Source of the DNA: an uncultured virus (IMG/VR IMGVR_UViG_3300020056_000009)
Taxonomy: Duplodnaviria > Heunggongvirae > Uroviricota > Caudoviricetes
Reading direction: 5' to 3' (one strand)
IMG/VR virus record: IMGVR_UViG_3300020056_000009
Length of the DNA stretch: 64,000 nucleotides
Made by a program: the position numbers and the translations under genes. The notes under the pieces are model-generated. The model worked only from the letters and a program-made list of their open reading frames with translations, did not search any database and had not been told where the DNA came from. Of the stretch, positions 1 through 64,000 are shown piece after piece (within the stretch, counting starts at the first letter, position 1; each line of letters starts with the position of its first letter).

Positions 1-1
1 A

Positions 2-124
2 GAATCCGAATCGGATTCGGAAGAATCTGATGTTAATCCTGTTGTCGTAGCCACTTTTGTCGGCGGAGTTATTCTCACCGGAACTTTAGGTTTCTTGGTT
101 TATCGTGGCTTTAATTCAGCATGA
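2..124 (+). CDS. 3' end of a membrane-anchored protein (partial)
   Basis: Open frame ESESDSEES...VVVATFVGGVILTGTLGFLVYRGFNSA* ending at TGA 122-124. The acidic stretch plus C-terminal hydrophobic helix matches neighbouring genes. Confidence 0.7.
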   Translation, partial: ESESDSEESDVNPVVVATFVGGVILTGTLGFLVYRGFNSA

Positions 125-146
125 TTTTAGGGAAAATCATAAATAG

Positions 147-959
147 GTGGCAACCAAAAGGTTGCCCATGATGTTAGGCGAAGCCTATTACAAAAGATTT
201 CATTTACAGATTCCTGAAGAAGATCTGCGACTCTCCGACCATGATTTTAGTCTTAAATATGAGGGCTTAAGCCCTCAAGACCTCTTTTCAGGACTAACTC
301 TTTATTTTTATGCTCGTAAAACCACTCGTTCTGAAGGACGCAACCGATCTTTATTTGTTAATTCTCAATCAGGATTACAAGAAGCCTGTTTTGATGAAGA
401 TATGGTAGGCCCAATTGCTTGGACTATTACCGGAGATACTAAACGATGGATTCCAATTACTCCTGCAAACAATCCTGTAGAACCTCTCAAACCACAGGGG
501 TCTTCAAACCAAATTGATTTTGCGGCAGAATCAACCGAAGGCCAAATTTCTTGGACTATTCCTATTCGGTGGCAAACTTGTGCGGAATTTAGGGTGCCTC
601 GTTTAAACATCAAAGAATGCAATCCTCAATTTGTCGTCGGGGCCCCCGGTTTTACCAATCGTAATTACAAGTTTAAAGGTAAATCTAAACCCAAATTAGG
701 TGCGGGATTTATTGTTAAGGCTGAACAAGTAACTTATGATGAACGAGAATATGATAATCACCATATCAAAAATTTATCAGACCTACAAGGCAAACCCGCT
801 TGGTTTTATGTTCCCGTCAATTATGTTAATCCCAAAGCACTTTGGGAAGGCAACAAAACTTTAGGAATTACTATTAATTATCCCGTTACAGGCTTTTTAG
901 AGTCTTTAGGATTAGTAGAAAGATTACCACCCAAATTCCATATGAATGCTAAACTATAA
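147..959 (+). CDS. hypothetical protein
   Basis: 270-aa ORF with GTG start; contains an FAAES linker motif. Confidence 0.75.
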   Translation: MATKRLPMMLGEAYYKRFHLQIPEEDLRLSDHDFSLKYEGLSPQDLFSGLTLYFYARKTTRSEGRNRSLFVNSQSGLQEACFDEDMVGPIAWTITGDTKRWIPITPANNPVEPLKPQGSSNQIDFAAESTEGQISWTIPIRWQTCAEFRVPRLNIKECNPQFVVGAPGFTNRNYKFKGKSKPKLGAGFIVKAEQVTYDEREYDNHHIKNLSDLQGKPAWFYVPVNYVNPKALWEGNKTLGITINYPVTGFLESLGLVERLPPKFHMNAKL

Positions 960-963
960 ATAG
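955..963 (+). promoter_or_regulatory. archaeal-type TATA box TATAAATAG (first of many copies)
   Basis: TATAAATAG or a close variant starts 30-31 nt before the ATG at 955, 1347, 3095, 3478, 4825, 6220, 8766, 10341, 11552, 12092, 12993, 13865, 17814, 20942, 23361, 23739, 28126, 29508, 30806, 32721, 34415, 36186, 39624, 47941 and 63049. It is usually preceded by an A-rich BRE-like stretch. Confidence 0.9.
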
Positions 964-985
964 TCGGAACGATACTATTCTAACT

Positions 986-1339
986 ATGCTTCTAAACGAT
1001 GTGCCTGTAATTCAAGACCAAAACACCGGAGTATCTTGCTTCCCTTGGGAATCAGATATGGGTGCAGTCCACTCTTTTGACCTCAACAACTCTTCCGCTA
1101 TGACGGATTCTACTTTGGGCATGGTCGCTAAGGAAGATACCATGACGGAAGCCAATGTTACCAAAGAAGATGAAGAATCTGTCCAACAAGATGATGGTCA
1201 AGGCGAATCCGAATCAGATCTTGAAACCAAGGCTGCAGAAGGCACGACTTCCGGAATCGATTTCAAGAAGTTGGGTGTTATGGCTTTGGTAGGCGTTGGT
1301 GCTTACTCTGTTGTCACCATGATTCTTAACCGATATTGA
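986..1339 (+). CDS. acidic protein with C-terminal TM anchor
   Basis: TATA at -31; KAAEG linker followed by LGVMALVGVGAYSVVTMIL. Confidence 0.85.
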   Translation: MLLNDVPVIQDQNTGVSCFPWESDMGAVHSFDLNNSSAMTDSTLGMVAKEDTMTEANVTKEDEESVQQDDGQGESESDLETKAAEGTTSGIDFKKLGVMALVGVGAYSVVTMILNRY

Positions 1340-1376
1340 GTAAAAGTATAAATAGTAGAAGCAAGGAGTAATCATT

Positions 1377-2225
1377 ATGGCACGAGTAATCGGAAAATCC
1401 ACAGTATTGCCTGATGGACCTTACCAACCTAACCTACCTCAATTACCACAAGTCTCTTTGACTCGTGATACTTTGTCGGCTCACAACGCTATGGGTCAAT
1501 CACTCAGCGTAGCCGCCCCTCGACCCGCAGCACCCGTTATTAACACCCCTGCTTTTAATGTTCCTGAAGGTGAAGGACTTTCTCTTGAAGAAATCCTACT
1601 TGGTGGTGGATTCGGACAAGGTGTTGTTCCTAACGCTCCTCGCCCCGCACCAACCAAGATTGGTATGCCTAAACTAAATCTCAGTTCACTTCAACAATCA
1701 CGACAATCCGATTTCGATGTTAATGCTTACGCCCTTATGGGACAACGCATTACACCTGAAGGACAATACCTACGACCCAGCCATATGCAAGAAATCTATG
1801 GTGATATGGACCACACTCCCAATGTGGCTCACTTAGACCGTGTTCGTCCTGAAACTATGATGCCTACTTTTGATGTGCATCAACCCACAGAATACTTCGG
1901 TAACAACCCTGCTTTCGAAGTAGACCGTGCTGCAATTCGACCCACCAACCCCCGTCTACTTAGTAGCGGTGCCCCACAAGTGAATGTGCCTCGCACCGAG
2001 CAACGCATTCCAATCCGTGAGCGACCTGTAATTCCTGCTTCCACGCAGCCAATGGTTTCAAACTCATGGGCTAAGAACTTGGCACCTGCTAAGAAGATCC
2101 GTATGGAAGTTGAGCGTGTAGCCCCACCTGTCCGAAACTCTGACATGAAAGGACTCAGCACTTCCTTTGGAACAGGTAATGGTCGAATGTTTGGGGCTGA
2201 CGCCCACCTACGAACCCCCTTTTGA
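1377..2225 (+). CDS. proline-rich hypothetical (putative virion) protein
   Basis: 282 aa; TATA at -30; ends FGADAHLRTPF. Confidence 0.85.
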   Translation: MARVIGKSTVLPDGPYQPNLPQLPQVSLTRDTLSAHNAMGQSLSVAAPRPAAPVINTPAFNVPEGEGLSLEEILLGGGFGQGVVPNAPRPAPTKIGMPKLNLSSLQQSRQSDFDVNAYALMGQRITPEGQYLRPSHMQEIYGDMDHTPNVAHLDRVRPETMMPTFDVHQPTEYFGNNPAFEVDRAAIRPTNPRLLSSGAPQVNVPRTEQRIPIRERPVIPASTQPMVSNSWAKNLAPAKKIRMEVERVAPPVRNSDMKGLSTSFGTGNGRMFGADAHLRTPF

Positions 2226-2236
2226 GGTGATTAAAA

Positions 2237-2524
2237 ATGCTAAACCGAATTAACTATCTTGCCGGAGACACCGTAAAACTATTGGCTGATTTAACTGCTA
2301 TGGGACTTGTATTCTTTAGCGTCCGTCCAATTTACAACACCCTAAAAGACCGACAATGGGATTCTCTTCCTCTAATCGGTGTGCCTTTCCTTCTCGGAAC
2401 CTTTGTTTTGGCTGCTCGTAGTGGCGATGAAGTAAACTATGTAGACTTCTCCGATGCTTACGATGTAGTTGTAGACGATGTTTCCGATATTTTTGAAGAT
2501 GTTACAGGAGAGGTGGGTTACTGA
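2237..2524 (+). CDS. small membrane protein (2 TM)
   Basis: GAGGTGA SD upstream; two hydrophobic segments and an acidic tail. Confidence 0.8.
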   Translation: MLNRINYLAGDTVKLLADLTAMGLVFFSVRPIYNTLKDRQWDSLPLIGVPFLLGTFVLAARSGDEVNYVDFSDAYDVVVDDVSDIFEDVTGEVGY

Positions 2525-2784
2525 TGATGCAACGACTTTGTGGATGGACTGAAGGATCCAAAGGTTCTCTAATTTGCAGTTTGGTAGCCACCGTTGGTGG
2601 TCTTCACCTATTATTGACTCCACCTCAAAAGGTTCTTGGTATTCTTCCAGCCTTTTCCATGACTCTTATGGGCCGCACCATTGGTGCTCAACAATTAGTC
2701 GGTCTTACTCTCACCGTTTGTGGTCTTTGTGCTTTCGGTGCTTGCTGTCTCCCATCCACTACGGAGGTAGTAGATTCGGAGTAA
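2524..2784 (+). CDS. small membrane protein
   Basis: Overlaps the previous stop (TGATG); hydrophobic segments. Confidence 0.75.
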   Translation: MMQRLCGWTEGSKGSLICSLVATVGGLHLLLTPPQKVLGILPAFSMTLMGRTIGAQQLVGLTLTVCGLCAFGACCLPSTTEVVDSE

Positions 2785-2792
2785 ATTAGGAA

Positions 2793-3077
2793 GTGAAAAA
2801 TATGACGCTAACACAAACATTAACCAGCCCTCTTGTAATCGGTGGAACTTTGTTCCTTATTGGACTTCACCAATTTAACCTCTTGCCTTTCTTTAACAAG
2901 AATGAATTCGGCTCACGCGATCTTTACATGGGCGTCACACCCCTTAAGGCTCTTGGCGTAATCGCTATGGTCTCAGGCGGTTTGGTCCTTGTTGGTCGCA
3001 GCGATTTCATGACTCCATCAAGTTTCGTTAGCCTTTCCGCAGAAATGTTCGAAGGTGCTAAGGCTTGGGGTCATTGA
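2793..3077 (+). CDS. small membrane protein (2 TM)
   Basis: Two hydrophobic segments; LSAEM motif near the C-terminus. Confidence 0.75.
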   Translation: MKNMTLTQTLTSPLVIGGTLFLIGLHQFNLLPFFNKNEFGSRDLYMGVTPLKALGVIAMVSGGLVLVGRSDFMTPSSFVSLSAEMFEGAKAWGH

Positions 3078-3124
3078 TTTTACGAAAGTAAAATTATAAA
3101 TAGTAAAGGCACGGAGATATCCTC

Positions 3125-3472
3125 ATGATCTCTCGTCGGACTGAGGCTGAAGCCCGCCGAATTTGTGAACGAGGTATGGCGGCTTACATTTCCGACCGCC
3201 ATTCCGTATATCTTAATCGTTCTCTTGCTTATGGCGTTGTAGGCGGAATTATTCCCGCTTCGGCAGTTTTAATTACTTCGGCTTTTGTGCCTTTTAACAA
3301 ATTATGGGCCCTCCTTCCGCTTGGATTGGGAGTATCTATGGGATTCGGTTATGGAACTATGACTTCTAACCGAGAAGATCCTGTTCATGAAGAAGAATTT
3401 ACTACTGTTTGTGAGGCTCTCAAACCTACTGAAGAAGAAGTCGATAATTCAGATTTACCAGAACAACAATAG
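3125..3472 (+). CDS. membrane protein (2 TM)
   Basis: TATA at -30; hydrophobic hairpin. Confidence 0.8.
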   Translation: MISRRTEAEARRICERGMAAYISDRHSVYLNRSLAYGVVGGIIPASAVLITSAFVPFNKLWALLPLGLGVSMGFGYGTMTSNREDPVHEEEFTTVCEALKPTEEEVDNSDLPEQQ

Positions 3473-3507
3473 ATAAATATATATAGTCGAAATGCAAAGG
3501 TGATATT

Positions 3508-4014
3508 ATGACCAAGAGTTCCAACAACCTTCGTGGTGCCAAGAAATCAACTAAGAAAGCCGGTATGCTAACTGTCGTTCAACGATATGTCTCCAAGTAT
3601 GGCGTCAAAGAAGGCGTCAAGCGATACAAGCAAGATGGATGGAAGCAAAAGAAGGCTTCCAGCAAGGTTCGAATGCAAGTTTCCAACACCAAGACAGGCC
3701 CTCGCCGTGTTTCCGAAGGTCGTGTTGGCGGTGCAGGTCGTTCCCAACTCTACAAAGATGGTGACCGTGTAGGTTCATGGACCAAGTCTGGTGGACAAAC
3801 CAAGAACAACGCTGGTCGTGGACAATCATGGTTTACTGACCGTGGCTATGGCCGTCCTGGAAAGCCTGTTCCTGACACCCCTCTCGCTCGCAAACTCGGT
3901 ATTGCAGGCAAGACTGACCTCAAGGTTACGGGTGCTCCCTTCGTCGAATCTCAAGATTGGGAAGGTCGTCTCAAGAACTTTGTAGGAATGGAAGCCGAAG
4001 ACTACGACCTCTGA
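3508..4014 (+). CDS. basic K/R/G-rich protein, putative nucleic-acid-binding core protein
   Basis: TATA at -30; strongly basic; ends MEAEDYDL. Confidence 0.7.
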   Translation: MTKSSNNLRGAKKSTKKAGMLTVVQRYVSKYGVKEGVKRYKQDGWKQKKASSKVRMQVSNTKTGPRRVSEGRVGGAGRSQLYKDGDRVGSWTKSGGQTKNNAGRGQSWFTDRGYGRPGKPVPDTPLARKLGIAGKTDLKVTGAPFVESQDWEGRLKNFVGMEAEDYDL

Positions 4015-4030
4015 TTTGGGGGTTTGCTTC

Positions 4031-4294
4031 GTGATTCTAACTTCTAAGAACATCCTTATGGGACTTGTTGGCTTAGGAGTTGTTTCCTATTTATCGTCTC
4101 GATCCTTCGGATCTGATTTTGAAGAAATTCCTTTCCGAGAAACTGCTGTCGATAATATGACTGAGCGTCACCGAGCCATCATTACTGCTGAAATGGATTA
4201 TGGTGGTCTACCCGACCTCACTCGTATGGATGTTGTCAAACTGATTACCGGAACGCCTATTCAATCTGAATACAATCCGGGGGTCACTCTATGA
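4031..4294 (+). CDS. small protein with N-terminal TM
   Basis: In-frame GTG at 4031 after a G-rich SD; ILMGLVGLGVVSYL. Confidence 0.7.
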   Translation: MILTSKNILMGLVGLGVVSYLSSRSFGSDFEEIPFRETAVDNMTERHRAIITAEMDYGGLPDLTRMDVVKLITGTPIQSEYNPGVTL

Positions 4295-4821
4295 TTTTGG
4301 ACAAACTTTTAATTTTCTTAGGATTAAAAGAAGGCTGTCCTTGTTGTGATGGTGGCGTTTGCTCCTGTTCTGCAGATTGTAAATCTTGTGATTGTGGTTC
4401 TACCAAAGAGGCCGAAGACCAAGAAAATCTATCCGGTGGTGGCGATTCTGTCGGCCATCTAAACCCTACTGAAGTTCATGGTGCTCAAGACATTTATGGT
4501 GCTGAAGGAGGACATGGTCGAGTTTTCGGATCTCGCATTGGGGCTTACAACTATAATACTCCCGTAGGTTCTCCTGCTTTTCAGGTTCCTCCCAACCCCC
4601 GCAGTTATCAAACTCCTTCGGGATTATATCATGATTCTTATATGATGGATTTCAATGGCGATCTTCGCCCTGCTTACGGAGAAGTTTGGGACAATTGGAA
4701 TGATATGTTACCAGAATATCGTTTCCCACGCCCATGGAGTCCCTCTTATCACCCTCGTTGGTCAGGACGACCAGCAGATTATCAAGTGCAACAAGTTTCC
4801 ACAGGCCGTCGGCCTTTGTAA
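4291..4821 (+). CDS. protein with metallothionein-like Cys cluster
   Basis: CPCCDGGVCSCSADCKSCDCG; KEAED, HGAQD and YGAEG linkers. Confidence 0.75.
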   Translation: MILDKLLIFLGLKEGCPCCDGGVCSCSADCKSCDCGSTKEAEDQENLSGGGDSVGHLNPTEVHGAQDIYGAEGGHGRVFGSRIGAYNYNTPVGSPAFQVPPNPRSYQTPSGLYHDSYMMDFNGDLRPAYGEVWDNWNDMLPEYRFPRPWSPSYHPRWSGRPADYQVQQVSTGRRPL

Positions 4822-4854
4822 AACTATAAATAGCAGAATGAAGAATAATTCTGC

Positions 4855-5268
4855 ATGGTTAAGCATATGGTAGACGCTTATGTGCGTCGAGATACTAATG
4901 CTAAAAACCAATTTGATTCTCTTCAAGATGGCGAAGAAGGCTTAATCATGCCTGAAGGAATCCTTATGTCTTCCAAAGCCTTCAAAAACTCTGTTCCTCA
5001 AACCCAATATACCCTTCAAGAATTGGGAATTGATATGGCGGCTTCGCCTTATGTAGAAGCCTTAACCGTAGACCAATCTAATACTTCTGATGTTAATGTA
5101 AATCCCGTAGAAGTTCACCATCATGCCGAAGAACCCAAATTAACGATGCAAAAACCTTCTTTCCCCTCAGGTTTGATGTCTATTAATAACATGGTTAAAG
5201 AATATTGGGGACTTTTAGTGCTTGTAGGTGTCGCTGCCGTAGGAGGATATTTCATCGGTAGGCGATAA
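4855..5268 (+). CDS. C-terminally anchored protein
   Basis: TATA at -30; HHAEE linker; WGLLVLVGVAAVGGYFIGRR. Confidence 0.85.
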   Translation: MVKHMVDAYVRRDTNAKNQFDSLQDGEEGLIMPEGILMSSKAFKNSVPQTQYTLQELGIDMAASPYVEALTVDQSNTSDVNVNPVEVHHHAEEPKLTMQKPSFPSGLMSINNMVKEYWGLLVLVGVAAVGGYFIGRR

Positions 5269-5269
5269 T

Positions 5270-6211
5270 ATGCTTTCTAATTTTCGTATTGGAGATCGGG
5301 TAGTATCAAATGCTATCGAAGATGATTTTTTAGTTGGCACCGTGGTTTACACCGGGTTAGAAAAAGCCCGAGTTGCTTGGCCTGATGGCACTAATTCTAC
5401 GGAAAGATATCAGGATTTAGTATTAGTTAGAGAATCTGGTTCTCGTCACCCTAAGTTTTTAGGATTATTTGAAGGACCTCAACTTCATGATGAAGATATT
5501 CCTAAAGAATATCAACAATTATTGGTAGACCAAAAGGTATTCCAATCTGAAGGATTGGAAATCCATGATAATATCACTTTGCGGGCTTTTTGGGATGCTA
5601 AACAACGCTTTGAAGAGCAACAAATTGCTAAATCTTTATTAACCAACGAAATTAAACTTCCCACTTCTTCCGTAGACTATAAGTTTGGTCACCGAACCGT
5701 AGGTTCAGAAAGAAAAGATTGGGAACCGGGAGACATCGTCTCGGTCTCACGCCCCGGCAAAAATGCTGGTAAATTAGCCACCGCCCATATTTTACGAGTT
5801 ACTCCTTACGAAGCCGATCTAATTTGGGTAGACCCCCTTACTAAACAAGAAATTGAAACTCGGGAATCCCTAAATAATTTAATTTTTGTTCGTCATGATG
5901 CGGCTTGGAGAGCCACTAAGGAAAAGACACAACGCTTAGAATCTGAAGCCATCGGTTTAGATACAACTGATTTTTATGGTTTTAATGATATTGGATATCC
6001 TACTCAATTAATTCCCGATCCTCTCATGTATGACCTTCGTTTCCAAGAAAAACGAGTCCGAGATTATGTATGGGAAAAGACCCAACAACACCCTGTTGGA
6101 GATAATGAATTGTCCGAATATAATCTCAAAGAACTTCAATATGGAGGAGTTACTCAAGGATTTCAACCCTTTCATGGCTTTGAAAGATTTGCTGATTATT
6201 TGTGGAGGTAA
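5270..6211 (+). CDS. protein with two SH3/KOW/Tudor-like beta-barrel repeats
   Basis: FRIGDRVV..GTVV..ARVAWPDG..DLVLV and WEPGDIVSV..AHILRV..ADLIWVD..NLIFV; FQSEG and LESEA linkers. Confidence 0.6.
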   Translation: MLSNFRIGDRVVSNAIEDDFLVGTVVYTGLEKARVAWPDGTNSTERYQDLVLVRESGSRHPKFLGLFEGPQLHDEDIPKEYQQLLVDQKVFQSEGLEIHDNITLRAFWDAKQRFEEQQIAKSLLTNEIKLPTSSVDYKFGHRTVGSERKDWEPGDIVSVSRPGKNAGKLATAHILRVTPYEADLIWVDPLTKQEIETRESLNNLIFVRHDAAWRATKEKTQRLESEAIGLDTTDFYGFNDIGYPTQLIPDPLMYDLRFQEKRVRDYVWEKTQQHPVGDNELSEYNLKELQYGGVTQGFQPFHGFERFADYLWR

Positions 6212-6250
6212 TCACAAACTATAAATAGTCGTGATGATAACTTTGTTACC

Positions 6251-7090
6251 ATGAAGTCTCCACTTTACTATTTTATTAGTGGTGTCGCTGCCGTTGGTGG
6301 ATTGGCTTGGGCTATCAGTCGAGGCCATTTATCTTTAGGACCTCTTGATACCGTCTTTAAAGCCGATGAATTGACCCCTGCCGATTACGAAGAAATGCAT
6401 ATCGAAAGATCGGGCAGCACTTTAGACTTTGTTCCCCAATCACTTTCCGAATCTTTCATGGGATACCAATACCTTGACTTAGAGCACACGACGATGGTGG
6501 CTAACGATAGTCCCTTTGGACCCGGTGTAATTGACCACCAATATGTTTATGAAAATGGATATGATTTAGGTTATGATGATGATGCTCTAATTGCAGATAT
6601 GAATCGATCTACTCACCCCCTCCAAGAATATGCTCCTCAAGAAATGGCAGCAGAAGCCCCCGGACAAGGAGCCCTTTATGGAAGACTTAAGGAAACTAAC
6701 TCTATTACTCCCGTTACCACCCAACCGGGAATCGGCGGCTATGGCTATGGTCCTGCTGCCAGCGGTTGGAATAAACTCCCTCCTGAAGTAAACCGTGATT
6801 TTCCTTACATGGTTTCCTATGTAAATGCACCCTTTAAGGAAGTAGTTACCGAACAAGATGGCGACAACCGATTTGGATCTCTCAGTCGTAACTCTACTGA
6901 CGGTGACCTTAATGGTCGATTTGGACAATTATCTTTAGACCCCTCTATTAACTCGGGATACACCGATGGTGCTTCTACCAAATCCCTTGATGGGTGGCGA
7001 CAATCTTACAACCTTCTCCGAATTTCCGATACTATGGTTCGAGCCATTCCTATGTCAGGTGGAGAAGAATTATTACTTAGGAGAGTATGA
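6251..7090 (+). CDS. N-terminally anchored hypothetical protein
   Basis: TATA at -31; N-terminal hydrophobic helix; FKADE and MAAEA linkers. Confidence 0.8.
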   Translation: MKSPLYYFISGVAAVGGLAWAISRGHLSLGPLDTVFKADELTPADYEEMHIERSGSTLDFVPQSLSESFMGYQYLDLEHTTMVANDSPFGPGVIDHQYVYENGYDLGYDDDALIADMNRSTHPLQEYAPQEMAAEAPGQGALYGRLKETNSITPVTTQPGIGGYGYGPAASGWNKLPPEVNRDFPYMVSYVNAPFKEVVTEQDGDNRFGSLSRNSTDGDLNGRFGQLSLDPSINSGYTDGASTKSLDGWRQSYNLLRISDTMVRAIPMSGGEELLLRRV

Positions 7091-8763
7091 TAATGGCAAA
7101 ATGGGACAATTACAGTAAACCACCTTGGGTAACCACAGGTCCACGAACTCGTATGTTGCGAAATAAGAAAAAGGTTCGCCAACAGAAGATTGCTCAAAAG
7201 CGACAAGAACGCTTGGGTGCTGAATCAAAACCTTGTGGTGATTGTGGCCGTCCAGCCACTCATTCCGCAAGAGGTGGAACAGTCAATCGTTGCGATAGAT
7301 GTTGGGATGATAATTTGCGAGCAGAATCTTTTGAAGCCCCACGCAAATCTGTATCGGCCAGCAAGCGTAAGAAAAACACCGAAATTTCCAAAATTATCAG
7401 CGATATTATGCACACTTGGGAAAAGACGGGTAAGATCGGAAAAAGCCGACCACCCACTCGAAAAGACGCACAAAAAATGGCAATTGCCGTAGCCTATTCA
7501 ATTTATAATCGCAAGACTACTAAAAAGGCAGAAACCGTCATGGATGCAGAATCCAATTTTAAGGGTAAAATTATTTGGGATTGGGAAGCACAAATTTTGG
7601 TTAATGATGACTACCAAGATATTCCCAAAAACCTGCTTAATCATGCCACAATTGATACTATCGAAAGGGCTTGTAGAGAATATGTCCAAGATTATGGAAT
7701 CTTCGAACTGTTCGAAAAAGATCAACTAACGGAAGAACTATTTATTGATACACAACAGTATCCTGATATGATTATTAATTTATCTATGGAAATGGATTAT
7801 GATGCTTTGAATCTTTCTTCGGAGGAAAACACCCCTATTATGCCCCCCATGGATTTCGGAGAAATGGCTAAGTGGCGACCCCTTGACGGCACTCCCGGAC
7901 TCAAGCGTAACCGAGCCGAAGACTTTGAAATGGTCGAATGTGGAAACTGTGATGCTACATTTTCTATTGACGAAGGCTTAGACATCGGCGGTATTGACTA
8001 CTGCGAAGAATGCTATGATTCCCGAATGTCTAAAGAAGTCGTTGAAGCCGAAACCTTTGGAGCAGAAGGCGATTGTATGCATTGTGGACAACCTCTTGAA
8101 GAAGTAGAAATCTGGGAAGATTTTAGATGTCCCCATTGTAGTAAATCCATTGGCGATATTTATCAAGGTGATGTAGATTATAAAGAAACCCTTGATGCCG
8201 AAAATTATAAACATGAGTGTATTACTTGTGGCGAAGGAATGGATGATTTAGTTGCCAAAGGTCAAACATGGAGTTGTGAATGTTGTGGATTCTTAGTAGG
8301 AACGCAAGGCAAACACCAAGGTTGTGGTTTCAACAATGATGGAGAAGTTATGTGTAATCTTTGTGCTTCAGGACAATGTGACTGTGCTCAATGCGAAGAC
8401 TGTGGTGCATCAGAAGGCGGCGACATTGAGGGTTGCGACACCTGTGGAATCTTTCAACACCACCGAGGGAGATGGTATAGCCTCCCTACCTATTCGGAAA
8501 AATTCGGTGCCCCTCTTGGATTCAACGAAATGGGCCCTCGACCCTTTTACGGCAATCCACGAAAAATTGCTATCGATCGATGGGGCAACCGCCGATTTAT
8601 TCGACGACGCAAAGATGGAACTTATATGAAAAATGTAGATGTAGGTCGTAGTATTGCTATGGACCGACGCCGACAATCACAAACTTGGGCCCCTCCTGGA
8701 TTCCGTGACCAAGGAGATGGTTCTCCATCTCTCTTAGATCGTTTTAGATTCCGACAACAGTAA
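7087..8763 (+). CDS. multi-module protein with several CxxC zinc ribbons
   Basis: 558 aa. Modules are separated by LGAES, LRAESFEAP, KKAET, MDAES, NRAED, VEAETFGAEG, LDAEN and FGAP. Confidence 0.85.
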   Translation: MIMAKWDNYSKPPWVTTGPRTRMLRNKKKVRQQKIAQKRQERLGAESKPCGDCGRPATHSARGGTVNRCDRCWDDNLRAESFEAPRKSVSASKRKKNTEISKIISDIMHTWEKTGKIGKSRPPTRKDAQKMAIAVAYSIYNRKTTKKAETVMDAESNFKGKIIWDWEAQILVNDDYQDIPKNLLNHATIDTIERACREYVQDYGIFELFEKDQLTEELFIDTQQYPDMIINLSMEMDYDALNLSSEENTPIMPPMDFGEMAKWRPLDGTPGLKRNRAEDFEMVECGNCDATFSIDEGLDIGGIDYCEECYDSRMSKEVVEAETFGAEGDCMHCGQPLEEVEIWEDFRCPHCSKSIGDIYQGDVDYKETLDAENYKHECITCGEGMDDLVAKGQTWSCECCGFLVGTQGKHQGCGFNNDGEVMCNLCASGQCDCAQCEDCGASEGGDIEGCDTCGIFQHHRGRWYSLPTYSEKFGAPLGFNEMGPRPFYGNPRKIAIDRWGNRRFIRRRKDGTYMKNVDVGRSIAMDRRRQSQTWAPPGFRDQGDGSPSLLDRFRFRQQ

Positions 8764-8795
8764 AATATAAATAGTAAAGCAGGAGAGTAATTGAT

Positions 8796-10325
8796 ATGGC
8801 AAATAATCACACCATGGTATATATCCTTTCCGATGATTATTGGGGCTTCGATGCTGGCACCAAAGATGACTCTACCGGATTCTATAAAAACACTTGGACT
8901 CTCCCCAAATCACAATATGATTCTATGGGTGACGAAGCCGACCGTGCTAAACTTTTCCGATGTGCTCTTTTCTATGTTACCGATAAAACCGACAATCACG
9001 GATTTACTCCTCTTGCTATCCAATCTCAAAACGATGTCGTTATTGTTGCAGAAGCCTCTTCTGGAACCATCAACAAGCGTATGTATACCAAAGGCCAAAA
9101 GTCTGGATACGCTACCGGTGGCGATGTTATGCGTCAAGCCGATCCTGCTGCTACCACTTTTGATGAACTCAAAGATATGACTACCAGCACCCCCGGCGAA
9201 TTCATGATTAACGAGTTTATTTTCGATAATGAATCCGCTATCAAAACCAAGGTTGAAGAACTCCAAACCGAATTGGGTCAAATCAACGCTGCTGAAACCG
9301 GTAGTTATGCTTCCGAATCAGTTCCTACTGCTGCTGCTCTCCAAGTTTCCGAACCTCTTGCTGCCGATCCTTCTACGGAAATGGCCTCTGGTTCCGAACT
9401 TATCACCGATGAACTAACCAGTTTAGATCTCTTTGCTGAAGGAGATATGACGGCTGCTGACAAGTTGGCTCTAAAGCGAAAGCGAAAGGTCGAATCCAAG
9501 ATTCGTGGCCTTAAGCGTCGTGCTGGCCGTTCCAACAAGATGGCTATGTTAGAAATGGATGCTGACACTAACGCTATTATTCAATTTGAAGAAGGTGGTT
9601 ACTCTTCGGCATCTGTCCCACCCTCTGATATTCACTTTGGTTCCGAAACCGAAGCCTCACAACTTATGACTACGCAAGCCGTTGGTCAAGCCGGTGCAGA
9701 TTACGACCACGAAATTCATTACCGTGCTGACACCTCCGGTGAAGAATGTCCTCAATGTGGTAAGCCTACTTGGGACACCGAAACAACACGCCACGATACT
9801 TGGCATCAATGTGTTGATTGTAAAATCGCATGGCTTCCTGATAGTGATGAATATATTTCCTTCCAAGAATTAGATAAGCATCACCGTGCTGAAGGTCGAA
9901 AATATGGAAAGCGACAACGCTTCGATCACATTAAGGGTAACTCTCGATATGTGGCTCGCAACGCTAAGGGACAATTTATTAGCAATGTTGGCGTAGGTAA
10001 CTCTATCCGAGCCGACCTCCGAAGTAGTGCTAAAACTCAACAACCTGTTGGTTTCCGAAACCAAGGCGATGCTATGGTTCGACGAGCCGAAGCCGCACCA
10101 TCAGTAGTAGATGCTGCTGAACCTATGGATTACCAACCTTATGAATTTATTGACGAAATGGAAACCGGAGAATACATTTCTTCTGATGACTTCATGACTC
10201 TGCTTGCTGAAACCGTTGATGGCATGGCACTTCGCTACCGCCCACCAATGTATCGTAGCCCAGCGGCTATGCTTACCGCAGGTGTCGTTCTCGGTGCTTT
10301 GGGTCTAAAACTTCTTAAGAAGTAA
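8796..10325 (+). CDS. multi-module protein with C-terminal TM anchor
   Basis: TATA at -30; about 10 AE/SE/AD linkers; CPQCG..CVDC ribbon; shares a module with 7087..8763; ends AMLTAGVVLGALGLKLLKK. Confidence 0.85.
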   Translation: MANNHTMVYILSDDYWGFDAGTKDDSTGFYKNTWTLPKSQYDSMGDEADRAKLFRCALFYVTDKTDNHGFTPLAIQSQNDVVIVAEASSGTINKRMYTKGQKSGYATGGDVMRQADPAATTFDELKDMTTSTPGEFMINEFIFDNESAIKTKVEELQTELGQINAAETGSYASESVPTAAALQVSEPLAADPSTEMASGSELITDELTSLDLFAEGDMTAADKLALKRKRKVESKIRGLKRRAGRSNKMAMLEMDADTNAIIQFEEGGYSSASVPPSDIHFGSETEASQLMTTQAVGQAGADYDHEIHYRADTSGEECPQCGKPTWDTETTRHDTWHQCVDCKIAWLPDSDEYISFQELDKHHRAEGRKYGKRQRFDHIKGNSRYVARNAKGQFISNVGVGNSIRADLRSSAKTQQPVGFRNQGDAMVRRAEAAPSVVDAAEPMDYQPYEFIDEMETGEYISSDDFMTLLAETVDGMALRYRPPMYRSPAAMLTAGVVLGALGLKLLKK

Positions 10326-10370
10326 TTTACTTTAGTAAATTATAAATAGTAGCGATGACAATATCATCGC

Positions 10371-11546
10371 ATGACCCTTTTCAAAAAAGACGGTATGTGG
10401 ATTAGTGATTGGGCTAATAAATCCGAAGGTGATGATCAAGGTTGCCGTCAAAGACAGCGAGAGCAAACTAAGAAAGCCAAAGCCTTAGTTGCCAAGATGA
10501 AAACTCAAGGTTGGAAAATGATTCCAATGAACAAAACCCAACAAGTTTTAATAGATAATTATAAATCAGTTGAAAAAGCCATAGCGAACCATGATAAAGA
10601 TATTAAAAAGAAATGGGGTCAAAAAAAGGTAAAAATGTATTCAAAAAGACCAGTGAATGCCTCAGATTCGTTTTTAATTACTGAAAACATAATGGAGTAT
10701 GAACCTTCAGTTAAAAGTATAGGTTGGGGTGAATTAGGAGGATATTCTGCCCTTCTTAACAAAGGAAACGAATACCGTATTATCTTTACCTATGGTAGTG
10801 ATGATGATGAATCTGGTTTTTGGTCGAAACCCGTTACCCAACTTGCTTTCAAATCTACGGCTTCTAAGCCCAAGGCCAAAGCCCCTGCTCGTAAACCTGC
10901 GGCCAAACCAAGAAAAACTACGACTAACAAAGTTATGACTAAGGCCGAAGCCAAAAAGAAGTTTATTGCTTTGGCTCAACCTTATTGGATTAAGTCCATG
11001 ACTTCAATTAAACAAATGTTTGAAAAAGAAGAGAAAAAATATCCTGAAGGGATGTATGAAGACTGGTATGAACCACCCTCAAAGGTAGCGAATAAATACC
11101 TCAAGATGGCTAAATCTGGAAGGTTTCGGGCTTTAGAATGGGATTACTCTGACTTGGTTCCCGATGGTTTTTATCACCTTATCAATTATGACCGCAACGA
11201 TTATGATACTTGGGAGACAACTGCGGCATATTTTGAAGGACCCAAAGCAACTGCAAAACAATTGAAATCCTTGCTACCATTTATTGAGGGCAAAGTTACC
11301 AAAACTGTGGTTAAACCAAAACCTAAGCCAAGGGCAAAAGCACCTGCTAAGAAGCCTGTGGCAAAACCGAGGGCTAAAGCCAAGGCTCGACCGAGTCCCA
11401 GCCAATCGGCTGCGGCTACTAAAGTAGGAGTCCGAAAGCGTGGCAACGATGGATCCATGTGGGAAGTCAAAAAGAGTAAAAACGGTGTTCACCGATGGGT
11501 TCGAGATTCTAAATCTACCAAACGGGCTGAAGATTATTGGTATTAG
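10371..11546 (+). CDS. basic protein with K/P/A-rich linkers and C-terminal RPSP...GNDG...RW domain
   Basis: TATA at -30; histone-H1-like KPKAKAPA tracts; ends KRAEDYWY. Confidence 0.8.
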   Translation: MTLFKKDGMWISDWANKSEGDDQGCRQRQREQTKKAKALVAKMKTQGWKMIPMNKTQQVLIDNYKSVEKAIANHDKDIKKKWGQKKVKMYSKRPVNASDSFLITENIMEYEPSVKSIGWGELGGYSALLNKGNEYRIIFTYGSDDDESGFWSKPVTQLAFKSTASKPKAKAPARKPAAKPRKTTTNKVMTKAEAKKKFIALAQPYWIKSMTSIKQMFEKEEKKYPEGMYEDWYEPPSKVANKYLKMAKSGRFRALEWDYSDLVPDGFYHLINYDRNDYDTWETTAAYFEGPKATAKQLKSLLPFIEGKVTKTVVKPKPKPRAKAPAKKPVAKPRAKAKARPSPSQSAAATKVGVRKRGNDGSMWEVKKSKNGVHRWVRDSKSTKRAEDYWY

Positions 11547-11582
11547 AAACTTATAAATAGGTGGCCGAAACATAGTTTCGGC

Positions 11583-12083
11583 ATGGATATCAACGAAAAA
11601 TTCCGTAAATACTATGCCGAACAAGGAGTTACGGAAAAAGATGTGGCCGATTTTGACCTTGATTCTTTAGATTATGTTCATTGGGGCAACAATTCCGTAG
11701 CCTTTCCACACTTTTTTGAAGTAGAGGAAATTTCTGAAGTTACGGGATATGTTTATACTGGCAATCACGGCCCAGAAGGTATCCGAGTTACCGCCGCTAC
11801 TTTAGAGGTGGGGCAATTAGACCCCCGAAATGCTAATTATCGAGTCGATCGATTGTTAAAATCTGTCGATTTAAATGGCGTCGAAATTGTTTTAATTGGA
11901 TTATCGTTATCGGATGATAATGCATCTGATAACATCGAAGCCAAAGTTGCTCCTTATGTGCATTGTTTTCAGAGTTTAGAACCGATGGCAAATCTTTTGG
12001 CTGCTTCGTTTGGACCTGTTCCCGTTCATGTCGTCGATTGGGATTTATCCTCTCAAAATGTCATTTGGACTATTCATCAATGA
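11583..12083 (+). CDS. hypothetical protein
   Basis: 166 aa; TATA at -31. Confidence 0.8.
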   Translation: MDINEKFRKYYAEQGVTEKDVADFDLDSLDYVHWGNNSVAFPHFFEVEEISEVTGYVYTGNHGPEGIRVTAATLEVGQLDPRNANYRVDRLLKSVDLNGVEIVLIGLSLSDDNASDNIEAKVAPYVHCFQSLEPMANLLAASFGPVPVHVVDWDLSSQNVIWTIHQ

Positions 12084-12121
12084 TAGTTAAATATAAATAG
12101 CAGAATGACGAATCATTCTGC

Positions 12122-12997
12122 ATGGAAGATCTTAGTCCTGAGTTGGCTGGACTCAAAGAAGAGATCGAATCAGATGCTGGCGTATCTGAAGAAATCAAAG
12201 AAACTATTCCAACTACTGATGGCGTTGCTGATGCAGCATCACAAGCGGCTTCAGCCGCTACCGGAGCCATGAACAAAGCCAAAGCCGTGATGGAAGGTTT
12301 AGAACAACGAGAAGATGGTCTTACCGATGAAACCGAATCGGAAATTAGTTTAGAAGAAATGGCGGAATCCGTAGAATCCGAAGGATCTGAACCAGCAGGG
12401 GAAAGTATTGATTATGCGTCTGCCGAACCTGTGGAAATGGAACCGAAGGTTATGGAACATATGGAGCCTAAGGCTCCATATTCTGCCGAAGAAGTTATGA
12501 TGGCTCAAGAAGCCTATGGGTTATCTTCTAAGGTGGCTCAAATGGTGCCCGCCGAATATGAAACTTGGTTGTTTCCTGCCATCGGACACCCCGGATATCA
12601 CATGGGACAACTCTGTTTAGCCCGTGTGGTAGCAAACTTGGCTTCTGCCGGTTATAACGCTACTTCTCTTGATATCGATCCTGTGGTCTACGCCCGTAAA
12701 ATTCAAATTGCGGCAGCCACTTGGTCTCAAACTCATTATGCTGGTAAAGATTTGGAATCCACTCGTCAAGATCTTACTTTAGCACCTGCTTCGGAAATTG
12801 TTAGTTTGGTTCCGGCTACAGATGTCGCCGTAGGCGACTTAGTATCTTCGCAATTCCCTCCTTTGAGTCCTGAAGAACCCGAAATGGTGATTTCTTCACC
12901 ACCTTCACGGATTCCCGGTATGGTGGCTGTTGGAATCTCAGGATTAGTTTCCTTAGCAATTCCAGTTTATCTTATGCGTAGATGGACAAAAGTATAA
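12122..12997 (+). CDS. acidic protein with C-terminal TM anchor
   Basis: TATA at -30; YASAEP, YSAEE and MMAQE linkers; MVAVGISGLVSLAIPVYLM. Confidence 0.85.
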   Translation: MEDLSPELAGLKEEIESDAGVSEEIKETIPTTDGVADAASQAASAATGAMNKAKAVMEGLEQREDGLTDETESEISLEEMAESVESEGSEPAGESIDYASAEPVEMEPKVMEHMEPKAPYSAEEVMMAQEAYGLSSKVAQMVPAEYETWLFPAIGHPGYHMGQLCLARVVANLASAGYNATSLDIDPVVYARKIQIAAATWSQTHYAGKDLESTRQDLTLAPASEIVSLVPATDVAVGDLVSSQFPPLSPEEPEMVISSPPSRIPGMVAVGISGLVSLAIPVYLMRRWTKV

Positions 12998-13022
12998 ATA
13001 GTAGAGACACGGAGATAATAAC

Positions 13023-13859
13023 ATGGATTTGGACCTCGCCATTCAAAATACTCTTAAGCGTAGTCCTATGGACTCGGCTATGCACGGTGTTTTGAGTTCC
13101 TTTGGTAACTCATACGAACTTAAGTCATACACCGAAAACGGATCTTTGGCTCAACGCCTCTTTGGAGATTCTGTGGGCGTTACTGCCCCCGTAGGAGATG
13201 CTAACCTTGCCAAGCCCGTAGTTACCGAATCCCGAGTTGCTACTTTGGGTCCTCTTTCTGAAGCCATTACTGCTGATGGTCGTGCTTTTGAAGTTACTTA
13301 TGAGCCGGGCACAGAACGATGGACTCTAACTGAGTTTATTTCCGAAGAAGGCTTTGCAGGATTCCTTAACAAATTAATGGGTCGTCCTAATGGCGGCAAG
13401 AAACAAGTAGTTGTTACCAAAATCGGAACTTCTTCTACCCATCGATTCTTAACCGAAGTAGAAACTTCTCCCGTTCCTGAATCTGTTAAGCGAATGGTCG
13501 CTTCTTTAGGAGTTGCTGCTTTAGCCCCTATTGATACCCGTGCTCACCAAGAAGTCTTAAAAACCAATCGTTTTGACGATGCTCCCGATCTTGCGGGCAC
13601 CACCCCGGTTTCTGCTCAATCTCTTAACCAAAGCAATGTTATGGAAATGGACTTGGCTTCCGAATACACCGGTGTCAAGAAACTTCGATCCAATCACTTT
13701 ATGGGCGACACCGTAGTTCCTACCCCGGTATCACATATTCACTCCGGTAGTTTCCGCAACGCAGAAGGATTTAACCAAAATCCTGTCGGACTCCATGTAG
13801 CCCCACCTACTAAGGTAGCGGGTGCAGAATCCCATCGCAAAAATTCGAGGTCTTTGTGA
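13023..13859 (+). CDS. hypothetical (putative virion) protein
   Basis: TATA at -30; FRNAEG and AGAES linkers. Confidence 0.85.
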   Translation: MDLDLAIQNTLKRSPMDSAMHGVLSSFGNSYELKSYTENGSLAQRLFGDSVGVTAPVGDANLAKPVVTESRVATLGPLSEAITADGRAFEVTYEPGTERWTLTEFISEEGFAGFLNKLMGRPNGGKKQVVVTKIGTSSTHRFLTEVETSPVPESVKRMVASLGVAALAPIDTRAHQEVLKTNRFDDAPDLAGTTPVSAQSLNQSNVMEMDLASEYTGVKKLRSNHFMGDTVVPTPVSHIHSGSFRNAEGFNQNPVGLHVAPPTKVAGAESHRKNSRSL

Positions 13860-13894
13860 TAAACTATAAATAGTCGAAAGGAAAAGGTGTTATT

Positions 13895-14884
13895 ATGGAT
13901 TACAACATGGCTCCATCAGGTTTGGAATCGTCTTTTGATGTTCTTACCGAAGAATCAACTTACATGGGTGCATTTGGATTAGTCGCTGGTGCTTTTATCG
14001 GTGGACTTCTTACTATGCTTCCTTTTTATCGCTTAGGTCGTGCTGCTGAACTTGGCCGCACCGCTGCTACGGCTCTTACAGGTGGCTACCTTATTGTTAC
14101 TTCTCGTGCTCGTCCTACTGGCTACGGCAAGGCTATGAACTTTGCAGGCACCGCCCTAATTCTTTCATCAGTTGTGCAAGTAGCAGGTATGGTATCTCCT
14201 CGAATCGGTGGATTCTTGGGACAATATTCTGCTGAAGAAGTGCTTCCTCAATCCGGTAGCGGATCTGTAGTCGGTCAAGAAACGGCCACTCATTCTTATT
14301 CTGATATCAAGAATGCTGAAGATTGGGATACCGAAGCCTCCACCGCTCGACTCCAACAAAGAGGTATGGATGACCTTCCTATGTCTTCCATTCATGAGGG
14401 AGCCCCACTCGGTCACGGAGTCTTCCAAGATTTCGGTGCTCAAGAAGTAGTTACTCCTACTGGTGGTGTAGACCAAAACTTTGGTGGCAGTATGATTGAA
14501 TCCACCGCCGTTATGAACCCTGTGGAAATGGAAATGGGCGATTATGTTTCTGCTGCTGACACTATGGGATGGAATGCTCAAAACCTTGGTCGCAGTAATC
14601 CCCTTACCATGACTACCTATACTCCCAACACACCCCCGGTTAATTACAACGCTGAAGAACCAACTATGGGTGTTGGCACCCCTAACCCTGTTGTGCAAGA
14701 AGTTGCACCTCACATGAAACCCCCAACCACCGCAGATTCTGGAGAATCTTACATTCTCGGATCTCACCGAGTTGTAAATCCTGGACAGCCCATGCAATAT
14801 TATGGTGCTGAAGGCTTATATTCCACTACTATTGGTAACCATGTTCGTGGTGCTGAAGGAAACGGTTCCGTTTTTGGAATGTAA
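13895..14884 (+). CDS. membrane protein with linker-punctuated low-complexity tail
   Basis: TATA at -30; N-terminal TM segments, then YSAEE, KNAED, FGAQE, WNAQN, YNAEE, YGAEG and RGAEG. Confidence 0.85.
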   Translation: MDYNMAPSGLESSFDVLTEESTYMGAFGLVAGAFIGGLLTMLPFYRLGRAAELGRTAATALTGGYLIVTSRARPTGYGKAMNFAGTALILSSVVQVAGMVSPRIGGFLGQYSAEEVLPQSGSGSVVGQETATHSYSDIKNAEDWDTEASTARLQQRGMDDLPMSSIHEGAPLGHGVFQDFGAQEVVTPTGGVDQNFGGSMIESTAVMNPVEMEMGDYVSAADTMGWNAQNLGRSNPLTMTTYTPNTPPVNYNAEEPTMGVGTPNPVVQEVAPHMKPPTTADSGESYILGSHRVVNPGQPMQYYGAEGLYSTTIGNHVRGAEGNGSVFGM

Positions 14885-14941
14885 AACTATAAATAGTGGA
14901 AAAGCAAAAAATAAAATAACCCCCCAAAGGAGAGATAAAAA

Positions 14942-15268
14942 ATGTTGAATATGATTATGAATACGCTTGTGAACCCTACGACCGTTGGAGCCTCACTCTT
15001 TGTAGTAGGTGCTGCTGGACTTGTTGGCGGAATGTTTACCGATGTTTTGTCCTACAAGATTCCTTTCGTCGGTTGGAACCTCGGAACTGTAATGTATGTT
15101 GTGCCACTCGCTGTTGGTGCAGTAACCCTAAGCCGACGCTATCTTGGAATGGATCTTCCTTTCCTCGGTGACATCGCTGAAGAAGCAGCCGCTGAAACCG
15201 GCTACAACTGGGGCGAAGACTCAGCAGGCGGCAGCGGAAACGGTGTCCCAACTTACTACGGTAGTTGA
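14942..15268 (+). CDS. small membrane protein (paralogue of 15306..15896)
   Basis: TLVNPTTVGASLFVVG..FTDVLSYK resembles TLVNEYTVGGSLLLVG..FADILSYR; GGAG SD. Confidence 0.85.
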   Translation: MLNMIMNTLVNPTTVGASLFVVGAAGLVGGMFTDVLSYKIPFVGWNLGTVMYVVPLAVGAVTLSRRYLGMDLPFLGDIAEEAAAETGYNWGEDSAGGSGNGVPTYYGS

Positions 15269-15305
15269 GTTCGCTAACGAATAACAAATAATATGGTGAT
15301 AGAAG

Positions 15306-15896
15306 ATGAATTTGCGAAGCACTCTTGTTAATGAGTATACTGTCGGCGGTTCTCTCCTTCTCGTTGGATTTGGATTCTTTAGCACTCGCTTTGCCGATAT
15401 TCTATCTTACCGTGTTACCACACTCCCCTCAATGATTCCTGTTGTCGGTGGAAAAGTAGTTACTGTTGGACGCATCTTAGGAGTAGTTCCCGCCACACTT
15501 GGTTTGGCAGTTCTTTTCCGTAAGGCTCGTGAAGTGCCTGTAATGTCTGACCTTGAAAACCTACCTCTCGTCCGAACCGTTGTAAATTATGTTGATGATG
15601 TCGCAGAAGATGTCTCTTCAGAATTAGTTTTGCAACCTAAAAACATTACTATCGATCTAAGTGCCGAAGATTTTGATGCTGAACAAGCCCTTCTTTGTGC
15701 TGAGCACGATGATTACTTTTCCGCTTGCGGTTGTGAAAAGGCCGTTGAAGAAGTAGCCTCTGAAACTGAAGTCAAGTCAGCAGAAGTTAAGGGAACTTCC
15801 GGTTCTCCTAAGCAACAAGCATGGCGAGCCTGTGTCCGAGATGCTAAGGGCGACATGGCTGAAGCCAAGCGAATGTATAAATCTATGGGCTATTAA
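15306..15896 (+). CDS. membrane protein with C-terminal basic helical module
   Basis: N-terminus paralogous to 14942; LSAEDFDAEQ and VKSAE linkers. Confidence 0.85.
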   Translation: MNLRSTLVNEYTVGGSLLLVGFGFFSTRFADILSYRVTTLPSMIPVVGGKVVTVGRILGVVPATLGLAVLFRKAREVPVMSDLENLPLVRTVVNYVDDVAEDVSSELVLQPKNITIDLSAEDFDAEQALLCAEHDDYFSACGCEKAVEEVASETEVKSAEVKGTSGSPKQQAWRACVRDAKGDMAEAKRMYKSMGY

Positions 15897-15907
15897 GGGG
15901 GATTCCC

Positions 15908-16129
15908 TTGATTAACAACCCTGTGGCCTATTATCAAGAAATGGGCTTTACCTCCCTTGATTCTATTGTTTACTCTACGGCACTCGTCGGATCTTTAGGC
16001 GGTCTTCTTGGAATTGCTCAAGGCGTCCGCTTTGGTAAACTCAATCAAATTATTGCTTTTTCTATTATGACTGTTGGTTCTCTTTATGGAGCCAAAAAAG
16101 GTCTTGATATTGCTAATAAAAACTATTGA
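15908..16129 (+). CDS. small membrane protein (2 TM)
   Basis: TTG start after a GGGGGA SD; hydrophobic. Confidence 0.7.
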   Translation: MINNPVAYYQEMGFTSLDSIVYSTALVGSLGGLLGIAQGVRFGKLNQIIAFSIMTVGSLYGAKKGLDIANKNY

Positions 16130-16208
16130 CCCTTACCCCCAATGCAAAAGTTTATATAGTCAAAAATACCATTAGACTTTAGCCATTATAGGCAAGGATA
16201 AGATAAAT

Positions 16209-16856
16209 ATGTCAATGAGAAGCCAAGTATATGAATGGAGTAACCTACAAGCAAGTAGTAACCAACTACGACGCACATCAGCCGATGCACCTGTCGCACT
16301 CACCGCAAACCGTGAGTATGACCTGTTCACTGGTGGCGTAGGTAACAACATTACCAAGCCCGCCGAAACGACCGCCACCCAATTCATCGTAATTGAGGAC
16401 ATCGCTGCATCACCTGTTATTGGTAGTGCTGTGCAAATCCGTATCAACACCACGGATTACTTCCAAAACCCCGATGTTACCGATATGCTCGGTATTCCTG
16501 GATTGGCAAGCCCATACCCCCGTGGTTCACCTTCCTCAGTCGATACGACTGTAGTGGGTGCCACCTCTGCAGGTTCAGAAAACATCCTAAAGTCTTTCGA
16601 CCTTTACCCCGATGTTTATGTCCTCCCAGGTCAAACCTTCCAAATCCTTTACACCTCCCGTGACGGAACGACTGCCACCACGACTGAGATCGTATCTTGT
16701 TTCCTCAAGTATACCCTCTACGATGGTCCAGACGCTCTAATCGCCAACAAGTTGCTCGAACTTGGTGTCACCATCAACCCAAACAATGTTGATTGGTATA
16801 AGCGAAGCCTCATCGAACAACAACAACGCTCCCGTGTCGCTGGAGGTCAAGCCTGA
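16209..16856 (+). CDS. putative major capsid protein A (beta-rich, possibly single jelly-roll)
   Basis: Tandem paralogue of 16895..17524 (MSMRSQVYEW, NNITKPAETTAT, LYPDVYVLPGQ, KYTLYDGPDALIANKLLE). C-ending codon bias suggests high expression. The fold is inferred. Confidence 0.6.
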   Translation: MSMRSQVYEWSNLQASSNQLRRTSADAPVALTANREYDLFTGGVGNNITKPAETTATQFIVIEDIAASPVIGSAVQIRINTTDYFQNPDVTDMLGIPGLASPYPRGSPSSVDTTVVGATSAGSENILKSFDLYPDVYVLPGQTFQILYTSRDGTTATTTEIVSCFLKYTLYDGPDALIANKLLELGVTINPNNVDWYKRSLIEQQQRSRVAGGQA

Positions 16857-16894
16857 TTCCGACACGGAATTAATTAATATAGGAGTTGAAAAAT

Positions 16895-17524
16895 ATGTCA
16901 ATGAGAAGCCAAGTATATGAATGGGACGCAAGCCGTGGAACTGCAATGAATCCTGCCACTCAAGTTGGAAAGCGACTTTCCATCTTCGTCGGTGGTGCAG
17001 GTAACAACATTACCAAGCCTGCTGAAACAACCGCAACCGAATTCGTCGTTATCGAAGATATCGCAGTAACACCTACCCTCGGTGTTCACTCCGCTGTCAC
17101 CGACGGCACCGAAATCCGTGGTCTCCGCTCCAGCGGCGGTATCGCAGGTCCTCGTGCCTATGTCCAAGTCCGTATCAACACGACTGACTACTTCCTCGAC
17201 CCAGATAACATCCCCAACGATGGTATCCCTGGTGCAGGTTCACCTTACCCACGAAGCATCAACTTCCAACCTTCCTTCAACCTATACCCCGATGTATATG
17301 TGTTGCCAGGTCAAGTTTGGGACGCTCTCGTAACCTTCTACAACAGCGGTGCTTTCGCAACCACGACCTCCGCTGCTGTCGGTGAACTACAATGTTTCGT
17401 CAAGTATACGCTTTACGACGGTCCTGACGCCCTCATCGCCAACAAGTTGTTGGAAATGGGTATCTCGATCAACCCAGGCAATGTAGACTGGTATAAGCGT
17501 TCTCTCCTTCAAGCACAAGCCTGA
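16895..17524 (+). CDS. putative major capsid protein B
   Basis: ATG at 16895 after an AGGAG SD; near-identical termini to 16209..16856; strong C-ending codon bias. Confidence 0.6.
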   Translation: MSMRSQVYEWDASRGTAMNPATQVGKRLSIFVGGAGNNITKPAETTATEFVVIEDIAVTPTLGVHSAVTDGTEIRGLRSSGGIAGPRAYVQVRINTTDYFLDPDNIPNDGIPGAGSPYPRSINFQPSFNLYPDVYVLPGQVWDALVTFYNSGAFATTTSAAVGELQCFVKYTLYDGPDALIANKLLEMGISINPGNVDWYKRSLLQAQA

Positions 17525-17525
17525 A

Positions 17526-17603
17526 GGCGAAACTAACGCCCCACCACCTGCTAAGGTCCTCCGATGAAGCATAGGTAGCCGAAAGGCTACACAAATGCAG
17601 AGG
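17526..17603 (+). other. structured 3' UTR/intergenic RNA element after the capsid-like genes
   Basis: GGCG/CGCC hairpin; nested CCTC/GAGG, GCAT/ATGC and GTAGCC-GAAA-GGCTAC (GNRA loop). Confidence 0.55.
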
Positions 17604-17630
17604 TAGATCTTAAGCCCCTGAGGTGATTAA

Positions 17631-17822
17631 GTGGTCTCGTCTGCTACGATTGGTCTTGGACTTATTGTTGTGGGAACAACCATTACGGTTATTCACGCCG
17701 ATAAAGTCTTGAGTCTAACGGATAGTCGTCGAAAACACCTATCATACGCCCTTTGTGGAGTGATATTGTTTAACATCGGTAATAATTTGATTGCTGATAG
17801 TTTACACGATAGGTATAAATAG
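17631..17822 (+). CDS. small membrane protein (2 TM)
   Basis: GAGGTGA SD, GTG start, two hydrophobic segments. Confidence 0.7.
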   Translation: MVSSATIGLGLIVVGTTITVIHADKVLSLTDSRRKHLSYALCGVILFNIGNNLIADSLHDRYK

Positions 17823-17843
17823 GACTGAATCTTAGCATTCAGT

Positions 17844-18656
17844 ATGTTTTCGGTGATCATGCCGCTTTATCAGGTTCATCCTGATTTAGTTAGGAAATCC
17901 ATAGGCTCGGTCTTTGAGCAAACCCACGATGATTGGGAACTAATTGTAGTTGATGCCACCCCGTTAGATTGGGAACATTATTCCGAGTTAGTAGAAATCT
18001 ATGATTTCTTTGGAGTTAATCCCCTTCGTCAAACAGGCCGAGGCGTTAGCCAAGCCCGTAATCAAGGCGTAATTGCTTCTCAAGGAGATTACATAGCCTT
18101 TCTTGATGGCGATGATTGGTGGTATCCTACTTACTTAGAAGAAGTAGATCTTGCTTATCCTGAAGCCGATGTTACTGTCACTAAAGGTGATTGTCACCGA
18201 GTTTTAAACTCTCTTCAAACCGGAGAGTCTGAACTATGGCCGATATTTGTTAATCACCATGAATTAATTTCTCGCTTTGCCGAAGAAAACCATATGGTAT
18301 GGTTTATGTATCGTCGTCCCTTATGGTTATCAGGAATTACTCTCAAAAAGGAATTATTCCGAGAGTTTAAAGAACATCTCACTCTTTGGGAAGATACCGA
18401 GTTTTTACTTCATGTCTTTAGCAACCGACCCCGCACCGAAATTATTGATGAAGCCTTATGGTATTATCGAATCCACGAAAATTCTTCTACCAATCTAACG
18501 GCCTCACAAACCCCCGGGATTTCTGAAGATATTGATGACGAAGGACGCCGATTAGTTAATGAAACTTATCTTAAAACATATCGTCCCTCAGATCTATCCA
18601 TAGATTTATATGAGTGGGCGGTTTTCAAATTAAAAGGAGGAATCATTGATGTTTGA
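17844..18656 (+). CDS. glycosyltransferase family 2
   Basis: FSVIMPLY, WELIVVD, GVSQARNQG, YIAFLDGDD (DxD) and WED motifs. Confidence 0.92.
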   Translation: MFSVIMPLYQVHPDLVRKSIGSVFEQTHDDWELIVVDATPLDWEHYSELVEIYDFFGVNPLRQTGRGVSQARNQGVIASQGDYIAFLDGDDWWYPTYLEEVDLAYPEADVTVTKGDCHRVLNSLQTGESELWPIFVNHHELISRFAEENHMVWFMYRRPLWLSGITLKKELFREFKEHLTLWEDTEFLLHVFSNRPRTEIIDEALWYYRIHENSSTNLTASQTPGISEDIDDEGRRLVNETYLKTYRPSDLSIDLYEWAVFKLKGGIIDV

Positions 18657-19548
18657 TGTAATCATTCCTATTTACAAAATTACTCCTGATTTACTTAATC
18701 GTTGTTTAGAATCTATCAACAACCAAGATTTCTTTGATTATGAGGTTTTTGTGGTTGATGGCACACCAGAAAATTGGGAATTTTCTGAAGAATGTCGAAA
18801 CTTAGTAGCCCATTACAATTTTAATTATGTTCGCCAAATTGGAACCGGAGTATCTCAAGCCCGTAATCAAGGCGTATCTATGGGAACTAATCCTTATATT
18901 GCTTTTCTTGATGGTGATGATTGGTGGTATTCCGAACACCTTTATGAATTATCTCTTTTAATCGATCGTTGTCCTATCGACAACAATTATGTTATGTGGT
19001 GGAATCCAATGGACACCATTATTGTTATGGAAACCACTAAAAATAAATTTGAATCTCATAAATATTGTAATTATTTTAGTAACCATGCCGAGTGGCCCCC
19101 TTCGGCCCATGGTATTTGGATTATGCGTCATGCTGTTTTTCCCTCTTCGGTAGCCGTATCTCGTTCTCGATTTTTAGAAGTCGGAGGATTTCCCGAAGAC
19201 CTTTATGCTGGAGAAGATACAACTTGTTGGGTCTTAATGTTGGGAGATAATCGTCAAACTGATAAAGTTTTCCTAACCGCACAATCTGATTTCGTAGGTG
19301 CTTTTCACGATTTACAAGGAGATATTCATGGTGGAGTAAAAGGTTTTTTCCAAAAAGGACAAAATCCCTGTCAAGATCTTTGGGGTTCGGACGCAGAAGA
19401 AAAGTTCCAAGAAAATATGATGGCTCGTGAAAAATATATTCGCTTAAATCCTGAGGTTCGCCCTCAAGGAGTTACGGAAGAAGAATGGCAAGGATTAATC
19501 GGCACCAGTCATATTTTTGGTTACTCTGGAGTTGTTTATGATAACTGA
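18646..19548 (+). CDS. glycosyltransferase family 2
   Basis: FDVIIPIY, GVSQARNQG, YIAFLDGDD and GGFPEDLYAGED motifs. Confidence 0.92.
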   Translation: MMFDVIIPIYKITPDLLNRCLESINNQDFFDYEVFVVDGTPENWEFSEECRNLVAHYNFNYVRQIGTGVSQARNQGVSMGTNPYIAFLDGDDWWYSEHLYELSLLIDRCPIDNNYVMWWNPMDTIIVMETTKNKFESHKYCNYFSNHAEWPPSAHGIWIMRHAVFPSSVAVSRSRFLEVGGFPEDLYAGEDTTCWVLMLGDNRQTDKVFLTAQSDFVGAFHDLQGDIHGGVKGFFQKGQNPCQDLWGSDAEEKFQENMMAREKYIRLNPEVRPQGVTEEEWQGLIGTSHIFGYSGVVYDN

Positions 19549-19582
19549 TAAGTATTTATTAGTGGTGTCGTAATAAAGTCTT

Positions 19583-20932
19583 ATGCCTGAAGTTCCACCT
19601 GCACCTTTACATATTACTACCCCTATGGGCCCTATTGAAGTAGACCCCGATAACATCCGAGATATTTATGGTTATGTGGCTAAGGCTACCAGTATGGATA
19701 TTCAAGACGAAGAAATTAAAAACTTTTTAGGAGATTCCGTAGAAACTAAGCGAGATTATTACAGCACCAAAGCCTATGTTGGTTGGGGTCATGCTATGAT
19801 GGCCGTTATTAACCGAGATTACGATATTGTTAAAATTACCAACTATAATAATCGCATGACTGCCGAAGCCAGCCCTATTTGGTTGGATGAACGCATCCGA
19901 TCTCGTGAAGGAGAAGAAACTCGCATCAAAGTTCCCCATCGCATGACGATGTATTTATCCCACAAAGATAATTCTCATGACCTTGTAATCACCTTTTATC
20001 CTTATGATACCTATGAGTTAGACATTTGTTATCATTTTGTTACCAATGGTAATTTTGATTACACTCATTGGAAAAACGAAATCAAAGAATCCTTTTCTAA
20101 GGAAGGTATTTACAAGAACCGTGCCATTACTGCTGATTTTGAATTTTTAGATTATCAAGATGTTTCTTGGGAAGATATTATCATTGAAACCAAGCCTCTC
20201 CAAGACCTCAATCGGAATGTTATTGATTTTATTTCCAACATGGACACCTACAAAAATTACAACATGAGGCTCAGTCGAGGTATTTTGCTTACGGGCCCTC
20301 CCGGAACGGGAAAGACTCTTTGTTGTAGTATTCTCATTAATCAAACCGATATTACCGTTATCTATGTTACTCGTAACGCCGTTACCGAAAGAGGACAAAT
20401 TGATGATTTGTATAAGTTAGCCCGATTCTTGAGTCCTTCTTTAGTAGTCTTTGAAGATATTGATACTTTAGGTGGTATCGATCGAGAAGAATCTGACCAT
20501 CCTCTCTTGGGAGAGTTCCTCAATTGCTTAGCAGGCGTAGAAGAAAATGATGGTGTTATTACTTTGGCAACCACCAATTATCCTCAACATTTAGATTGGG
20601 CTTTGGCAGATCGCCCCGGACGATTTGATGTTCGGATTAACTTTGGATATCCCGATAAAGATTCTCGCCAAAAGATTTTCTCCAAGTATTTGGCAGATTG
20701 TGAACAAGAAAAAATTAATTATTCTAATTGGGCCAAGAAAACTGATGGCTATTCGGGGGCCTATCTCCGAGAATTAGCCAATCTATCAATCATGATTAGC
20801 ATGGAATCCGAAGGAATTTTAACGGACAAAATTATTGAATCGGCCTTTGCAGAATTGGAATCACAACGCAAAATTGTAGCCAAAGAAAAGCGATTAATTC
20901 GCCATGATGACGAATCCCCGGATTATTATTGA
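19583..20932 (+). CDS. AAA+ ATPase (classic AAA clade; PAN/FtsH/CDC48-like ATPase module)
   Basis: Walker A GILLTGPPGTGKT, Walker B LVVFEDID, sensor ATTN, SRH DRPGRFD, TDGYSGA. Confidence 0.9.
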   Translation: MPEVPPAPLHITTPMGPIEVDPDNIRDIYGYVAKATSMDIQDEEIKNFLGDSVETKRDYYSTKAYVGWGHAMMAVINRDYDIVKITNYNNRMTAEASPIWLDERIRSREGEETRIKVPHRMTMYLSHKDNSHDLVITFYPYDTYELDICYHFVTNGNFDYTHWKNEIKESFSKEGIYKNRAITADFEFLDYQDVSWEDIIIETKPLQDLNRNVIDFISNMDTYKNYNMRLSRGILLTGPPGTGKTLCCSILINQTDITVIYVTRNAVTERGQIDDLYKLARFLSPSLVVFEDIDTLGGIDREESDHPLLGEFLNCLAGVEENDGVITLATTNYPQHLDWALADRPGRFDVRINFGYPDKDSRQKIFSKYLADCEQEKINYSNWAKKTDGYSGAYLRELANLSIMISMESEGILTDKIIESAFAELESQRKIVAKEKRLIRHDDESPDYY

Positions 20933-20971
20933 GTCGTAAAGTATAAATAGTCGGGATAGTAATATAATCCT

Positions 20972-22423
20972 ATGGCTAAGACTCGCCCCGAAGTAGATGA
21001 ATTAGTAGGTCAAAACATTGGTTTCCTTTTTGGAACCATGATGGATCTTCGTATGTGTCCTACCGAATTAAAGCATACTGGTAATGTCGAAGTGGGAGAA
21101 TTCAAAATGGTGGCTCACTTCCCTGCCGTTCACGAACAGAATGGCACCGAAAAACAATATCTTGCTAAGCACCGAACTTTCCGTGGTGGTCTTTATGCTA
21201 CTTATCAAGATGGACCCTACAAGATTGATGAAATCATGTGGGATGCTACCAACCGTGCAGGAGTTCACATGGTCACTAAGACCAAGTATGGACAAATTGT
21301 AGAGTTCCCTACCCAACCCTCTAAGTCTATGCCCGGAAGCATGAAATTAATGGTGCAAGAATATGTCGAATCACTCAAAACCCCCGGTTTTGTAATTCGT
21401 TGTAGTGGTCTTGGTGGTGCTTTGGAACCCATTCAAGGCAAGACTGATGAATATGATTTAGTTTTACTCAATGGAGATATCAAGTGTCCTAAGAAACTAC
21501 ATAGCCATGTTCCTGCCAAATATCACGCTGAAGATGATGGTCGCTTCAATGCTCAAATTGGATCTTGGAGTTTCCATGCCGAAGAAATTCTAAGTGGTAG
21601 TCCAGGATTACAACACCATGGTCTAACACGAAGGCGGAACATTACTGAAGTTCAAGATATTGAAATCGTAGTTAATATTAATTGGGAAACCGATGAAATG
21701 GTAGATACTAAGTATCAACAAGACCTTCAGAGTTGGGCAAACAATGTGATTGATTATTGGATGCATGACAACCGTGAAAAAATTATTGATGATGAATATG
21801 GAGATTGGTCTGACACTTGGTATTCTTCTGACGATGGACACGATGAGGATATTGAGGTTAGCGTCACATTTAATTGGGAATTGGATCAACTAAATAAAGG
21901 TGGCTCCGATTACGACGGAGCAGGCTATTGGGAATATGATGCCGAAAACTTCGAGGCTTCACAAAGATCTGGTAGCGATGCTGGTATGGGACTTTGCGGA
22001 GGCTGTAGAAAACAAGGACAACTAATGAACTTTGGTCGCCGCAAGATGTGTTACGATTGTGCCATGGAACGATATGGGGCTGAAGAATTTGCAGCCGTTA
22101 GTCCTTATGGACCCAACCTTCAACGAGAAAAGAAAAATATCGCTGATGCCGTAAGTGCTTCTTATGGAAGTTTCAAGTGGTCAGATTGCGTTTGGGGGCC
22201 ACATTTCCTACGATTTTCGGGAGAAGGTTCCAACAAGTTCTATTCCGTTTGGGTATGGGAACGCAGCCCCGGAGTTTACACCGCTATGGGTGCTTATGGT
22301 GGCTTAGGACAAAACCCCCGTTTGTTTAACATCACGCAAACTGCCGATCTTCAACGAGCCGTCAATGAGGCTCAAAAGAAGATGAACCAAAAGCAAAACA
22401 AAGGCTACGGTGTTTACAACTGA
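20972..22423 (+). CDS. multi-module protein with C-terminal WGR-like domain
   Basis: FLRFSGEGSNKFYSVWV..AYGGLG..KKMNQKQNKGY resembles a WGR domain. Linkers: YHAED, FNAQ, FHAEE, YDAENFEAS, YGAEEFAA. Confidence 0.8.
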   Translation: MAKTRPEVDELVGQNIGFLFGTMMDLRMCPTELKHTGNVEVGEFKMVAHFPAVHEQNGTEKQYLAKHRTFRGGLYATYQDGPYKIDEIMWDATNRAGVHMVTKTKYGQIVEFPTQPSKSMPGSMKLMVQEYVESLKTPGFVIRCSGLGGALEPIQGKTDEYDLVLLNGDIKCPKKLHSHVPAKYHAEDDGRFNAQIGSWSFHAEEILSGSPGLQHHGLTRRRNITEVQDIEIVVNINWETDEMVDTKYQQDLQSWANNVIDYWMHDNREKIIDDEYGDWSDTWYSSDDGHDEDIEVSVTFNWELDQLNKGGSDYDGAGYWEYDAENFEASQRSGSDAGMGLCGGCRKQGQLMNFGRRKMCYDCAMERYGAEEFAAVSPYGPNLQREKKNIADAVSASYGSFKWSDCVWGPHFLRFSGEGSNKFYSVWVWERSPGVYTAMGAYGGLGQNPRLFNITQTADLQRAVNEAQKKMNQKQNKGYGVYN

Positions 22424-22432
22424 GGAATTATT

Positions 22433-23365
22433 ATGGTTGATGTAGTCTATCACAAAGATGGCACACCCCAATGTAGCCAATGCAATACCGGTTACGAAGA
22501 TGCTGAAAGGGCTGAATACTGTTGTTCCTCTTGTGTAAATTGTGGATTTAGACAACATGGAATGCACGAAAGAGCAGCAGAATGTTGTCCTTGTTTTTGT
22601 GAGCCCAACGCTTGTTTCTGTGATGAAAACGGAGATTGTTGTCAAGATTATCTCAAAGATTATGGTGCAGAATGGCACCATGCTAACACCACTTGTCATG
22701 AATGTGGTTCTGACGATGTAGACTACACCAAAGTTTATTATTGTTCGCAATGTGGTGAAGACGATTTGGTTCCCGGTGAACAATGTTCTTGTGGTAACCT
22801 CGTCGGTAGCAAAGATTATTTTGAGCAAATGATTTGTGGTGACTGTGATAACGCATGGATTGAAGATGATTATTCCGCAGAAGTTATGTGGGATGATGAT
22901 AGTTGGACGCAAGTAAAAGATAACACCGTTGCTGATATTATTGCCGACGAATATCTTGATATGGGTGAAGATTATGATGATGCTGATGAATACGCTCGTC
23001 GGGCTGCCAAGAAAATGAATGCTGAATCCCCCGGAACAACTTCTTATTATATTGATGAAATGGTTTCTATTAAAGATGAAGAGGATTTCCAAACCTTGTT
23101 TAATCTTTACTTAGATCTTTACGATGATATTGCTAATATGGAATCTGCTAATATGATGAAAACTCAACGCTATCTTAGAGCCAAGCAACAATTGGCGGAG
23201 TTATCGGCTCGTCTTGATGAACTTCAAACGGAAGTAAAAATTATGCCCGAATTTGAATTCGAGGCTGATAATAGAATTATGTTGGGTCGTGGCCTTACCA
23301 TCGGAGCGATTGGCCTTTATGGATTAATCGCCTATTGGGGACTCAAATTAATTAGGAAAGTATAA
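22433..23365 (+). CDS. Cys-rich multi-module protein with C-terminal TM anchor
   Basis: Many CxxC pairs; YGAEW, YSAEV, MNAES and FEADN linkers, then GLTIGAIGLYGLIAYWGL. Confidence 0.85.
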   Translation: MVDVVYHKDGTPQCSQCNTGYEDAERAEYCCSSCVNCGFRQHGMHERAAECCPCFCEPNACFCDENGDCCQDYLKDYGAEWHHANTTCHECGSDDVDYTKVYYCSQCGEDDLVPGEQCSCGNLVGSKDYFEQMICGDCDNAWIEDDYSAEVMWDDDSWTQVKDNTVADIIADEYLDMGEDYDDADEYARRAAKKMNAESPGTTSYYIDEMVSIKDEEDFQTLFNLYLDLYDDIANMESANMMKTQRYLRAKQQLAELSARLDELQTEVKIMPEFEFEADNRIMLGRGLTIGAIGLYGLIAYWGLKLIRKV

Positions 23366-23390
23366 ATAGTAAAACGGAGTAATGATTAGT

Positions 23391-23729
23391 ATGGATTTAA
23401 AACTTATCGGCGTTTTGGCGGCTGTCGTAGTTGGCAGTAAGATGGTCTTGGATCGTTATACTCCTGCTGAAGAAGTTAAAGAGGCTCATGTAGAACCTGC
23501 TCGTCAAGCCTCTATTGCTCGTAATTGGGGCACCGTTGAGCGTGTTTCCACCGAGCGTAATATCATGGCGGGTCGTGCATTAGGACAAACTTTGGATTAT
23601 ACTCAACCTGTTGGACAACAAGGTGGAGAAGTTGTTAATCAAGATTGGACGGCTTACAGTTATACCCTTATGACTACTGAACCTACTTTCGGTCAAAACT
23701 ACTTTGGTCGATCTATTGGTTCTCAATGA
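23391..23729 (+). CDS. N-terminally anchored small protein
   Basis: ATG at 23391 is 30 nt from the TATA at 23361; LIGVLAAVVVG. Confidence 0.8.
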   Translation: MDLKLIGVLAAVVVGSKMVLDRYTPAEEVKEAHVEPARQASIARNWGTVERVSTERNIMAGRALGQTLDYTQPVGQQGGEVVNQDWTAYSYTLMTTEPTFGQNYFGRSIGSQ

Positions 23730-23768
23730 TACGCAAACTATAAATAGTTGTCAAGTCAAACTATTCTT

Positions 23769-24329
23769 ATGGTTGATTTCGTTGCCCTTCGTAATCAAAT
23801 CCTTCATGGCGAAGGCGAAGAGCCAACAGAGCGTCAGCCTACGGCGGTGGAAACTGAATCATTTAAGTTGTCCACAGGAATCCCTCTTTTCGTAGGTCTC
23901 AGCACTTTGGCTTTTATTGGTTTGGACAAATTTAAATTAAAGATGTTGGGCAAAGCCCAAACACCACTTATGATGTTGATGGGCGTAGCCCCCTTATCAT
24001 ATGGCTTGGGAAGACTTACTCGTGGTTTGCACAGCCAAGATGAAATTAAGCGATATGAACGCCTTTTAGAAGCCACTCAATCTGCTTACTCAGACCTTGA
24101 TGAACAGGCTGCAGAAACTGAAGAAAAAGAAGCCCAACCTGACCAAGTAGGATATTTAGATCCTGATGCTCAGTATTATTTTGACCCTGCCCCTTCTGCA
24201 GACCACCTTAACTTTGGTTCTATGGGTATTCATGGCGATGCTATCGGTCAAGAAATCTTTGCTTATGAGGCTCATCAAGACCTTTTCGCACCCCGACAAA
24301 GTTTTGAATCTCAAACATTTGGATGGTGA
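23769..24329 (+). CDS. membrane protein
   Basis: ATG at 23769 is 30 nt from the TATA at 23739; two hydrophobic segments. Confidence 0.8.
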   Translation: MVDFVALRNQILHGEGEEPTERQPTAVETESFKLSTGIPLFVGLSTLAFIGLDKFKLKMLGKAQTPLMMLMGVAPLSYGLGRLTRGLHSQDEIKRYERLLEATQSAYSDLDEQAAETEEKEAQPDQVGYLDPDAQYYFDPAPSADHLNFGSMGIHGDAIGQEIFAYEAHQDLFAPRQSFESQTFGW

Positions 24330-24333
24330 TTAA

Positions 24334-25203
24334 ATGAAGGAAGAATTTTACTGTTTGGCTCTTCGGAAAAAGGTAACCACTAAGGTTACTGGTGTGGCTA
24401 AGAAAAAGGGATATTCTCTTAAGGGTCTTTACAAAGAAGGTGGTAAAGAATATAAAGTCACCAAAACCTGCAGCAAGGCTAAGGCAGAAGAAGTGGCTCA
24501 AAAATTAGGGCTGGATATTGAACAACAAGTTGTCGAAATTAAGCAATCTGAATCTTCAGATTCAGTAGTTCCTGCTGACGATTTTATGCCGGAAGGAGAT
24601 GGCAAAGTTATTGGTCAAAACACGGCTGGTGTATCTACTGCTATTGAGGGAACTCAAGATACAGTTACCAGCAATACGACTCCTTTTCATTCAGAATCTG
24701 AATCTAAAGATTCCGATAACGAAGATAATATTGGACCTATGAGTATGGCTTCAGAATCTGAGGAATCGGATTCCTCTTGTGCTTGTGGATGTTCTACAGG
24801 ATCTTGCAAATGTCCTCCTGGCTGCAAGTGCGGTTGCACCGATATCTCTACGGGAATCACACATGAATCAGAGTCGTTTGAGCAACAAACGACTGGTGGT
24901 GGCATGGATTATGCTATCGAACCTGACCATTGGCTACGCCTTCAAGCCCACCCCGAATGGAAGGAATGGGCTCCTGAAGTCAATGTTAGTCGAGAATCTA
25001 ACTATTGGGTAATTACTTGTCCTGATGTCTCTGCTGACGATATTTTAGAACTTATTATTGCTACGGCAGAATCTGGATCTCCAAGCACTCCACAAGTTCA
25101 AATTGAAGGAACTACCAAAAATCGTGGTTTGGCTTTAGGTTTTGGATTAGTAGGGTTGGCTGCTTCTCTGATATTAATCCGTAATTTGAATAAGGAGGAA
25201 TAG
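24334..25203 (+). CDS. multi-module protein: basic N-terminal domain, Cys cluster, C-terminal TM
   Basis: EFYCLALRKKV... basic module; CACGCSTGSCKCPPGCKCGC; FHSES, MASES, HESES and TAES linkers. Confidence 0.8.
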   Translation: MKEEFYCLALRKKVTTKVTGVAKKKGYSLKGLYKEGGKEYKVTKTCSKAKAEEVAQKLGLDIEQQVVEIKQSESSDSVVPADDFMPEGDGKVIGQNTAGVSTAIEGTQDTVTSNTTPFHSESESKDSDNEDNIGPMSMASESEESDSSCACGCSTGSCKCPPGCKCGCTDISTGITHESESFEQQTTGGGMDYAIEPDHWLRLQAHPEWKEWAPEVNVSRESNYWVITCPDVSADDILELIIATAESGSPSTPQVQIEGTTKNRGLALGFGLVGLAASLILIRNLNKEE

Positions 25204-25205
25204 TT

Positions 25206-25796
25206 TTGACTGGGTATAACATTACCTGTGACCCCGGCGATTTATACAATCGCAAGTGTTATGTAACTACCAGTTCCGGACAAAAACAAGAAATTATTGG
25301 TTACGATTCCGCTGGTAATCCTATTAGTAAGGGCACCACTACGGCAGCGGGAACCGCATGGCAACCTAATCTCACGGTCTTAGACCAATCGGGTAATGCC
25401 TATCAACCTTATGGCTCTGCCGGTCTTCCTTTTACTCTTTCTGGTATCGCAGGTATCTTTGGAATCACACCTTCTTCAGGTGCCGATCCACAAGATTGGA
25501 AATATATCACGGAACACGCCCCCGGCTCTTACTCTCGCAAAATGTATAATCAACGAGTCTGTAATCCTCTATGGCCTACTTTGGGTTGTCGAACTGAGCC
25601 TACGGATAATACTAAATTACAAACGGCTCCACAAGAAGTAGAATCAACAGATTCTACTTGGTATCAAAAATGGTTTTCGGCAGAATCTGAAGGCATCAAT
25701 TGGAAATCTATGGGACGAGGGGCTCTTATCGGAGGTCTTGCTGCCGTTGGTTTTACTAAGTTGTTAGATATGGCGGGAGGCAAATCTCGTGACTAA
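25206..25796 (+). CDS. C-terminally anchored protein
   Basis: TTG after an AGGAGG SD; WFSAESEG followed by GALIGGLAAVGF. Confidence 0.8.
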   Translation: MTGYNITCDPGDLYNRKCYVTTSSGQKQEIIGYDSAGNPISKGTTTAAGTAWQPNLTVLDQSGNAYQPYGSAGLPFTLSGIAGIFGITPSSGADPQDWKYITEHAPGSYSRKMYNQRVCNPLWPTLGCRTEPTDNTKLQTAPQEVESTDSTWYQKWFSAESEGINWKSMGRGALIGGLAAVGFTKLLDMAGGKSRD

Positions 25797-26091
25797 ACAA
25801 GAAAAATCTCTTATTTCTGAAAAGAGATCTGAAGAAGAAGAAGCCAAAATGTCGGCTCGTCGTAAGGCTTGGCGAAATCTCTTAATTCCTGCCGTTGGTT
25901 CGGCGGCTTTCTTTACCAGCACTATGTTGGGAATTATTCGCACCAAGAAACAACACGGTTGGCCGAATGGTTCTTTTTATATTTCTGATTATTTGCTTAT
26001 GGGCATTCCTTTCTTAATTTTAGGATTAGGTTTTTATGAAGAGTTTGCTACCGATCGAGAATCAATTTTTAATTCGGAGGCGTCAGAATGA
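25789..26091 (+). CDS. small membrane protein (2 TM)
   Basis: GGGAGG SD; hydrophobic; ends FNSEASE. Confidence 0.75.
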   Translation: MTKQEKSLISEKRSEEEEAKMSARRKAWRNLLIPAVGSAAFFTSTMLGIIRTKKQHGWPNGSFYISDYLLMGIPFLILGLGFYEEFATDRESIFNSEASE

Positions 26092-28124
26092 TTGTAGGTT
26101 CTCAAGTTTCTCTCCCCCAAGTTCATTCTTGGCAAGTTTATTTAGCCAAAGAACCTAATTTTTTTGGTGTCGAAGAAGGTGACCAAATTAATCTTGATGA
26201 TTATGAATTGGTTGCTAAAATTGATGGAGAATACCCTCCTTTTCAAGTGGCTCAAAATATTGATGATGCTTGGGTAAACAACGATACTACTTTAGAAGTT
26301 TATGGTGATAACCAAAACGGTTGTCGTTCTTTATCTGTCAGCGATATAGTTTGTAACACCATTACTGGACAATGTTATATTGTTAATAACATTGGATACC
26401 ATTTATTATCCAAAGCCGAAAGTTCTAAATCTGCCGAAGGAGATCCAGAATGGATGACCAACAAAGACCTCCGACGACGATTATTTTTGAAATCTCAAAA
26501 ACAAGGTGGAGTTCCCAAAATCTGTGAAGTTTGCGAAGATTCCGAATCTAATTTGCGTTATTATCAAGAAGATGGCGAACAATTTGTAGTTTGCAAAGAT
26601 TGTTTAGAACAAAGCATGGACGATTGGAAAAATATTTTTGGACGCCGTCCTACTTGGAATGCTGAGTTTAATTCTTCTACTGATGCTTACGCTATGGCTT
26701 ATTCTCAAGGTCATTCTCATGGCCGTAATCAACAACCTTACGACCCCAAACTTACTAAAGAAGAGCGAAATGTCTTTATCACAGCATGGAAAAACGCTGA
26801 AGTAGACAACAACGATCGCTTTTGGGTAGACCTTACTTGTCCTTGGTGTGGTAAACCCTACGACGGCACCGAAGTCTTAGACGAATACGAAGGTTGGATT
26901 GTGCATTATCGTTGTGCGGCCTCTGATAACTACAAAGCCGAAACCTTTGGGGGTAACTTTAGTGAAACTATGGAAGGCCAAATTACTTACGAGGTTTCCT
27001 TCACTTCTTCTCTCCCTATGGACCAAGATTATGATTATGATGATAATATAATTCAAGATTATGTAGAAGAACTTATTCGTGATGATGGATCTCGAAAAGG
27101 AATCCAATCTTTTGATTTTGTTATGGGTAGCGGTTGGTATTCTGGTTCCCACATTAATGGCACAGTAACATGGTGGACAGGAAATTACTCTGCTGAAACC
27201 TTTGAAGCCCAAGAATACTATTATGGGTTGGGTGATTATTACGAGGAAGACCCAGACTTGTGGGAACATTGGGACAAATATAGAATCAGGCATAGAGTTC
27301 GGGATGCGATTTTAAAGATGCCTACTGATAAGGCTTGGGAATACATTATTGAGATTGATAGTCATGATGGTGCTATATCAGAAGAAGAAAATGAGGCGTG
27401 GGAAACAGCCTTAGCCAACAAGGATTTAGAAGCCGCAGTCCAAAATCTAATTATTGAAAGGGGTTATATTAACGAAGGTTGGGGGACAGGAATTATCAAC
27501 GAATTAAAAGACCATAATTACTACCGAGCCGAATCAAATATAAAAACCTTTAAATGTGGTTTATGTTGGGCAGAATTACCAGTTAATTTATTGATGGATG
27601 GGGATTTAGTTGCTGATAAATTTGGCATGGGTGTCGCACATATGTGTCATCCTTGTTATTATCGAGTTGATATCGATGAGTCTGATGAACTTATGGATTA
27701 CAATTCTAAAATTCCACAATATCAAAAACCTTGGTCAGAATCTTGTTCCATTTGTGGAGAAGATCCAGATCACATTTGTTTTGAAGCCCCCTCTTACGGT
27801 AATTATTATGGGGCTTGCTTACTTCCTGATGGCTCTTGCACCGAAACCAGTTTAGAAATGTGTCGTGCCTTAGGCGGTAATTTCCAAGGCCCCGGCACTT
27901 CTTGTTATGCTGATGCTGGTTGGGCTAAACCCCGAGTTATGAGGGCAGAATCATCGAAAGGTCTGGGGAAAGGATTAACTATTGGTATTGTCGCAGGTAT
28001 CATTTCGGGTTTGGTAACCACAGTTTTTGGAACGGTGATTTCTGAGATTCTTTTGGACCGACTTCGTGAAGATCCAGAATTAGAAATTACGGATGAAGAA
28101 GTGGATTCCACTAATACACCATAG
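26088..28124 (+). CDS. multi-module protein: YodL-like N-terminus, zinc ribbons, Cys-Gly module, C-terminal TM
   Basis: RSLSVSDIV (YodL-like); GACLLPDGSC..C..LGGNFQGPGTSC module. Linkers: KAES, KSAEG, WNAEF, KNAE, YKAETFG, YSAETFEAQ, YRAES, FEAP, MRAES. Confidence 0.85.
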   Translation: MIVGSQVSLPQVHSWQVYLAKEPNFFGVEEGDQINLDDYELVAKIDGEYPPFQVAQNIDDAWVNNDTTLEVYGDNQNGCRSLSVSDIVCNTITGQCYIVNNIGYHLLSKAESSKSAEGDPEWMTNKDLRRRLFLKSQKQGGVPKICEVCEDSESNLRYYQEDGEQFVVCKDCLEQSMDDWKNIFGRRPTWNAEFNSSTDAYAMAYSQGHSHGRNQQPYDPKLTKEERNVFITAWKNAEVDNNDRFWVDLTCPWCGKPYDGTEVLDEYEGWIVHYRCAASDNYKAETFGGNFSETMEGQITYEVSFTSSLPMDQDYDYDDNIIQDYVEELIRDDGSRKGIQSFDFVMGSGWYSGSHINGTVTWWTGNYSAETFEAQEYYYGLGDYYEEDPDLWEHWDKYRIRHRVRDAILKMPTDKAWEYIIEIDSHDGAISEEENEAWETALANKDLEAAVQNLIIERGYINEGWGTGIINELKDHNYYRAESNIKTFKCGLCWAELPVNLLMDGDLVADKFGMGVAHMCHPCYYRVDIDESDELMDYNSKIPQYQKPWSESCSICGEDPDHICFEAPSYGNYYGACLLPDGSCTETSLEMCRALGGNFQGPGTSCYADAGWAKPRVMRAESSKGLGKGLTIGIVAGIISGLVTTVFGTVISEILLDRLREDPELEITDEEVDSTNTP

Positions 28125-28155
28125 ATATAAGTAGGTGGCCGAATTATAATTCGGC

Positions 28156-28644
28156 ATGGATGCCAATGAGGTATGGTTAGAATACCTTTCGGCTCGTCGA
28201 GAAAGTTATTTACTTGAGCGTCGTCGTAATCTTGGCACCGAATATGCTTTAGACCCGCAAAAGTGGAATTCTATCTTAGAACAAGAATGGATTGTTATGC
28301 AAGATCGTTTATCTTCAGGACACGATGTTGAAGAACCTCTTAAACGCCAATTAGGAGAAGATTTCTTTGAACGCAAACTAATGGAACAATTAGAATCTGA
28401 AGTTCACCAAGTTGCTTCTGATTTCGAGGAAATCCAATGGAATGACAAACTTTTACCTTTTGTCTATTATGAGGATTTTATTATGCTGGCACAGCAAGGT
28501 ATATTTAGGTTGGAAGAATTTATTTTTGATAAGGGTCGTCGATGGGAAAAGAAAGTCTTGGAACTTTTGACTTCTTATGGTTATGAATCCGTCGGCCACA
28601 TTGAATTATTCGAGGAGGTGTATCTTCATGTCGTCAAAAAATAA
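28156..28644 (+). CDS. hypothetical protein
   Basis: TATA variant at -30. Confidence 0.8.
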   Translation: MDANEVWLEYLSARRESYLLERRRNLGTEYALDPQKWNSILEQEWIVMQDRLSSGHDVEEPLKRQLGEDFFERKLMEQLESEVHQVASDFEEIQWNDKLLPFVYYEDFIMLAQQGIFRLEEFIFDKGRRWEKKVLELLTSYGYESVGHIELFEEVYLHVVKK

Positions 28645-29092
28645 TTGGAAAGAAATTAATGAATATGATTTGGTATCGGTTAAATGGATGTTAATTATTG
28701 TCGTGGGCTTATCAGTAGTCGTCCAAACTATTGCTCAATTTTTGACTCCAAGTTTTTGGCTTAACTATCAACTTTTAGCCTTTATTTTGGCAACCAATGT
28801 CGGTGCGGTGGTGTTAGCAATGATGGCTCAACATTCTGCTGACAAAATCTCGGCCAAATATCAAGAAGCCTTCACCCCGGAATTTTATCAAGGACTTAAT
28901 GCTATTACCAAAGTTTTTAACGGTTTAGAGAAACAGGCTCAATCCAATGACCAAGATCTTGCCGAAGAATTAGAATCTTTAGGTCCTCGATTATACGGCT
29001 TTTTGTTTGCTGACCGTCCTGATTTATCACCTCCAGAAATCGAAGTCGCTCCTGTTCAACCCTATGATGATGAGTCAGAATTGTTTGAGTGA
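28628..29092 (+). CDS. membrane protein (2 TM)
   Basis: ATG at 28628 after a GAGGAGGTG SD. Confidence 0.8.
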   Translation: MSSKNNWKEINEYDLVSVKWMLIIVVGLSVVVQTIAQFLTPSFWLNYQLLAFILATNVGAVVLAMMAQHSADKISAKYQEAFTPEFYQGLNAITKVFNGLEKQAQSNDQDLAEELESLGPRLYGFLFADRPDLSPPEIEVAPVQPYDDESELFE

Positions 29093-29130
29093 TGCAAAAG
29101 ACCCAAAATAATAAATAACAAGGTTTAGAA

Positions 29131-29505
29131 ATGAGGATTATGTCTAAATTATCGTTTTTACAGGCGATAGTTTTTACAGTTTTCTTGATTATGGCGATGC
29201 AAGGCTTTATTTTAGGATATCTTTGGCGAGATGGTATTTTACCACCTGAACAAACAGGACAAGCCTTATCAGAATTATTAGCCATATGGGGTCCCTTTGC
29301 CATTTTATTAGATGTCGTTATTGCCGCTCCATTATTTTGGTGGTTTATTTCTAAGTTTCTCCCCCAAAAAGAAATTGTCAAGCCTATGGTTCCCATTGTG
29401 CCCCCCATGATAGACCTTCCTCAATTTATTCCTCCTCCTTATGACCCTACTTTACAAGAGGACACTCCCGAATCTCGATGGGAAGAATTATCTTGGTTAA
29501 GGTAA
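29131..29505 (+). CDS. membrane protein with Pro-rich tail
   Basis: Two hydrophobic segments. Confidence 0.75.
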   Translation: MRIMSKLSFLQAIVFTVFLIMAMQGFILGYLWRDGILPPEQTGQALSELLAIWGPFAILLDVVIAAPLFWWFISKFLPQKEIVKPMVPIVPPMIDLPQFIPPPYDPTLQEDTPESRWEELSWLR

Positions 29506-29537
29506 GTTATATATAGCAGAATGACTAATGGTTTTGC

Positions 29538-30014
29538 ATGGTAAATCAAGATCCGCAACCTGAGTTGTATACTACTCGCCATGTCTTTACTACCTCTAAT
29601 ACTACGGGCGATGTAGCCACTCAAACCATTTATACCAATCAGGCCAACAACGAAGAATGTCGTATTTATGCTATTTTGGTAGATATTTTAGATGAAAATG
29701 GAACTCCTGCCTCTACTTCTACTACTGATGTCGATTTTGGAATTACGATTCAAGTTGGACCCAACAATATCCCTACCAATGAGTTCGATGCCACCGTCAT
29801 TTGTTTCCGTGATGACAAGCAATTAGCCTTCCCGTCACCCATTTTGGCTCTTTTCCAACAACCTTTGGGTGTTCAAGTGAGCCTTAATTCTACGACGGGT
29901 GCTGCATTAGCGGCTCAAAGAACTGTGGTTGTCACTCTTGTGTCCGAATTAGCCATTCAAAAGCGTATTCCTCCCACCAATATCGCTTTCCGCAACCCAC
30001 AATACAAGCGATAG
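29538..30014 (+). CDS. putative structural beta-sandwich protein (paralogue of 30060..30533)
   Basis: NQDPQPE.YTTRH, YTNQANNEE, QVGPN, LFQQPL and ELAIQK are shared with the next gene. Confidence 0.7.
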   Translation: MVNQDPQPELYTTRHVFTTSNTTGDVATQTIYTNQANNEECRIYAILVDILDENGTPASTSTTDVDFGITIQVGPNNIPTNEFDATVICFRDDKQLAFPSPILALFQQPLGVQVSLNSTTGAALAAQRTVVVTLVSELAIQKRIPPTNIAFRNPQYKR

Positions 30015-30059
30015 ATATAAATAGTTGAACAGACAAAAAGATAATACAGGTGTTTTAAG

Positions 30060-30533
30060 ATGGCAAATCAAGATCCACAACCAGAAATTTATACCACTCG
30101 TCACAGTTTCGCTGCTGCTGCGGCGGCTGGAACTACCAACACGGTAACGGTATATACTAACCAAGCCAACAACGAAGAAGTTCGCATTTATGCAGTTGCA
30201 GTTCGTATTCTTGATGCTGCTGGCACAGCGGCTACCACAGACACCGATTTTGCTCTACAAGTTCAAGTCGGACCTAACTCCGTTCCTTCCAACCAATTCG
30301 ATATCGGTTGGCTTCATGACAACCTCCGCAACGGTGGTGCAGTCTTGGCTTTCAGCACCCCTGTTCTCGTGCTTTTCCAACAACCTCTTGCTATCAAGGT
30401 CGAGGCTAAGACGGCTCTCTCAGTAGGTGAAGCCCGAACTGTTGTCGTCGATCTTATCGGTGAACTCGCTATTCAAAAGGTGCTTTCAGGCGGTGCGGTT
30501 CAACACCCCTACAATGACGGCAACCCTGTTTGA
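30060..30533 (+). CDS. putative structural beta-sandwich protein
   Basis: Tandem paralogue of 29538..30014; own TATA plus an AGGTG SD. Confidence 0.7.
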   Translation: MANQDPQPEIYTTRHSFAAAAAAGTTNTVTVYTNQANNEEVRIYAVAVRILDAAGTAATTDTDFALQVQVGPNSVPSNQFDIGWLHDNLRNGGAVLAFSTPVLVLFQQPLAIKVEAKTALSVGEARTVVVDLIGELAIQKVLSGGAVQHPYNDGNPV

Positions 30534-30543
30534 GTAGGTATTT

Positions 30544-30810
30544 ATGACCCAAAATGACGATTTAGAGGGTCTAATTGAATTGGCTTTCTCTATGTCTATC
30601 GGAGAAGTAAAAGAGCATCTCAAATCGTATGGTCTTCCCGTTAGTGGTAAAAAAGATGACCTTTGTGCTCGTTTAGCATTTCAATGGTCTTTTTACGGAG
30701 ATCGTTGGGCTAAACAAAATAAACCTATGGGGGTTTCCGAATACGAGTTTTATATGTCTTTAGTTAGTCAAACTCCTCAAACCATCAATTATTGGCAACT
30801 TAAGATATAA
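30544..30810 (+). CDS. SAP-domain protein
   Basis: MSIGEVKEHLKSYGLPVSGKKDDLCARL fits the SAP motif. Confidence 0.75.
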   Translation: MTQNDDLEGLIELAFSMSIGEVKEHLKSYGLPVSGKKDDLCARLAFQWSFYGDRWAKQNKPMGVSEYEFYMSLVSQTPQTINYWQLKI

Positions 30811-30835
30811 ATAGTAGCGATGGGTATATCATCGC

Positions 30836-31537
30836 ATGGCAATTACCCGTCAGGCTTACGAGTGGCGTGGTGTAGTGCCTGAAGGCACCGTAGTTTCTAA
30901 AATCGGGCATCCTATTTTGGGTCGTTGGACTTCTGATGACGAAACTGCAGGTCGCACTTATTCTGAAACCATTGTGGTTCCCGATCTTCCTGCTGGCTCT
31001 CCCGTAGACATTTGGACCGGCGGGCGAGGAAATAATCTCAAAACTTCCGCCATGCTGAAAGCCGACCAATTAATTATTATTGATGGTTTAGCCTGTTGGC
31101 CTCCTGATGCTAACATCAATGTTTATGTAGACGATACTTATTATTTCGAGGCCCCGGATTATTCCTCTATCGATGGACTTACCGGCAACATGGTGCCCTT
31201 TCCTGAACCTAATGCTCGTAATATCTTTACTCACGAAGCCTTTCGTAATGGCTTATATCCACCCATTATTATTGAACCCGGATCTACTTGGGGTGTCTTT
31301 TGGTCACAAGATTCGGCTAACGGAACTTTTAATCCCACTTCTGATGACCAAATCCCCCGGGCCTTTGTCAGATATTTCTTGGTCGATGGACCTGATGTTT
31401 TAGTAGCCCAACAATTACAAAAATTAGGAATGCCACTTACGCTTAGAAATTTTGTTAGATACCGTCAAGACCTACTACGATGGCAAATTATGGGCGATTC
31501 TTATGTTTTTCGTGTTAATTCAGGAGAGGATTTCTGA
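30836..31537 (+). CDS. capsid-like family paralogue (minor capsid protein?)
   Basis: RQAYEW, WTGGRGNN, LYPPIIIEPG and YFLVDGPDVLVAQQLQKLG align with the 16209/16895 family. Confidence 0.65.
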   Translation: MAITRQAYEWRGVVPEGTVVSKIGHPILGRWTSDDETAGRTYSETIVVPDLPAGSPVDIWTGGRGNNLKTSAMLKADQLIIIDGLACWPPDANINVYVDDTYYFEAPDYSSIDGLTGNMVPFPEPNARNIFTHEAFRNGLYPPIIIEPGSTWGVFWSQDSANGTFNPTSDDQIPRAFVRYFLVDGPDVLVAQQLQKLGMPLTLRNFVRYRQDLLRWQIMGDSYVFRVNSGEDF

Positions 31538-32718
31538 TGCGACAATTAGCCTATTATTGGCGACTTCGTCCTGAAACCTTTGGTTACAATAATCAAGATT
31601 GGCCGGAACCTAAAATCCCGTTTTCTGTTTTTACCAGCCAATATGGATCTGCTGGAAAGCCTCAAGCCACCGATTATGCCTCTGCACAGCCCACAACCCT
31701 TTGGGAACAAAAACAAATTGCCTTTCTTCCACCGGTAAAATCTAATCAATTTATCGTTATCAATAATTTTGGTTCTACGCCCGGAGTGTTACCCAACCCT
31801 CAACGAATTACCGGATGTCGAACTTATCGATTATCTTTTTCTGTTACCGAAAGAACTACTAACACTTCCGCAGCCATTACTGGAATCACATTTACTGGCA
31901 CAGGCGGATCTGCCAAACCTACCTTTCCCCTGAGTTATTCGACGGCTTCAGAACTTAAAACCATTTTTGAAGACTTATTTCCTGTTCAAAATCCTACGGT
32001 GACCGTCACCGAAACTACGGGTTTAGATTTCAATACCTTTGCCATTACTATTGATTTCACGCTTTATGGTAGCAATCAACCCCGCCCCACACTTACTGTC
32101 AATTGGCAACCTTCTACTTTAGACCGAATTAGAACAGTTGATGCTGTTGGCACCTGTCAAGCCACTATTGATTTTATTGAAGGAGTCAAACCTAATGGTT
32201 TTGTGCAATTAGTTGTTAATGATACTCGTTATTTTAAAGAGCCTATTCATACTCAAGCCATAGGCATTTCGGGTGACGCCGCCCCCTTTCCTCACGAGGT
32301 TGGATTCCATGTGCCACAATGGTCACTTAAACCTAATTTTTATGTGCTTCCGGGTCAAACTTGGGATCTTCAATATACGGTTATGAATGATATTCCTGCC
32401 CTTAATGATTATATCAATTATCTTAATACTGCCCCATCACCTCCCGAACCCCCTGCTGAGTTTGGAACCTTTTGGACCTTTGCAGAAGTTTTTTGTAGTT
32501 ATTATCTTTTTGAAGATGCTGAAGCCATGATTTGTCATCAACTTCTCAAATTAGGAATTACGATTAATCCCGATTCAGTAATTTGGTATAAAAAACAAAT
32601 CCTGCAATCCGAAGGATTGGATACAGATACCTTTGAAGTTTACCTCGATTTGCAAAAGAAATGGGCTGAAAAGCAAAAACGATTAGAAAAACATTATCAT
32701 CGTGGCAGACCTAAGTAA
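31537..32718 (+). CDS. capsid-like family paralogue with a large internal insertion
   Basis: RQLAYYW, NQFIVI, VQLVVNDTRYF, FYVLPGQTW and LLKLGITINPDSVIWYK match the family; a T-rich insert of roughly 130 aa lies inside. Confidence 0.65.
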   Translation: MRQLAYYWRLRPETFGYNNQDWPEPKIPFSVFTSQYGSAGKPQATDYASAQPTTLWEQKQIAFLPPVKSNQFIVINNFGSTPGVLPNPQRITGCRTYRLSFSVTERTTNTSAAITGITFTGTGGSAKPTFPLSYSTASELKTIFEDLFPVQNPTVTVTETTGLDFNTFAITIDFTLYGSNQPRPTLTVNWQPSTLDRIRTVDAVGTCQATIDFIEGVKPNGFVQLVVNDTRYFKEPIHTQAIGISGDAAPFPHEVGFHVPQWSLKPNFYVLPGQTWDLQYTVMNDIPALNDYINYLNTAPSPPEPPAEFGTFWTFAEVFCSYYLFEDAEAMICHQLLKLGITINPDSVIWYKKQILQSEGLDTDTFEVYLDLQKKWAEKQKRLEKHYHRGRPK

Positions 32719-32750
32719 ACTATAAATAGTAGTGCAGACAAAGTGATACT

Positions 32751-33689
32751 ATGACTACGGGAGATCGAATCCGTGATATCAAGCGTCCTTATCGCAAAAA
32801 AGCCTTTCAGAATGGCTATGCTCAATCAGGAAATGCTGTAATCAACCATCCTGTGCCTTACCACAGTTACGCTACTGACACCCACCAAGCCACCCAAGTT
32901 GTGCGTCCCGGGGTAGACCCTGCTACCTATCAACGCCCTACTCGACCTGTGGCTGATGTCGGTTTATCAGGAGTTCCACTTGATTATAGCAATTATCCTT
33001 GGCACATGGTATCGAAAGGTGATTCTGCCAATCTAATTCAACGCCAAAAAGTAACTTGGTCGGCAATTAGCACTTATGATGCTGACGGGACTTTGGCTGG
33101 TGCCGGATTTCTTGATGACTCCTACATTGATGCCGTCGTGGTCAATGTGGCTGATGTGCTCGGTGACAATACTTGGCGGGACTCTACTTCTGACGGAATT
33201 CTTGACCAAGTAGTTGCTCGTAGTTTTTCAGGTTCTAATCCTGCCCCTCGTGCCCCGCAAATCCCACCCATTACGGGTAATGTAAGTGGTGGCGGATCTT
33301 CCAGCACACCTCGTTTCCCCACCGGCGGTGGTAGCACCGCTGCGGCTGTTTCAGGAACTACTTCTGGCGGAAGCACCGGAGAGTTATACATTATTGGTGG
33401 TTTTGGTCACGCTGAAGCCTCTACGACTTTGACTGGATTAACCTATCAAATTTGGATTGATGGAGTTTTGTTTATGCAATGGAATGACTTCCAATGGGCT
33501 CCTACGGCACCTAAGCGAGATCTTTGGGACTTCGATGTTCCTTTGGTAGTTGAACGCCAAATTGTTTTCCGAGTTATCAACGAAACAGGCTCTACTATTA
33601 ACACCGGTGAAATGGACGCTATCTTTGCCGGATGGAGCGAACAGCGTGATGGCTACACCGATGTTTCTCGTCAAAAGTTAGAATCTTGA
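32751..33689 (+). CDS. putative structural protein, beta-rich C-terminal domain
   Basis: TATA at -30; G/S/T linker; DFDVPLVVERQIVFRVIN. Confidence 0.65.
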   Translation: MTTGDRIRDIKRPYRKKAFQNGYAQSGNAVINHPVPYHSYATDTHQATQVVRPGVDPATYQRPTRPVADVGLSGVPLDYSNYPWHMVSKGDSANLIQRQKVTWSAISTYDADGTLAGAGFLDDSYIDAVVVNVADVLGDNTWRDSTSDGILDQVVARSFSGSNPAPRAPQIPPITGNVSGGGSSSTPRFPTGGGSTAAAVSGTTSGGSTGELYIIGGFGHAEASTTLTGLTYQIWIDGVLFMQWNDFQWAPTAPKRDLWDFDVPLVVERQIVFRVINETGSTINTGEMDAIFAGWSEQRDGYTDVSRQKLES

Positions 33690-33701
33690 TGGTGATAACC
33701 T

Positions 33702-34004
33702 ATGGGTGATCCAAACATCTTTTCCGGATACACTCCGGCCTCTATGGTAAAAGGTTATTCTCGTCGTGCGGCAATTACCATCCCTGCAGGGCCTATTGTT
33801 TCCGTAGTAGTTCCTGATGCCAATGTTACGGCTGATAACATAATTTTGTTTTCCGTAGAAAACCAAGATGCTAACATTACGCTTGATAATCCTGCTATCT
33901 TTATTAGCAGTCGATCAGCAGGCACTTCCTTTACGCTTACTTTAGTAGGCACAGCCGCCGCTGAAGGCACTCTTCACATCAATTATCTTCTCGTAGAGTC
34001 GTAG
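33702..34004 (+). CDS. small beta-rich structural protein
   Basis: GGTGA SD; AITIPAG..VTADNIILFS..GTSFTL..INYLLV pattern. Confidence 0.65.
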   Translation: MGDPNIFSGYTPASMVKGYSRRAAITIPAGPIVSVVVPDANVTADNIILFSVENQDANITLDNPAIFISSRSAGTSFTLTLVGTAAAEGTLHINYLLVES

Positions 34005-34380
34005 GTGGAATATACTTATTTTCGATTTCTCGAAGCGATTGAATTTCTATGGTTCCTCGTGCCGTAGTCCACGCCACATCACTTACGCCTTCGGATTTCA
34101 TAAATTCAATGCAATTAGCACACGGTTTGGCTAATCCATAAGATCCGTCGGCACGAAATCGGGCTACAACCACCGTGCAACCACGACCCCGGCGTTTTTG
34201 ATATCGTAGTTGGCGAAGAGCATCCACTTCGGCATGAAGACTACACCCTCGATAACCCTTTTTATTGTTGCCAATAGCGATAGGGCGTCCGCCTCGAACT
34301 ACCATGGCAGCCATAGGAACCCGACAATTGCTTTCCTCTTGGGCATCTCGCAGTTTTTCAACCAAAAGATCGAATCTCAT
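33979..34380 (-). CDS. cytidine/deoxycytidylate deaminase-like zinc protein
   Basis: HAE and PCxxC zinc motifs (SLHAEVDAL, AKPCANC). The likely start is MRFDLL at 34380, about 31 nt from TTATAAGGG. Confidence 0.85.
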   Translation of the reverse strand: MRFDLLVEKLRDAQEESNCRVPMAAMVVRGGRPIAIGNNKKGYRGCSLHAEVDALRQLRYQKRRGRGCTVVVARFRADGSYGLAKPCANCIEFMKSEGVSDVAWTTARGTIEIQSLREIENKYIPPTTLREDN

Positions 34381-34444
34381 TATTATCAATAAATCGTTGT
34401 TACCCTTATAAACTTTTATATAGTCGAATAGAGAACCAAAAGAC

Positions 34445-35284
34445 ATGGGTATTGATGTTTCGGGTTACACCGGAATCAGACCGGGTTTTACAGGTCTAAA
34501 TTATGCCACCAATTCTGGAGATTTCTTAATTGAAGTTGCTAAAGGCAACATTTCCGGACACTCTTTAGTCTTTAAATATGGTCGCAATCCCGATGTTGAT
34601 TCAGGTTCAGATCCCGAAGAAGTTTGGACTTATGGTGGCACTTATACTTATCCCACTTCGGCGGCTATTAATTATATTTCTTCTTCCGATAATAGTGATA
34701 CGCAAACCATTACTGTGGAAGGTTTAGATGCTGATTATAACCCACAATCAATTACCGTCACTTTGGCAGGAAATACTAAAACTCAGATCGGCACGGGAGA
34801 AACATGGCTACGAGTTTATCGAGCCTATAATTCTGACTCTACGGAGGTCGCAGGCACAATTTATATTTACGAAGATGATACTACCACCACTCCCGGAGTT
34901 CCCGATACTCCTTCAAAAGTTAAAGCCCAAATCTTGCCTGCGGACCAACAAACTTATATGGCTCTATGGACGGTTCCCTCAGGTCACACCGCCTTTTTCT
35001 TAGGTGGGGCAATCAGTATTACTACCGGTGCTTCAGCAGCCAAGGCTGCCTTTGTAGAACTACGATTTAGATTAGAAGACAAAATCTTTCGTTCTGCCGA
35101 ATTAATTGGTATTGCTTCTACTGGCTCCTCTACCTTTACTCAAGATCTTCATGCTATTGGTCCGGTTAGTTTTCCCGAAAAAACAGATATCCAAGCCCGA
35201 GTCCGAGAAGTAACTGCTAACGATACTGGTGTATCTGCCTATTTTTCGATTCTACTCATTGAAAATGAATACCTCAACATATAA
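34445..35284 (+). CDS. putative virion structural protein
   Basis: TATA at -30; beta-rich, T/S-rich; KYGRNPDVD, ITVEGLD and FPEKTDI motifs recalled from viral structural proteins. Confidence 0.65.
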   Translation: MGIDVSGYTGIRPGFTGLNYATNSGDFLIEVAKGNISGHSLVFKYGRNPDVDSGSDPEEVWTYGGTYTYPTSAAINYISSSDNSDTQTITVEGLDADYNPQSITVTLAGNTKTQIGTGETWLRVYRAYNSDSTEVAGTIYIYEDDTTTTPGVPDTPSKVKAQILPADQQTYMALWTVPSGHTAFFLGGAISITTGASAAKAAFVELRFRLEDKIFRSAELIGIASTGSSTFTQDLHAIGPVSFPEKTDIQARVREVTANDTGVSAYFSILLIENEYLNI

Positions 35285-35320
35285 ATAGTTGTGAGGGTTA
35301 TATATCCATAGGGATACTTT

Positions 35321-36175
35321 ATGGTTCGTGCTAACACAGGTAAGAAGTTCACCGGAACTACTTTGGTGACTTCAGGCGGTGGTGGCAGTTCTTTTAATCT
35401 TACCGTCGAGGAACAGGATGGCACACCTTCCGTATCCAATGTTAATACTATTCGAGTTACCAACGGCACTCTTACCGATGAAGGTGGTGGCGTAGTATCA
35501 ATTACCACAGGCGGTGGCGGTGGTGGCGGAAGCCCCGGCGGACCCACAGGTGCCGTGCAATACAACAATGGTGTTACTTTTGCAGGATCTTCTCAATTTG
35601 TTTATGACTCCACTAATTTTAGAGTTGGTATTGGAACTACCACTCCTGCCAGAAAATTAGATGTTAAAGAAACTACGACTCAACTAAGATTAGATTATGA
35701 CGGCACCGAATATACCGATATTTATTCCGATTCAGCAGGAGAACTGCAAATTGTTCCCACCGGCGGTGTAGTTATTCAACCTACGGCACTTAATAGCAAT
35801 AATCGTCATGCGTCTTATCTATTAGATGCTTTTACGGTTGATGCCACCCCAACTAATATGGATCTTAAACCCGGTTCCGGCGATATGGTTTTATCAACTA
35901 ATTCTACTTGGTTTTTTGATGCCCTCGTGGTTGGAAAACAAGATGCTTCTGCTAATTCTATTACGGTTAAATTAGAAGGTTGTATTGTTAGAGAGGCTGG
36001 CTCGGCGGCTATTCAAGGTGCGGTTTTCAAATTTGTAGTCAATGATGCTTCTTTGGGAACTTGGGATATTGATGCTATCGCCTCGGGAAATAATTTAGAA
36101 ATTCAAGTTACAGGTGGAGCAGGCACCACAATTGATTGGACGGCCCATGTTCGAACTACTGAAGTGCAAGACTAA
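35321..36175 (+). CDS. fibre/spike-like protein
   Basis: Gly tracts, PGGPTGAVQYNNG and RVGIGTTTP motifs typical of fibre proteins. Confidence 0.7.
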   Translation: MVRANTGKKFTGTTLVTSGGGGSSFNLTVEEQDGTPSVSNVNTIRVTNGTLTDEGGGVVSITTGGGGGGGSPGGPTGAVQYNNGVTFAGSSQFVYDSTNFRVGIGTTTPARKLDVKETTTQLRLDYDGTEYTDIYSDSAGELQIVPTGGVVIQPTALNSNNRHASYLLDAFTVDATPTNMDLKPGSGDMVLSTNSTWFFDALVVGKQDASANSITVKLEGCIVREAGSAAIQGAVFKFVVNDASLGTWDIDAIASGNNLEIQVTGGAGTTIDWTAHVRTTEVQD

Positions 36176-36215
36176 TTTAGATAAATATATATAGTCGATT
36201 AAACAAAAGCATACT

Positions 36216-38111
36216 ATGGCAAAGATTACGCAGACCTCAGACTATTATCAAATTGATGGTGATGCTGGTGGCACAGGTGTTATCCAAATTAATGGAACCA
36301 CGGCTACCACCACTATTACAGGTGCTGCAACGGTTACTAATGGTATGACTATTGATGCTGGAGGTTTGACCGTTACGGCAGACGGAGCCACTATTACGGC
36401 AGGTGGATTAACCGTTACTGCAGGTGGAGCCACAATTACAGCAGGTAATTTTGAAGTTACGGCAGGAGATGTTACTTTTGGAAGTCTTAATTCCGTAGGT
36501 TTGATGACTACAAATGGTTCAGGTCAGGTCGGAACGACTACAACCACGAATGGTTCGGTGTTATCTGGTTCTGCAGCAGCAGGATTTACCGAGATCGCCG
36601 CAGGAACAGGAGGTAACTTTTTAGTTGATTCGGGAACGGCTTTTGCTTCAGTAGCCGCTTCAGGAGATTTAACGCTTTCTTCAGCAGGTGTTTTGACGGC
36701 TGTTGAAGCCATGATTACCAATAAATCTTTGGACGCAGGGCCTGTTTCGGATTCTGATGAAATCTTGTTATCTGATGGTTCGGGAACTATCAAGCGAATG
36801 ACCCGTGGTGTCTTTGTTGCTGGTGTCGCAGGAAGTCCCGGTGGTTCCAACACCCAAATCCAATACAACAATGCTGGTGCCTTCGGAGGAGACTCTGGAT
36901 TCACTACCGATGGTTCAGGAAACTTAACAGTTACTGGTGGTTCTGCCACTATGTCAGGCTCTACACTTACCATTGATTCTGGTTTAGTCGCAACTGGTTT
37001 TGATGTTGATGCCGATGTTCCCAACTATCAGATTTTGGCTACTTTGGGTTCTTCCGTCCCCTCAGAACTAATTATTGGTGATACCCTCAGTCAGAACTTT
37101 ACTCTCAAGGTCAAAAACCTAACTGTTGATGGAACTTTAACCTATATTGATACTACTAACCTTCGTGTTGAAGATGCTCTTATTGATATTAACTCTACTT
37201 CTTCTGGAACAGGTGTTGGTTCTAACGCTGGTGCAGGTCTAAATATTCTCTCCAACGGTAGTGGTGGTGCTAACACGATTACCTTTACGGCTGTCAGCGA
37301 TGGTGGACCTCTCCGATCTTCCTCCGGATTGTCGGTGGCTACTGGAACCGGCTACGATGTCAATGGAACTTCAGTCTTGACGGCTACTACCCTTGGCTCT
37401 ACTGTCGTAAACTCTTCGCTTACCAGCGTCGGCACTATCGGCACAGGAACTTGGGAGGGAACAGTCATTGCTGCTGATTATGGTGGCACAGGACAAGATT
37501 TCTCGGCTTCCAGCGGTGCTATCTCCGTATCTTCAGGAACCTTTTCAGCAGGCACTCTTAGCGTAGCCAACGGAGGAACAGGTGCTACCACTCTTACCGA
37601 TGGTGGTATCCTGCTTGGCTCTGGCACAGCCGCTATTACGGCTACGGCACAACCTACTGACGGACAACTTCTGATTGGTTCCACAGGTGGAGATCCAGTA
37701 TTAGCAACTCTTACTGCAGGTGATGGTGTTACCATTACTAACGCTTCTGGAGCAATTACTATTGATGCTTCCGCAGGTTCTAAGGTAACTGGAACTTATT
37801 CAGGTGCCTCCACTACAATTTCAGTCGCAATTCCGGCTGGAACAGATACCAATGTAGCCTTTGACGCTGTGGTTTATCTTGAAGATGATACTACTCCTGC
37901 TAACTCTGCTATGGTTACTATTCAAGGAATCGTCAATCGAAGCAACGGAACACCACTTACCCCTGATTTCACCTTTATTGTTGTCCCCGGAACTGATGGT
38001 GACAAAGTATCTTTGGGAACTTCAGGAACTACCAATCTTCAAATTGATATTGGCGATGTTTCTGCTCGCACAGGAACCTATGTGGTCACAGTTGAATGGA
38101 CTGAGAATTGA
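36216..38111 (+). CDS. long fibre/spike protein
   Basis: 631 aa, G/T/A/S-rich; GGLTVTAGGATITAG repeats, PGGSNTQIQYNNAG, NSSLTSVGT, VANGGTGATTL. Confidence 0.75.
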   Translation: MAKITQTSDYYQIDGDAGGTGVIQINGTTATTTITGAATVTNGMTIDAGGLTVTADGATITAGGLTVTAGGATITAGNFEVTAGDVTFGSLNSVGLMTTNGSGQVGTTTTTNGSVLSGSAAAGFTEIAAGTGGNFLVDSGTAFASVAASGDLTLSSAGVLTAVEAMITNKSLDAGPVSDSDEILLSDGSGTIKRMTRGVFVAGVAGSPGGSNTQIQYNNAGAFGGDSGFTTDGSGNLTVTGGSATMSGSTLTIDSGLVATGFDVDADVPNYQILATLGSSVPSELIIGDTLSQNFTLKVKNLTVDGTLTYIDTTNLRVEDALIDINSTSSGTGVGSNAGAGLNILSNGSGGANTITFTAVSDGGPLRSSSGLSVATGTGYDVNGTSVLTATTLGSTVVNSSLTSVGTIGTGTWEGTVIAADYGGTGQDFSASSGAISVSSGTFSAGTLSVANGGTGATTLTDGGILLGSGTAAITATAQPTDGQLLIGSTGGDPVLATLTAGDGVTITNASGAITIDASAGSKVTGTYSGASTTISVAIPAGTDTNVAFDAVVYLEDDTTPANSAMVTIQGIVNRSNGTPLTPDFTFIVVPGTDGDKVSLGTSGTTNLQIDIGDVSARTGTYVVTVEWTEN

Positions 38112-38149
38112 TGAATAACTACTTATAGTAGTGATGACAATATCATTCT

Positions 38150-39457
38150 ATGGCACAGTTTTCGCAACGAATTATTGGTGGCAACACCTTAATCGTTGTA
38201 GACAATGATTTTACTTTTGTAGTCGATACTACCAATAATCGAGTGGGTGTCAAAACTACCAATCCGCTTTATGTTTTAGATGTTGATGGTGATATCAGAT
38301 CTACAGGTAACATTTATGCTAATACAGATCTTTTGGTCTCCGGACAGATTTCAGCCAACGGCACAGGAGATTCACTTTTAGTGGCCGATACACTCCGAAT
38401 CGCTCAAACCGGTTCCGGTCTTCGAATGACCAATGTAGGTGCCTTTGATAACGACGGCTCAAACAACTTCCGAATCTTTGGAACTAATGATTTGATTTTG
38501 GCGGCTAATGGGGAAACCGGCACAGCCATTACTATTGATGCTGCGGCTCAAGATGTTACTATTTCCAACGATCTTCGGGTGGGCACCGGTGCTTTCTATA
38601 TTAACAGCACTCAACTTACTGCTACGGCTACCGAACTTAACCAATTAGACGGCGTAACTCTCGGCACCGCCGCTTCCGCTAACACCGGAGACTTTGCGAC
38701 AGCAGCCCAAGGTGCTTTGGCTGATACGGCTTTACAAGTTGTGACCGCAGATGGAGTTACCATTACGGGAGATGGAACACCCGGAAACCCTCTCGTAGCC
38801 GCAGGCGGTGGTGGAGGGACTCCCGGAGGCAATCCCGGAGATGTTCAAGTCAATGATGGTGCAGGCGGTTTTGGAGCCGCTTCCAACCTTCAAGATGTGG
38901 CCTATCTTCAAACCGTAGCCACCGATGGAACCACGATTACGGGCGACGGTGCGGGAACGCCACTTTCTGCCCCAACCGATTTCCTATATTTGAACCCCGG
39001 CCCCGCACAGACAGGGCCAACATCTATGGACTTGGGGGCGAAGACTTCATGGAACCCCCTTGATAAATTCGTGGTTGCCTCTTCGGGAGGATTAGCGGCT
39101 CCGACTTACAACGCACCCCTCGGTCAAATCACCATCAATGCGGCAGGGACTTATGAAATGGTTCTCAGCATCGTTTTTAGGAACACCGGGGCGGGTTGGT
39201 CTTCAACGACCATCGGAACAAACTATACTCGATTATGGGTCACACGGGGGCCGACGACTGAAAACGGGCCTGTTCGTCAAGCGTGGTCTTCTTCGGACAC
39301 GAATACATTGGTTCGGATCGTGGACTTGCAGGTGGGCGACATCGTGACGCCCGTTATCTATTGGAACATTACGGGGTTCACGACCATGACGGGCTATGAG
39401 ATTTCACCCACTTCGGTAAATTATCAAAACTATTGCTACATTAGGAGGATTGCTTGA
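38150..39457 (+). CDS. fibre/receptor-binding protein
   Basis: RVGVKTTNP..LDVDG, FATAAQGALADTALQ and DGTTITGDG repeats; C1q-like C-terminal head (ITINAAGTYEM..LQVGDIV). Confidence 0.7.
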   Translation: MAQFSQRIIGGNTLIVVDNDFTFVVDTTNNRVGVKTTNPLYVLDVDGDIRSTGNIYANTDLLVSGQISANGTGDSLLVADTLRIAQTGSGLRMTNVGAFDNDGSNNFRIFGTNDLILAANGETGTAITIDAAAQDVTISNDLRVGTGAFYINSTQLTATATELNQLDGVTLGTAASANTGDFATAAQGALADTALQVVTADGVTITGDGTPGNPLVAAGGGGGTPGGNPGDVQVNDGAGGFGAASNLQDVAYLQTVATDGTTITGDGAGTPLSAPTDFLYLNPGPAQTGPTSMDLGAKTSWNPLDKFVVASSGGLAAPTYNAPLGQITINAAGTYEMVLSIVFRNTGAGWSSTTIGTNYTRLWVTRGPTTENGPVRQAWSSSDTNTLVRIVDLQVGDIVTPVIYWNITGFTTMTGYEISPTSVNYQNYCYIRRIA

Positions 39458-39621
39458 TGCTCACCATAGAAGAGGCTCTTATCGCTAACACATCACTTGA
39501 ACACATTGATTTCGTGGAGAACACCCTTTGTATGAACGGGGTATTCATGCGAGAAAATTGGCCGTCCCATCACGGTGAAGCACCTACCGACGAACAAATT
39601 GCGGCTTGGATGGCAGCATAA
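39457..39621 (+). CDS. small protein, possible fibre assembly chaperone (not in ORF track)
   Basis: AGGAGG SD and TGATG overlap; MLTIEEAL...ENWPSHHGEAPTDEQIAAWMAA* (54 aa). Confidence 0.65.
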   Translation: MLTIEEALIANTSLEHIDFVENTLCMNGVFMRENWPSHHGEAPTDEQIAAWMAA

Positions 39622-39653
39622 GATATATATACTTATGACACATAGGTGTTATT

Positions 39654-39836
39654 ATGACCCAAGAAACCAGCATTACCCTACCTGATGACATTTGGCTTGT
39701 TATTCGCCAAGTTATTGAAGCCACCGTCACCGCTAAAGGTCGTGAAGGCACTCTTATGCTCTTAAAAATCTTTGATGCTTTTGATGAGGCTGGAATCGTT
39801 ATTCCCGAGATCGAAACGGAAGACGACGAAAATTGA
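39654..39836 (+). CDS. hypothetical protein
   Basis: TATATATAC at -30. Confidence 0.7.
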   Translation: MTQETSITLPDDIWLVIRQVIEATVTAKGREGTLMLLKIFDAFDEAGIVIPEIETEDDEN

Positions 39837-40230
39837 TAGTATGATGGTCAATAGATTTGACTACTTCTAACAGAACCCATTGTTCTCCTGTGGTCCACGA
39901 ATCTGGATCCAACCAATTAGTCAATTGACTAAAATGTTCGTGCGGTTCTGTAAGTTGATAACTATTTGAAGATAAAACCTTGCTAATATAACTTAGAGTT
40001 ATGTCTAAAGGATATGTCTCATCTTTAAAATAAATAACCCCTACTAAAGAATGTTTTACTTTTCCGGTCGAAAAGGTAAGGGGAACACCATATTTTTCCA
40101 ATTCTAAATCTTTATACTTTTGTTTTACCTCGCCCCCGGGTGTCATTCCACCATAAAGCCAATAAGAAGTTCCCGGTTTATACAATTTAGGGTCTTTGAT
40201 AATATCATCTCTCCAATAAGTTTTATACAT
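39799..40230 (-). CDS. hypothetical protein
   Basis: 143-aa ORF in an AT-rich minus-strand operon. Confidence 0.7.
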   Translation of the reverse strand: MYKTYWRDDIIKDPKLYKPGTSYWLYGGMTPGGEVKQKYKDLELEKYGVPLTFSTGKVKHSLVGVIYFKDETYPLDITLSYISKVLSSNSYQLTEPHEHFSQLTNWLDPDSWTTGEQWVLLEVVKSIDHHTINFRRLPFRSRE

Positions 40231-40239
40231 AATAAATCC

Positions 40240-40440
40240 CTACTGATCTGAAAAATCTAATCCCAAGCCTCTGGCGGGCTTTAATTTATCTGATGGAAGA
40301 TCTCCATAAATATAAAGCGTATTATATTCGTCGGTGCCTCCGGAGTTTATATCTCCGAACTTCTCGATTTCCGATTTAAATCCTGTGGTCGCAGATTTTA
40401 ATCCGATTATTATTAAAGATAATACTAATAATTGTTTCAT
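40240..40440 (-). CDS. small protein with N-terminal hydrophobic segment
   Basis: GAGGTG SD; contains GFKSE. Confidence 0.6.
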   Translation of the reverse strand: MKQLLVLSLIIIGLKSATTGFKSEIEKFGDINSGGTDEYNTLYIYGDLPSDKLKPARGLGLDFSDQ

Positions 40441-40802
40441 GATAGCACCTCTTGTAATAATTCTTCAATCATATTAATCTGATTTGGGAGTATCCCCATA
40501 TAATAATAATGCTCGCTGCCGCTATATATATTTTCCTTGTGTTCTTTACGAGCCAAATATCGTTCTCTTTTGTCAAGGACCCATTGAGCGACTTCCTCTC
40601 GTAATAATCCCCAATACTCTACAATAACGGGTTTATCGAAATCTCTTTGCGGCCAAAGCACCCAATCCGGTTTAAACTCTTCACCCTCGATAATAATTGT
40701 CGGTTCGTATACGGCATACCATCCATTATCATAAAACCAATCATCGATCTGCTGTTCTGAATAAGATTTGACCCAATTATTATTTTTAGTTTTAATATCT
40801 AT
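40437..40802 (-). CDS. hypothetical protein, possibly with ATA start
   Basis: The frame stays open for 47 codons upstream of the GTG at 40661, back to an ATA overlapping the upstream TAG. Confidence 0.55.
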   Translation of the reverse strand: MDIKTKNNNWVKSYSEQQIDDWFYDNGWYAVYEPTIIIEGEEFKPDWVLWPQRDFDKPVIVEYWGLLREEVAQWVLDKRERYLARKEHKENIYSGSEHYYYMGILPNQINMIEELLQEVLS

Positions 40803-41272
40803 GGTAAAACCACCTGATAGTTGATAGCATTATATTGATTATTAAGTTTTATAATCACCAAAGTTCTTATGCTGGTCTCTAAAAAATTTGTGAATGCTTC
40901 TTGTTCATCTATCGTTATTGGGCCTCCCCCGACAGCATCTATCGTTTCTTTCATTTTATTCAATAGTTGTGCACTCGTTTTATTATGGGGGCTTAAACTC
41001 TCAATATTTTGGCCCGAATTAAGATATAATGAAGGTGATGACGGATTATAATACATTATTTGAGCAACTTCAAAAGGCAGAAGTTCCTGAGTAGCCAAAG
41101 TCAAAGTTATTAAATCATTTGCTTTTTGTTCCCCTAATAAAAATATCGCCCATCCGTCACGAATTTGCTTCCACATTGGAAATTTATACAATCCAGAGAT
41201 TCCTTGCTTAGCAATATATTTCCAAAAATCACTCCAAAGTTTTTCAGGTGGCAACTCTAAAGTAACTTCCAT
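40799..41272 (-). CDS. hypothetical protein
   Basis: 157 aa; TATA variant about 30 nt upstream. Confidence 0.75.
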   Translation of the reverse strand: MEVTLELPPEKLWSDFWKYIAKQGISGLYKFPMWKQIRDGWAIFLLGEQKANDLITLTLATQELLPFEVAQIMYYNPSSPSLYLNSGQNIESLSPHNKTSAQLLNKMKETIDAVGGGPITIDEQEAFTNFLETSIRTLVIIKLNNQYNAINYQVVLP

Positions 41273-41345
41273 GTCGATTGATTCGACAATCGACTATATC
41301 AACTTATCGATAGATACTTATAGTAGCGATGATAATACCATCATC

Positions 41346-41564
41346 ATGGATTCGGAGGATAAAACCCCCACCCCGAAGAAAAGGGCCACGGTAGCCTCCG
41401 TAGATGCTAAAATTGATGATTTAGTAGAAGTAGTAGATATTATGTCTTCCAATGTGCGAGCCATCAAAGCGGCGTTAGAGGTTATTGCCGATGTCATCAA
41501 AAAATCTGAATCTGAAACTGAACTACCTATCAAAGAAGATAACAATGATTCTATGTATATTTGA
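41346..41564 (+). CDS. small coiled-coil protein
   Basis: ATG at 41346 is 31 nt from TACTTATAG. Confidence 0.65.
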   Translation: MDSEDKTPTPKKRATVASVDAKIDDLVEVVDIMSSNVRAIKAALEVIADVIKKSESETELPIKEDNNDSMYI

Positions 41565-41568
41565 TTTA

Positions 41569-44500
41569 TCAAAAATCTAAAGTTTGTTGTTTGCCTTTAC
41601 TCGGATCTTCAAAAGTTGATTCTACCCATTGACTCACATATTCATATAGTTGAGTAATATAGGGTTCACAGCCATATCGATCGATAATATCGCCCATAAG
41701 CCCATCGTATTTACTTACCGCACCATGACTTACAGTCATAATTAGGTTTCCTGGACACGGCACTTCAACTTCTTCTCCGGTGAAACTATCTCGGGTTTTC
41801 CCGGTAATAGTCATGCATTTCCCGCTAATCGGCACTCGCCGGTATTTGGCACCACATTTTGTGCAACGCACCTTTTGTTGTCCAAAGGCTCTCAGATTAC
41901 CACGCATATCTCGAATCAAGTGCGTATCAATTAGTTTAGCCGATTGCTTGCGATTATTAACCGCAAATAAGGTTTCTCCCAAAGCAAATTGCCCCATAGT
42001 TTTCTGCCTCATACTTAGATTGAGGTCTTTATCATTATACGGATTCCATTCCGGACCCTGATTACAATCTTCGGTATCGTGGGTAAACCCAAATCCCTCA
42101 CTTTCCCCGGGAGTTCCGAGTCGTAATTCTGCAATTTCAATTCCTGTCTTTAAGGCTTCCTTAGGGCTGGGAAGATCTGTCCAAGTAAGGTCATAAAACT
42201 CTTTAGTGTATTTCCAACTGGTATCTACATTGAGAGCCTCTTTATCGATTTCCGAAGCATTAATTCCCATCGTAAGAATTAAGGGAGCATCCATCTGACC
42301 ACCACGACTTCTTGGCAAGAACTTTTTGCTAAAGTTGAGCAATCCTTCAGTCAGCATAATAATAGCATCAATATCGCCATCACAATTACGGCGTTTGGCA
42401 GCATGAAAGAACGGATGACCATAGTGACCCTTGACATCACAGAACCCAATAATACGAGCCAAGATAGCCCCTGAAGTGTGTGGGGCAATGCCCATAATCA
42501 ACTGACCTTGTAAATCTTCTGGCGTTGCCACATTATAATACGGCTTCATACCATATAGTTTTACCAATAGGTCATCAGTAAACTGACATACCCGAATTAG
42601 ATCTTCCACACAATTTTGAGGAATAACGACATCTTGGGTAAAAATCTCACAAGTATCATTTTCAGAATCAACTAAATATCCCAATTGACGAGCCTTGTCT
42701 ACCGACAATCCAATTTCTTTTGGTCTAAAGTGCGTCATCGTAATATCTACCATATCAAACCGAATAGTTCCATCACGAAACACCGAAACCTCGTGCTTAC
42801 TTCTCAAAATCCCTTTTTCCATAGGTTCGGTAATGCCTTCAGAGTTCTTTACGGTTTCTACACCTTTTACCTTTGGCGGAGTAGTTACCTCACAGCGTTC
42901 CAAAGCCGATTCCCAAATCTGATTCATATCTACCGATCGCCACTTCTTTTCGTGATAATTAGTAGCCACCGGGTCGCCATGTTGAAGACAATAACTTAGG
43001 TGGGTTTCTTGCTTACACTTGGGACAAAATCTGGAAGAGATACCAACCTTTTCATCTTTAGGGGCTGCCGTGTTAATCAACTTGGTGTTACCACCGCTTT
43101 TGCCAATAGGAAATAAACAATGAGCCCGACTGGGTTTCATATCACGCATTTTGCTGCCTTCGGGTTTACCCATACGAGCCCCAATACGATAAGTAGTGCG
43201 AGGAAGAATTTTAATTCCTGCTAATCGGCTTAGGTAATCCATAGGGTTTTCTTGGTCTTTAGGAGGAGATAGATTTCCCAACATATGCAAAATCAGAGAA
43301 TTCTCCGCACCCCACAGATTATTCTCCGAATCGATATTAATGTTAGCCCGATAAATTAATTGGTTATCACCATTATATTGTAATTTTTGTGCACAAAGCG
43401 AAGGATGACAATTACTCAATAATTGATAAATCTCTTTTGCGGTTAGATCTTGCCATCCTGCTGCCACATATTCAGGATTCAAAGGAACTTTATACACCTT
43501 ACTTTGTTGCACCGACTCAATAAAATCCCTGGGGAAAGATATACCCTGTTCGGCTAACACCTCACGGTGCCACTCGGGAACATAAGGTGACTTCATAAGT
43601 GGGTGATTATTTTCTAAAAATTCTCCCACAGGAACTAAAAGTTCTCCTAAATCCCATACTTGACGAATGTTGTATTCTTGGTCATTAGGCATCGCCAAAA
43701 CGATTTCATTAGCATCTTGCACCCGGTGGGCAGAACCATCTAACCATTCGACATACGGCCCTTGAATAGTATCACACGGCGTTACCACGGTGCCTTTGCC
43801 CGGACGCTCATACTTCATTTGAGTTCCGATCGAAACAAACCCGCTGGTAGCCTTCATGGTAGCGGGATGACACGCCGTAGTCGCCAATCCTGCCAATCGG
43901 CTACGACCATATCGGAGTCTAAAACCACCTTCGGCCATCGGCATACTAAAAATTGGTCGTCCTGCCAACACTTCAGCCATATATTTGGGATTAGGTTTAA
44001 TTTCTGCGGCTCCTTTGTTAGTCTTCAAAAATTGGTTTAGCCAATCCCAACCATCCAATTGTAATTGGTCCACATATTTTAGGATTTTAGGGGCTTTCAG
44101 CACTAACCCTTCGCACATAACCAAGAGAGCACCTTCTCTAACCTTGTTATCTTTAACTCGGGCCAAATCACGCTGTCCAGTAACTTCCGTTCCTACGCCT
44201 TCACCATCCACGAAAATAGGGCAGTTGCCTGCCAAGATCTCTAATTCAGGATTAGAGGGTCGGTATTGTAAACCTCGATAAATGCTGACTTCTTCTTTAT
44301 ATCGCTCTACTTCTTCATAGGTGGCAACGGCCACCCCTAAATCAAAGTCACGACGCAAGATATCCGCAATCAAAACTGATAGGGCTTGTCCAGTGCCCCC
44401 GGCACTCCGAATTGGACCAGCATAATTAACGGCTAAGCAAGAGGTTCCATCCTGATTAGTAATTACACGGCAACTCACCACACCTTCCAACGGGGCTACC

Positions 44501-45042
44501 AAAATGCCTTCGGTTAATACCGCCAACCCTGCACAAATACCGTGATACATACATAGGGCTTGTCTGACACGATCTCCGGATTTAGAACTGCTTTGAAATT
44601 CCTGCAAAGTTTCTTGGATAGTATTGCTTAAGACTTGTGGCCCATAGGCTAAAATATACCCGGCTCCACCACAGTCATCACAACTCATAAACCCTCGTCC
44701 ACGCTTGATTTCTCCCGTTCCTGTGCAAACTTCACAATTATTTTTAATACCATAAAGATAAGATTCCGCACAGACAATTCGAGCAATATCCAAAGCCATT
44801 AGTTCCCGATTACCATCGTATTTTTCATTGAGTTCTCGGATTTGGGCGGCTGTGTTACGGTCATGCAAAAACTTCAACAATTTTTGAGTTCGTTCTGCAA
44901 GGTCGGTTGCCATAGGAATCTCGATCTCTAATTGCGGGTCATAGCCTTGCGATTTGGCTTGATTGACCATATCATAGGCTTGATAACAACCCTCGTGTAG
45001 TTTTTGACGATATTCCTCTTCGGAAATACGCTTCGCAACCAT
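41569..45042 (-). CDS. polC: DNA polymerase D large subunit (DP2)
   Basis: TEGILVAPLEG, YAGPIRSAGGT, GGFRLRYGRSR, GTQMKYERPGK, IGARMGKPE, FRDGTIRFD, APHTS, catalytic HAAKRRNCDGDID, GGQMDAPL, GNLRAFGQQKVRC; C-terminal PIP-like QQTLDF. Confidence 0.97.
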   Translation of the reverse strand: MVAKRISEEEYRQKLHEGCYQAYDMVNQAKSQGYDPQLEIEIPMATDLAERTQKLLKFLHDRNTAAQIRELNEKYDGNRELMALDIARIVCAESYLYGIKNNCEVCTGTGEIKRGRGFMSCDDCGGAGYILAYGPQVLSNTIQETLQEFQSSSKSGDRVRQALCMYHGICAGLAVLTEGILVAPLEGVVSCRVITNQDGTSCLAVNYAGPIRSAGGTGQALSVLIADILRRDFDLGVAVATYEEVERYKEEVSIYRGLQYRPSNPELEILAGNCPIFVDGEGVGTEVTGQRDLARVKDNKVREGALLVMCEGLVLKAPKILKYVDQLQLDGWDWLNQFLKTNKGAAEIKPNPKYMAEVLAGRPIFSMPMAEGGFRLRYGRSRLAGLATTACHPATMKATSGFVSIGTQMKYERPGKGTVVTPCDTIQGPYVEWLDGSAHRVQDANEIVLAMPNDQEYNIRQVWDLGELLVPVGEFLENNHPLMKSPYVPEWHREVLAEQGISFPRDFIESVQQSKVYKVPLNPEYVAAGWQDLTAKEIYQLLSNCHPSLCAQKLQYNGDNQLIYRANINIDSENNLWGAENSLILHMLGNLSPPKDQENPMDYLSRLAGIKILPRTTYRIGARMGKPEGSKMRDMKPSRAHCLFPIGKSGGNTKLINTAAPKDEKVGISSRFCPKCKQETHLSYCLQHGDPVATNYHEKKWRSVDMNQIWESALERCEVTTPPKVKGVETVKNSEGITEPMEKGILRSKHEVSVFRDGTIRFDMVDITMTHFRPKEIGLSVDKARQLGYLVDSENDTCEIFTQDVVIPQNCVEDLIRVCQFTDDLLVKLYGMKPYYNVATPEDLQGQLIMGIAPHTSGAILARIIGFCDVKGHYGHPFFHAAKRRNCDGDIDAIIMLTEGLLNFSKKFLPRSRGGQMDAPLILTMGINASEIDKEALNVDTSWKYTKEFYDLTWTDLPSPKEALKTGIEIAELRLGTPGESEGFGFTHDTEDCNQGPEWNPYNDKDLNLSMRQKTMGQFALGETLFAVNNRKQSAKLIDTHLIRDMRGNLRAFGQQKVRCTKCGAKYRRVPISGKCMTITGKTRDSFTGEEVEVPCPGNLIMTVSHGAVSKYDGLMGDIIDRYGCEPYITQLYEYVSQWVESTFEDPSKGKQQTLDF

Positions 45043-45064
45043 ATGACGATATTATCGTCATCAC

Positions 45065-45073
45065 CTTAATATA
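45065..45073 (-). promoter_or_regulatory. TATATTAAG(GT) promoter class of replication genes
   Basis: TATATTAAGGT lies 30-31 nt upstream of polC (45073), the dNMP kinase (60822) and the DinG helicase (63037). Confidence 0.75.
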
Positions 45074-45077
45074 TTTT

Positions 45078-45269
45078 TCAGAGCAGATGGGCTCCAATCA
45101 AGATCGAAGTGCCTGCTACTTTAGCACCCACGAATTGTTTGGTATTCAATTTTTCTGCCAAGCGTAGACCAATTAAAACGGCGTCAATGGCTAAGACCAA
45201 GGCAATATCTTCTGGAATGCCAAAAATAGTTTTGTGACCTTGAGTTTCGATATCTTCCGAAAGGGACAT
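45078..45269 (-). CDS. small membrane protein
   Basis: TATATATAG at -30; hydrophobic. Confidence 0.7.
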   Translation of the reverse strand: MSLSEDIETQGHKTIFGIPEDIALVLAIDAVLIGLRLAEKLNTKQFVGAKVAGTSILIGAHLL

Positions 45270-45351
45270 AGTGGACCATAGGGGGTTTAACTATATATAG
45301 ATATGCAAAAGTAGATATAGTTGCAAAGCCCAATGCTTGTCAGGGATAGTT

Positions 45352-45819
45352 ATGGCTAAACCACAAAAAACTAATAATGATTGGCTAATGCAACGCACCG
45401 GATTGCTTATTGTCTATGCTTGGGTTCTCCTCGCCGTCGGTTTCTTCGGCCTCACGGCATGGGACATGAAGTATTTGGACAACTCTGAACAGTATGTCTC
45501 AATCTTGGCTATTATCGGTGGTCCAGCCTTGCTTATTGTCACCAAGATCTTGGAAACTTGGAATCAAGAAAAGGGTGCTCAACTGCAAGACTATGAATCA
45601 CAAGCAGGCCACGAAAGAGATATGGATGCTATTCGGGTTCGTCACGCTGCGGACATGGAACGCAATCCTCATCAAGAATATCATGCCGAACAAGCGGCTA
45701 CTGATGGGGCTCAAAACACTCGTATAGACACTATGGAAGAACAATTGGCCGAAGCGGTTGCAGAAATTGTTATGCTGCGTGAAGAATTATCTGCTTCTAA
45801 TAAGAAGAAGAAGGAGTGA
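45352..45819 (+). CDS. membrane protein (2 TM) with coiled-coil tail
   Basis: Two TM segments; YHAEQ motif. Confidence 0.75.
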   Translation: MAKPQKTNNDWLMQRTGLLIVYAWVLLAVGFFGLTAWDMKYLDNSEQYVSILAIIGGPALLIVTKILETWNQEKGAQLQDYESQAGHERDMDAIRVRHAADMERNPHQEYHAEQAATDGAQNTRIDTMEEQLAEAVAEIVMLREELSASNKKKKE

Positions 45820-46022
45820 TAACTATGGGATGGCGTGAACAACGAGCCGTATTGCGAGATAAAACTCCTTGCGATACGCAAGAACCTAATCAAAACATCA
45901 AAACCATGGCTCAAAAAATTGATTTGTCTACCCTTACCAAATCACGATTGATTGAACTCTGTGAAGCCAAAGGATTGTCTACCAGTGGCACTAAAGCAGA
46001 ATTAGTAACTCGATTGTCGTGA
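45816..46022 (+). CDS. SAP-domain protein
   Basis: LTKSRLIELCEAKGLSTSGTKAELVTRL. Confidence 0.75.
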   Translation: MITMGWREQRAVLRDKTPCDTQEPNQNIKTMAQKIDLSTLTKSRLIELCEAKGLSTSGTKAELVTRLS

Positions 46023-46023
46023 G

Positions 46024-47259
46024 GTGATTAATATAACCGAAGTAACTGATGAAATCCGTGAGAAAGCCAAAGTTATCGCTGAGGCTACGGGAAGATCTGT
46101 GCAATCAGTTATTGATGACCTTATGGATGATGGTATCGTAAACCTTTCTAATGAAGAAAAGAAGGATAAAGATTTAGTTACTCAACTTAAAGAAGCCGCC
46201 GAATTGATTACTACGGTGCAATCCATTAATCAACAAGTTACTAAAAACACCGTTCTCAACGGTGGAGACAACAAAACTGAGGTCAAAGTGGAAACCACTT
46301 TAGAAGGTGACATTGTCGATCGAGCCATTGAATCGGCACAACGCAAAGCCGATAACATCAAAAAACTGATTCTTACTTTGGCCCCGATTTTCCTATTATT
46401 AACGGGTGGTGCTGGTTTAGAAGTTCTCGGAATTACTGACATGGTGGGTTCGGATGACGACAATTATGACCCGTATAACTATGAAGTAGTTTGGGGTTGC
46501 ACCGTTTGGGATGCTGAAAATTACAATCCCGATGCTACTGAAGATGACGGTTCTTGTTGGTGGGACGATGGCGGTGGAGGCAACGAAACCAATAATTGTA
46601 ATCCTGATTGGTGGTGGCAAAATGAAGCCATTTTTGACCATGACCACAACGGACAAGGATATAACAACGACCTTCGTGTGCAAGTGGACTTCCGAGATTT
46701 AAACCAATGTAATATCCACATGAACAACGGCTACTTTGAAATCATGGTCGGAGATGATTCCCGAGTCTTAGAATATGATTTTCACAATGAATTTATCATT
46801 AACGAACATTACCTTGATCTCGCTCCCGGCGATTACTATGTCACCGTAGATTATTATACCTATGATGGTTCCTCTTGGTCGGGTCCAACCGCATGGATCA
46901 CGATGGAATCCGAGCCGACTTGTGCAACGGACTTGATTCACAAAGACGCTGAATTGTATTTGATTAACGGCAACGAATTAGAAGTCGCCATGATTATTCA
47001 ATCCAACAACGATTGTGAAGACGACATAGATTTCATGTTTAGCCTATATCACAATAACACTTACCAAAGCACCGTTGATTACGGAGTCTTACCCACATAT
47101 ACGGTATCCGGAACGGGCGAATACCGAATCACTTTGGCTCATAGCGATTGGAAAAACCTCGGAGAAGGTCTTTGGAATCTTGAAACCCGATTTTACACCG
47201 AATCCGATGGTGAAGTGTGTTGCATTATGACTAACAAAATTGAAGTCAAGAACGATTAA
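46024..47259 (+). CDS. membrane protein with extracellular Cys-motif and Ig-like domains
   Basis: Central TM; GCTVWDAENYNPDATEDDGSC motif; beta-rich C-terminus. Confidence 0.75.
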   Translation: MINITEVTDEIREKAKVIAEATGRSVQSVIDDLMDDGIVNLSNEEKKDKDLVTQLKEAAELITTVQSINQQVTKNTVLNGGDNKTEVKVETTLEGDIVDRAIESAQRKADNIKKLILTLAPIFLLLTGGAGLEVLGITDMVGSDDDNYDPYNYEVVWGCTVWDAENYNPDATEDDGSCWWDDGGGGNETNNCNPDWWWQNEAIFDHDHNGQGYNNDLRVQVDFRDLNQCNIHMNNGYFEIMVGDDSRVLEYDFHNEFIINEHYLDLAPGDYYVTVDYYTYDGSSWSGPTAWITMESEPTCATDLIHKDAELYLINGNELEVAMIIQSNNDCEDDIDFMFSLYHNNTYQSTVDYGVLPTYTVSGTGEYRITLAHSDWKNLGEGLWNLETRFYTESDGEVCCIMTNKIEVKND

Positions 47260-47260
47260 A

Positions 47261-47419
47261 TCACTCTGTCATTTCTGCCATACGGTCACTAAGCAGCAAG
47301 AGTGCTGATGCCCATAGACCGACGAAGATACCGAGGTTCTCGTCATGTGCAAAGTATACAGCGATGCTTCCTAAGATAGAAGCGAGGCTTGCTCCAAGAC
47401 CAATCTTTTTCCAATTCAT
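47261..47419 (-). CDS. small 2-TM membrane protein (not in ORF track)
   Basis: MNWKKIGLGASLASILGSIAVYFAHDENLGIFVGLWASALLLLSDRMAEMTE* (52 aa); GGAGGTGA SD; ATGA overlap. Confidence 0.75.
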   Translation of the reverse strand: MNWKKIGLGASLASILGSIAVYFAHDENLGIFVGLWASALLLLSDRMAEMTE

Positions 47420-47895
47420 TCCATTTCACCTCCGTTTACATGGTTTACAATCATTTTAATTAGTTCTGCCTTACGAGGACGACCCGTAATATCTACGCCC
47501 AATTCCTTTAGGCGTTCACGAAGTCCGGCTACGGTTAGGTCTTCAAGATCCTCAATGGCTACATCAAGGTCGGCCTTAGCCTCTTCTACGGCTTCGGAAA
47601 TTACTTCAGCAACCTCAGATAAATCTCCCTCTTCTACGGCTTCTGCTACTTCTTCAGCAGTATCTTCAAGGCGTTCTACCACATCTTCCACAAGGTCTTC
47701 TACCTTGTCTTCCCATTCGTCAGGAATATCCAAGCCCGTAGCATCTTCCAATTGGTCGATAGCATCTTGAATCTCTTCTGAAAGAGTTTCTACTACCTTA
47801 CCACGATTGGCTTGCCACCAATGAGTAAGATATCCAGCGGCGGCACCGCCAAGTCCAATCAATGCGTCTACTACCATAGGGTCTAAAGTTGTCAT
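47416..47895 (-). CDS. N-terminal TM, acidic coil and C-terminal SAP/HeH-like domain
   Basis: ATG at 47895 is 30 nt from TATATATAG; LTVAGLRERLKELGVDITGRPRKAELI. Confidence 0.75.
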   Translation of the reverse strand: MTTLDPMVVDALIGLGGAAAGYLTHWWQANRGKVVETLSEEIQDAIDQLEDATGLDIPDEWEDKVEDLVEDVVERLEDTAEEVAEAVEEGDLSEVAEVISEAVEEAKADLDVAIEDLEDLTVAGLRERLKELGVDITGRPRKAELIKMIVNHVNGGEME

Positions 47896-47970
47896 AATAA
47901 TCACTTCTGTGACGACCTATATATACCTTTGGAGATAAGATATAAATATAATTGAAGAATCATATTTTTC

Positions 47971-48492
47971 ATGCAATGCCCTTGTGGAATCACTTTGGGA
48001 TCTACCTCAGATTTTGTAGAAGAAGATTATTGTAGTTATTATTGTCGTCGGTTTTATTCCGAAGGCTTGCAAAAAGTTCCTCTTTCGGATTATAAAAAAC
48101 ATAAAAACCAATGGAAATATCCTCTTATTTCTCACAATTGTGATTGGTGTGGCAATCCTAAAGATCTCCGATATTCTGATTCTTCAGGTGCTAACGGTAA
48201 TGGTTCCGGAAGATTTTGTTCTCGGGAATGTTTCTATACTATGCACCGAGAAGGCCGCCGTAAAACTAAAGTTAGATACACGCTTTTAAGAATTCTTAGT
48301 CAGCGAGGAAGACTTCATCGTGACGCTATCACTTATTTATTTTCTCGTCATGAACCTCGACACGGTAGAACCTTAAATCAAGTAGTTTCCCTATTATCCA
48401 TTATGGTTCGACGAGGAATGGTAACTAAACATTCTAACAATGATTATGAATTAGTAGACTCCCGACCTATCGGACAATTAGCCGCAATCTAA
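47971..48492 (+). CDS. zinc-finger plus winged-helix-like protein, putative regulator
   Basis: CPCG..YCSYYC, CDWC..RFCSREC; C-terminal LLRIL...LLSIMVRRGMV...YEL. Confidence 0.65.
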   Translation: MQCPCGITLGSTSDFVEEDYCSYYCRRFYSEGLQKVPLSDYKKHKNQWKYPLISHNCDWCGNPKDLRYSDSSGANGNGSGRFCSRECFYTMHREGRRKTKVRYTLLRILSQRGRLHRDAITYLFSRHEPRHGRTLNQVVSLLSIMVRRGMVTKHSNNDYELVDSRPIGQLAAI

Positions 48493-48525
48493 AGTTATAT
48501 ATAGGTAATCGCACCACTATAATTT

Positions 48526-48627
48526 GGTGTCTTTGGCTCCGAGGCTCATCGAACCTCTGGGGAAAGGGAGCCATTGCCTTCGGTGTGTGGGCTTAGACCG
48601 TTAGTTCGGTCCACCGAGGGCGGCACC
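48526..48627 (+). ncRNA. unclassified structured ncRNA (~102 nt, three-way junction)
   Basis: TATATATAG begins exactly 30 nt upstream (48496) and no ORF follows. Stems: GGTGTC/GGCACC, TGGCTCC/GGAGCCA, GAGG/CCTC, GCCTTCGGTG/CACCGAGGGC, GACCG/CGGTC. G-U pairs favour the plus strand. Confidence 0.7.
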
Positions 48628-48629
48628 AT

Positions 48630-49202
48630 CTATTCTATATCCTTCAATTCATCAACATTGATTTGGATTTCATAATCTGCCCACAGATAAGTCATTTTTT
48701 CATATTCCTCTCGATGACTACTTATTATTTCTTGGTCTTGGCCGGCATTTAATCGTAATACTTTGATTCCTGAAGGATCAATTTCTAAATCGAATTCGTA
48801 TAAAATCTCATTAATTTCGTATATTACAGAACTTATAAACTGTTCCAAATCTTTTTCGGCTTGGTTGTAAGTTTTATCAGACAAAACGGAAACCTTAAAT
48901 TGTGTATTCCACCTCTTCGGCGGTGATGCTTCAGATCTACTACTATCCCAATCAATATATTCCAAACCATATAAAATTTCGTCCCACAATTCTTTAGCAT
49001 CTTTGACGATGTCAAATGAACAATCCCAATTCCAATCACTCGGACTATCTTCGGGACCATAACTTACTCCTGCTAAATGAATTTGATTAGATCCTATTAA
49101 TCCCCATGAGGACAATACCTCTCGGGCTTGCCTCCATTTCTTAGTATCGGCAAAAGGAGGATTTCCCATAGGGCTCCAATTAATCATGGGATTCTCCTCC
49201 AA
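48630..49202 (-). CDS. hypothetical protein
   Basis: AT-rich minus-strand operon; W/D/E-rich. Confidence 0.7.
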   Translation of the reverse strand: MEENPMINWSPMGNPPFADTKKWRQAREVLSSWGLIGSNQIHLAGVSYGPEDSPSDWNWDCSFDIVKDAKELWDEILYGLEYIDWDSSRSEASPPKRWNTQFKVSVLSDKTYNQAEKDLEQFISSVIYEINEILYEFDLEIDPSGIKVLRLNAGQDQEIISSHREEYEKMTYLWADYEIQINVDELKDIE

Positions 49203-49740
49203 ACAAAATACTTAATGAGCCCCAAGATGTTGGATCCCATTGTGGTATCGAGATACTCCATCCCGGGAGGGGATTTATCTCAAAAATTACTACTCGTTCA
49301 TCTTCAGAGGCTGACATCGTTTGACGAGCGATAGCATCATTATCGTGATAAATGGTAAATCTATCTGAACCGTAATACCTATCATACCAATCTGACAATT
49401 GTGATTGATAATAATGATACAAATAATGAAGATGATCTCTATTACTTATGGCATCATAATGACCCATCCAAATAATTTTGGCTAAACTTTCTGGATTTAT
49501 TTCCTCAAGTTCTTGAGTTTGCAAATAACCCTCTCTGAAAACATCTCTAAAATCCCTTGATAACTCTACTGGCAAATTTATATCCAAACTTTTGATTTGG
49601 GTAATCCAACCTTTTTCGGAAATCTTCATAACATATTTTCCCTTTAATCCTGATTGCATTACTTGTTTAACCCATAATCTTTTATTAAACCACTTCGGAA
49701 GTTCTGAAAAATTAATCACAGCACCACCTCCATAAAACAA
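49180..49740 (-). CDS. hypothetical protein
   Basis: Operon member; the true start may be the GTG after GGAGGTG. Confidence 0.7.
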   Translation of the reverse strand: MFYGGGAVINFSELPKWFNKRLWVKQVMQSGLKGKYVMKISEKGWITQIKSLDINLPVELSRDFRDVFREGYLQTQELEEINPESLAKIIWMGHYDAISNRDHLHYLYHYYQSQLSDWYDRYYGSDRFTIYHDNDAIARQTMSASEDERVVIFEINPLPGWSISIPQWDPTSWGSLSILFGGESHD

Positions 49741-50210
49741 TAAACATCGCTTTCCTCATATATTTTATTATGATAAGATTGATGATCCCATATTTCCATA
49801 GTCACCTTTTTTGAATATTTTAACCATTTTGGAAGTTCTCCTATTTTTTGTTCATCAAAGGTATTTCCATTATCATCAACCCCTGCAAATTGGATTAGAG
49901 GCTGGTTTGCAAAATCTAATACTCGTCGCCAATACCATTCACTACCTACAAGTTTTTGATATATATCTCGGGACTTCTTATTTTCATCGCTTGGGCTTAA
50001 CTTTTTGAGTCGCTCTTTGATATTCTCTTTAAATTCTTTTCCTTCTAACTCAAAAGTTTCAAATATTTCTTTCTGAGATGATAATAAATACATAGGATGA
50101 CTATTAAATATTATTTCTCTCTCGTAGTTTTCCCAATCAATATTGTTATAATTGTAAGCAGCGATAAAGACAAACCATACCGTCTGACCTGCAAACGGTT
50201 GATTAATCAT
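49716..50210 (-). CDS. hypothetical protein
   Basis: TATATATAG at -30. Confidence 0.75.
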   Translation of the reverse strand: MINQPFAGQTVWFVFIAAYNYNNIDWENYEREIIFNSHPMYLLSSQKEIFETFELEGKEFKENIKERLKKLSPSDENKKSRDIYQKLVGSEWYWRRVLDFANQPLIQFAGVDDNGNTFDEQKIGELPKWLKYSKKVTMEIWDHQSYHNKIYEESDVYCFMEVVL

Positions 50211-50241
50211 GTCGAATGGTTCCTCATTCGACTATATATAA

Positions 50242-50445
50242 TTACCCAATCTTGAATTGTTTCAATCGATTCCATAACGAATCGTTAGATTGGTCTAAAT
50301 GAGTTTCACAATAATAGTAATTAGTCCAATCACTAAATCCTTTACTTCGATCATATTTAATAAATCCCATCGGACTTAATCTTGATTCCCAATGGGCTGC
50401 TTCTCCACACACTTCGCATAATTTATTGGTGATTTCTTTTGGCAA
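50242..50445 (-). CDS. small zinc-binding protein
   Basis: CEVCG...YYCETH. Confidence 0.6.
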   Translation of the reverse strand: MPKEITNKLCEVCGEAAHWESRLSPMGFIKYDRSKGFSDWTNYYYCETHLDQSNDSLWNRLKQFKIG

Positions 50446-50501
50446 TATAATCCCAAATTAGTATAGTTGTTTCTGGTATATCTATTTTGCGGTCTTATGC
50501 A

Positions 50502-51455
50502 TCACTCATTGTTAAGAGAATATCTTAGAGTCACCGTTTTAGGACCGGCAGAAGGATAAGTAGTCAATCCCGATCTTCTCATAAACATAACTTGAAATCT
50601 TCCTTGTGCTCTCTTGCCCCCGGCAGCACTAATGGCTCTTTTCAAAACCCAATTACCTTTAGTTCCCAAAGAATCATCAACACCCATATTGATTTTATCC
50701 ATGCGACCATCCATATGAATATCATAGCGTTCCAAAAGATTTTCTAACTCTGTGATTTTGAAGTTTCCTGTGCGTCCGGAAGCAGTAGCGGCGGCGGCTA
50801 CTTTAGCATTAGTTCCAAATAAGGCTACTAACGCCGCATTGGTAATCGTAGCCGTTTCCAATTCTTTCTTCAGTAAATCCATAATTGGTTTTTTGTATTT
50901 TGCAATTAGACTTTGCGGATCTAAAGTTGATTCAAAAGAATCGAAATCCACTTGCCACCAAATATCCGCATAAGCGGGATCTGCTTTTGTAGCCGAGGCT
51001 TTGGGACCCATCTGTGTATCGTGGCCTTGCACCGTATCTCCCAATCCCAACAAATATCCATAGGTAACCACCGAATAATCGGATACCCATACAAAGTTAG
51101 GTTCCCAGCGTTTTGTAATTGGATTTTTCTTTAGAATCGGATAATATTTACCCCCATATCCGAATCGTTGGTATCGCATTTTCTTAACTGAAGTATGCAG
51201 ATTTTTGGCTGCTTGAGTAGCGGATTCACCATCCATCATACGCCTGAGGAACTTATCACGCAATTCTTTAGGAGGTAATACCATGCGATACTGACCCCCG
51301 GGAACTTTCTTGATTTTAATTCCCACCGATTGAAAATAATTCTTGAGAGTGCGTGAAGTGGTTTTAGCACGACGGGCGGCGGCTGATAATCCCAAGTCTT
51401 GTTGATCCATTAGCCTTTGGGCTACTCGACAACGGCGAATAGTCTCCGGCTTCAT
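50502..51455 (-). CDS. basic protein with two HTH-like motifs
   Basis: ATG at 51455 is 30 nt from TATAAATAG; GLSAAARRAKTTSRTL and GESATQAAKNLHTSV. Confidence 0.65.
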   Translation of the reverse strand: MKPETIRRCRVAQRLMDQQDLGLSAAARRAKTTSRTLKNYFQSVGIKIKKVPGGQYRMVLPPKELRDKFLRRMMDGESATQAAKNLHTSVKKMRYQRFGYGGKYYPILKKNPITKRWEPNFVWVSDYSVVTYGYLLGLGDTVQGHDTQMGPKASATKADPAYADIWWQVDFDSFESTLDPQSLIAKYKKPIMDLLKKELETATITNAALVALFGTNAKVAAAATASGRTGNFKITELENLLERYDIHMDGRMDKINMGVDDSLGTKGNWVLKRAISAAGGKRAQGRFQVMFMRRSGLTTYPSAGPKTVTLRYSLNNE

Positions 51456-51488
51456 AGTTGTCAATTTCATCACCATCTATTTATAGTT

Positions 51489-53171
51489 TCACAAATCATA
51501 CAACATAATTCTACCATCTACAATATCCATGACTCCCATATCAATTAATTTGGTTTTCATATCATCGCTTAACGACAATCCTAAATCCGACATACGCTTT
51601 TTAGCCTCCAACAAATTATCATATTGTCCACTATCGGAATTACGCACCAAAGCCGCATACAATTGTTGCACCTTGCCATCAGCCTCCATGAGATCCACAT
51701 TAAGAGGAATGTTCTCAATAAGGGTTTTCAAGGAGGTATTAAACAAGGTTTTGGCTTGATAAAGGTGATTAGAATTAACTACGGAATCTCCATTCAATCG
51801 GGCTAAGCCTTTACACAAGTTAATGAATTGTTGGAACTTACGGTTTTCTCGTTCTGCTCGTTGAAGAAATACCTTTTTGAACTCTTCCGATTCTTCTACG
51901 GAACTAAACTCTTGCCAAATAAAATCTTCAATAACATCCATATCAGGATTTAAACGACTCACATAACGAAGATATTCCTTAAAGAATCGTCGCCACATTT
52001 TCAATTCGGCTTTGGCTTGCGGGGTTTCAAACTTGCCGGTCATGTTATCCATGATCTTCCTTTTTACGAATTTATCAGCGTTATCATCACCATAGGTCAA
52101 ACTCATTTGAGCAAAGATTAAAGTCATACGGCTAATCATTTGGAAGGTATACTCTTTAAAGACATCCAACATCGCCAACTTATCCATCTTATCAGAATAG
52201 GATTTATCAGGATTGCCCCAAAAACTCATATTAAGACAAGCATCACGCTGCACATCGATTTGACCTTTCTGCATAGTATAATAACCATTAGCCAACATAT
52301 TCATAAGTTCACCAAAGACATCTGAACCCCATGTTTGAAACTCGGATACAGCAATACGCTCGTTATTCATTTTTCCAATCAAACCTAATTCTACGGAGTT
52401 AAGATCTTCGCCACTCATGGCTCCAAACAATCCTGGAATTGTGCATAGTTTTCCTGTCGAGGCTACCCCTGTGGGCACCAAAGGTTGCATAATGTTTTCG
52501 ATTAGGTGGTCTTTGCCTTCACCCATGCTGGTAATCACCGCAATATGAATCATATCCGTTTTCTTAAACGGGCTTAAACAATTCAATAACACGGCTTGCT
52601 TAATGCTATCTGCCGCATAAACATGACGCCAAAGAGTTTTATCATCCATCATCAATTTGAGTGGACTTACCTTCTTTTCTTGACATACTGCCAAAAACTT
52701 TTGAAACTGTTCTGTCGTCAGTTGGCTTTGCTTATCGTCATTCTGTGGTTCTATCTTTTCGACTACAAACACCTTTTCTCCTTGATGGAGTTGGTAACTC
52801 CCGAAAATTTGGATTTGATTACCATTACGCTGTGAATCAGTCAAAAGGCTGAGAGCCGTCGTCAAATCGGCAGGAGGCATACCCCCAGGAATGAGAGTAA
52901 CTCCATTGTGAGCCATACATTTGACGGCATTACTACCATCGCTAACGACAAAGTGAATAGCAATCTTCTCATAAGGGTCTAACAACGATCGAGTCGGTTT
53001 AGCACCTTTCCGAGATTTCACCAACGGTAAGTCTTCAATCTTGATACAAATTCCCGAACCCTTTCGAGGACGAGAACTAATCTTAGACTGATAAACTTCG
53101 GCTACCGTAGCATCATAGTCCGTAAAGGAGTTTACACAGGATTCGACGAATTGGGTCAATTCCGAGTCCAT
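51489..53171 (-). CDS. divergent MCM-family AAA+ helicase
   Basis: IHIAVITSMGEGKD (Walker A-like), STGKLCTIPGLFGA, IAVSEF (Walker B-like), MSFWGNP, MISRM, RKFQQFINLCKGLARL..V...HL..A..LF. Confidence 0.75.
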   Translation of the reverse strand: MDSELTQFVESCVNSFTDYDATVAEVYQSKISSRPRKGSGICIKIEDLPLVKSRKGAKPTRSLLDPYEKIAIHFVVSDGSNAVKCMAHNGVTLIPGGMPPADLTTALSLLTDSQRNGNQIQIFGSYQLHQGEKVFVVEKIEPQNDDKQSQLTTEQFQKFLAVCQEKKVSPLKLMMDDKTLWRHVYAADSIKQAVLLNCLSPFKKTDMIHIAVITSMGEGKDHLIENIMQPLVPTGVASTGKLCTIPGLFGAMSGEDLNSVELGLIGKMNNERIAVSEFQTWGSDVFGELMNMLANGYYTMQKGQIDVQRDACLNMSFWGNPDKSYSDKMDKLAMLDVFKEYTFQMISRMTLIFAQMSLTYGDDNADKFVKRKIMDNMTGKFETPQAKAELKMWRRFFKEYLRYVSRLNPDMDVIEDFIWQEFSSVEESEEFKKVFLQRAERENRKFQQFINLCKGLARLNGDSVVNSNHLYQAKTLFNTSLKTLIENIPLNVDLMEADGKVQQLYAALVRNSDSGQYDNLLEAKKRMSDLGLSLSDDMKTKLIDMGVMDIVDGRIMLYDL

Positions 53172-53221
53172 AGTAATCCCTCATGCCATCACCTATTTCT
53201 ATTTTCAAGTGTCCGCCTCAA

Positions 53222-53449
53222 ACCTGTGGGCCGCAGACAGGTGTTCGGTGGTGAAACCAAACTCCCATCAGTTCAAATTATCCCTTGCGTAGTGTAGTGG
53301 CACTTTTTAAACCGAGTTGCCTTACGGCACACGGAGGGTCAAGGGTTTTGACCGCAACCCCTAAAGGCTGCGTGGTGGAACTTGAACCATAGATCTCAAG
53401 TCATTCCCAAGACGGCTAAGCCGCCTGAGTCCTTAAGATTGGCGAGGAC
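53222..53449 (-). other. multi-hairpin intergenic element between ssb-like and mcm-like genes
   Basis: At least 7 stem-loops, including TGCC-GTAA-GGCA, GGTCAA/TTGACC, CGCAGCC/GGTTGCG and ACTTGA/TCAAGT. Confidence 0.6.
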
Positions 53450-53453
53450 GATT

Positions 53454-53936
53454 TCACTCGTCGTCGGAAACCACTTGGTCAGCAGGGACTTCGGGGAGTT
53501 CATCACGAGTGATGCTACCACGAGGTAGTGCGTTGAAGGTGTTGAAGGTGCGTCCAGGGTTCTTCTTGGACTCTTCCTTTTGGCGAAGGAAATCAATCTT
53601 CACAGGAAGGTGGTATACCTTCTTGCCATCGTCACCTTCGGTGATAATGTTGTTGTTGTTGATGAAACGCTCAAAGTCGTTTCGCTCGTAGCCACCAAGA
53701 TAGACCTTTTCACGGCGTCCGTTCTCAAGGTTTACCATGCGAAGACAGTAGTTCTCACCGTTGAGGTCAGAATCAACCTTGTTAAAGGATACCAAAGCGT
53801 AGTTGCGATAGATTTCACCAAAGGTAGGCTTAATCGTATCATACCGGGTCTGAGGACCACGGTTGCTGCTCGGTGCTGGTCGGCTGGCAGTTAGTTCGTC
53901 CATAAATGCTGCAATATCATCTGCGTTGTTACTCAT
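53454..53936 (-). CDS. putative single-stranded DNA-binding (OB-fold-like) protein
   Basis: Adjacent to the MCM-like gene; beta-rich core with ESKKNPGRTFNTF; acidic tail; high-expression codon bias. Confidence 0.5.
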   Translation of the reverse strand: MSNNADDIAAFMDELTASRPAPSSNRGPQTRYDTIKPTFGEIYRNYALVSFNKVDSDLNGENYCLRMVNLENGRREKVYLGGYERNDFERFINNNNIITEGDDGKKVYHLPVKIDFLRQKEESKKNPGRTFNTFNALPRGSITRDELPEVPADQVVSDDE

Positions 53937-54075
53937 TTTTTTCACTTCCTTTTTTTGTTATCCCGTTTTGTTTCTTGTCGGGTGTAATAGATAGTGTCTG
54001 CCACCACCCTTATATACCTTCTGAGTTTGTCAAATAAAGCAAAATATTATATAGTAGTGCGAAGCAATTATACCT

Positions 54076-56757
54076 ATGGGTAGCCCTGCATTTCTTGATA
54101 TTAATACGGGAAAAGTGTCTACTTCGGGCACACATCCCGTAGTATTTATTGAAGATGGTTGGACTTCAGTTATTTGCGATCTTCGAGAATGGATGATTAA
54201 AGACCCTCGTGATGCCGTTCCCCCGGCATTTATTAAACATACAGATGTTAAACTTGATTTCTTGGGTGACCAAAAAGATGCTGAAAAATGGGCTAATCGT
54301 TTTGAAGATGCTTTAGATAATATCAGTTGTGATTATTTCGTTATTTCGCAATCCGGCAATATGTTATCAGTAATCCTAAATAATTCAGCCACACCTTGTT
54401 CTGCTACTCAAGTTATACTCACCAGCGGAGGAGATGCTGCGGCTCGTAACGCCTGTTATGGTGATATCATGGGTGGTAAGCGTATTGAAGGTGGCGATTG
54501 GAATGAAAAACAAAAAGGCGGCGGTGGAGGCGGCGGCGGTGGTAGCGGAGGACCTCCTTCACCATCACCCCCCAGTTTAGGTGGTTCCCCAAGTGGACAA
54601 GGTTCAGGAAGCGGAAGCGGAAGTGGTTCTGGTCAGGGCGGAGATACTGGAGGGACAGGTTCCGGAATGAGTGGTGGACAAGGAGATGGAAGTGGATCGG
54701 GTCAAGGACAAGGTTCCGGTCAAGGAGCGGGTGGAGATGGCTCTGGCGAAGGTGGACAAGGTTCCGAAAGCGGAAGTGGTGAGTGTGGTTCTTGCGGTGG
54801 TTCCGGAATGAGTGGTGGTCAAGGAGATTCTGGAGATGGAGATGGCTCTGGCCAAGGAGATGGTGGAGAAGGACAAGGTCAGGGTCAAGGAGATGAATCT
54901 GGTGACCAAGAAGGAGTCTGTGGTGATTGCGGTGGCACGGGAGAAGAAACTCCTGTTAATGCGGCCCCCGCAGACCAAACCATGAGTGATGTTCAAGAAA
55001 AGGCAGCACAACAAGCCCAAAAAGATTTCGATGCTCAACAAGAAGAGCGTAGTGAAAAGTGTCAGGCTGCGGCTGATGAAGCCGAACAACAAGCCGATGC
55101 TGGTAATCCTCAAGAGGCTACTGATGCTGCTTGCGATGCCAAAGAATGTGGTAATCCCAATTCTCAAAAGGATAAAGATAACATGGCTCGTGCAGAAGAG
55201 GCTGCTAACAAGGCTATCGATGACGCTGAAGATAATGGATCTCTGTCTTCCGAACAAGCCCAAGAACTTCGTGACCAATTATCAGATTCTGAACCCAGCA
55301 ATCAATCTGAGGCTCAAAAGATGGCTTCCGAGGCACGACAAATGGCCCAAGATGCCCAAATGAATCAAGACCCTGAGGGTTTGAAAGATGCGGCAGATAA
55401 ACTCCATGAGGCTGCTGAAGAAGCCAACAACAGTTCTGATAATGCCTCTGTTTCTCAAGCCGCACAAGATGTGGCCGATATTGCTGGTAACATGGGTGAT
55501 GAAGATATTCAAGATGATTTACAAGAACTTGCTGATGAATTATCTCAAAAATCTGGAGAACGCAAGTGGGGAATTAAAGAAGAAGATTCGGGAGAATTTT
55601 TGACTGATGAACATGGCAAGCCTCTTGAGTTCGATTCTCAAGAAGAGGCTCAAGAAATGATTGACGACTCTGGAGAAGATGGCCTCACCTGCGAACCTCT
55701 TCCTAACCGATTGGATACGGCTTTCAATGAGGCCAATGATGATGGTAGCATGGATCCTAACGACCCCGAAACTCGCAATGAGTTTGATGAACAATACGAT
55801 AAAACTATGGATGAGTTGGCCGAAGGCCAAATCTGCACCGTTGTTAATTTGGATGGAGTATTTACTTCGGCTCACGAAGTTTATGAAGAATTATTGAATT
55901 ATGTTTACTTGTTTAATCCTATGCTTCATAGTATGATGTCTCAAGCCAAACAAGTTCCTGTCAAAATTGCTGTGCAACGAGAAAGAACTCCCATTCACTT
56001 GGAAGTTTTGAATTTTGAAGATTTGGATGAAGACCAAATTAAAAACCTTATTGATAATTATCTCGACAATGAGGATTACACCGATATTTCTATTCACTCT
56101 ATGGACGAAGGCGATACCCAAAATGGTAATCCTGATGGATGGCTACCAAAATGGGCGGCTCTAACATGGAGTCTCCCCGGAACCTTAGCAGATTCTTTTG
56201 GTATCAATTCTCAAGTCCGAGTTATTGAAGAACTTGGAGATTGGGTTAAAGTGCGTCCTCTTGGAAATCTTTCAGGATATATGGCTCTCCTAAAATCTAA
56301 CTTAGACTGTTATGCTGAACCTCCTGCCGAACCCGGCGAAATGGAAGACTTATTAGATCTTCCTTCTATGCCTACTACAACTGAAGAACTCAAGAAGATT
56401 TTGGAAGAGGCTCGTCTAAAGAAACAACGCAAGATGCGACAAACCCAAGAAGTATCTTCTGATGCTATGGTTGATTGGCGAGTCAATATTCTTACGGGAG
56501 AACGAAAGTCGTTTACCAAAGACCAATTATTAGCCGGTGAAGGTGGTAGAGGATGGGTATCTATCAGCATGATAGATGGTGTTTATTCCGATCTTATTGG
56601 ACTCTGCGAACTTTTGGACCTCAATAACATTAGTTATACCGTAGTATCACAAACGGTGGGACCCACTAAAATTCAAACTGATGCTTCTGGACTGAGCATG
56701 GCAACCAAATTAGGAAAACCCTTGACTATTAGAAATGACACGGTGGGATATCTATGA
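54076..56757 (+). CDS. large protein with G/S/Q low-complexity linker, CxxCGG motifs and acidic helical region
   Basis: 893 aa; TATA variant at -30. Confidence 0.85.
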   Translation: MGSPAFLDINTGKVSTSGTHPVVFIEDGWTSVICDLREWMIKDPRDAVPPAFIKHTDVKLDFLGDQKDAEKWANRFEDALDNISCDYFVISQSGNMLSVILNNSATPCSATQVILTSGGDAAARNACYGDIMGGKRIEGGDWNEKQKGGGGGGGGGSGGPPSPSPPSLGGSPSGQGSGSGSGSGSGQGGDTGGTGSGMSGGQGDGSGSGQGQGSGQGAGGDGSGEGGQGSESGSGECGSCGGSGMSGGQGDSGDGDGSGQGDGGEGQGQGQGDESGDQEGVCGDCGGTGEETPVNAAPADQTMSDVQEKAAQQAQKDFDAQQEERSEKCQAAADEAEQQADAGNPQEATDAACDAKECGNPNSQKDKDNMARAEEAANKAIDDAEDNGSLSSEQAQELRDQLSDSEPSNQSEAQKMASEARQMAQDAQMNQDPEGLKDAADKLHEAAEEANNSSDNASVSQAAQDVADIAGNMGDEDIQDDLQELADELSQKSGERKWGIKEEDSGEFLTDEHGKPLEFDSQEEAQEMIDDSGEDGLTCEPLPNRLDTAFNEANDDGSMDPNDPETRNEFDEQYDKTMDELAEGQICTVVNLDGVFTSAHEVYEELLNYVYLFNPMLHSMMSQAKQVPVKIAVQRERTPIHLEVLNFEDLDEDQIKNLIDNYLDNEDYTDISIHSMDEGDTQNGNPDGWLPKWAALTWSLPGTLADSFGINSQVRVIEELGDWVKVRPLGNLSGYMALLKSNLDCYAEPPAEPGEMEDLLDLPSMPTTTEELKKILEEARLKKQRKMRQTQEVSSDAMVDWRVNILTGERKSFTKDQLLAGEGGRGWVSISMIDGVYSDLIGLCELLDLNNISYTVVSQTVGPTKIQTDASGLSMATKLGKPLTIRNDTVGYL

Positions 56758-57551
56758 CCTGGAAACAAGAATTTAATCGCTTTAGTGCCGATGCACTTAA
56801 AGAAATGAAAACCTATTCGGACAACACTAACGAAGAACGAGAGTGGATGTGTTATGTTTATTTAGACGATGATGGTCGCTATCAATTAGGACTTCCTGAT
56901 TACGGTGGTGAATCTGCTATCAAAGTTAGTCCTCAATCCAAGATGGCACAAGATCGACTTCGTAAAGGACTTCATAACAAGAAATGGACTATTCACGGTC
57001 ACCCTCTCAAAGATGGTAAGATTTATACCGGTCGTCAGTATTTCTCTTCCACCGATATTTGCCGAGAGTATGTTACGGCTCGTGATAACAACGAATACAC
57101 CGTGCAGTTCTTAGTATATCCCCATCAACAAATCGAAAAGGATAGTAATGGCCGGGCTACCGGACGCCATGTAATTCACAACCGTGTGCGAACTTTAGTA
57201 TTTCCTAATACCCAAACCATTGTGGCAGCCATGAAAGAATCTAACCCGGGCGTAGACCCTTATGCCATTACCCCGGAATCCGGACAAAACCGTAATGCTC
57301 CCGATGGTCGTTTAGTCAATGATGCGGGAGTCAATTGGTTTGCTTTCCAAGAAACTTTGGGCAAATATAATTGTATGGGAATTATGGATCTCGAAGGACC
57401 TGCTTACGGTGCCGAAGGATTTAATTCTAAAACTTTATCCCTAATTAATATGGGTGGCTTTACTACTATTGCTTTAGCCGGATTAGGTCTTTGGTGGGCT
57501 AACCGAAATAAGAAAAAGATTATTGAAGTTATCGACGATATTAAATCATAG
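56754..57551 (+). CDS. JAB/MPN+ (JAMM) metalloprotease-like protein with C-terminal TM
   Basis: EREW...WTIHGHP..YFSSTD fits E-xn-HxH-xn-S-xx-D; YGAEG linker, then FTTIALAGLGLWWA. Confidence 0.7.
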   Translation: MTWKQEFNRFSADALKEMKTYSDNTNEEREWMCYVYLDDDGRYQLGLPDYGGESAIKVSPQSKMAQDRLRKGLHNKKWTIHGHPLKDGKIYTGRQYFSSTDICREYVTARDNNEYTVQFLVYPHQQIEKDSNGRATGRHVIHNRVRTLVFPNTQTIVAAMKESNPGVDPYAITPESGQNRNAPDGRLVNDAGVNWFAFQETLGKYNCMGIMDLEGPAYGAEGFNSKTLSLINMGGFTTIALAGLGLWWANRNKKKIIEVIDDIKS

Positions 57552-57560
57552 GTGTAGTTC

Positions 57561-58511
57561 ATGAAATGGGCCGATTTAGGAACTTGTTTAGGCATGGGAT
57601 ACTCTGGTATCGTGTTTAAACATCGTTTAGAACCTAACAAAGTCATTAAATTGTTGCCAAGTCTTAATCGTCCTAATTCTCTACAAGTTTTAGAAGATTT
57701 AAAATTTCGAGTAGCCGATGACTCACTTTTAGAATGTGAGCGAGAAGAACCTGAAGAATATCTTTGGATGTATTGTTCTTCATGGGCCACTTATCAGATG
57801 TGGGCTAAAGTTATGCAAGATCGGGAGGCACCTAAATGGTTGCCCAAGATTTATCAAGTCGGTAGTATTCAAGTCTCGGGACGCTTAGTAGAAGAATTAT
57901 TAAATCGTCCTTCAGTTGCCCAATACAAAAACGAGTTTTATTCTGATTTAGATTATTTGGCTGAAAGTTCTATGCAAGAAAATGAGCCAGTTAGTTTTTA
58001 TTATGTCGTTATGGAATATCTTCCCCGTGATGCCAAGCCTATTTATTCCGAAAAATCTCAACGCCGACGGCAAAAGATTATTAACACTTATTTTATCAAT
58101 AAAGGTATGGTAGTTCGAGATGTGGTAGATAACCGAGATAATTATCGGGCTCGTAATAACGGCACTACCGTTTTCTTCGATCCTTTGGCGTGTCCATTAC
58201 CGACAATTCAAGATTATGAAAACCAAGATACTTGGTCGGCTATTACTTTTGATAATCTTTTTGTAGAATTAAATCCTGTCGTGCAAGGTTCTCGATCCTA
58301 TCAAAATTGGATTTCTGATAATCTTTTTGGTAAGATTGCTTTTGGTCAAAAGAAGACTCCAGCCATTGAGTTTTGGTATGAGGCTATTAAATCTGGTAAC
58401 TATTTCAACGACCCAACTTTTAGATCCGAACAACCTTCTTTAAATGATTATACTCCTTATGAGATTATGAATTCAGGAGTTGTTACGGGTAATTTCTTGC
58501 AGGATGTGTGA
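57561..58511 (+). CDS. protein-kinase-like protein
   Basis: LGMGYSGIVF (Gly loop), VIK, LPKIY, VVMEYL, VRDVVDNRDN, FFDP. Confidence 0.7.
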   Translation: MKWADLGTCLGMGYSGIVFKHRLEPNKVIKLLPSLNRPNSLQVLEDLKFRVADDSLLECEREEPEEYLWMYCSSWATYQMWAKVMQDREAPKWLPKIYQVGSIQVSGRLVEELLNRPSVAQYKNEFYSDLDYLAESSMQENEPVSFYYVVMEYLPRDAKPIYSEKSQRRRQKIINTYFINKGMVVRDVVDNRDNYRARNNGTTVFFDPLACPLPTIQDYENQDTWSAITFDNLFVELNPVVQGSRSYQNWISDNLFGKIAFGQKKTPAIEFWYEAIKSGNYFNDPTFRSEQPSLNDYTPYEIMNSGVVTGNFLQDV

Positions 58512-60319
58512 CCATGTGGGGCACATTTATTGATGCTGGCAGTTTAGGTTTTGTTTTTAGTTCGGAAGAACCGGACCAAGTTATCAAAGTTATGAGTATT
58601 GATGATTCTTACAATCCCGACTTTGTAATCAATGTTATGCAGTATCGGTTGTTTCAACAACTTAAGAAAGACCAAAAAAAAGGTGAGTTTACGCCAGGGC
58701 TTCCTGAGATCGATTATTTGTTTACTATTGAAATGACACCTCAATTAATGCAACAAATATGGAGTAACACGGATATAGAGGATAATAAATCTTATTATAA
58801 GAGGTTTAGAGAAGAGATTCCCTATGGTAGTCAAGTTGCGATAGTTCTTATGGAAAAATTGGCTGTCCCTACGGAAGATGTAGGTCGTAAAGGATTATCC
58901 GCTATGTTACGCTATTTAGTTTCTAATGGTTGGATTGCCCGAGATTTACGAGTTACCAATAAAGGATTGAATCCGGCTGGCGATGTGATTTGGTTTGACC
59001 CAATGGTAGCACCTTTAAGTCCTCGAACAGAACAAGATATTGCCATTTGGGAAGATTGGTTTGAAGACTCCATAGAAAATTACCAAAAAGCCATTGCTAA
59101 TAAAAAATACTTTACCCATGAACATGATTTTGGTTTGTTTTATTCCGAATCTGAAGATTATTGGTTGCGGGGTGGATGTGGTCAAGCCGCCCAAGCCATT
59201 TCCGAACAATTAACGGCTCAAGGAATTCCCCACCATTTTGAAATTGGTTTGGCCTATTTAGATGACGATAAGTTTGTGGGTAACCATATTATTGTGGTGG
59301 CCGATAACCAAGCCATAGATTATTATGGAGTTGGCGGTGCCCGACAGCGATGGAAAGAAATGATTGTTCGGGATTACAACTATGAAGACCTCCCAGATTT
59401 CCTATTATCTGATTATCTAACTATTGAATGGATTCCTGTCAAATCTGACACAAATTTCCAAGTGCACATCAGAGGAGATTATCTTCCTGCTTCGGGAAAC
59501 AAAATTACCAGCAAAACATTAGGATTTAAATCTGAGGTGAACCGATTGAAATCGAAAAAGGTTATTGTTATCAATGTCAAAGACAAAAAAGTAGTAGGAC
59601 TTACCCAATGGAATTATTCTAATGGCACTCGATCTTATAAATCAATCCCTATTCCTCCACAACTTAAGGGTAACACCAAATATCCGGATTTATTCAAAAG
59701 GTTTTACACCGCCATTGCCGTTTCTTCTTATATTTACGATGAAGATTCGGGACGCTTTAACGCTGAATCTTATCCTCGTTGCTATCTTTGTGGTTTTCCA
59801 GCCAAGATTGAGGTCTTAACGGCTGTGGGAATGCGTAATTTTTGTGGCAATAAATGTCGAGGAGAATACGAAGGCATAGATTATGGTGATTATGATAGTC
59901 CTAAATTAGAACACCAATTAACGATTACTAATTACAATATAGGTTATCTTCCAGAAGGATATGAGGGACGGGAATCTAAACTTACTATCGATTGTGCTAA
60001 CTGCCCACTACATTTAATAGAAGACATTCCTCAATATACTGATATTTATGATGATTATCGTCAAGGTCACAACCATCATGTTAAAATATGGAATGAAGAG
60101 TGGGAAGATTATGAGGAAGAACCTTGTATCAATCATGATTTAAAGATTACTCGGTATTTATCTAATACTGAAGAGTGGGATGGAACCCGATTAGGAGAAG
60201 TTGCTTTTAGATGTCTAAAATGCGGTTATCGAGATATGATTTATGCTGACATTCCCGAAGGGTGTAATAACACCGGAAGATCTAAACCATCGCCAAACTT
60301 TTATCAAAATAAGTCTTGA
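58508..60319 (+). CDS. polyprotein-like: kinase-like + Cys-His-Asp (transglutaminase/papain-like) + zinc modules
   Basis: IDAGSLGFVF, VIK, LMEKL, ARDLRVTN, WFDP; then FYSES | GGCGQAA..NHIIV..AIDYYG | FKSE | FNAES | CYLC..FCGNKC. Confidence 0.7.
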   Translation: MTMWGTFIDAGSLGFVFSSEEPDQVIKVMSIDDSYNPDFVINVMQYRLFQQLKKDQKKGEFTPGLPEIDYLFTIEMTPQLMQQIWSNTDIEDNKSYYKRFREEIPYGSQVAIVLMEKLAVPTEDVGRKGLSAMLRYLVSNGWIARDLRVTNKGLNPAGDVIWFDPMVAPLSPRTEQDIAIWEDWFEDSIENYQKAIANKKYFTHEHDFGLFYSESEDYWLRGGCGQAAQAISEQLTAQGIPHHFEIGLAYLDDDKFVGNHIIVVADNQAIDYYGVGGARQRWKEMIVRDYNYEDLPDFLLSDYLTIEWIPVKSDTNFQVHIRGDYLPASGNKITSKTLGFKSEVNRLKSKKVIVINVKDKKVVGLTQWNYSNGTRSYKSIPIPPQLKGNTKYPDLFKRFYTAIAVSSYIYDEDSGRFNAESYPRCYLCGFPAKIEVLTAVGMRNFCGNKCRGEYEGIDYGDYDSPKLEHQLTITNYNIGYLPEGYEGRESKLTIDCANCPLHLIEDIPQYTDIYDDYRQGHNHHVKIWNEEWEDYEEEPCINHDLKITRYLSNTEEWDGTRLGEVAFRCLKCGYRDMIYADIPEGCNNTGRSKPSPNFYQNKS

Positions 60320-60792
60320 TAATCATCATAAGAGGCATCGACATTTGCCCAAATATACTCTTCGGGAATTAAGTCTACTTCGCTTTCACTAATATCTTCT
60401 CGATTAGCCCAATGAGATTCCCAATCAGCATAAGTGGTCTGCAATCTTTCTTTTTGCAGATCTTCATCAATTACCAAACGAACTACCTTCCATCCGGCTT
60501 CCGTCAAGGCTTTGGCCTCATTAACGAAACGAACATCATCAATAACAATGTTTTCATGATGGTTTCCCAAATCAATAACATAATCAATCCACACCGATGG
60601 TCTGATTTCTCGCATCTTCATACCAATTTGTTGTAACAACGGCCGGTCTTTTTCTTCCATACCAAACAAATCATGAGCAATCTCTTTAACTTTGGCCGCC
60701 AATGAAACTTTATGGTAATCTTGGTGGTCTACCAACCAATTAGCCATCGTGGTTTTCCCTGAGGCCATTCTCCCGGCGATTGCGATCTTCAT
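60304..60792 (-). CDS. deoxynucleoside monophosphate kinase-like P-loop protein
   Basis: MKIAIAGRMASGKTT, RPLLQQIG, IDDVRFVNEA, DISE; start is 30 nt from TATATTAAG. Confidence 0.88.
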   Translation of the reverse strand: MKIAIAGRMASGKTTMANWLVDHQDYHKVSLAAKVKEIAHDLFGMEEKDRPLLQQIGMKMREIRPSVWIDYVIDLGNHHENIVIDDVRFVNEAKALTEAGWKVVRLVIDEDLQKERLQTTYADWESHWANREDISESEVDLIPEEYIWANVDASYDDYQDLF

Positions 60793-60814
60793 GTCGAACC
60801 ATAGTTCAACCACC

Positions 60815-63007
60815 TTAATATAACTTTGTTTGTCGTTGCGATTGCATGGCATCGTTAAAGTATTCTGGTAAGAACTCTTTAAGAGGTTTGCCACCATCAC
60901 GCTGAGAGCGAAGATGGTAGTCAAACGATGGATCGATAATATACATCTTACCTTGGTCTTTGGGACTACGGACAATTCTTCCTAACATCTGCGTCAGCAT
61001 GACACCGGTTTGCATCGTATACCAATCAGGATTATCTTTCAACTTTTTAGCAATCCGCACATCTCCCAAACTGGGGAAAGGTAATTTGGGAATAACCAAG
61101 AATCCCACCGAACCGCCATCATAACCTTGGTTGGCATAGGTAGACACCAAAATCTGATTACCTTGTGACTTGTTAAAGTTCTCGAAAACCTGATCTCGTT
61201 CCGTCGGATTTTTAGAATGCGTAATAATTCTGTCGGCTACATTGCGGTCTACATCGGCCACAGCCTCTAAAATCTTCTTTTCTAATTCATCCGTATAAGG
61301 CAAAATCAGTCCCTTTTGATTAGGAAATTGATTAGCAATTTCTACAATGCGTTCTGCAGTTTGACGATAATGTTCTTCCCTGCGTCCTCGACGACTCAAA
61401 TCTCCACCCTTGAAGGCCGTAAAAATAGGTCGGTTGGTTACCGGGAAACTGCTATACTTAATTTGAATGTAACAAGTCTCTGATTTTTTAAGTCCCATTT
61501 CTTGACAATAAATATCAATGTCGGCAATAGTTCCGCTTAAGAAAATACGATGCTTGCCTAAGCCCAACAATAGTTCTTCCGATCTATCGGTAATATCCAT
61601 AGGCTTAAAAGATATGAAAATAGGTTCTTCTTCGTCATCATACTGCCAAATGATATTCTCCGGTTCAGTCTTTAGACTTTCAATAAGTCGTTGCAGATAA
61701 TTTTTCGTGTTAGCCGCCATACGCACCGTTTTCTCATCATACTGTTTCATACGGCCTGAAATTTCTGATACCAAGCGTTCCAAATACATCAACCATACTT
61801 TCGAGCCCATAACTTGTCGGTCTTTAGGAGTATCGGTTCTAATGCTACCGATCTTCGGGAATCCCCATGTCATTGGACTTGATACTGGATGCCAAGTAGT
61901 TAAGAGATTTTCTCGCTTCCTTGCCATACCATTTTGATTGGCTTCAGGGGCAGCCATGATTTCATTAAAACTGGGAATATCTAATAGCATTTCCAACTTC
62001 TTTACCGAAAGCGTTAAAGCATAATAATCTGCCAAAGTATTGGGTAGTGTATGAGCCTCATCAAAAATAATGAAATCACGAGGCAATAAATACATTCCGC
62101 TGGAGTTCATACGCATAAGATAAGAGGTATTACCCACAAAATAACGGTTATGGTGGGCTTTATGCAAGGCTTGATAATACTCACATAGTTTATCTTCTGA
62201 TACTGACCAATCCACTTGTTGCTTCTTAATTGGTAATTTCATACCACACTTAAATCCAATTGTGCTGCACGGGGCTAAATCTGCTTGAGTAGTTTCTTGC
62301 TGTGGGCGACCCATCTGATGAGCCTCCCATGCTTTTTGGGCTTCGGCTTCAGAACGACAATTAGCCTCAATGCTAAGCGAACAACCATAATTGCCTTTAC
62401 CCATCACCGATCTCATAAAGGGCATTTCATCAAGATATTGTTTTTGCAAACCCTTGAGAGGAGTTACCACATAAGCCCGACTATCAAACATCTTGGGAAC
62501 TACCATCGCCATAGCCGATTTACCAGAACCTACCGGAGACTCTACCACAATGTTCTTGTATCCTGCTTTCACGGCTTCGGCAATTTCAGGAATTACCTGT
62601 TGTTGTTCTTGACGAGGGGTGCCAAATCGTGTATTGGTAAAATAATCTGATATCTCGTATTGTGGTTTCATCATCGGCGTAACTTGAATAGTTTTAAATC
62701 CTGTGGCTTCCAATTCTTCGGGAAGTTGGTGACCACCGATCTTTCCTAATTGAGTATCATCAAAATCCTTTTGCTGAATAAAATCATCTTCTTCTGCTTC
62801 TTCGGCCACATTGACCGGATTACCTGAAACCCACATCTGCAAATTAAAATGATTACAAAATTGTTCCAAGTTAGCAATCTTACGACCTCGAATCTCCATT
62901 TCTCCACGATAACATTTACGAGATTTATCCCACTTTAAGTGATATGTGCCAGCCAAAATATCTCGATAAGGATAACAATTACCTCTTACCGTTACAGGAA
63001 CGAACAT
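60815..63007 (-). CDS. DinG/XPD-family SF2 helicase
   Basis: Q motif PRQEQ, ESPVGSGKS, IFDEAH, FLSGT, KLPFP, QMLGRIVRSPKD; Cys-rich insert; start MFVPV is 30 nt from the TATA. Confidence 0.92.
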   Translation of the reverse strand: MFVPVTVRGNCYPYRDILAGTYHLKWDKSRKCYRGEMEIRGRKIANLEQFCNHFNLQMWVSGNPVNVAEEAEEDDFIQQKDFDDTQLGKIGGHQLPEELEATGFKTIQVTPMMKPQYEISDYFTNTRFGTPRQEQQQVIPEIAEAVKAGYKNIVVESPVGSGKSAMAMVVPKMFDSRAYVVTPLKGLQKQYLDEMPFMRSVMGKGNYGCSLSIEANCRSEAEAQKAWEAHQMGRPQQETTQADLAPCSTIGFKCGMKLPIKKQQVDWSVSEDKLCEYYQALHKAHHNRYFVGNTSYLMRMNSSGMYLLPRDFIIFDEAHTLPNTLADYYALTLSVKKLEMLLDIPSFNEIMAAPEANQNGMARKRENLLTTWHPVSSPMTWGFPKIGSIRTDTPKDRQVMGSKVWLMYLERLVSEISGRMKQYDEKTVRMAANTKNYLQRLIESLKTEPENIIWQYDDEEEPIFISFKPMDITDRSEELLLGLGKHRIFLSGTIADIDIYCQEMGLKKSETCYIQIKYSSFPVTNRPIFTAFKGGDLSRRGRREEHYRQTAERIVEIANQFPNQKGLILPYTDELEKKILEAVADVDRNVADRIITHSKNPTERDQVFENFNKSQGNQILVSTYANQGYDGGSVGFLVIPKLPFPSLGDVRIAKKLKDNPDWYTMQTGVMLTQMLGRIVRSPKDQGKMYIIDPSFDYHLRSQRDGGKPLKEFLPEYFNDAMQSQRQTKLY

Positions 63008-63078
63008 ATTTATCCATAGGTAGACGACCTTAATATACTTTGCTAACATATAAATAGTTGATCGCCTAAATCATATTT

Positions 63079-63852
63079 ATGGTGTCTATTGAATGGCAAG
63101 GATCTAACATCCCACACCCTCAAAAAGCCGATAAGGGTGGTGAAGATACTTGGTTTGTTACCGAAAACTTTGATTATACTGCTGCGGCGGTATTTGATGG
63201 CGTTGGTGGTTGGGCCGAGTGGGGCGTAGATCCAAGAGAATGGGCGGCATCTATGGCTACGGAAACTATTAATGCTTTAGACGAAACTTCGGGATTGATT
63301 TCTGTTTTGACTCAAGCCTATCAAGAAACCAAATCAATGGTGCCTCACGGTAGTTGCACCGCTTGTATCGTCAAACATACTGATGGTTCTGATAGTCTTC
63401 AATTTGCCAATTTGGGCGATTCCGGATTAGCCGTGTATCGTAAGGGACAAATGCTCTTTGAAACTTTAGAGCAAACAATGGGTTTTAATTTTCCTTACCA
63501 ATTATCTTCGGAAGAGGGTGAAACTCCTTCAGATGCAGATCGGGGTTATATTCCTCTTAAGCCGGGAGATTATGTAGTCTTGGCTACTGATGGATTATGG
63601 GATAATCTTTATCACAAAGAAATCGCCAAGTTGTTAGAACGAGAAGACGACCTTTCTGATGCTTTGGCTACGGCGGCGTTTCAAGCCGCTAATGATAACA
63701 AGCGTTGGGCACCCTTTGGACAAAAGGCCGTGGTAGAACTCTATGGTGAGCGAACTCCCGAAGATCTTGATTACGAAGTCGTTCCACAATTAGTAGAATA
63801 CTTAGGCGGCAAGTTAGACGATATTACTGTAATTGTAGGCCGGGTATATTGA
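63079..63852 (+). CDS. PP2C-family phosphatase, PTC7-like
   Basis: PHPQK..KGGED, FDGVGGW, GSCTAC, ANLGDSG, FNFPYQL, ATDGLWDN, GGKLDDITV. Confidence 0.92.
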   Translation: MVSIEWQGSNIPHPQKADKGGEDTWFVTENFDYTAAAVFDGVGGWAEWGVDPREWAASMATETINALDETSGLISVLTQAYQETKSMVPHGSCTACIVKHTDGSDSLQFANLGDSGLAVYRKGQMLFETLEQTMGFNFPYQLSSEEGETPSDADRGYIPLKPGDYVVLATDGLWDNLYHKEIAKLLEREDDLSDALATAAFQAANDNKRWAPFGQKAVVELYGERTPEDLDYEVVPQLVEYLGGKLDDITVIVGRVY

Positions 63853-64000
63853 TGACATCCCTGGCCAACAAACATTTTGTTGAGGCAAAGCAAGTTACTA
63901 AGTGGCTTGAACAAGAAGTTGTTTTGACAAGTCCCAGTTTTATATTAGATTATAAGGAACCTTATTCATATATGTGGGAAGTTGAACAACATTGGAACAC
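63852..64000 (+). CDS. hypothetical protein (5' part, runs off window)
   Basis: TGATG overlap; frame open to the end of the window (MTSLANKHF...). Confidence 0.55.
   Translation, partial: MTSLANKHFVEAKQVTKWLEQEVVLTSPSFILDYKEPYSYMWEVEQHWN

Follow-up and report, generated by a model that had tools for sequence, protein, structure and literature searches.

The motif-bearing gene block

The window, which is the whole 64,000-nucleotide stretch of DNA that was analysed, represents one portion of a large linear DNA virus (about 120-170 kb) from a marine family of large DNA viruses; the related genomes G001 and G002 are approximately 160 kb each. At 986..28124, 36 co-oriented plus-strand genes, mostly orphans and including many small membrane proteins, flank a pair of capsid-protein genes and bear a junction motif ending in Ala-Glu (AE). 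The block is syntenic with 66.8-96.4 kb of G001 and 68.9-92.7 kb of G002, the proteins of which are mostly 30-50% identical to those of the window. Matches to Pfam and PHROGs within it are limited to GT2 (twice), AAA and WGR.

The two paralogous, probable jelly-roll capsid proteins (16209..17524, plus strand; 16209-16856 and 16886-17524) share 70-79% identity with their relatives; 30836-31537 and 31537-32718 encode more distant paralogues. The AF2 model of the capsid protein (mean pLDDT of 68.9) has SPV1 capsid protein as its best VIA match (6oj0; Z of 7.7, r.m.s.d. of 3.5, 137 aligned) and also matches HHIV-2 (6h82; Z of 6.2), both Z scores being in a range that the tool calls common; Foldseek returned no match at E <= 0.001. 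Inside the block there is an AAA+ ATPase (19583..20932, plus strand; Pfam AAA, E of 1.8e-21; 44-47% identity in G001 and G002), and the relatives encode a Get3/ArsA-type ATPase. A lineage with PolD, jelly-roll capsid proteins and a Get3-like ATPase was not found in the literature searched.

Enrichment and residue profile of the motif

The motif had been proposed in a sequence-only reading of the window as [FYWHMLK].[AS][EDQ]. This pattern occurs 106 times in the 36 block proteins (8726 residues), compared with 56.3 expected from per-protein shuffles (z of 6.2), and none of the 300 shuffles reached the observed count, which confirms the recurrence that had been noted. The AE dipeptide alone is similarly over-represented (79 versus 44.5, z of 5.9, 0 of 300 shuffles) and, when residue pairs with and without gaps are ranked, is second only to C..C. 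The excess is sharper for [FYW].AE (19 versus 3.9, z of 7.7), and nearly all of it is carried by [FYMK].AE (34 versus 7.0), a class chosen post hoc after inspection of the data. AE without F/Y/M/K at position -2 is not in excess (45 versus 36.9), and neither is the mirror dipeptide EA (40 versus 44.7), so that the AE signal is not due to helix composition. The Ser, Asp and Gln variants made the original pattern too broad: [FYMK].SE (10 versus 6.6), [FYMK].AD (7 versus 6.4) and [FYMK].AQ (8 versus 3.7) are not enriched, [FYMK].GE is found twice where 7.8 are expected, and the core is A-E only. The Ala codons at the motif are mixed (GCA, GCT, GCC and GCG), indicating that the signal acts at the protein level.

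Conservation in related contigs, suggested as a check, was found. [FYMK].AE is found 45 times (8.4 expected) in the G001 block and 35 times (6.7 expected) in that of G002, with z values of 10-13 across these and the window block. Among 93 metagenomic homologues of the protein at 20972..22423, taken from several public sources and mutually related, so that the counts are not independent, there are 809 AE (341.5 expected) and 519 [FYMK].AE (66 expected), compared with 288 EA (343 expected). In the rest of the window [FYMK].AE is near expectation (9 versus 6.7), as is AE in the 43 proteins outside the block (54 versus 46.0, z of 1.25); the four fibre-like proteins at 34445-39457 hold one AE in total, and DP2 has eight, two of them [FYMKWLH].AE. 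At least one AE is present in 29 of the 36 block proteins and at least one [FYMKWLH].AE in 20, the maximum AE count for any window protein being nine. A suggested concentration near C-termini did not materialize (13 AE in the last 15 residues, compared with 15.7 expected from the AE density of the block). The motif, its enrichment and its conservation across the virus family are thus real, and stronger than the sequence-only reading could have known.

At internal junctions the consensus is [F/Y/M/K]-x-A-E followed by [T/S/G/E/D]-F-x-A. Over 114 strong sites, P4 is Tyr in 32, Lys in 28, Met in 28 and Phe in 26, P1' is T/G/S/E/D/A in 83, and there is an excess of Phe at P2' and a shortage of G/I/P at P4. 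On residue preferences this looks like a protease-site profile, with a long or aromatic P4, Ala at P2, Glu at P1, a small or polar P1' and Phe at P2'.

Cassettes exchanged at the junctions

Several lines of evidence place the motif at module boundaries, as had been claimed. All 4278 pairwise alignments of the 93 homologues yielded 278 distinct insertions of at least 20 residues, of which 189 start and 181 end within three residues of an AE junction (10.1% chance for a random position); 149 do both, compared with only 0-14 for control dipeptides. Local alignments of non-orthologous proteins stop exactly on ...AE in 27 cases, compared with at most eight at each neighbouring offset, and of 580 alignment boundaries internal to proteins, 65 are at most two residues away from an AE junction. 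In 970 junction pairs sharing only their upstream context, identity is 0.90 at P4 and 0.65 at P3 but 0.22 at P1' and 0.14 at P2'; for 736 pairs sharing only the downstream context the values are 0.18, 0.23, 0.48 and 0.87, respectively. The ratio of half-shared to fully shared context is 3.64 for AE, the highest of 18 dipeptides tested. Judged from these identities, ancestry switches sharply between the Glu and the residues that follow, and the alignments as a whole put the motif exactly at cassette junctions.

The cassettes (median length of about 85 residues) comprise zinc ribbons, a WGR domain, basic segments and short Gly/Pro-rich peptides, and the same cassette can open an ORF or lie inside a string: M-T-D-F-E-A-M-S... 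in G001 matches ...YGAE followed by E-F-A-A-V-S in the window. A protein-terminal copy of the WGR cassette ends without AE (...KGYGVYN, then a stop), whereas internal copies carry ...KGYQTYSAE. Not all copies of the motif are junctional. Many homologues carry [FY]-x-A-E within the WGR cassette, in what our mapping onto the AF2 model suggests is a hairpin loop with pLDDT above 85, and the capsid proteins have a conserved K-P-A-E within a conserved region away from junctions.

The 483-residue mosaic protein at 20972..22423 (plus strand), the homologues of which exchange cassettes at AE, consists of a conserved N-terminal domain, a middle domain, a zinc-ribbon cassette and a WGR domain (Pfam E of 1.3e-5; VIA Z of 8.8 to the PARP-3 WGR and 8.4 to that of PARP-1), with four junction motifs between them. 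In its AF2 model confident domains are separated by segments with pLDDT below 50 (residues 183-227, bar two, and 307-374). When motif positions are overlaid on the predicted domains, as had been suggested, all four junction motifs fall in these low-confidence linkers between folded domains; the motif thus sits in predicted flexible linkers. Y-H-A-E (residues 184-187; 21521..21532, plus strand) and F-H-A-E (residues 201-204; 21572..21583, plus strand) are both in the segment 183-213, and K-Y-H-A-E at the former is invariant across 47 distinct homologues. Y-D-A-E (residues 322-325; 21935..21946, plus strand) is followed by N-F-E-A and a zinc-ribbon cassette that recurs in P0091-P0093 with AE at both borders. 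Y-G-A-E (residues 368-371; 22073..22084, plus strand) precedes E-F-A-A, with which the WGR cassette opens; pLDDT exceeds 90 just past the site, the confident WGR domain starting right after residue 374, and the G001 counterpart of the cassette opens an ORF exactly where the window protein continues past ...YGAE.

Other mosaics and tail anchors

Comparable architectures recur along the plus strand of the block. The 558-residue mosaic at 7087..8763, with several CxxC zinc-ribbon cassettes, has eight AE, six of them [FYMKWLH].AE (7213-7224, 7315-7326, 7522-7533, 7540-7551, 8056-8067 and 8191-8202), and its homology blocks with G2_69819 and G1_110231 end at ...KRNRAE or just before. In the tail-anchored mosaic of 678 residues at 26088..28124 seven of nine AE are strong (26427-26438, 26655-26666, 26790-26801, 26931-26942, 27186-27197, 27522-27533 and 27939-27950), the last lying four residues ahead of the anchor; local homology to G1_94913 starts at AE. 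So does the alignment of the cassette AEGRKYGKR..., common to G1_41271 and the 509-residue tail-anchored mosaic at 8796..10325 (seven AE; strong sites at 9429-9440, 9882-9893 and 10200-10211). A Cys-rich mosaic of 310 residues with a hydrophobic C-terminus (22433..23365; seven AE; strong sites at 22661-22672, 22871-22882 and 23015-23026) contains the cassette VMWDDDSW...KKMNAE, which recurs between AE sites of P0003, P0004 and P0007. Two membrane proteins have six AE each: that at 13895..14884 (329 residues; strong sites at 14225-14236, 14309-14320, 14645-14656 and 14801-14812), in which three sites are positionally conserved in the G001, G002 and G003 orthologues (28-41% identity) and others turn over, and that at 15306..15896 (196 residues), in which the six lie in the acidic C-terminal half (sites at 15657-15668, 15672-15683, 15693-15704 and 15774-15785).

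Small tail-anchored proteins carry K-A-A-E (1229-1240) 11 residues ahead of the anchor (986..1339, plus strand) and H-H-A-E (5119-5130) upstream of it (4855..5268, plus strand), and in a conserved 196-residue protein (25206..25796, plus strand; 62-69% identity to relatives) F-S-A-E (25674-25685) precedes a hydrophobic C-terminus. By a crude hydropathy test, AE lies at most 30 residues upstream of the anchor in five of the eight block proteins flagged as tail-anchored. Of seven proteins previously named as having the motif before a C-terminal anchor, four (986, 4855, 24334 and 26088) pass this test and the other three have weaker hydrophobic C-termini.

Search for a protease

No Pfam protease was found among the 79 window proteins or the 195 G001 ORFs (of 203) that were searched, and no PHROGs protease among the 63 window proteins searched; Trypsin_2, Peptidase_C48 and Peptidase_S78 were absent from each of four related genomes. 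As judged by sequence, a single protein qualifies, weakly, as a candidate hydrolase for the motif: a conserved, weakly JAB-like membrane protein of 265 residues with a JAB/JAMM-like metal motif and a hydrophobic C-terminus (56754..57551, plus strand; Y-G-A-E at 57405-57416), which is 59-62% identical in G001, G002 and G004 and 50% in G003. Of its metal-motif residues (E30, H81-x-H83, S98/S99 and D101), four (H81, H83, S98 and S99) show no variation in a family of 121 sequences, and conservation of E30 and D101 is at least 90%. A PDB sequence search gave no match for this protein; Pfam DUF4329 matched the family below the cut-off only (two of five members, best E of 0.0068), and eight of 30 Atlas matches were in a DUF4329 cluster (score of 0.91). 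In a published analysis, the DUF4329 family (Tox-JAB-2) is predicted to comprise nucleases, not peptidases (PMC3482391). In 120 homologues the motif follows the hydrophobic segment in 69 and precedes it in 22, so a single protease would need access to both membrane faces.

Interpretation

The best reading, at about even odds, is that the AE motifs are endoprotease sites, cut after Glu to free small domains from polyproteins, several of them membrane tail-anchored. A putative endopeptidase would read [F/Y/M/K]-x-A-E followed by [T/S/G/E/D]-F-x-A. We infer the cut itself, its position after Glu and its place and timing, and every item of junction evidence is just as compatible with a motif that simply resides in linkers. 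Of the sequence-only reading, the conserved motif, its position at module junctions of long mosaics, several of them tail-anchored, and the protease-like profile are supported, whereas cleavage, packaging and effector roles are putative; no protease of a recognisable family was found in the window or its relatives. Precedent comes from phages SPN3US, phiKZ and T4, in which virion proteins undergo cleavage after the Glu of short motifs (PMC5694885). Those motifs, A/S/G-x-E, place the small residue at P3, whereas Ala is at P2 here and the register differs.

The main rival, also raised in the sequence-only reading and very much alive although less probable, is an uncleaved docking or packaging signal. 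The linker [FYMK]-x-A-E-x-F-x-A would bind a hub, for example the inside of the capsid shell, a membrane protein or the AAA+ ATPase, many copies (up to nine per window protein) providing avidity and recruitment into the particle. Many known peptide-binding motifs are aromatic plus acidic, as this one is. Its location in predicted flexible linkers, the shifting of its position from one orthologue to the next at a persistently high copy number, and the lack of a protease in the Pfam, PHROGs and related-genome searches all favour docking, and copies on either side of a hydrophobic segment pose less difficulty for a motif that is bound than for one that is cut. However, terminal cassettes lack the motif and internal copies of the same cassette have it, so that it behaves as a junction element and not as a tag needed by each cassette; and an ancestry split midway through the conserved 8-mer, from P1 to P2', is expected of two separate ends and is not called for by a single epitope.

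A passive linker or recombination seam, read by neither protease nor partner, that tolerates any cassette join (for example, through domain capping or in-frame recombination) is rather improbable. Extensive cassette shuffling does use the AE seams, but the mixed Ala codons give no evident DNA-level signal, the P4, P2, P1 and P2' residues are selected across unrelated cassettes where a generic flexible linker needs none of them, and the motif also occurs outside mosaics, by membrane anchors and in single-domain proteins. Another modification, such as phosphorylation of the motif Tyr by kinase-like viral proteins and its reversal by the PP2C-type phosphatase found by Pfam search at 63079-63852, is very unlikely: Tyr is the commonest P4 residue, but Lys, Met and Phe, none of which can accept this phosphorylation, are about as frequent, and the two proteins at 57561-60319 are kinase-like by eye only, with no Pfam or PHROGs match. 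A chance or compositional artefact is already refuted, since, acidic and Ala-rich as the proteins are and inflated by kinship as the homologue counts are, no shuffle of the window proteins alone reached the observed counts, EA, AD, AQ and GE are not enriched, the enrichment repeats in two genomes with largely divergent block proteins, and the junction tests carry internal controls.

In the virus family, dozens of proteins of the virion module are made up of interchangeable domains strung together, with a motif ending in AE at each junction. Under the endoprotease reading these strings would be polyproteins from which individual small proteins are cut while the virion assembles or afterwards. 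A single membrane anchor lies at the C-terminus of several of them; the Get3/ArsA-type ATPase of the relatives could insert such anchors, and a cut at the membrane-proximal site would release soluble cassettes from the membrane.

Enrichment and residue profile of the AE motif

Open reading frames were called mechanically (longest ORF, overlap of at most 60–70 bases), and residue patterns were counted against per-protein shuffles in the 36 plus-strand proteins of the block (986..28124; 8726 residues) and in the 43 proteins of the rest of the window. The dipeptide AE occurs 79 times in the block against 44.5 expected (z = 5.9), a count reached by 0 of 300 shuffles, and 54 times against 46.0 in the rest of the window (z = 1.25); among all residue pairs with gaps of 0–3 it ranks second after C..C. 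The enrichment over a shuffled background anticipated by the sequence-only reading is thus borne out, and the AE motif is real. The degenerate pattern of that reading (106 versus 56.3 in the block, 87 versus 69.2 in the rest of the window) had also admitted Ser, Asp and Gln variants. These have to be dropped for the window block, in which the Ser, Asp, Gln and Gly forms are flat or depleted ([FYMK].GE, 2 versus 7.8); in the matching block of the related genome G002, [FYMK].SE is modestly raised (17 versus 6.9). A special enrichment near C-termini, also proposed, was not found (13 observed, 15.7 expected).

The residues around the dipeptide carry most of the excess. Counts in the block and in the rest of the window, respectively, are 19 versus 3.9 and 8 versus 4.2 for [FYW].AE, 10 versus 1.5 and 2 versus 1.5 for AE.F, and 34 versus 7.0 and 9 versus 6.7 for [FYMK].AE, a class picked after the residue profile had been seen (the pre-specified aromatic class already gives z = 7.7). 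AE without F/Y/M/K at this position gives 45 versus 36.9 and 45 versus 39.7. The profile pools 253 AE sites of the window block and of its counterparts in G001 and G002, two related virus genomes of about 160 kb. Phe, Tyr, Met or Lys stands two residues ahead of the Ala at 114 of the 253 sites, a position depleted in Gly, Ile and Pro, and the Glu is followed by Thr or Ser and then Phe. In protease notation, with Glu as P1, Ala as P2 and F/Y/M/K as P4, P3 is variable at the 114 strong sites (18 Gly, 14 Ala, 14 Glu and 14 Ser), P1' is small or polar in 83 of them and Phe is found at P2'.

A helix or composition artefact is rejected: the block and rest-of-window counts for EA (40 versus 44.7 and 50 versus 46.4), AD (42 versus 40.5 and 50 versus 52.8) and AQ (24 versus 24.1 and 42 versus 34.8) show no enrichment, nor does GE. 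A DNA-level motif fails in turn because Ala codons are mixed at the AE sites, which places the signal in the protein.

The conservation expected in related contigs was observed. The [FYMK].AE count is 45 versus 8.4 in the G001 block and 35 versus 6.7 in that of G002, with only a mild excess outside the blocks (43 versus 31.3 and 57 versus 31.9, respectively). The protein at 20972..22423 (+; hereafter the 20972 protein), a 483-residue mosaic, has 93 homologues in public metagenomes on contigs of up to 169 kb, with 809 AE versus 341.5 expected and 519 [FYMK].AE versus 66. These homologue-set counts are inflated by kinship; the shuffles confined to the window and the junction tests below, with their internal controls, are independent of them.

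The motif marks the junctions of interchangeable cassettes

Five independent lines of evidence put the motif at the junctions of interchangeable cassettes. The proposal that it falls at boundaries between modules is upheld by alignments, insertions, half-shared sequence contexts and segments of low model confidence, all of which agree. When non-orthologous proteins of the window, G001 and G002 are aligned locally, the alignments begin or stop at AE: out of 580 internal boundaries, 27 alignments have the Glu of an AE as their very last residue, with at most eight at neighbouring offsets. The WGR cassette shows this most clearly: it follows YGAE in the window protein as E-F-A-A-V-S-P-Y-G, and in G001 it stands at the start of an ORF as M-T-D-F-E-A-M-S-V-Y-D-A-G. 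Side-by-side reading of the homologues shows entire cassettes present or absent between fixed AE sites, and the zinc-ribbon cassette of the window protein (N-F-E-A-S...M-E-R-Y-G-A-E) recurs, with AE on both sides, in the otherwise unrelated proteins P0091–P0093.

All 4278 pairwise alignments of the homologues yielded 278 distinct insertions of at least 20 residues with well-aligned flanks. An AE junction lies within three residues of the start in 189 of these, of the end in 181 and of both in 149, compared with 10.1% for a random position; control dipeptides were found at both ends in 0–14 cases, the highest being EE, which overlaps A-E-E. The seam was located further by comparing 1199 distinct 32-residue contexts anchored on AE. 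In pairs that share only the far upstream sequence, identity falls from 0.90 at P4 and 0.65 at P3 to 0.22 at P1' and 0.14 at P2'; in pairs that share only the downstream sequence it rises from 0.18 and 0.23 to 0.48 and 0.87 at the same positions. This puts the seam just past the Glu, no more than one or two residues on. Among 18 dipeptides AE gives the most half-shared pairs and the highest ratio of these to fully shared pairs (3.64), the next in rank being dipeptides that overlap the motif or lie directly beside it.

A WGR cassette that ends a protein has no AE, internal WGR copies have one, and the downstream half of the junction, x-F-x-A, moves together with the cassette that follows; the motif thus behaves like a joint of two independent pieces. 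What emerges is a set of functionally independent units, linked as in a polyprotein by a motif that stays constant from junction to junction. The median cassette between strong sites is 85 residues long (10th–90th percentile 33–187). The commonest, with 34 copies of one form, is a short Gly/Pro-rich unit of about 30–45 residues (...P-V-I-P-N-x-G-G-x-x-S-A-L-G-S-G-x-G-V-P-Q-W-Y-G-A-E) that is repeated up to three times per protein, occurs in the homologues P0011–P0044 and in a G001 protein (G1_90734; 90734-92245), and resembles a released peptide more than it does a domain.

In alignments with relatives at 28–50% identity, part of the sites keep their position; in the 13895-14884 protein these are Y-[NSG]-A-E-E-P, [YF]-G-A-E and a site nine residues from the C-terminus. 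Other AE sites shift place within variable segments of orthologues while the number per protein stays high. Such behaviour is typical of the evolution of short functional motifs that lie in flexible segments.

An AlphaFold model of the 20972 protein, built on the 93-sequence alignment and of middling confidence, places all four sites (residues 184–187, 201–204, 322–325 and 368–371) in segments of pLDDT below 50, flanked by domains of pLDDT 70–96. The expected agreement of motif and domain boundaries holds for these four linkers but is not universal, since in many homologues a copy lies inside the WGR cassette, in what our mapping onto the model suggests is a hairpin loop, and the capsid proteins carry a conserved K-P-A-E. 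Copies in folded parts count against cleavage. The main rival reading, a docking motif in the linkers that stays uncleaved, would also explain nearly all of the positional evidence.

Domains of the 20972 protein

The C-terminal domain of the model is confident from residue 375 and matches the WGR domains of PARP proteins. Its sequence scores 25.6 bits with the Pfam WGR profile (cut-off 22), the fold of residues 391–483 gives VIA Z scores of 9.2 (2ra8), 8.8 (PARP-3 WGR) and 8.4 (PARP-1), and a WGR protein is also matched in BFVD (E = 6.1e-4). The VIA list for the whole model is filled by WGR domain matches.

The N-terminal domain was considered as a 3C-like protease that releases itself, because it has invariant H49, D86/D91, C144-S145, G148-G149 and H179 followed by K-Y-H-A-E. 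Neither its distribution nor sequence and Foldseek searches support this idea. The domain is missing from G001 and G002, both of which have the motif, and is found in the related genome G003 with no AE after it; it has no sequence match in the PDB and no match in the Atlas, and Foldseek returned nothing against the PDB and BFVD.

The virus and its probable capsid proteins

The window is densely coding, with 79 ORFs after overlap filtering, few of which are recognised by Pfam; PHROGs adds almost nothing. The recognised proteins include a full-length archaeal-type DNA polymerase D large subunit (41569-45042, −; three Pfam DP2 domains, E to 1e-108), which is 56–59% identical to G001 and G002 ORFs, a DinG-like helicase (60815-63049, −; Pfam) and an MCM-like ATPase (51489-53171, −), for which the Pfam MCM P-loop match is below the cut-off (E = 5e-4). 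Further Pfam matches are to two GT2 glycosyltransferases, an AAA+ ATPase, a dCMP deaminase, SAP domains, PP2C and one WGR domain. Window positions 986-33689 are syntenic with 66.8-100.8 kb of G001, in which Pfam scans of 195 of the 203 ORFs identified TBP, PCNA, ERCC4, ribonucleotide reductase, PolX, ligase, primase, three C5 methyltransferases, a weak HerA-like match and an ArsA/Get3-family ATPase.

The paralogues at 16209-16856 and 16886-17524 are closely related to proteins of four viral contigs (123–166 kb), two of which are classed as having inverted terminal repeats. An AlphaFold model of the pair is a β-sandwich of middling confidence (mean pLDDT 68.9), and its best VIA matches are to the capsid proteins of SPV1 (6oj0; Z = 7.7, r.m.s.d. 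3.5, 137 residues aligned) and HHIV-2 (Z = 6.2), both membrane-containing archaeal viruses; Foldseek returned nothing for this model at E ≤ 0.001. On the basis of the model the pair are probable jelly-roll capsid proteins. Pfam and PHROGs scans revealed no tailed-phage capsid, portal or terminase genes. One genome carries four paralogues of this probable jelly-roll capsid protein, the close main pair (16209-17524) and two distant ones within 30836-32718, of which that at 31537-32718 has a long N-terminal extension.

Searching genomes with DP2 gave a match of 68% to a 136 kb contig that had been binned with a bacterial MAG and probably belongs to the same virus group; the best cellular match is to a Hadarchaeota MAG, at 36%. 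Related contigs number in the hundreds, and some of the group are deposited in bacterial and archaeal MAGs under cellular names (L030, binned as a Rickettsiales MAG, P0151, P0173 and P0183), probably through mis-binning. The genome G004 is classed as a provirus. The literature search, which mainly covered sources other than subscription journals, turned up neither a description of PolD-encoding viruses like this one nor one of the motif, and the lineage seems to be undescribed.

Several other proteins of the window deserve mention. Two adjacent proteins (57561-58511 and 58508-60319, +) resemble kinases on inspection by eye, with a Gly-rich loop and then V-I-K, and have no Pfam or PHROGs match; a PP2C-type phosphatase lies nearby (63079-63852, +; Pfam SpoIIE, E = 3e-9). 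The 893-residue protein at 54076-56757 (+) contains an extended low-complexity tract of Gly, Ser, Gln and Asp, the small motif C-G-x-C-G-G twice, and an acidic coiled region in which eight AE occur; BLAST found no homologue in G001 or G002. Four fibre-like Gly/Thr-rich proteins (34445-39457, +) have in common with much longer proteins of G001 and G002 only short, highly similar stretches, N-terminal or internal (57–75% over 71–88 residues); this pattern suggests swapped receptor-binding parts.

Membrane anchors and an ArsA/Get3-family ATPase

Eight block proteins passed a tail-anchor test, a crude Kyte–Doolittle scan for one hydrophobic helix lying no farther than about 35 residues from the C-terminus. 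The motif had been described as sitting just before such anchors; AE does lie within 30 residues upstream of the anchor in five of the eight, but the other three have none in that interval. Outside the window, an ArsA_ATPase match above the Pfam cut-off is present in all four related genomes (E = 1e-61 to 2e-64), in G001 at 46482-47309 (L011:6473-7615) and also in G002, G003 and G004. Members of the ArsA/Get3 family deliver tail-anchored proteins to membranes in eukaryotes and archaea, and the viral enzyme may likewise insert the tail anchors predicted here, rather than serve as an arsenite-pump ATPase. A virus-encoded insertion factor for tail anchors would be unusual.

The search for a protease

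The failure of Pfam, PHROGs and targeted scans to reveal a protease counts against cleavage and in favour of docking. Pfam scans of the 79 window proteins and of 195 of the 203 G001 ORFs, the searches that covered the S77 and S21 families, found no protease family, and a PHROGs search of 63 window proteins found none. Among the four related genomes there was no match to the chymotrypsin-like Trypsin_2, to Peptidase_S78 (at E ≤ 1) or to Peptidase_C48, a profile that a very divergent enzyme could escape.

The only candidate hydrolase for the motif is the tail-anchored, 265-residue JAB-like protein (56754..57551, +). It carries E, H-[GS]-H, S and D, arranged as in Tox-JAB-2/DUF4329, and contains E ... 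H-x-H ... S-x-x-D, with an unusually long spacing of 14 residues from H-x-H to the Ser. Across 121 sequences H81, H83, S98 and S99 are invariant and E30 and D101 are at least 90% conserved. The Pfam DUF4329 profile matches two of five family members below the cut-off (best E = 0.0068), and a genome scan with it gave one sub-cut-off match in the four genomes (E = 0.07). The protein has an Atlas score of 0.91 and no sequence match in the PDB. One published analysis reports Tox-JAB-2 in large eukaryotic DNA viruses and some phages and predicts it to be a nuclease (PMC3482391). As the protease acting on the motif the JAB-like protein was set aside, the family evidence being weak; its tie to the motif amounts to its being conserved and membrane-bound.

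The motif itself follows the hydrophobic segment in 69 of 120 JAB-like homologues and precedes it in 22, an arrangement that again speaks against cleavage. In these sequences AE is depleted in the core (31 versus 79.8) and enriched in the tail (115 versus 38.7), a contrast given no weight here because the 120 are close relatives. One cluster of the family (P0095, 84% identical) appears in records of 60 contigs, of which the longest measures 104,430,999 bases.

Comparison with known processing systems

That the structural proteins of a virus can be punctuated by a short processing-type motif is already known. The closest systems by function are phage prohead-protease maturation and polyprotein processing in large eukaryotic DNA viruses; by membership the window virus belongs to neither, as motif register, protease families and capsid type all differ.

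Many virion proteins of T4, phiKZ, 201phi2-1 and SPN3US, including internal ejected proteins, are cut after Glu at a short motif, and extra sites in phage propeptides break these into small pieces (PMC5694885). The prohead motif is A/S/G-x-E or L/I-x-E, with a small or aliphatic residue at P3 (PMC5694885), whereas in the window motif P2 is Ala and P4 is long or aromatic. The phage-maturation precedent invoked by the sequence-only reading therefore holds for Glu at P1 and not for the register, in which Ala at P2 is conserved and P3 is variable. Prohead systems also have a tailed-phage capsid and one N-terminal propeptide; the capsid proteins of the window virus look like jelly rolls and its sites delimit shuffled cassettes, with up to nine sites per window protein.

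Among the large DNA viruses, some with inner membranes, structural polyproteins or precursors are matured by a viral protease that cuts at a motif of two or three residues, as in ASFV pp220 and pp62 at G-G-X, in poxviruses at A-G-X and in the adenovirus system, and the substrates include membrane proteins and DNA-binding core proteins. These systems use a Ulp1-like cysteine protease and Gly-rich motifs, in contrast to the A-E of the window virus and the absence of Peptidase_C48 matches from its relatives, and to our knowledge cassette shuffling on such a scale has not been described for them. The 3C-like and other Gln/Glu-specific chymotrypsin-fold proteases of RNA viruses, with Gln or Glu at P1, a small P1', a hydrophobic P4 and many sites per polyprotein, resemble the window in their site pattern; Trypsin_2, the profile for a chymotrypsin-like domain, had no match in the four related genomes. 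Neuropeptide and cyanobactin precursors also hold variable units between constant flanks, and these units are gained, lost and swapped; they are short secreted peptides of cells, whereas the window cassettes are mostly domain-sized and lie in a structural module of a virus.

Cleavage or docking

The joint-like behaviour of the motif, its protease-like profile and the precedent of cutting after Glu together lead us to favour polyprotein processing at the AE junctions, with the chance that the junctions are actually cut put at about even. The motif peptide would lie as an extended strand in a protease groove, consistent with the alternating pattern of P4, P2, P1, P1' and P2'. An uncleaved docking motif is less probable in our judgement.

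On the processing reading, dozens of virion proteins would be cassette polyproteins, freely shuffled strings of small cargo domains, many of them hung on tail anchors and inserted with the virus-encoded Get3-type ATPase. The cassettes would be separated at [F/Y/M/K]-x-A-E by a protease that is specific for Glu and belongs to no recognisable family, and the cargo would evolve through cassette swaps between fixed cut sites. The complete picture, an undescribed PolD-encoding, membrane-containing marine lineage with such a system, tail anchors inserted via a Get3-type ATPase and an unrecognised protease of this specificity, is offered tentatively and is less likely than processing as such.

Should the motif prove to be a cleavage code, sequence alone would reveal the mature proteins made across an entire family of large uncultured viruses, and the code would point to an undescribed protease specificity and probably to an undescribed protease family. 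Swapping of cassettes between fixed cut sites would then be a route of virus evolution by which virion cargo is diversified, and the many tail-anchored proteins, taken with a Get3-type ATPase encoded by the virus, would add a new example of viruses that supply their own factor for membrane insertion. Even as a docking signal, the motif would provide a conserved and testable handle on particle loading.

Follow-up and report, generated by a model that had tools for sequence, protein, structure and literature searches.

The open reading frame at 41569-45042, on the minus strand of a 64-kb stretch of an IMG/VR virus record (all 64,000 nucleotides of the stretch are what we call the window), encodes the large subunit (DP2) of family D DNA polymerase (PolD), an identification confirmed by sequence comparison. 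This is probably the DP2 of the element's own PolD. The window would be the middle 64 kb of a double-stranded DNA element that is linear and 142-200 kb long, and the family is most likely one of large archaeal viruses. The preliminary description of this DNA had arrived at a similar interpretation, and its main thrust stands. Its SSB is not supported: none is recognised, and the 163-aa candidate at 53454-53945 has no match in the searches made.

PolD has so far been described only in cellular archaea. A global survey reports that viral PolD homologues were not found (PMC4889955), and a 2024 paper lists families A, B and C only for viruses, with archaeal viruses encoding family B (PMC11348598). 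Our own searches of the literature and of GenBank phages found no earlier viral DP2. PolD has been treated as the one replicative polymerase family without viral members, and a mobile, probably viral PolD clade would fill that gap and bear on scenarios for the origin of replicative polymerases and their exchange between viruses and cells. Beyond these evolutionary questions, the DP1-DP2 pair, which is compact, lacks inteins and comes from a mesophilic setting, may be of use for biochemistry.

The DP2 gene, its motifs and its clade

The gene and the features within and upstream of it are as follows.

41569..45042, minus strand: full-length PolD large subunit DP2 (Pfam domains, TIGR00354, PDB match, conserved locus)
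42367..42387, minus strand: catalytic motif NCDGDID (N886-D892), three Asp kept, Ile where other DP2s have Glu
41755..41865, minus strand: C-terminal zinc finger C1060, C1063, C1076, C1096, Cys columns invariant in 19 sequences
41572..41589, minus strand: PIP-like C-terminal tail QQTLDF, from tail comparison
44614..44745, minus strand: clade-specific insert in the N-terminal domain (residues ~100-143) with two DnaJ-type CxxCxGxG zinc-finger motifs
45065..45073, minus strand: TATA-like box TATATTAAG, T1 lying 31 nt upstream of the DP2 ATG
45043..45061, minus strand: perfect inverted repeat (arms 9 bp, spacer 1 nt) between TATA box and start codon

The frame begins with ATG and is intact over 1157 aa. 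Pfam recognises, in order, PolC_DP2_N (E 8.7e-80), PolC_DP2_central (E 9.2e-90) and PolC_DP2_cat (E 9.5e-109), and the NCBIfam model TIGR00354 (polC) scores 978.9 bits, passing its equivalog cut-off of 702.15; a second NCBIfam model, NF003103, scores 1073 bits, under its own cut-off of 1269. A phmmer search of the PDB matches the protein to Thermococcus kodakarensis DP2 (6knb_B, E 3.3e-205) in four stretches within residues 11-1155, leaving 88-164 and 498-597 unaligned. Together with the motif alignments, these matches bear out the earlier account of an intact, full-length DP2 that has a catalytic CDGDID, a C-terminal zinc finger and, at its end, a PIP-like sequence.

The acidic triad of the N-x-D-G-D-x-D motif, which belongs to the double-psi beta-barrel, is present within the sequence RRNCDGDID (residues 884-892). 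D888, D890 and D892 are invariant in an alignment of 19 family members, and the counterpart in 6knb_B is ncdgdeda; enzyme activity is predicted. Between the last two Asp stands Ile in place of Glu: NCDGDID is found in 29/29 element DP2 rows, whereas the 112 other DP2 rows have NCDGDED (45) or NADGDED (6) or lack a regex match (61). By analogy with solved PolD structures, the C-terminal zinc finger would lie in the region of DP2 that contacts DP1. At the extreme end the protein reads KQQTLDF, with Q1152 and L1155 nearly invariant. Element tails are QQxL[WF] or QQTLDF and cellular ones KQxSLxDF[LF]; QQTLDF is one residue shorter than both the cellular tail and the canonical PIP box QxxLxxF[FL], which we count against the proposed role in clamp binding.

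The insert is private to these proteins. Its cysteines (C103, C106, C121 and C124) are all invariant, and CxxCxGxG occurs in 29/29 element rows, 22 of them with two copies, against 0/112 of the others. The area (residues 88-164) does not align to Thermococcus DP2, and a structure model predicts beta-hairpins (pLDDT 86-89); matches to Anti-TRAP and DnaJ are weak and under their cut-offs.

Clustering at 50% collapses the whole element DP2 family to one representative, P0054 (57% identity); P0305 (49%) comes next, followed by clusters of no more than 48%. The element rows and P0305 are monophyletic with support of 100 in both FastTree (141 rows) and IQ-TREE (67 rows, stem 0.55). Judged by sequence, the element DP2s are thus one separate, long-stemmed clade with a private zinc-finger insert and NCDGDID. 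Its labelled neighbours are Thermoplasmatota, in trees that are unrooted, have weak backbone support (78-80, FastTree and IQ-TREE) and lack a Poseidoniales reference, and with source labels for 6 of the 20 neighbouring representatives. A Thermoplasmatota link had been put forward as an impression; the trees and source labels are consistent with it, and we infer a host from this group.

The DP2 promoter resembles those of other window genes. TATAWATAG occurs 31 times in the window (1.39 expected) and lies upstream of 29 of the 78 open reading frames, with T1 at 30-31 nt before the ATG in 21 of these 29; the DP2 box is in phase with the motif at those 21 genes. Phasing of this kind, as a sequence signal, indicates archaeal leaderless transcription. 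The inverted repeat is not isolated either, as palindromes of at least 6 bp are found upstream of 7/29 TATA-bearing genes, compared with 2.1% of random 24-mers.

The element family and its replication genes

The window holds 78 open reading frames, and the 65 of at least 100 aa were scanned with Pfam and PHROGs. Pfam (E <= 0.001) matches 12 and PHROGs 11 of these 65, leaving 53 without a Pfam match. Neither DP1 (PF04042) nor PCNA is found among the 65 by the Pfam scan, the former as already noted in the preliminary description, and the 64 kb contain no tRNA gene or Rfam family. Besides DP2, the genes recognised include the following.

51489..53171, minus strand: divergent MCM-family AAA+ helicase, 560 aa (Pfam MCM E 5e-4, under cut-off)
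60815..63049, minus strand: XPD/DinG-family SF2 helicase, 744 aa, C-terminal QTKLY (Helicase_C_2, ResIII, DEAD; phrog_2488 E 1.5e-78; NCBIfam YoaA, DinG)
60304..60975, minus strand: deoxynucleoside monophosphate kinase, true start probably internal (AAA_18, DNMK; phrog_139 E 9e-25)
33979..34446, minus strand: dCMP/cytidine deaminase (PF00383 E 4e-9; phrog_174)
19583..20932, plus strand: classical AAA+ ATPase of CDC48/FtsH/PAN type (PF00004 E 1.8e-21; NCBIfam matches)

MCM and DinG had both been assigned to the replisome, and both identifications are supported. The orthologue of the MCM-like helicase in the relative described below scores 26.3 bits, over the Pfam cut-off, a profile of six orthologues matches MCM6 (8ouw_6) with E 1.5e-10, and the helicase is present in 5/5 related records. 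The DinG/XPD-like helicase is supported by Pfam, PHROGs and NCBIfam alike.

The relatives supply much of what the window lacks. IMG/VR holds four, filed as viral, and one of these (G004) matches 50 of the 78 window reading frames, collinear with its 31-93 kb part. G004 is 166,176 bp long, ends in 3.46-kb inverted terminal repeats of 99.45% identity and carries a single tRNA; it encodes DP2, DP1, PCNA, an MCM-like helicase, ligase, a FEN-like nuclease, class II RNR, TBP and TFB. Its DP1 lies outside the part matching the window, resembles Pyrococcus abyssi DP1 (5ihe_A, E 1.7e-66) and keeps the DIH, GDvvDG, GNHD, HG and GHtH motifs. Across related records DP1 is present in 4/5, PCNA in 4/4 and TBP, adjoining DP1, in 3/4, PriS-like proteins give weak matches in 3/4, and PolB is found in 0/5. 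The suggestion that DP1 and PCNA are encoded elsewhere thus describes the relatives; for the window's own genome, DP1, PCNA, TBP, TFB and the termini are expected from relatives with 54-78% DP2 identity. Two observations count against our reading. One record, G002, has neither DP1 nor TBP, and we assume it to be a fragment without that arm. CheckV gives records with inverted terminal repeats a completeness of only 61-65%.

We propose a model, drawn from the relatives, where the element would supply both subunits of its PolD: DP2 encoded here, and DP1, its exonuclease site intact, encoded in a distal arm, together making the holoenzyme. The polymerase would be tethered through its short C-terminal tail, by predicted clamp binding, to an element-encoded PCNA and would work with the element's MCM-like helicase, XPD/DinG-like helicase, ATP-dependent ligase and FEN-like nuclease; a divergent PriS-like primase probably joins this replisome. 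As the records lack a family B polymerase, PolD may be taken as the element's replicase. Host archaeal RNA polymerase would read the genes from the uniform TATA promoters as leaderless mRNAs, with help from TBP and TFB that the element itself encodes.

It might be asked whether DP2 is a recent capture from a host, or an assembly chimera, with no part in replication of the element, as viruses often carry stray host genes and the window is without DP1. Its setting argues otherwise. DP2 holds the same gene-order position in 14/14 related loci, at 54-100% DP2 identity, between the MCM-like block and a block of genes 41271/40437/38150/36216/35321/32751. This constancy and the long-stemmed clade with its private insert and motif refute a recent capture, and DP1 accompanies DP2 in four of five records, with PolB found in none of the five. 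A chimeric join, raised earlier as a possible objection, is ruled out by the shared gene order and by an independent run (X4), in which a 2538-nt contig spans 40394-42931 and a 631-nt contig spans 44855-45485, bridging both ends of the gene. The DP2 stretch is found in 18 DNA runs and its GC content is about that of the rest of the window. We regard capture or chimerism as highly improbable, and we think just as little of the idea that the window is a chromosome piece of a fast-evolving, small, DPANN-like archaeon with DP2 as its ordinary cellular replicase. PolD, PCNA, MCM, TBP and TFB are cellular archaeal hallmarks, and Woesearchaeota or Thorarchaeota is the label of the bins that hold some of the relatives. 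However, the NCBI bin labels of family contigs contradict one another, scattering over Rickettsiales, Flavobacteriaceae, Bacteroidetes, Thorarchaeota, Woesearchaeota and Euryarchaeota, and contigs with family genes reach about 170-200 kb at most; the two exceptions, at 104 and 140 Mb, are probably not prokaryotic records. A window with no tRNA or Rfam family and with 53/65 reading frames unmatched by Pfam also speaks against a chromosome, as does a complete 166-kb relative bounded by inverted terminal repeats. Flanking housekeeping operons had been named as a sign of cellular origin; no housekeeping genes were found in G004, and ribosomal protein S7 was found in 0/4 viral records, while the positive control was found in the G005 bin. 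A cellular origin is rejected on these grounds, and the chromosomal reading is largely refuted.

Virion gene candidates and the nature of the element

The family's most conserved genes are a pair of small paralogues, and a second pair lies further along the window.

16209..17524, plus strand: two adjacent paralogues, 215 and 212 aa, candidate jelly-roll virion proteins
30836..32718, plus strand: a second pair from this jelly-roll family (blastp matches to the same G004 genes; alignment)

The 215- and 212-aa proteins are 77-79% identical to the G004 copies and have 1563 and 1528 homologue clusters, respectively; ESM Atlas clusters of the former are labelled 100% viruses. A model of the conserved paralogues (pLDDT 70.3) has the SPV1 capsid protein 6oj0 as its best PDB match, at Foldseek E 1.5e-3 (VIA Z 7.7, rmsd 3.7, 135 residues), inside the tool's stated noise band. 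G004 also encodes, at 93947-95233 and outside the part matching the window, a HerA/FtsK-like ATPase (PDB 8yho_A, E 1.2e-8; DUF87, E 4e-4, under cut-off). The single match labelled terminase (phrog_2666, E 1.7e-13) is HerA-like according to PDB, Pfam and NCBIfam. Neither Pfam nor PHROGs recognises HK97-fold capsid, portal or large terminase families in the 65 window reading frames or the 184 of G004, though divergent versions may be present. The jelly-roll paralogues and the relative's ATPase are suggested as virion genes, as candidates only. The surroundings of DP2 had been called orphan and structural-type; orphan they are, and the structural-type label finds an echo in the jelly-roll model, itself of moderate confidence, and in no family search.

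With no capsid gene above noise, the choice between a virus and a non-viral mobile element is likely to fall on a virus but is unproven. The earlier phrase "large archaeal virus" holds insofar as the family is large, linear, bounded by inverted terminal repeats and filed as viral. It is unlikely, in our view, that the window belongs instead to a non-viral linear extrachromosomal element, which a marine archaeon would carry as a giant plasmid or something akin to a Borg, with its own PolD and without making virions. Long inverted terminal repeats, a large set of replication and repair genes, an ArsA/ParA-like ATPase, the lack of recognised capsid, portal and terminase families and a jelly-roll match within noise would all suit such an element. 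Against it stand four beta-sandwich paralogues, matched best in structure by a capsid protein of an archaeal virus, the abundance and high conservation of the 215-aa protein, a HerA/FtsK-type ATPase adjoining a long one-directional block of orphan genes, and the viral labels, automatic ones, of IMG/VR and ESM Atlas. We therefore favour a virus, in which the paralogues may form the virion.

The family is very widespread in marine and estuarine settings, with more than 1500 clusters of the 215-aa protein; close relatives of the DP2 were found at 57 metagenome loci. Its contigs are misnamed across public bins, and recognising the family therefore also cleans genome databases. It is tempting to speculate further, though we lean slightly against the full proposal, that this is the first virus family with a family D replicase, carrying an old, deep, long-stemmed DP1-DP2 lineage with its own zinc-finger module. 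It would then be a new, globally abundant group of large non-tailed archaeal viruses of 166-200 kb, having linear genomes with inverted terminal repeats, small jelly-roll capsid proteins and HerA/FtsK-type packaging.

Comparison with known systems

Cellular archaeal PolD, a DP1-DP2 heterodimer known from P. abyssi (6hms/5ijl) and T. kodakarensis (6knb), shares with the element the three DP2 domains, the Asp triad, the C-terminal zinc finger and the tail, and relatives of the element encode a DP1 with an intact phosphoesterase site. The element DP2 differs in residing on a linear element of 142-200 kb rather than a chromosome, in sharing no more than 49% identity with other DP2 clusters, and in its DnaJ-type insert, its NCDGDID for NCDGDED and its shortened tail. 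The DP1 and DP2 genes are usually close in cellular genomes, whereas some 90 kb separates them in G004.

Magroviruses, which form the order Magrovirales, are tailed and infect Poseidoniales. They are marine and have a nearly complete archaeal-type replisome, with a DP1 homologue in group C, and they carry a family B polymerase and HK97 capsid, portal and terminase genes (PMC5434244). The element is likewise marine and archaeal with a nearly complete archaeal-type replisome. In contrast, its family has PolB in 0/5 records and has DP2, HK97 capsid, portal and terminase genes were not found, and its genomes are larger and have long inverted terminal repeats.

Borgs and mini-Borgs of Methanoperedens are linear elements of an archaeal host, bounded by long inverted terminal repeats and rich in orphan genes. 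The element is like them in all of these respects and differs in habitat and host.

The best structural matches of the paralogues include proteins of the jelly-roll viruses SPV1 (Portogloboviridae), HHIV-2 and HCIV-1 (Sphaerolipoviridae) and phage P23-77 (6oj0, 6h82, 6h9c and 3zmn), all at Z <8 and not significant. Points of likeness to jelly-roll viruses with FtsK/HerA ATPases are the adjacency of the two most conserved paralogues and the HerA-like ATPase encoded in G004. Genomes of the SPV1, HHIV-2, HCIV-1 and P23-77 type are roughly 15-35 kb, whereas this relative has 166 kb. Given the Z values and the difference in genome size, we do not claim membership in this group; if the virion proposal is true, these would be by far the largest viruses of jelly-roll and HerA/FtsK architecture outside eukaryotes.

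The DP2 gene and its locus

The largest protein of its region is the large subunit (DP2) of the archaeal family D DNA polymerase (PolD), and it is encoded as follows.

41569-45042, minus strand: DP2 gene, longest open reading frame of the region; ATG start, 1157 residues

The three Pfam domains of DP2 are matched in order (E 8.7e-80, 9.2e-90 and 9.5e-109). Among NCBIfam models, the protein scores 978.9 bits against the equivalog TIGR00354, above its cut-off of 702.15, and 1073 against NF003103, below its cut-off of 1269. Four segments of it, lying between residues 11 and 1155, align with solved DP2 chains (6knb_B, E 3.3e-205), which leaves residues 88-164 and 498-597 unaligned. The catalytic motif is NCDGDID, in which the three aspartates are invariant across the family; the C-terminal part holds four invariant cysteines, and the protein ends in QQTLDF. 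By domains, motifs and alignments, the preliminary description of a full-length DP2 with catalytic CDGDID, C-terminal zinc finger and PIP-like tail is correct. Its statement that the window lacks the small subunit, DP1, was also borne out among the 65 ORFs scanned, in which neither DP1 nor PCNA was found.

Several features set the DP2 proteins of this element family (29 sequences) apart from the 112 others compared. The stretch of about 77 residues at 88-164, unaligned to Thermococcus DP2, contains two DnaJ-type CxxCxGxG motifs and is modeled confidently as beta-hairpins (pLDDT 86-89). The motif occurs in 29/29 family sequences, 22 of which have two copies, and in 0/112 others, including the homologue P0305. 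NCDGDID is likewise present in all 29, whereas the others have NCDGDED (45) or NADGDED (6); a simple-pattern search for the catalytic motif returned nothing in 61 of the 112, and we think that putative inteins break the motif in many of these. The tails are QQxL[WF] or QQTLDF in the family and KQxSLxDF[LF] in cellular DP2.

The possibility that polC is a chimeric join was checked, with a negative result. The GC content of the region is like that of the window, the DP2 stretch is present in 18 DNA sequencing runs, and single contigs of X4, a run without a possible-source flag, span 40394-42931 and 44855-45485, so that both ends of the gene are bridged into neighboring sequence by contigs of another run. 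Two RNA libraries (X20 and X24) each yielded three contig pieces of 35-151 nt overlapping DP2, and DNA may be present in such libraries. Nearby, population variation among runs was seen at about 46450-47440, in a 411-aa orphan gene (46024-47259, plus strand). Contigs of several runs omit or substitute 46472-46606 and 46684-46891, with loose ends at 46453 and 47436, and the region looks like a hypervariable segment within this gene, whose homologue in the 166-kb relative G004 is 673 aa.

A family of large elements with a probable PolD replisome

Pfam families were matched by 12 of 65 window ORFs and PHROG families by 11 of 65; no tRNA and no Rfam family was found in the 64 kb. Besides the helicase and kinase, the strongest phage-family match is that of a 279-aa orphan (34445-35284, plus strand) to phrog_8198, of unknown function (E 2.6e-36). 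Metagenomic relatives of DP2 number in the thousands, with identity falling in steps (91-77%, about 68%, 53-59%), and 57 metagenome loci carry close relatives at 65-100% identity. Their NCBI bin names conflict (Rickettsiales, Woesearchaeota, Bacteroidetes, Thorarchaeota, Flavobacteriaceae, Euryarchaeota), and contradiction of this kind marks a mobile element drawn into unrelated bins. No match was obtained by tblastn of DP2 or of a 215-aa candidate virion protein against 50,697 GenBank phage records. An IMG/VR scan with a single protein gave no close relative, whereas a scan with an alignment gave four (123-166 kb); inverted terminal repeats are present in two.

G004 (166,176 bp) was examined over its full length. 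It ends in inverted repeats of 3.46 kb at 99.45% identity, has homologues for 50 of 78 window ORFs, and is collinear with the window, in reverse orientation, over its 31-93 kb. Its replication genes comprise DP2, DP1, PCNA, an MCM-like helicase, an XPD/DinG-like helicase, an ATP-dependent ligase and a FEN-like nuclease. Present too are genes for TFB (NF001658, 368.9 bits over 303/312 positions), for TBP and for a class II ribonucleotide reductase, Hjc-like, Hef/XPF-like, UvdE and Fpg nucleases, an ArsA/Get3-type ATPase and one tRNA. Ribosomal protein S7 was found in none of the four viral records, with the bacterial bin G005 as positive control. Other genes of G004 include four for C5 cytosine methyltransferases, three in tandem and one elsewhere, and one for a 923-aa protein with an N-terminal Cu/Zn superoxide dismutase domain.

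L096 7168-9766, L101 2377-3333 and L101 11894-14662 (stretches within G004): methyltransferase genes and gene of the 923-aa protein

The position of DP2 is constant in 14/14 related loci, whose DP2 identity ranges from 100% to 54%, with an MCM-like block on one side and a block of conserved orphan genes on the other; DP2 is a core gene of the family. DP1 occurs in four of five related records, 58-80% identical to the version in G004. That version retains the phosphoesterase motifs and aligns with Pyrococcus abyssi DP1 (5ihe_A, E 1.7e-66). DP1 and TBP are neighbors in the distal arm in each of the three records where both occur.

G004 145645-148935: DP1 and TBP genes
G001 137885-139752: DP1 and TBP genes
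G003 15812-20585: DP1 and TBP genes

G002, the only record without DP1, is also without TBP and therefore probably lacks this arm. Because DP1 sits in the distal arm, its absence from the window is expected. PCNA was found in 4/4 records, an MCM-like gene in 5/5 and a weak PriS-like match in 3/4, and PolB in none of five; no replicative polymerase other than PolD was seen in the family. The main interpretation of the preliminary description, a PolD-based replisome whose DP1 and PCNA come from the host or from copies encoded elsewhere, is upheld and sharpened, in that both are probably encoded elsewhere on the element, as in its relatives.

The MCM-like assignment against PDB comes from a profile search; the single sequence gave no match. 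The SSB candidate at 53454-53945 had no match in our searches. A clamp-docking tail shared across many proteins was not seen (2/78 window ORFs; one convincing case in 220 G004 ORFs). The XPD/DinG-like helicase (60815-63049, minus strand) ends in QTKLY, a format like the family DP2 tails QQxL[WF], and judged by this ending it may be a second clamp client; its G004 orthologue has a different C-terminus.

DP2 phylogeny, promoter-like motifs and host domain

When 1.84 billion representatives clustered at 50% were searched exhaustively, the whole element family came out as one representative, P0054 (57%), followed by P0305 (49%), with all others at or below 48%. Two trees were built, both without a Poseidoniales reference: a FastTree of 141 rows (29 family sequences, representatives ranked to P0399 with at least 1000 aa, and 24 named loci with an ORF of at least 900 aa, nine partial loci being left out) and a quick IQ-TREE (LG+G4) of 67 hand-thinned rows (17/29 family and 50/112 others). 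In both, the family and P0305 form one clade with support of 100 and a stem length of about 0.5 changes per site; P0305 itself has no relative in IMG/VR. Backbone support near the clade is weak (78-80). Of 20 neighboring representatives looked up, 6 have an organism label: four Thermoplasmatota, one 'Euryarchaeota archaeon' and one Methanomethylophilaceae, which belongs to an order of Thermoplasmatota. DP2s of Hadarchaeota, Hydrothermarchaeota, Methanobacteriaceae and Micrarchaeota lie far from the clade.

The window contains 31 sites of TATAWATAG, often with AAA just before, against 1.39 expected and no more than 5 in any of 100 shuffles. The motif lies upstream of 29/78 ORFs, and in 21 of the 29 its first T is 30-31 nt before the ATG; in front of DP2, the variant TATATTAAG stands 31 nt before the start codon.

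955-963: TATAWATAG example
1347-1355: TATAWATAG example
12092-12100: TATAWATAG example
32721-32729: TATAWATAG example

The archaeal TATA box is centered about 26-27 nt upstream of the site where transcription begins. The spacing would thus place transcription starts at the ATG, which points to leaderless archaeal transcripts from one promoter type. A eukaryotic host was considered for the TBP, TFIIB-like, SAP and SOD genes and for two contigs of 104-140 Mb, and was rejected because the 30-31 nt spacing implies leaderless mRNAs; these fit archaea together with the element's own TBP and TFB. The contigs in question (NCBI; 140 Mb and 104 Mb) carry proteins 77-87% identical to the 215-aa protein (16209-16856), exact copies of the homologues P0203 and P0289, and are presumably eukaryote-scale assemblies with the element as contamination or otherwise.

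Short perfect palindromes also occur between TATA box and ATG, abutting the start codon and varying in sequence from gene to gene. Stems of at least 6 bp are found in 7 of the 29 TATA-bearing upstream regions, compared to 2.1% of random 24-mers.

45043-45061: palindrome of DP2
Upstream of 4855, 10371, 12122 and 30836: palindromes
Upstream of 49716-50210, minus strand: palindrome

Virus or non-viral element

Is the element a virus? Family searches found no HK97 capsid, portal or terminase. A G004 gene just past the window's left end (93947-95233) bears the PHROG label 'terminase large subunit'; it is instead a HerA/FtsK-type ATPase (PDB 8yho_A, E 1.2e-8; Pfam DUF87; NCBIfam HerA). Conservation within the family is highest for two adjacent paralogues (16209-17524), 77-79% identical to their G004 copies and each with more than 1500 homologue clusters; two further paralogues lie at 30836-32718. 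The first is modeled as a beta-sandwich followed by helices (pLDDT 70.3, pTM 0.67), and its best PDB match is the SPV1 capsid protein (Foldseek E 1.5e-3; VIA Z 7.7, rmsd 3.7, 135 residues). Other jelly-roll capsid proteins match too, all with Z below 8, a range that may reflect a common arrangement only, and a predicted complex of the two paralogues scored 0.00, carrying no weight either way. Our leading reading of the element, short of a demonstration, is a virus whose capsid proteins are small jelly-rolls and whose packaging ATPase is of HerA type; a non-viral linear element is a serious rival.

Searches of openly accessible main texts turned up no DP2 encoded by a virus or a mobile element. 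A survey that covered the replication of dsDNA viruses globally states that it found no viral homologues of family D polymerases (PMC4889955), and a 2024 paper says that the polymerases encoded by archaeal viruses belong to family B (PMC11348598). Group C magroviruses have a DP1 homologue only (PMC5434244), and a DP1 gene is reported in a DPANN-associated virus (PMC12647753).

Follow-up and report, generated by a model that had tools for sequence, protein, structure and literature searches.

The window analysed here is a stretch of 64,000 nucleotides, corresponding to bases 62001-126000 of a linear 142-kb IMG/VR virus record whose completeness is ~48% by CheckV estimate. It contains the genes for PolD DP2 (41569-45042, minus strand) and an MCM-like helicase (51489-53171, minus strand), and also codes for a protein with a SAP domain and for numerous proteins that fall into no Pfam family. 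The carrier represents a lineage of large marine archaeal virus-like elements.

Within this replication block (PolD, MCM-like helicase), and not beside packaging genes, lies an element that we refer to as RNA-A. Its conserved core, delimited by covariance models and homologues, spans 102 nt (48526..48627, plus strand) and forms a three-way junction. The element is flanked by two convergent ORFs, at 47971-48492 (plus strand) and 48630-49202 (minus strand), and its neighbours comprise a zinc-ribbon/winged-helix protein (P0001), the SAP-domain protein, PolD DP2 and the MCM-like helicase. Its GC content is 0.62, compared with 0.368 for positions 48001-50000, in agreement with the first-pass annotation, which had described a GC-rich element within AT-rich flanks. 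The 142-kb record contains a single copy.

The stop codon of the upstream gene is located a few bases 5′ of the RNA-A promoter, an archaeal-type signal composed of AAGT and TATATATAG (48491..48504, plus strand) that is recognised by word enrichment and by its fixed spacing in relatives. The word TATATATAG occupies 48496-48504, and the first G of GGTGTC is found at 48526, exactly 30 nt on. The first-pass annotation had proposed this promoter, this starting G and a GGTGTC/GGCACC closing stem, and the coordinates are confirmed, with GGCACC at 48622-48627. The promoter word occurs 9 times in the window, where 0.58 occurrences are expected, and none of 100 shuffles reaches 9. A looser word, TA[TA]A[TA]ATAG, has 32 sites in the window, 25 of which are followed at +30/+31 by an ATG opening a leaderless ORF (40 aa or longer). 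The 7 without such an ORF include the one at 48496. An own promoter at a fixed spacing to the first base, a generic criterion for small RNA genes, is present in 28/28 copies of RNA-A (window included): TATA[TA]ATAG precedes the first G by 30 nt in 14 of them and by 31 nt in the other 14. This is the spacing of the 25 leaderless ORFs, which argues for the status of RNA-A as a gene.

Homologues, fold and covariation

Relatives could be reached only via an alignment of the MCM-like helicase, because single-protein searches with P0001, P0002 and DP2 gave no close relative in viral contigs. Of the candidates that were scored, 256 are related to the helicase at E ≤ 0.001. An alignment of 34 helicase relatives (A1) was used to retrieve 3 viral and 80 metagenome loci, the latter being the best 80 of 265 that encode a helicase relative. 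RNA-A was first found by blastn and nhmmer in the loci with the closest helicases. The covariance model R1 yields 28 strong matches, in the window and 27 loci (E ≤ 4.2e-15; 84 sources, 1.19 Mb), as well as 9 weak ones (E of at least 0.0098). The window copy scores 98.1 bits with R1 and 85.7 bits with R2, an improved model that succeeded R1. The 28 copies represent 18 distinct sequences of 81-103 nt that fall into four subgroups, and a further copy is present in a 136-kb contig filed under a bacterial MAG.

In all 27 loci the helicase is at least 54% identical to that of the window. Another 12 loci of this clade end before the expected site and include neither RNA-A nor the neighbour gene. Loci with helicases of 44-50% identity contain no match to R1 or R2. 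Some of these carry a different element of ~140 nt, RNA-B, which has short words in common with RNA-A (UGGACG, GGGG.GAA.G and a GAGG/CCUC hairpin), but in another order. RNA-B was considered as a relative of RNA-A and no link was found; that it is a circular permutation of RNA-A is speculation.

Several other candidate matches were rejected. A 15-mer of the arm-1 loop hits 48 loci in viral contigs, none extending beyond 18 nt, as expected by chance. The conserved cores CTCTGGGGAAAGGGAG and CTCAGGGGAAAGACYGA hit 1 and 13 loci in the same contigs, and 0/14 match R2 at E ≤ 0.01. Other GGGGAAAG sites in the relatives, which are coding or due to chance, lie in a G/S/E-rich ORF, in a conserved ORF after the helicase and, in subgroup 2, in a small ORF upstream of the helicase. 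The weak R1/R2 matches at L057 20291-20410 and L057 20320-20410 have a GC content of 0.44-0.46 and fall into a GGGGAAAG site that is conserved across relatives; we take them to be presumed coding sequence.

In the window, RNA-A opens with the 5′ strand of the closing stem, GGUGUC (48526..48531), which pairs and covaries with the 3′ strand GGCACC (48622..48627); 98.1% of the alignment cells of this stem are paired. Arm 1 consists of a lower helix, H2, formed by GGCUCC (48535..48540) and GGAGCC (48567..48572), with 99.1% of cells paired, and of an upper hairpin, H3 (48541..48557), in which GAGG and CCUC enclose the loop CUCAUCGAA. The two helices are separated on the 3′ side by a one-sided bulge, UGGGGAAAG (48558..48566, motif M1), within which GGGGAAAG is invariant. 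Arm 2 (48576..48621) comprises a base helix (48576-48585 with 48612-48621), the motif M2 (UGUGGGCUUA, 48586-48595), of which UGGRC is kept in all subgroups, and an extra hairpin (48596-48611) that is found only in subgroup 1a (window, L053 and L054) and subgroup 2. A pyrimidine/T-rich tail, AUCUAUUCUAUAU (48628..48640), follows the core and forms a possible termination zone; the tails of relatives read ACCUCUUAUUC or ACCCUAUUCUC, and contigs from RNA runs continue past it. All of these features are on the plus strand.

The homologues follow a common plan. From the 5′ side, a closing stem of 6 bp and 2-3 U-rich junction bases lead into the 6 bp of H2. H3 is made of GAG/CUC, sometimes with a fourth pair, and a loop of 9-13 nt, the sequence of which is CAUCGAAC, CUUCGCACA or CU(U/A)CGCAA depending on the subgroup. 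The one-sided bulge NGGGGAAAG is placed on the 3′ strand and is followed by 2-4 junction bases. In arm 2, a base helix of 7-10 bp carries the UGGRC motif and then GCA. After 0-1 base, the 3′ strand of the closing stem and the pyrimidine/T-rich tail complete the element. Arm 2 of subgroups 1b and 3 consists of a plain hairpin whose loop contains the motif, while in subgroups 1a and 2 a second small hairpin follows the motif; this extra hairpin is absent in 11/18 distinct homologues. The 8-nt bulge motif GGGGAAAG is identical in 18/18. The conserved unpaired stretches are only 5-8 nt long, the remainder of RNA-A being helix, and its 5′ and 3′ ends are locked together in a stem.

The minimum-energy fold of the plus strand (48526-48632) contains the closing stem and two arms, each ending in a hairpin, with a one-sided bulge of 9 nt in one arm and of 10 nt in the other, as the first-pass annotation had drawn them. 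The energy of this fold (-48.7 kcal/mol, z = -2.79; 2/200 shuffles fold as well) is by itself only moderately unusual. The opposite strand of the same segment likewise folds well (z = -4.09).

Further evidence for the structure comes from the homologues, which the first-pass annotation had suggested collecting from metagenomes and examining for covariation. Alignment A4 includes the 18 distinct sequences and covers the closing stem, H2 and H3. Pairing is found in 96.5% of its 283 cells; in controls that shift the 3′ partners by 1-3 columns, the share drops to 38-48%. Six pairs show double changes (42 cells), and 0/500 shuffles reach the covariation score; two further measures on A4, counting pairs or pair types, are not above shuffles. 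The second pair of the closing stem is G-C in 11 sequences, C-G in 6 and U-A in 1. Double-sided changes occur in 4/6 pairs of H2. In H3, GAG/CUC forms standard pairs in 18/18 sequences (with one G.U), and the fourth pair is G-C in 8, U-A in 3 and unpaired in 7.

For arm 2 the pairs of each sequence's own fold were used, because MAFFT and Infernal aligned this arm inconsistently. Counting the seven outermost pairs, the base helix has seven contiguous base pairs in 18/18 sequences, with double changes at 5/7 positions; the pairing is 100% by construction, so that only the double changes carry weight. Some of these changes split near-identical sequences, for example C-G in L069 and U-A in L086. 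Four helices (closing stem, H2, H3 and the base of arm 2) are supported by covariation across the 27 loci and the window. A structure backed by compensatory changes, the second generic criterion for small RNA genes, is therefore found in RNA-A.

The variation also bears on strand and coding status. G.U pairs account for 11/283 cells in A4 and for 16/126 cells in arm 2. Since a G.U pair on the plus strand would be an A.C mismatch on the other, RNA-A fits the strand of its promoter only. The length differences among homologues (81-103 nt) are not multiples of three, so that RNA-A is non-coding. A leaderless 24-codon GTG frame that can be read in the window was rejected, as it is lost in relatives, where indels are not multiples of three. 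Together with the promoter found in 28/28 copies, the covariation and the strand-specific G.U pairs bear out the core of the earlier description of RNA-A as an independently transcribed structured RNA. In our judgement RNA-A is very probably a genuine structured small RNA gene.

Two loop-bulge interactions suggested by the first-pass annotation fare less well. The words CTCAT (48545-49) and GTGGG (48587-91) are both present in the window, but their pairing is lost in L054 and in subgroups 1b, 2 and 3. Likewise CGAAC (48550-54) and GTTCG (48604-08) are present, but their pairing is lost in the same relatives; in L054, where 99/104 positions are alike elsewhere, GTTCG is gone. The hairpin that carries GUUCG is absent in 11/18 homologues, and subgroups 2 and 3 have another arm-1 loop. 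The pseudoknot or switch derived from these words is not supported.

Known RNA families and RNA libraries

The first-pass annotation recognised no class for this RNA and called for an Rfam search. At gathering thresholds, Rfam has nothing in the whole window. Permissive searches were run on 121-501 nt around copies from three subgroups, listing matches to E = 10. The 501 nt around RNA-A of the window match only DUF3800-XI (13.7 bits, E = 1.5, chance-level); of the representatives of two other subgroups, one has no match and the other only mir-3135 (12.3 bits, chance-level). Run over the whole record with matches listed to E ≤ 10, the 5S rRNA model RF00001 (threshold 38 bits) finds nothing; it matches in 14/14 control genomes. 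ARAGORN predicts 0 tRNA genes in the window, and neither tRNA nor tmRNA is matched in Rfam. Nor do the three subgroups match the Rfam models of SRP RNA (Alu domain), RNase P RNA or known self-cleaving ribozymes. Compared by eye with the consensus of each, K-turn, T-loop, hammerhead core and BHB motif do not fit RNA-A. By these comparisons RNA-A matches no known RNA family, and it constitutes a previously uncatalogued gene family. Kinship with 5S rRNA or the SRP Alu domain, to which a loose resemblance was noted at first, is not supported.

5S rRNA is about 120 nt long, with five helices and conserved loops C and E. Like it, RNA-A is GC-rich and combines a closing helix with two arms that both contain an internal loop and a hairpin. 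It differs in several respects: RNA-A is 81-103 nt long, its bulge is one-sided, RF00001 does not match, arm 2 shrinks to a plain hairpin in 11/18 homologues, and a sequence resembling loop C occurs in subgroup 1 only.

Among viral RNAs, the pRNA of phi29 uses complementary arm loops to form intermolecular rings, and its gene is located beside those for the packaging ATPase and the connector. RNA-A resembles pRNA in being viral, in having its own promoter and in joining a closing helix and two arms at a three-way junction. Unlike pRNA, RNA-A does not conserve its loop-loop complementarity and is encoded in the replication block, away from any packaging ATPase or connector; there is no Rfam match.

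Adenovirus VA RNA I and the EBERs of EBV are abundant virus-encoded structured small RNAs that act through protein binding; VA RNA binds PKR and EBER1 binds L22. RNA-A shares with them a viral origin, separate transcription, a length in the range of about 100-170 nt, a terminal stem that joins both ends, a central domain that branches and the lack of a long single-stranded seed. It differs in that there is no sequence or model similarity, the promoter is an archaeal TATA element and not a Pol III promoter, the host domain is another one, and the protein partner is a predicted one.

Klein, Misulovin and Eddy reportedly established in 2002 the principle of screening AT-rich archaeal genomes for GC-rich structural RNA genes. 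RNA-A resembles the targets of such screens: it follows a TATA promoter and stands out by its GC content (0.62) from an AT-rich neighbourhood (0.37). In contrast to them it resides on a virus-like element and not in a cell, and judged by Rfam it is none of their catalogued families.

A small share of the sequence words occurs in four metatranscriptome runs, which come from four studies. The runs bear the label 'freshwater metagenome'; neither this label nor the uncovered parts of the stretch are counted as evidence. The strain in these runs is that of L053, the contigs being 100% alike. Mapped on the window and then on L053, contigs of 4/4 runs cover RNA-A. In run X1 the contig over RNA-A has a word depth of 21.8, against 2.8-4.9 for the neighbouring contigs (~5x); contigs of this kind are unstranded, show neither ends, strand nor level, and may include DNA carry-over. 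In X1, X2 and X4 the contig leaves out the promoter, beginning 4-36 nt downstream of the predicted 5′ end, whereas one contig of X3 bridges promoter and RNA-A. On the other side, the former three contigs continue for ~110-150 nt after the closing stem, where they are antisense to the end of a 161-aa ORF that runs convergently in L053. Since the contigs run past the closing stem, 102 nt is the length of the conserved core and not a measured transcript length, and the 3′ end first given for the transcript is not supported. The metatranscriptome coverage that had been proposed as a check is thus there in all four runs, but fixes neither the ends nor the strand of the RNA. The presence of RNA-A in RNA libraries is a hint of expression.

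The neighbouring protein P0001

P0001 (47971..48492, plus strand) is a protein of 173 aa with two Cys4 zinc ribbons and a C-terminal winged helix. A homologue is found directly upstream of the RNA-A promoter, on the same strand, in 27/27 loci, and the family is characterised by two Cys4 ribbons of the type CxCG...(F/Y)CSxxC and a C-terminal domain. eL24 is a ribosomal protein that binds rRNA. Searched against the PDB, the P0001 profile matches eL24 (9e6q_AW) with E = 1.4e-5 over the 49 residues 57-105, the second zinc ribbon being the part aligned; according to its source (bioRxiv 10.1101/2024.11.12.623245), this chain is from the Pyrobaculum calidifontis ribosome. The match to H. marismortui L24e has an E of about 0.09. 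Pfam matches in the family are all below curated cut-offs: zf-FCS, likewise aligned with the second zinc ribbon, in 8/18 members (best E 0.0021), DUF2116 in 5/18 and Ribosomal_L24e in 2/18 (E 0.14). The AF2 model has a mean pLDDT of 80.7. Foldseek finds no match to it in the PDB at E ≤ 0.001, and the best hits are Fur, DtxR, MarR and a cullin winged-helix domain. As modelled, P0001 appears to join a zinc ribbon like that of an rRNA-binding protein to a winged helix similar to the ones found in DNA-binding regulators. This make-up is compatible with RNA binding and equally with a transcription factor.

The 3′ neighbour of RNA-A is a convergent gene, a same-strand gene or a 270-nt gap, depending on the subgroup, and RNA-A adjoins a region in which the relatives differ in gene content. 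For P0001, the SAP protein and further left-hand genes of the window, the nearest relatives belong to subgroup 2; for the promoter, arm 1 and the right-hand genes (g50502 and the helicase), they belong to subgroup 1b. Having different closest relatives, the left and right neighbours of RNA-A form what sequence similarity identifies as a recombination mosaic. The extra hairpin of arm 2 is present exactly in the loci with a window-type P0001 (63-99% identity); these comprise two lineages only, which the MCM-like helicase does not place together.

The second zinc ribbon, resembling that of an rRNA binder, the adjacency in 27/27 loci and, within its two lineages, the co-occurrence of the extra hairpin with a window-type P0001 count in favour of P0001 as the partner of RNA-A. 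Six paralogues of P0001, in three more distant records (L097 and L110 are outside this count), have no GC-rich element on their 3′ side, and the adjacency may be plain conserved gene order. The subgroup-2-like P0001 of the window stands beside a subgroup-1-like promoter and arm 1, so that protein and RNA must have recombined apart at least once. We regard the predicted partnership of P0001 and RNA-A as doubtful.

Possible functions and their meaning

A compact fold with locked ends and three short unpaired motifs point to an RNA that binds protein rather than one that acts by base pairing. Our preferred explanation, although we would stop somewhat short of calling it probable, is that RNA-A acts as a stable scaffold or decoy for a protein, the predicted partner being P0001. 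Judged from helix lengths, the two arms could lie side by side, with the bulge 6 bp away from the junction and the arm-2 loop at a distance of about 9-10 bp. Bulge and arm-2 loop might then form one surface. The adenines of the bulge could dock on the G-C pairs under the arm-2 loop and clamp the arms, and a protein would read the joint surface. By analogy with VA RNA or the EBERs, RNA-A would work as an RNP and not through long base pairing.

The same compact end-locked fold and short invariant motifs would also suit a decoy or mimic of a host RNA whose target would not be P0001 but a protein of the host, such as one of the ribosome or of a defence system. The P0001 paralogues without an RNA favour this idea to the extent that they weaken P0001 as partner. 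RNA-A has, however, no similarity to any cellular RNA family in Rfam. Mimicry of rRNA was considered and rejected: on two archaeal 23S rRNA loci R2, used without filters, reaches at best 10.2 bits (E = 0.51), and by eye the stalk-base (GAC) region of one 23S locus is unlike RNA-A. A host-RNA decoy acting without P0001 seems unlikely to us.

RNA-A or its 3′ extension could instead be an antisense or trans-acting regulator that works by base pairing, for instance against the convergent downstream gene. Contigs of the L053 strain run 110-150 nt further, antisense to the convergent 161-aa ORF, and in the window the convergent gene has its stop codon at 48630, directly next to the tail of RNA-A. 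These contigs are unstranded, however, and may merge two transcripts. The downstream neighbour differs among subgroups, the conserved part is the folded core and not the tail, and the free conserved stretches are at most 8 nt long, all of which makes such a regulator improbable.

A role as a cis element, be it a terminator or insulator between convergent units, a site of recombination bordering a variable gene island or a structure associated with an origin, would fit the position of RNA-A between convergent genes in the window, the variable gene content that it borders and the mosaic of its left and right neighbours. Such an element would hardly be expected to have its own promoter at an exact spacing in 28/28 copies, strand-specific G.U pairs and an invariant unpaired 8-mer, and the cumulative GC skew of the window turns near 54 kb and not at RNA-A. 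We give this explanation as little weight as the preceding one.

That RNA-A is a very divergent or reduced 5S rRNA, a tRNA-like element, an SRP Alu domain, a minimal RNase P-like RNA or a self-cleaving ribozyme is most improbable of all: the three-way topology is like that of 5S rRNA, the arm-1 loop of the window subgroup (CUCAUCGAAC) may recall its loop C, and GGGGAAAG the GGAAAG of RNase P CR-I, but Rfam to E = 10 gives chance-level matches only, RF00001 and ARAGORN give nothing, subgroups 2 and 3 lack the 5S-like loop, and 81-103 nt is too short for 5S.

Returning to the protein-binding scaffold, a bolder form of it would have RNA-A and the eL24-like P0001 make up a virus-built RNP, part of a kit that imitates or occupies the factor-binding side of the host ribosome and so redirects translation. 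We consider this highly improbable, if a shade less so than a divergent known RNA. If true, no structured RNA with a comparable role would have been seen before in an archaeal virus.

Eukaryotic viruses and one phage group are the textbook cases of viruses that carry small structured RNAs as tools. To our knowledge, none has been characterised for an archaeal virus. In a literature search covering titles and the beginnings of abstracts, no paper dealt with a structured RNA from an archaeal virus, and none with PolD-bearing marine virus-like elements. The RNA-A family resides in widespread large virus-like elements of the ocean that also carry PolD and an MCM-like helicase. RNA-A is a small object that can be synthesised, with which one may ask which RNA-based tricks archaeal viruses use.

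Gene neighbourhood of the RNA

The gene neighbourhood of RNA-A (window 45352-53936; loci L053-L118 in the compared metagenome sequences) is, judged from sequence identities, a recombination mosaic. To the left of the RNA, the genes of the window are closest to those of subgroup 2, with 63-86% identity. These comprise the upstream gene for P0001, the SAP protein gene (47416-47895) and the genes at 46024-47259 and 45352-45819. To the right, the closest relatives belong to subgroup 1b, with 68-85% identity, as seen for the gene at 50502-51476, the helicase gene and the gene at 53454-53936.

A variable island extends from the 3' end of RNA-A to the conserved gene at 50502-51476 (window 48630-50210, - strand, and the matching stretch in relatives). 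It contains three genes in the window and four in L053, a fellow member of subgroup 1a, while subgroups 1b and 2 carry other genes; in subgroup 3, the position is occupied by a gap of about 270 nt only. In subgroup 1b, a TATAAATA word is found on the opposite strand, directed into the 3' end of RNA-A (L055:6688, +, and the equivalent place in L059, L060, L063 and L064). An antisense transcript could arise from this word, or the word could mirror the promoter of the following gene.

In P0001 (window 47971-48492, +), an eL24-like/FCS-type zinc ribbon is combined with another ribbon and a winged helix. A PDB profile search relates the zinc ribbon to archaeal eL24 (E = 1.4e-5). Some more distant records of the group carry 2-3 paralogues of this family.

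Other promoter words and the GC skew minimum

Besides that of RNA-A, four canonical promoter words of the window (14888, 30016, 35280 and 45292, all +) lack an ATG at +30/+31. Because ORFs start 40-60 nt downstream of them, they may belong to the few leadered genes of the element, or mark more non-coding starts. The cumulative GC skew is lowest (-0.55) at about 53500-54100, where the genes at 53454-53936 (-) and 54076-56757 (+) diverge, a possible switch point of replication or transcription.

Relatives in public records and a second putative RNA

Close relatives of the PolD DP2 of the window element are encoded on contigs L133 (136 kb, 68% identity) and L135 (220 kb, 90%), one of which contains RNA-A. 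Both are publicly filed under bacterial MAGs (Rickettsiales, Phycisphaerales), probably as a result of mis-binning.

Some more distant relatives contain RNA-B, a separate GC-rich element without an ORF that is about 126-148 nt long and represented by 13 distinct sequences. It is located at L103:4943-5090 (+), L050:13290-13431, L051:16704-16829, L104:8005-8142 and L106:7401-7548, with further copies in L112, L113, L126, L128, L129 and L132. RNA-B has no match in Rfam. Inspection by eye indicates compensatory changes in one hairpin (UGGGC-GUA-GCCCA, UGUUGC-GUA-GCAACA, UGUGGC-UC-GCCACA). RNA-B immediately precedes the promoter of a large gene (encoding 855 aa in L103), and in L103, L106, L108, L112 and L113 it directly follows a P0001 homologue. 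By its position, RNA-B may correspond to RNA-A.
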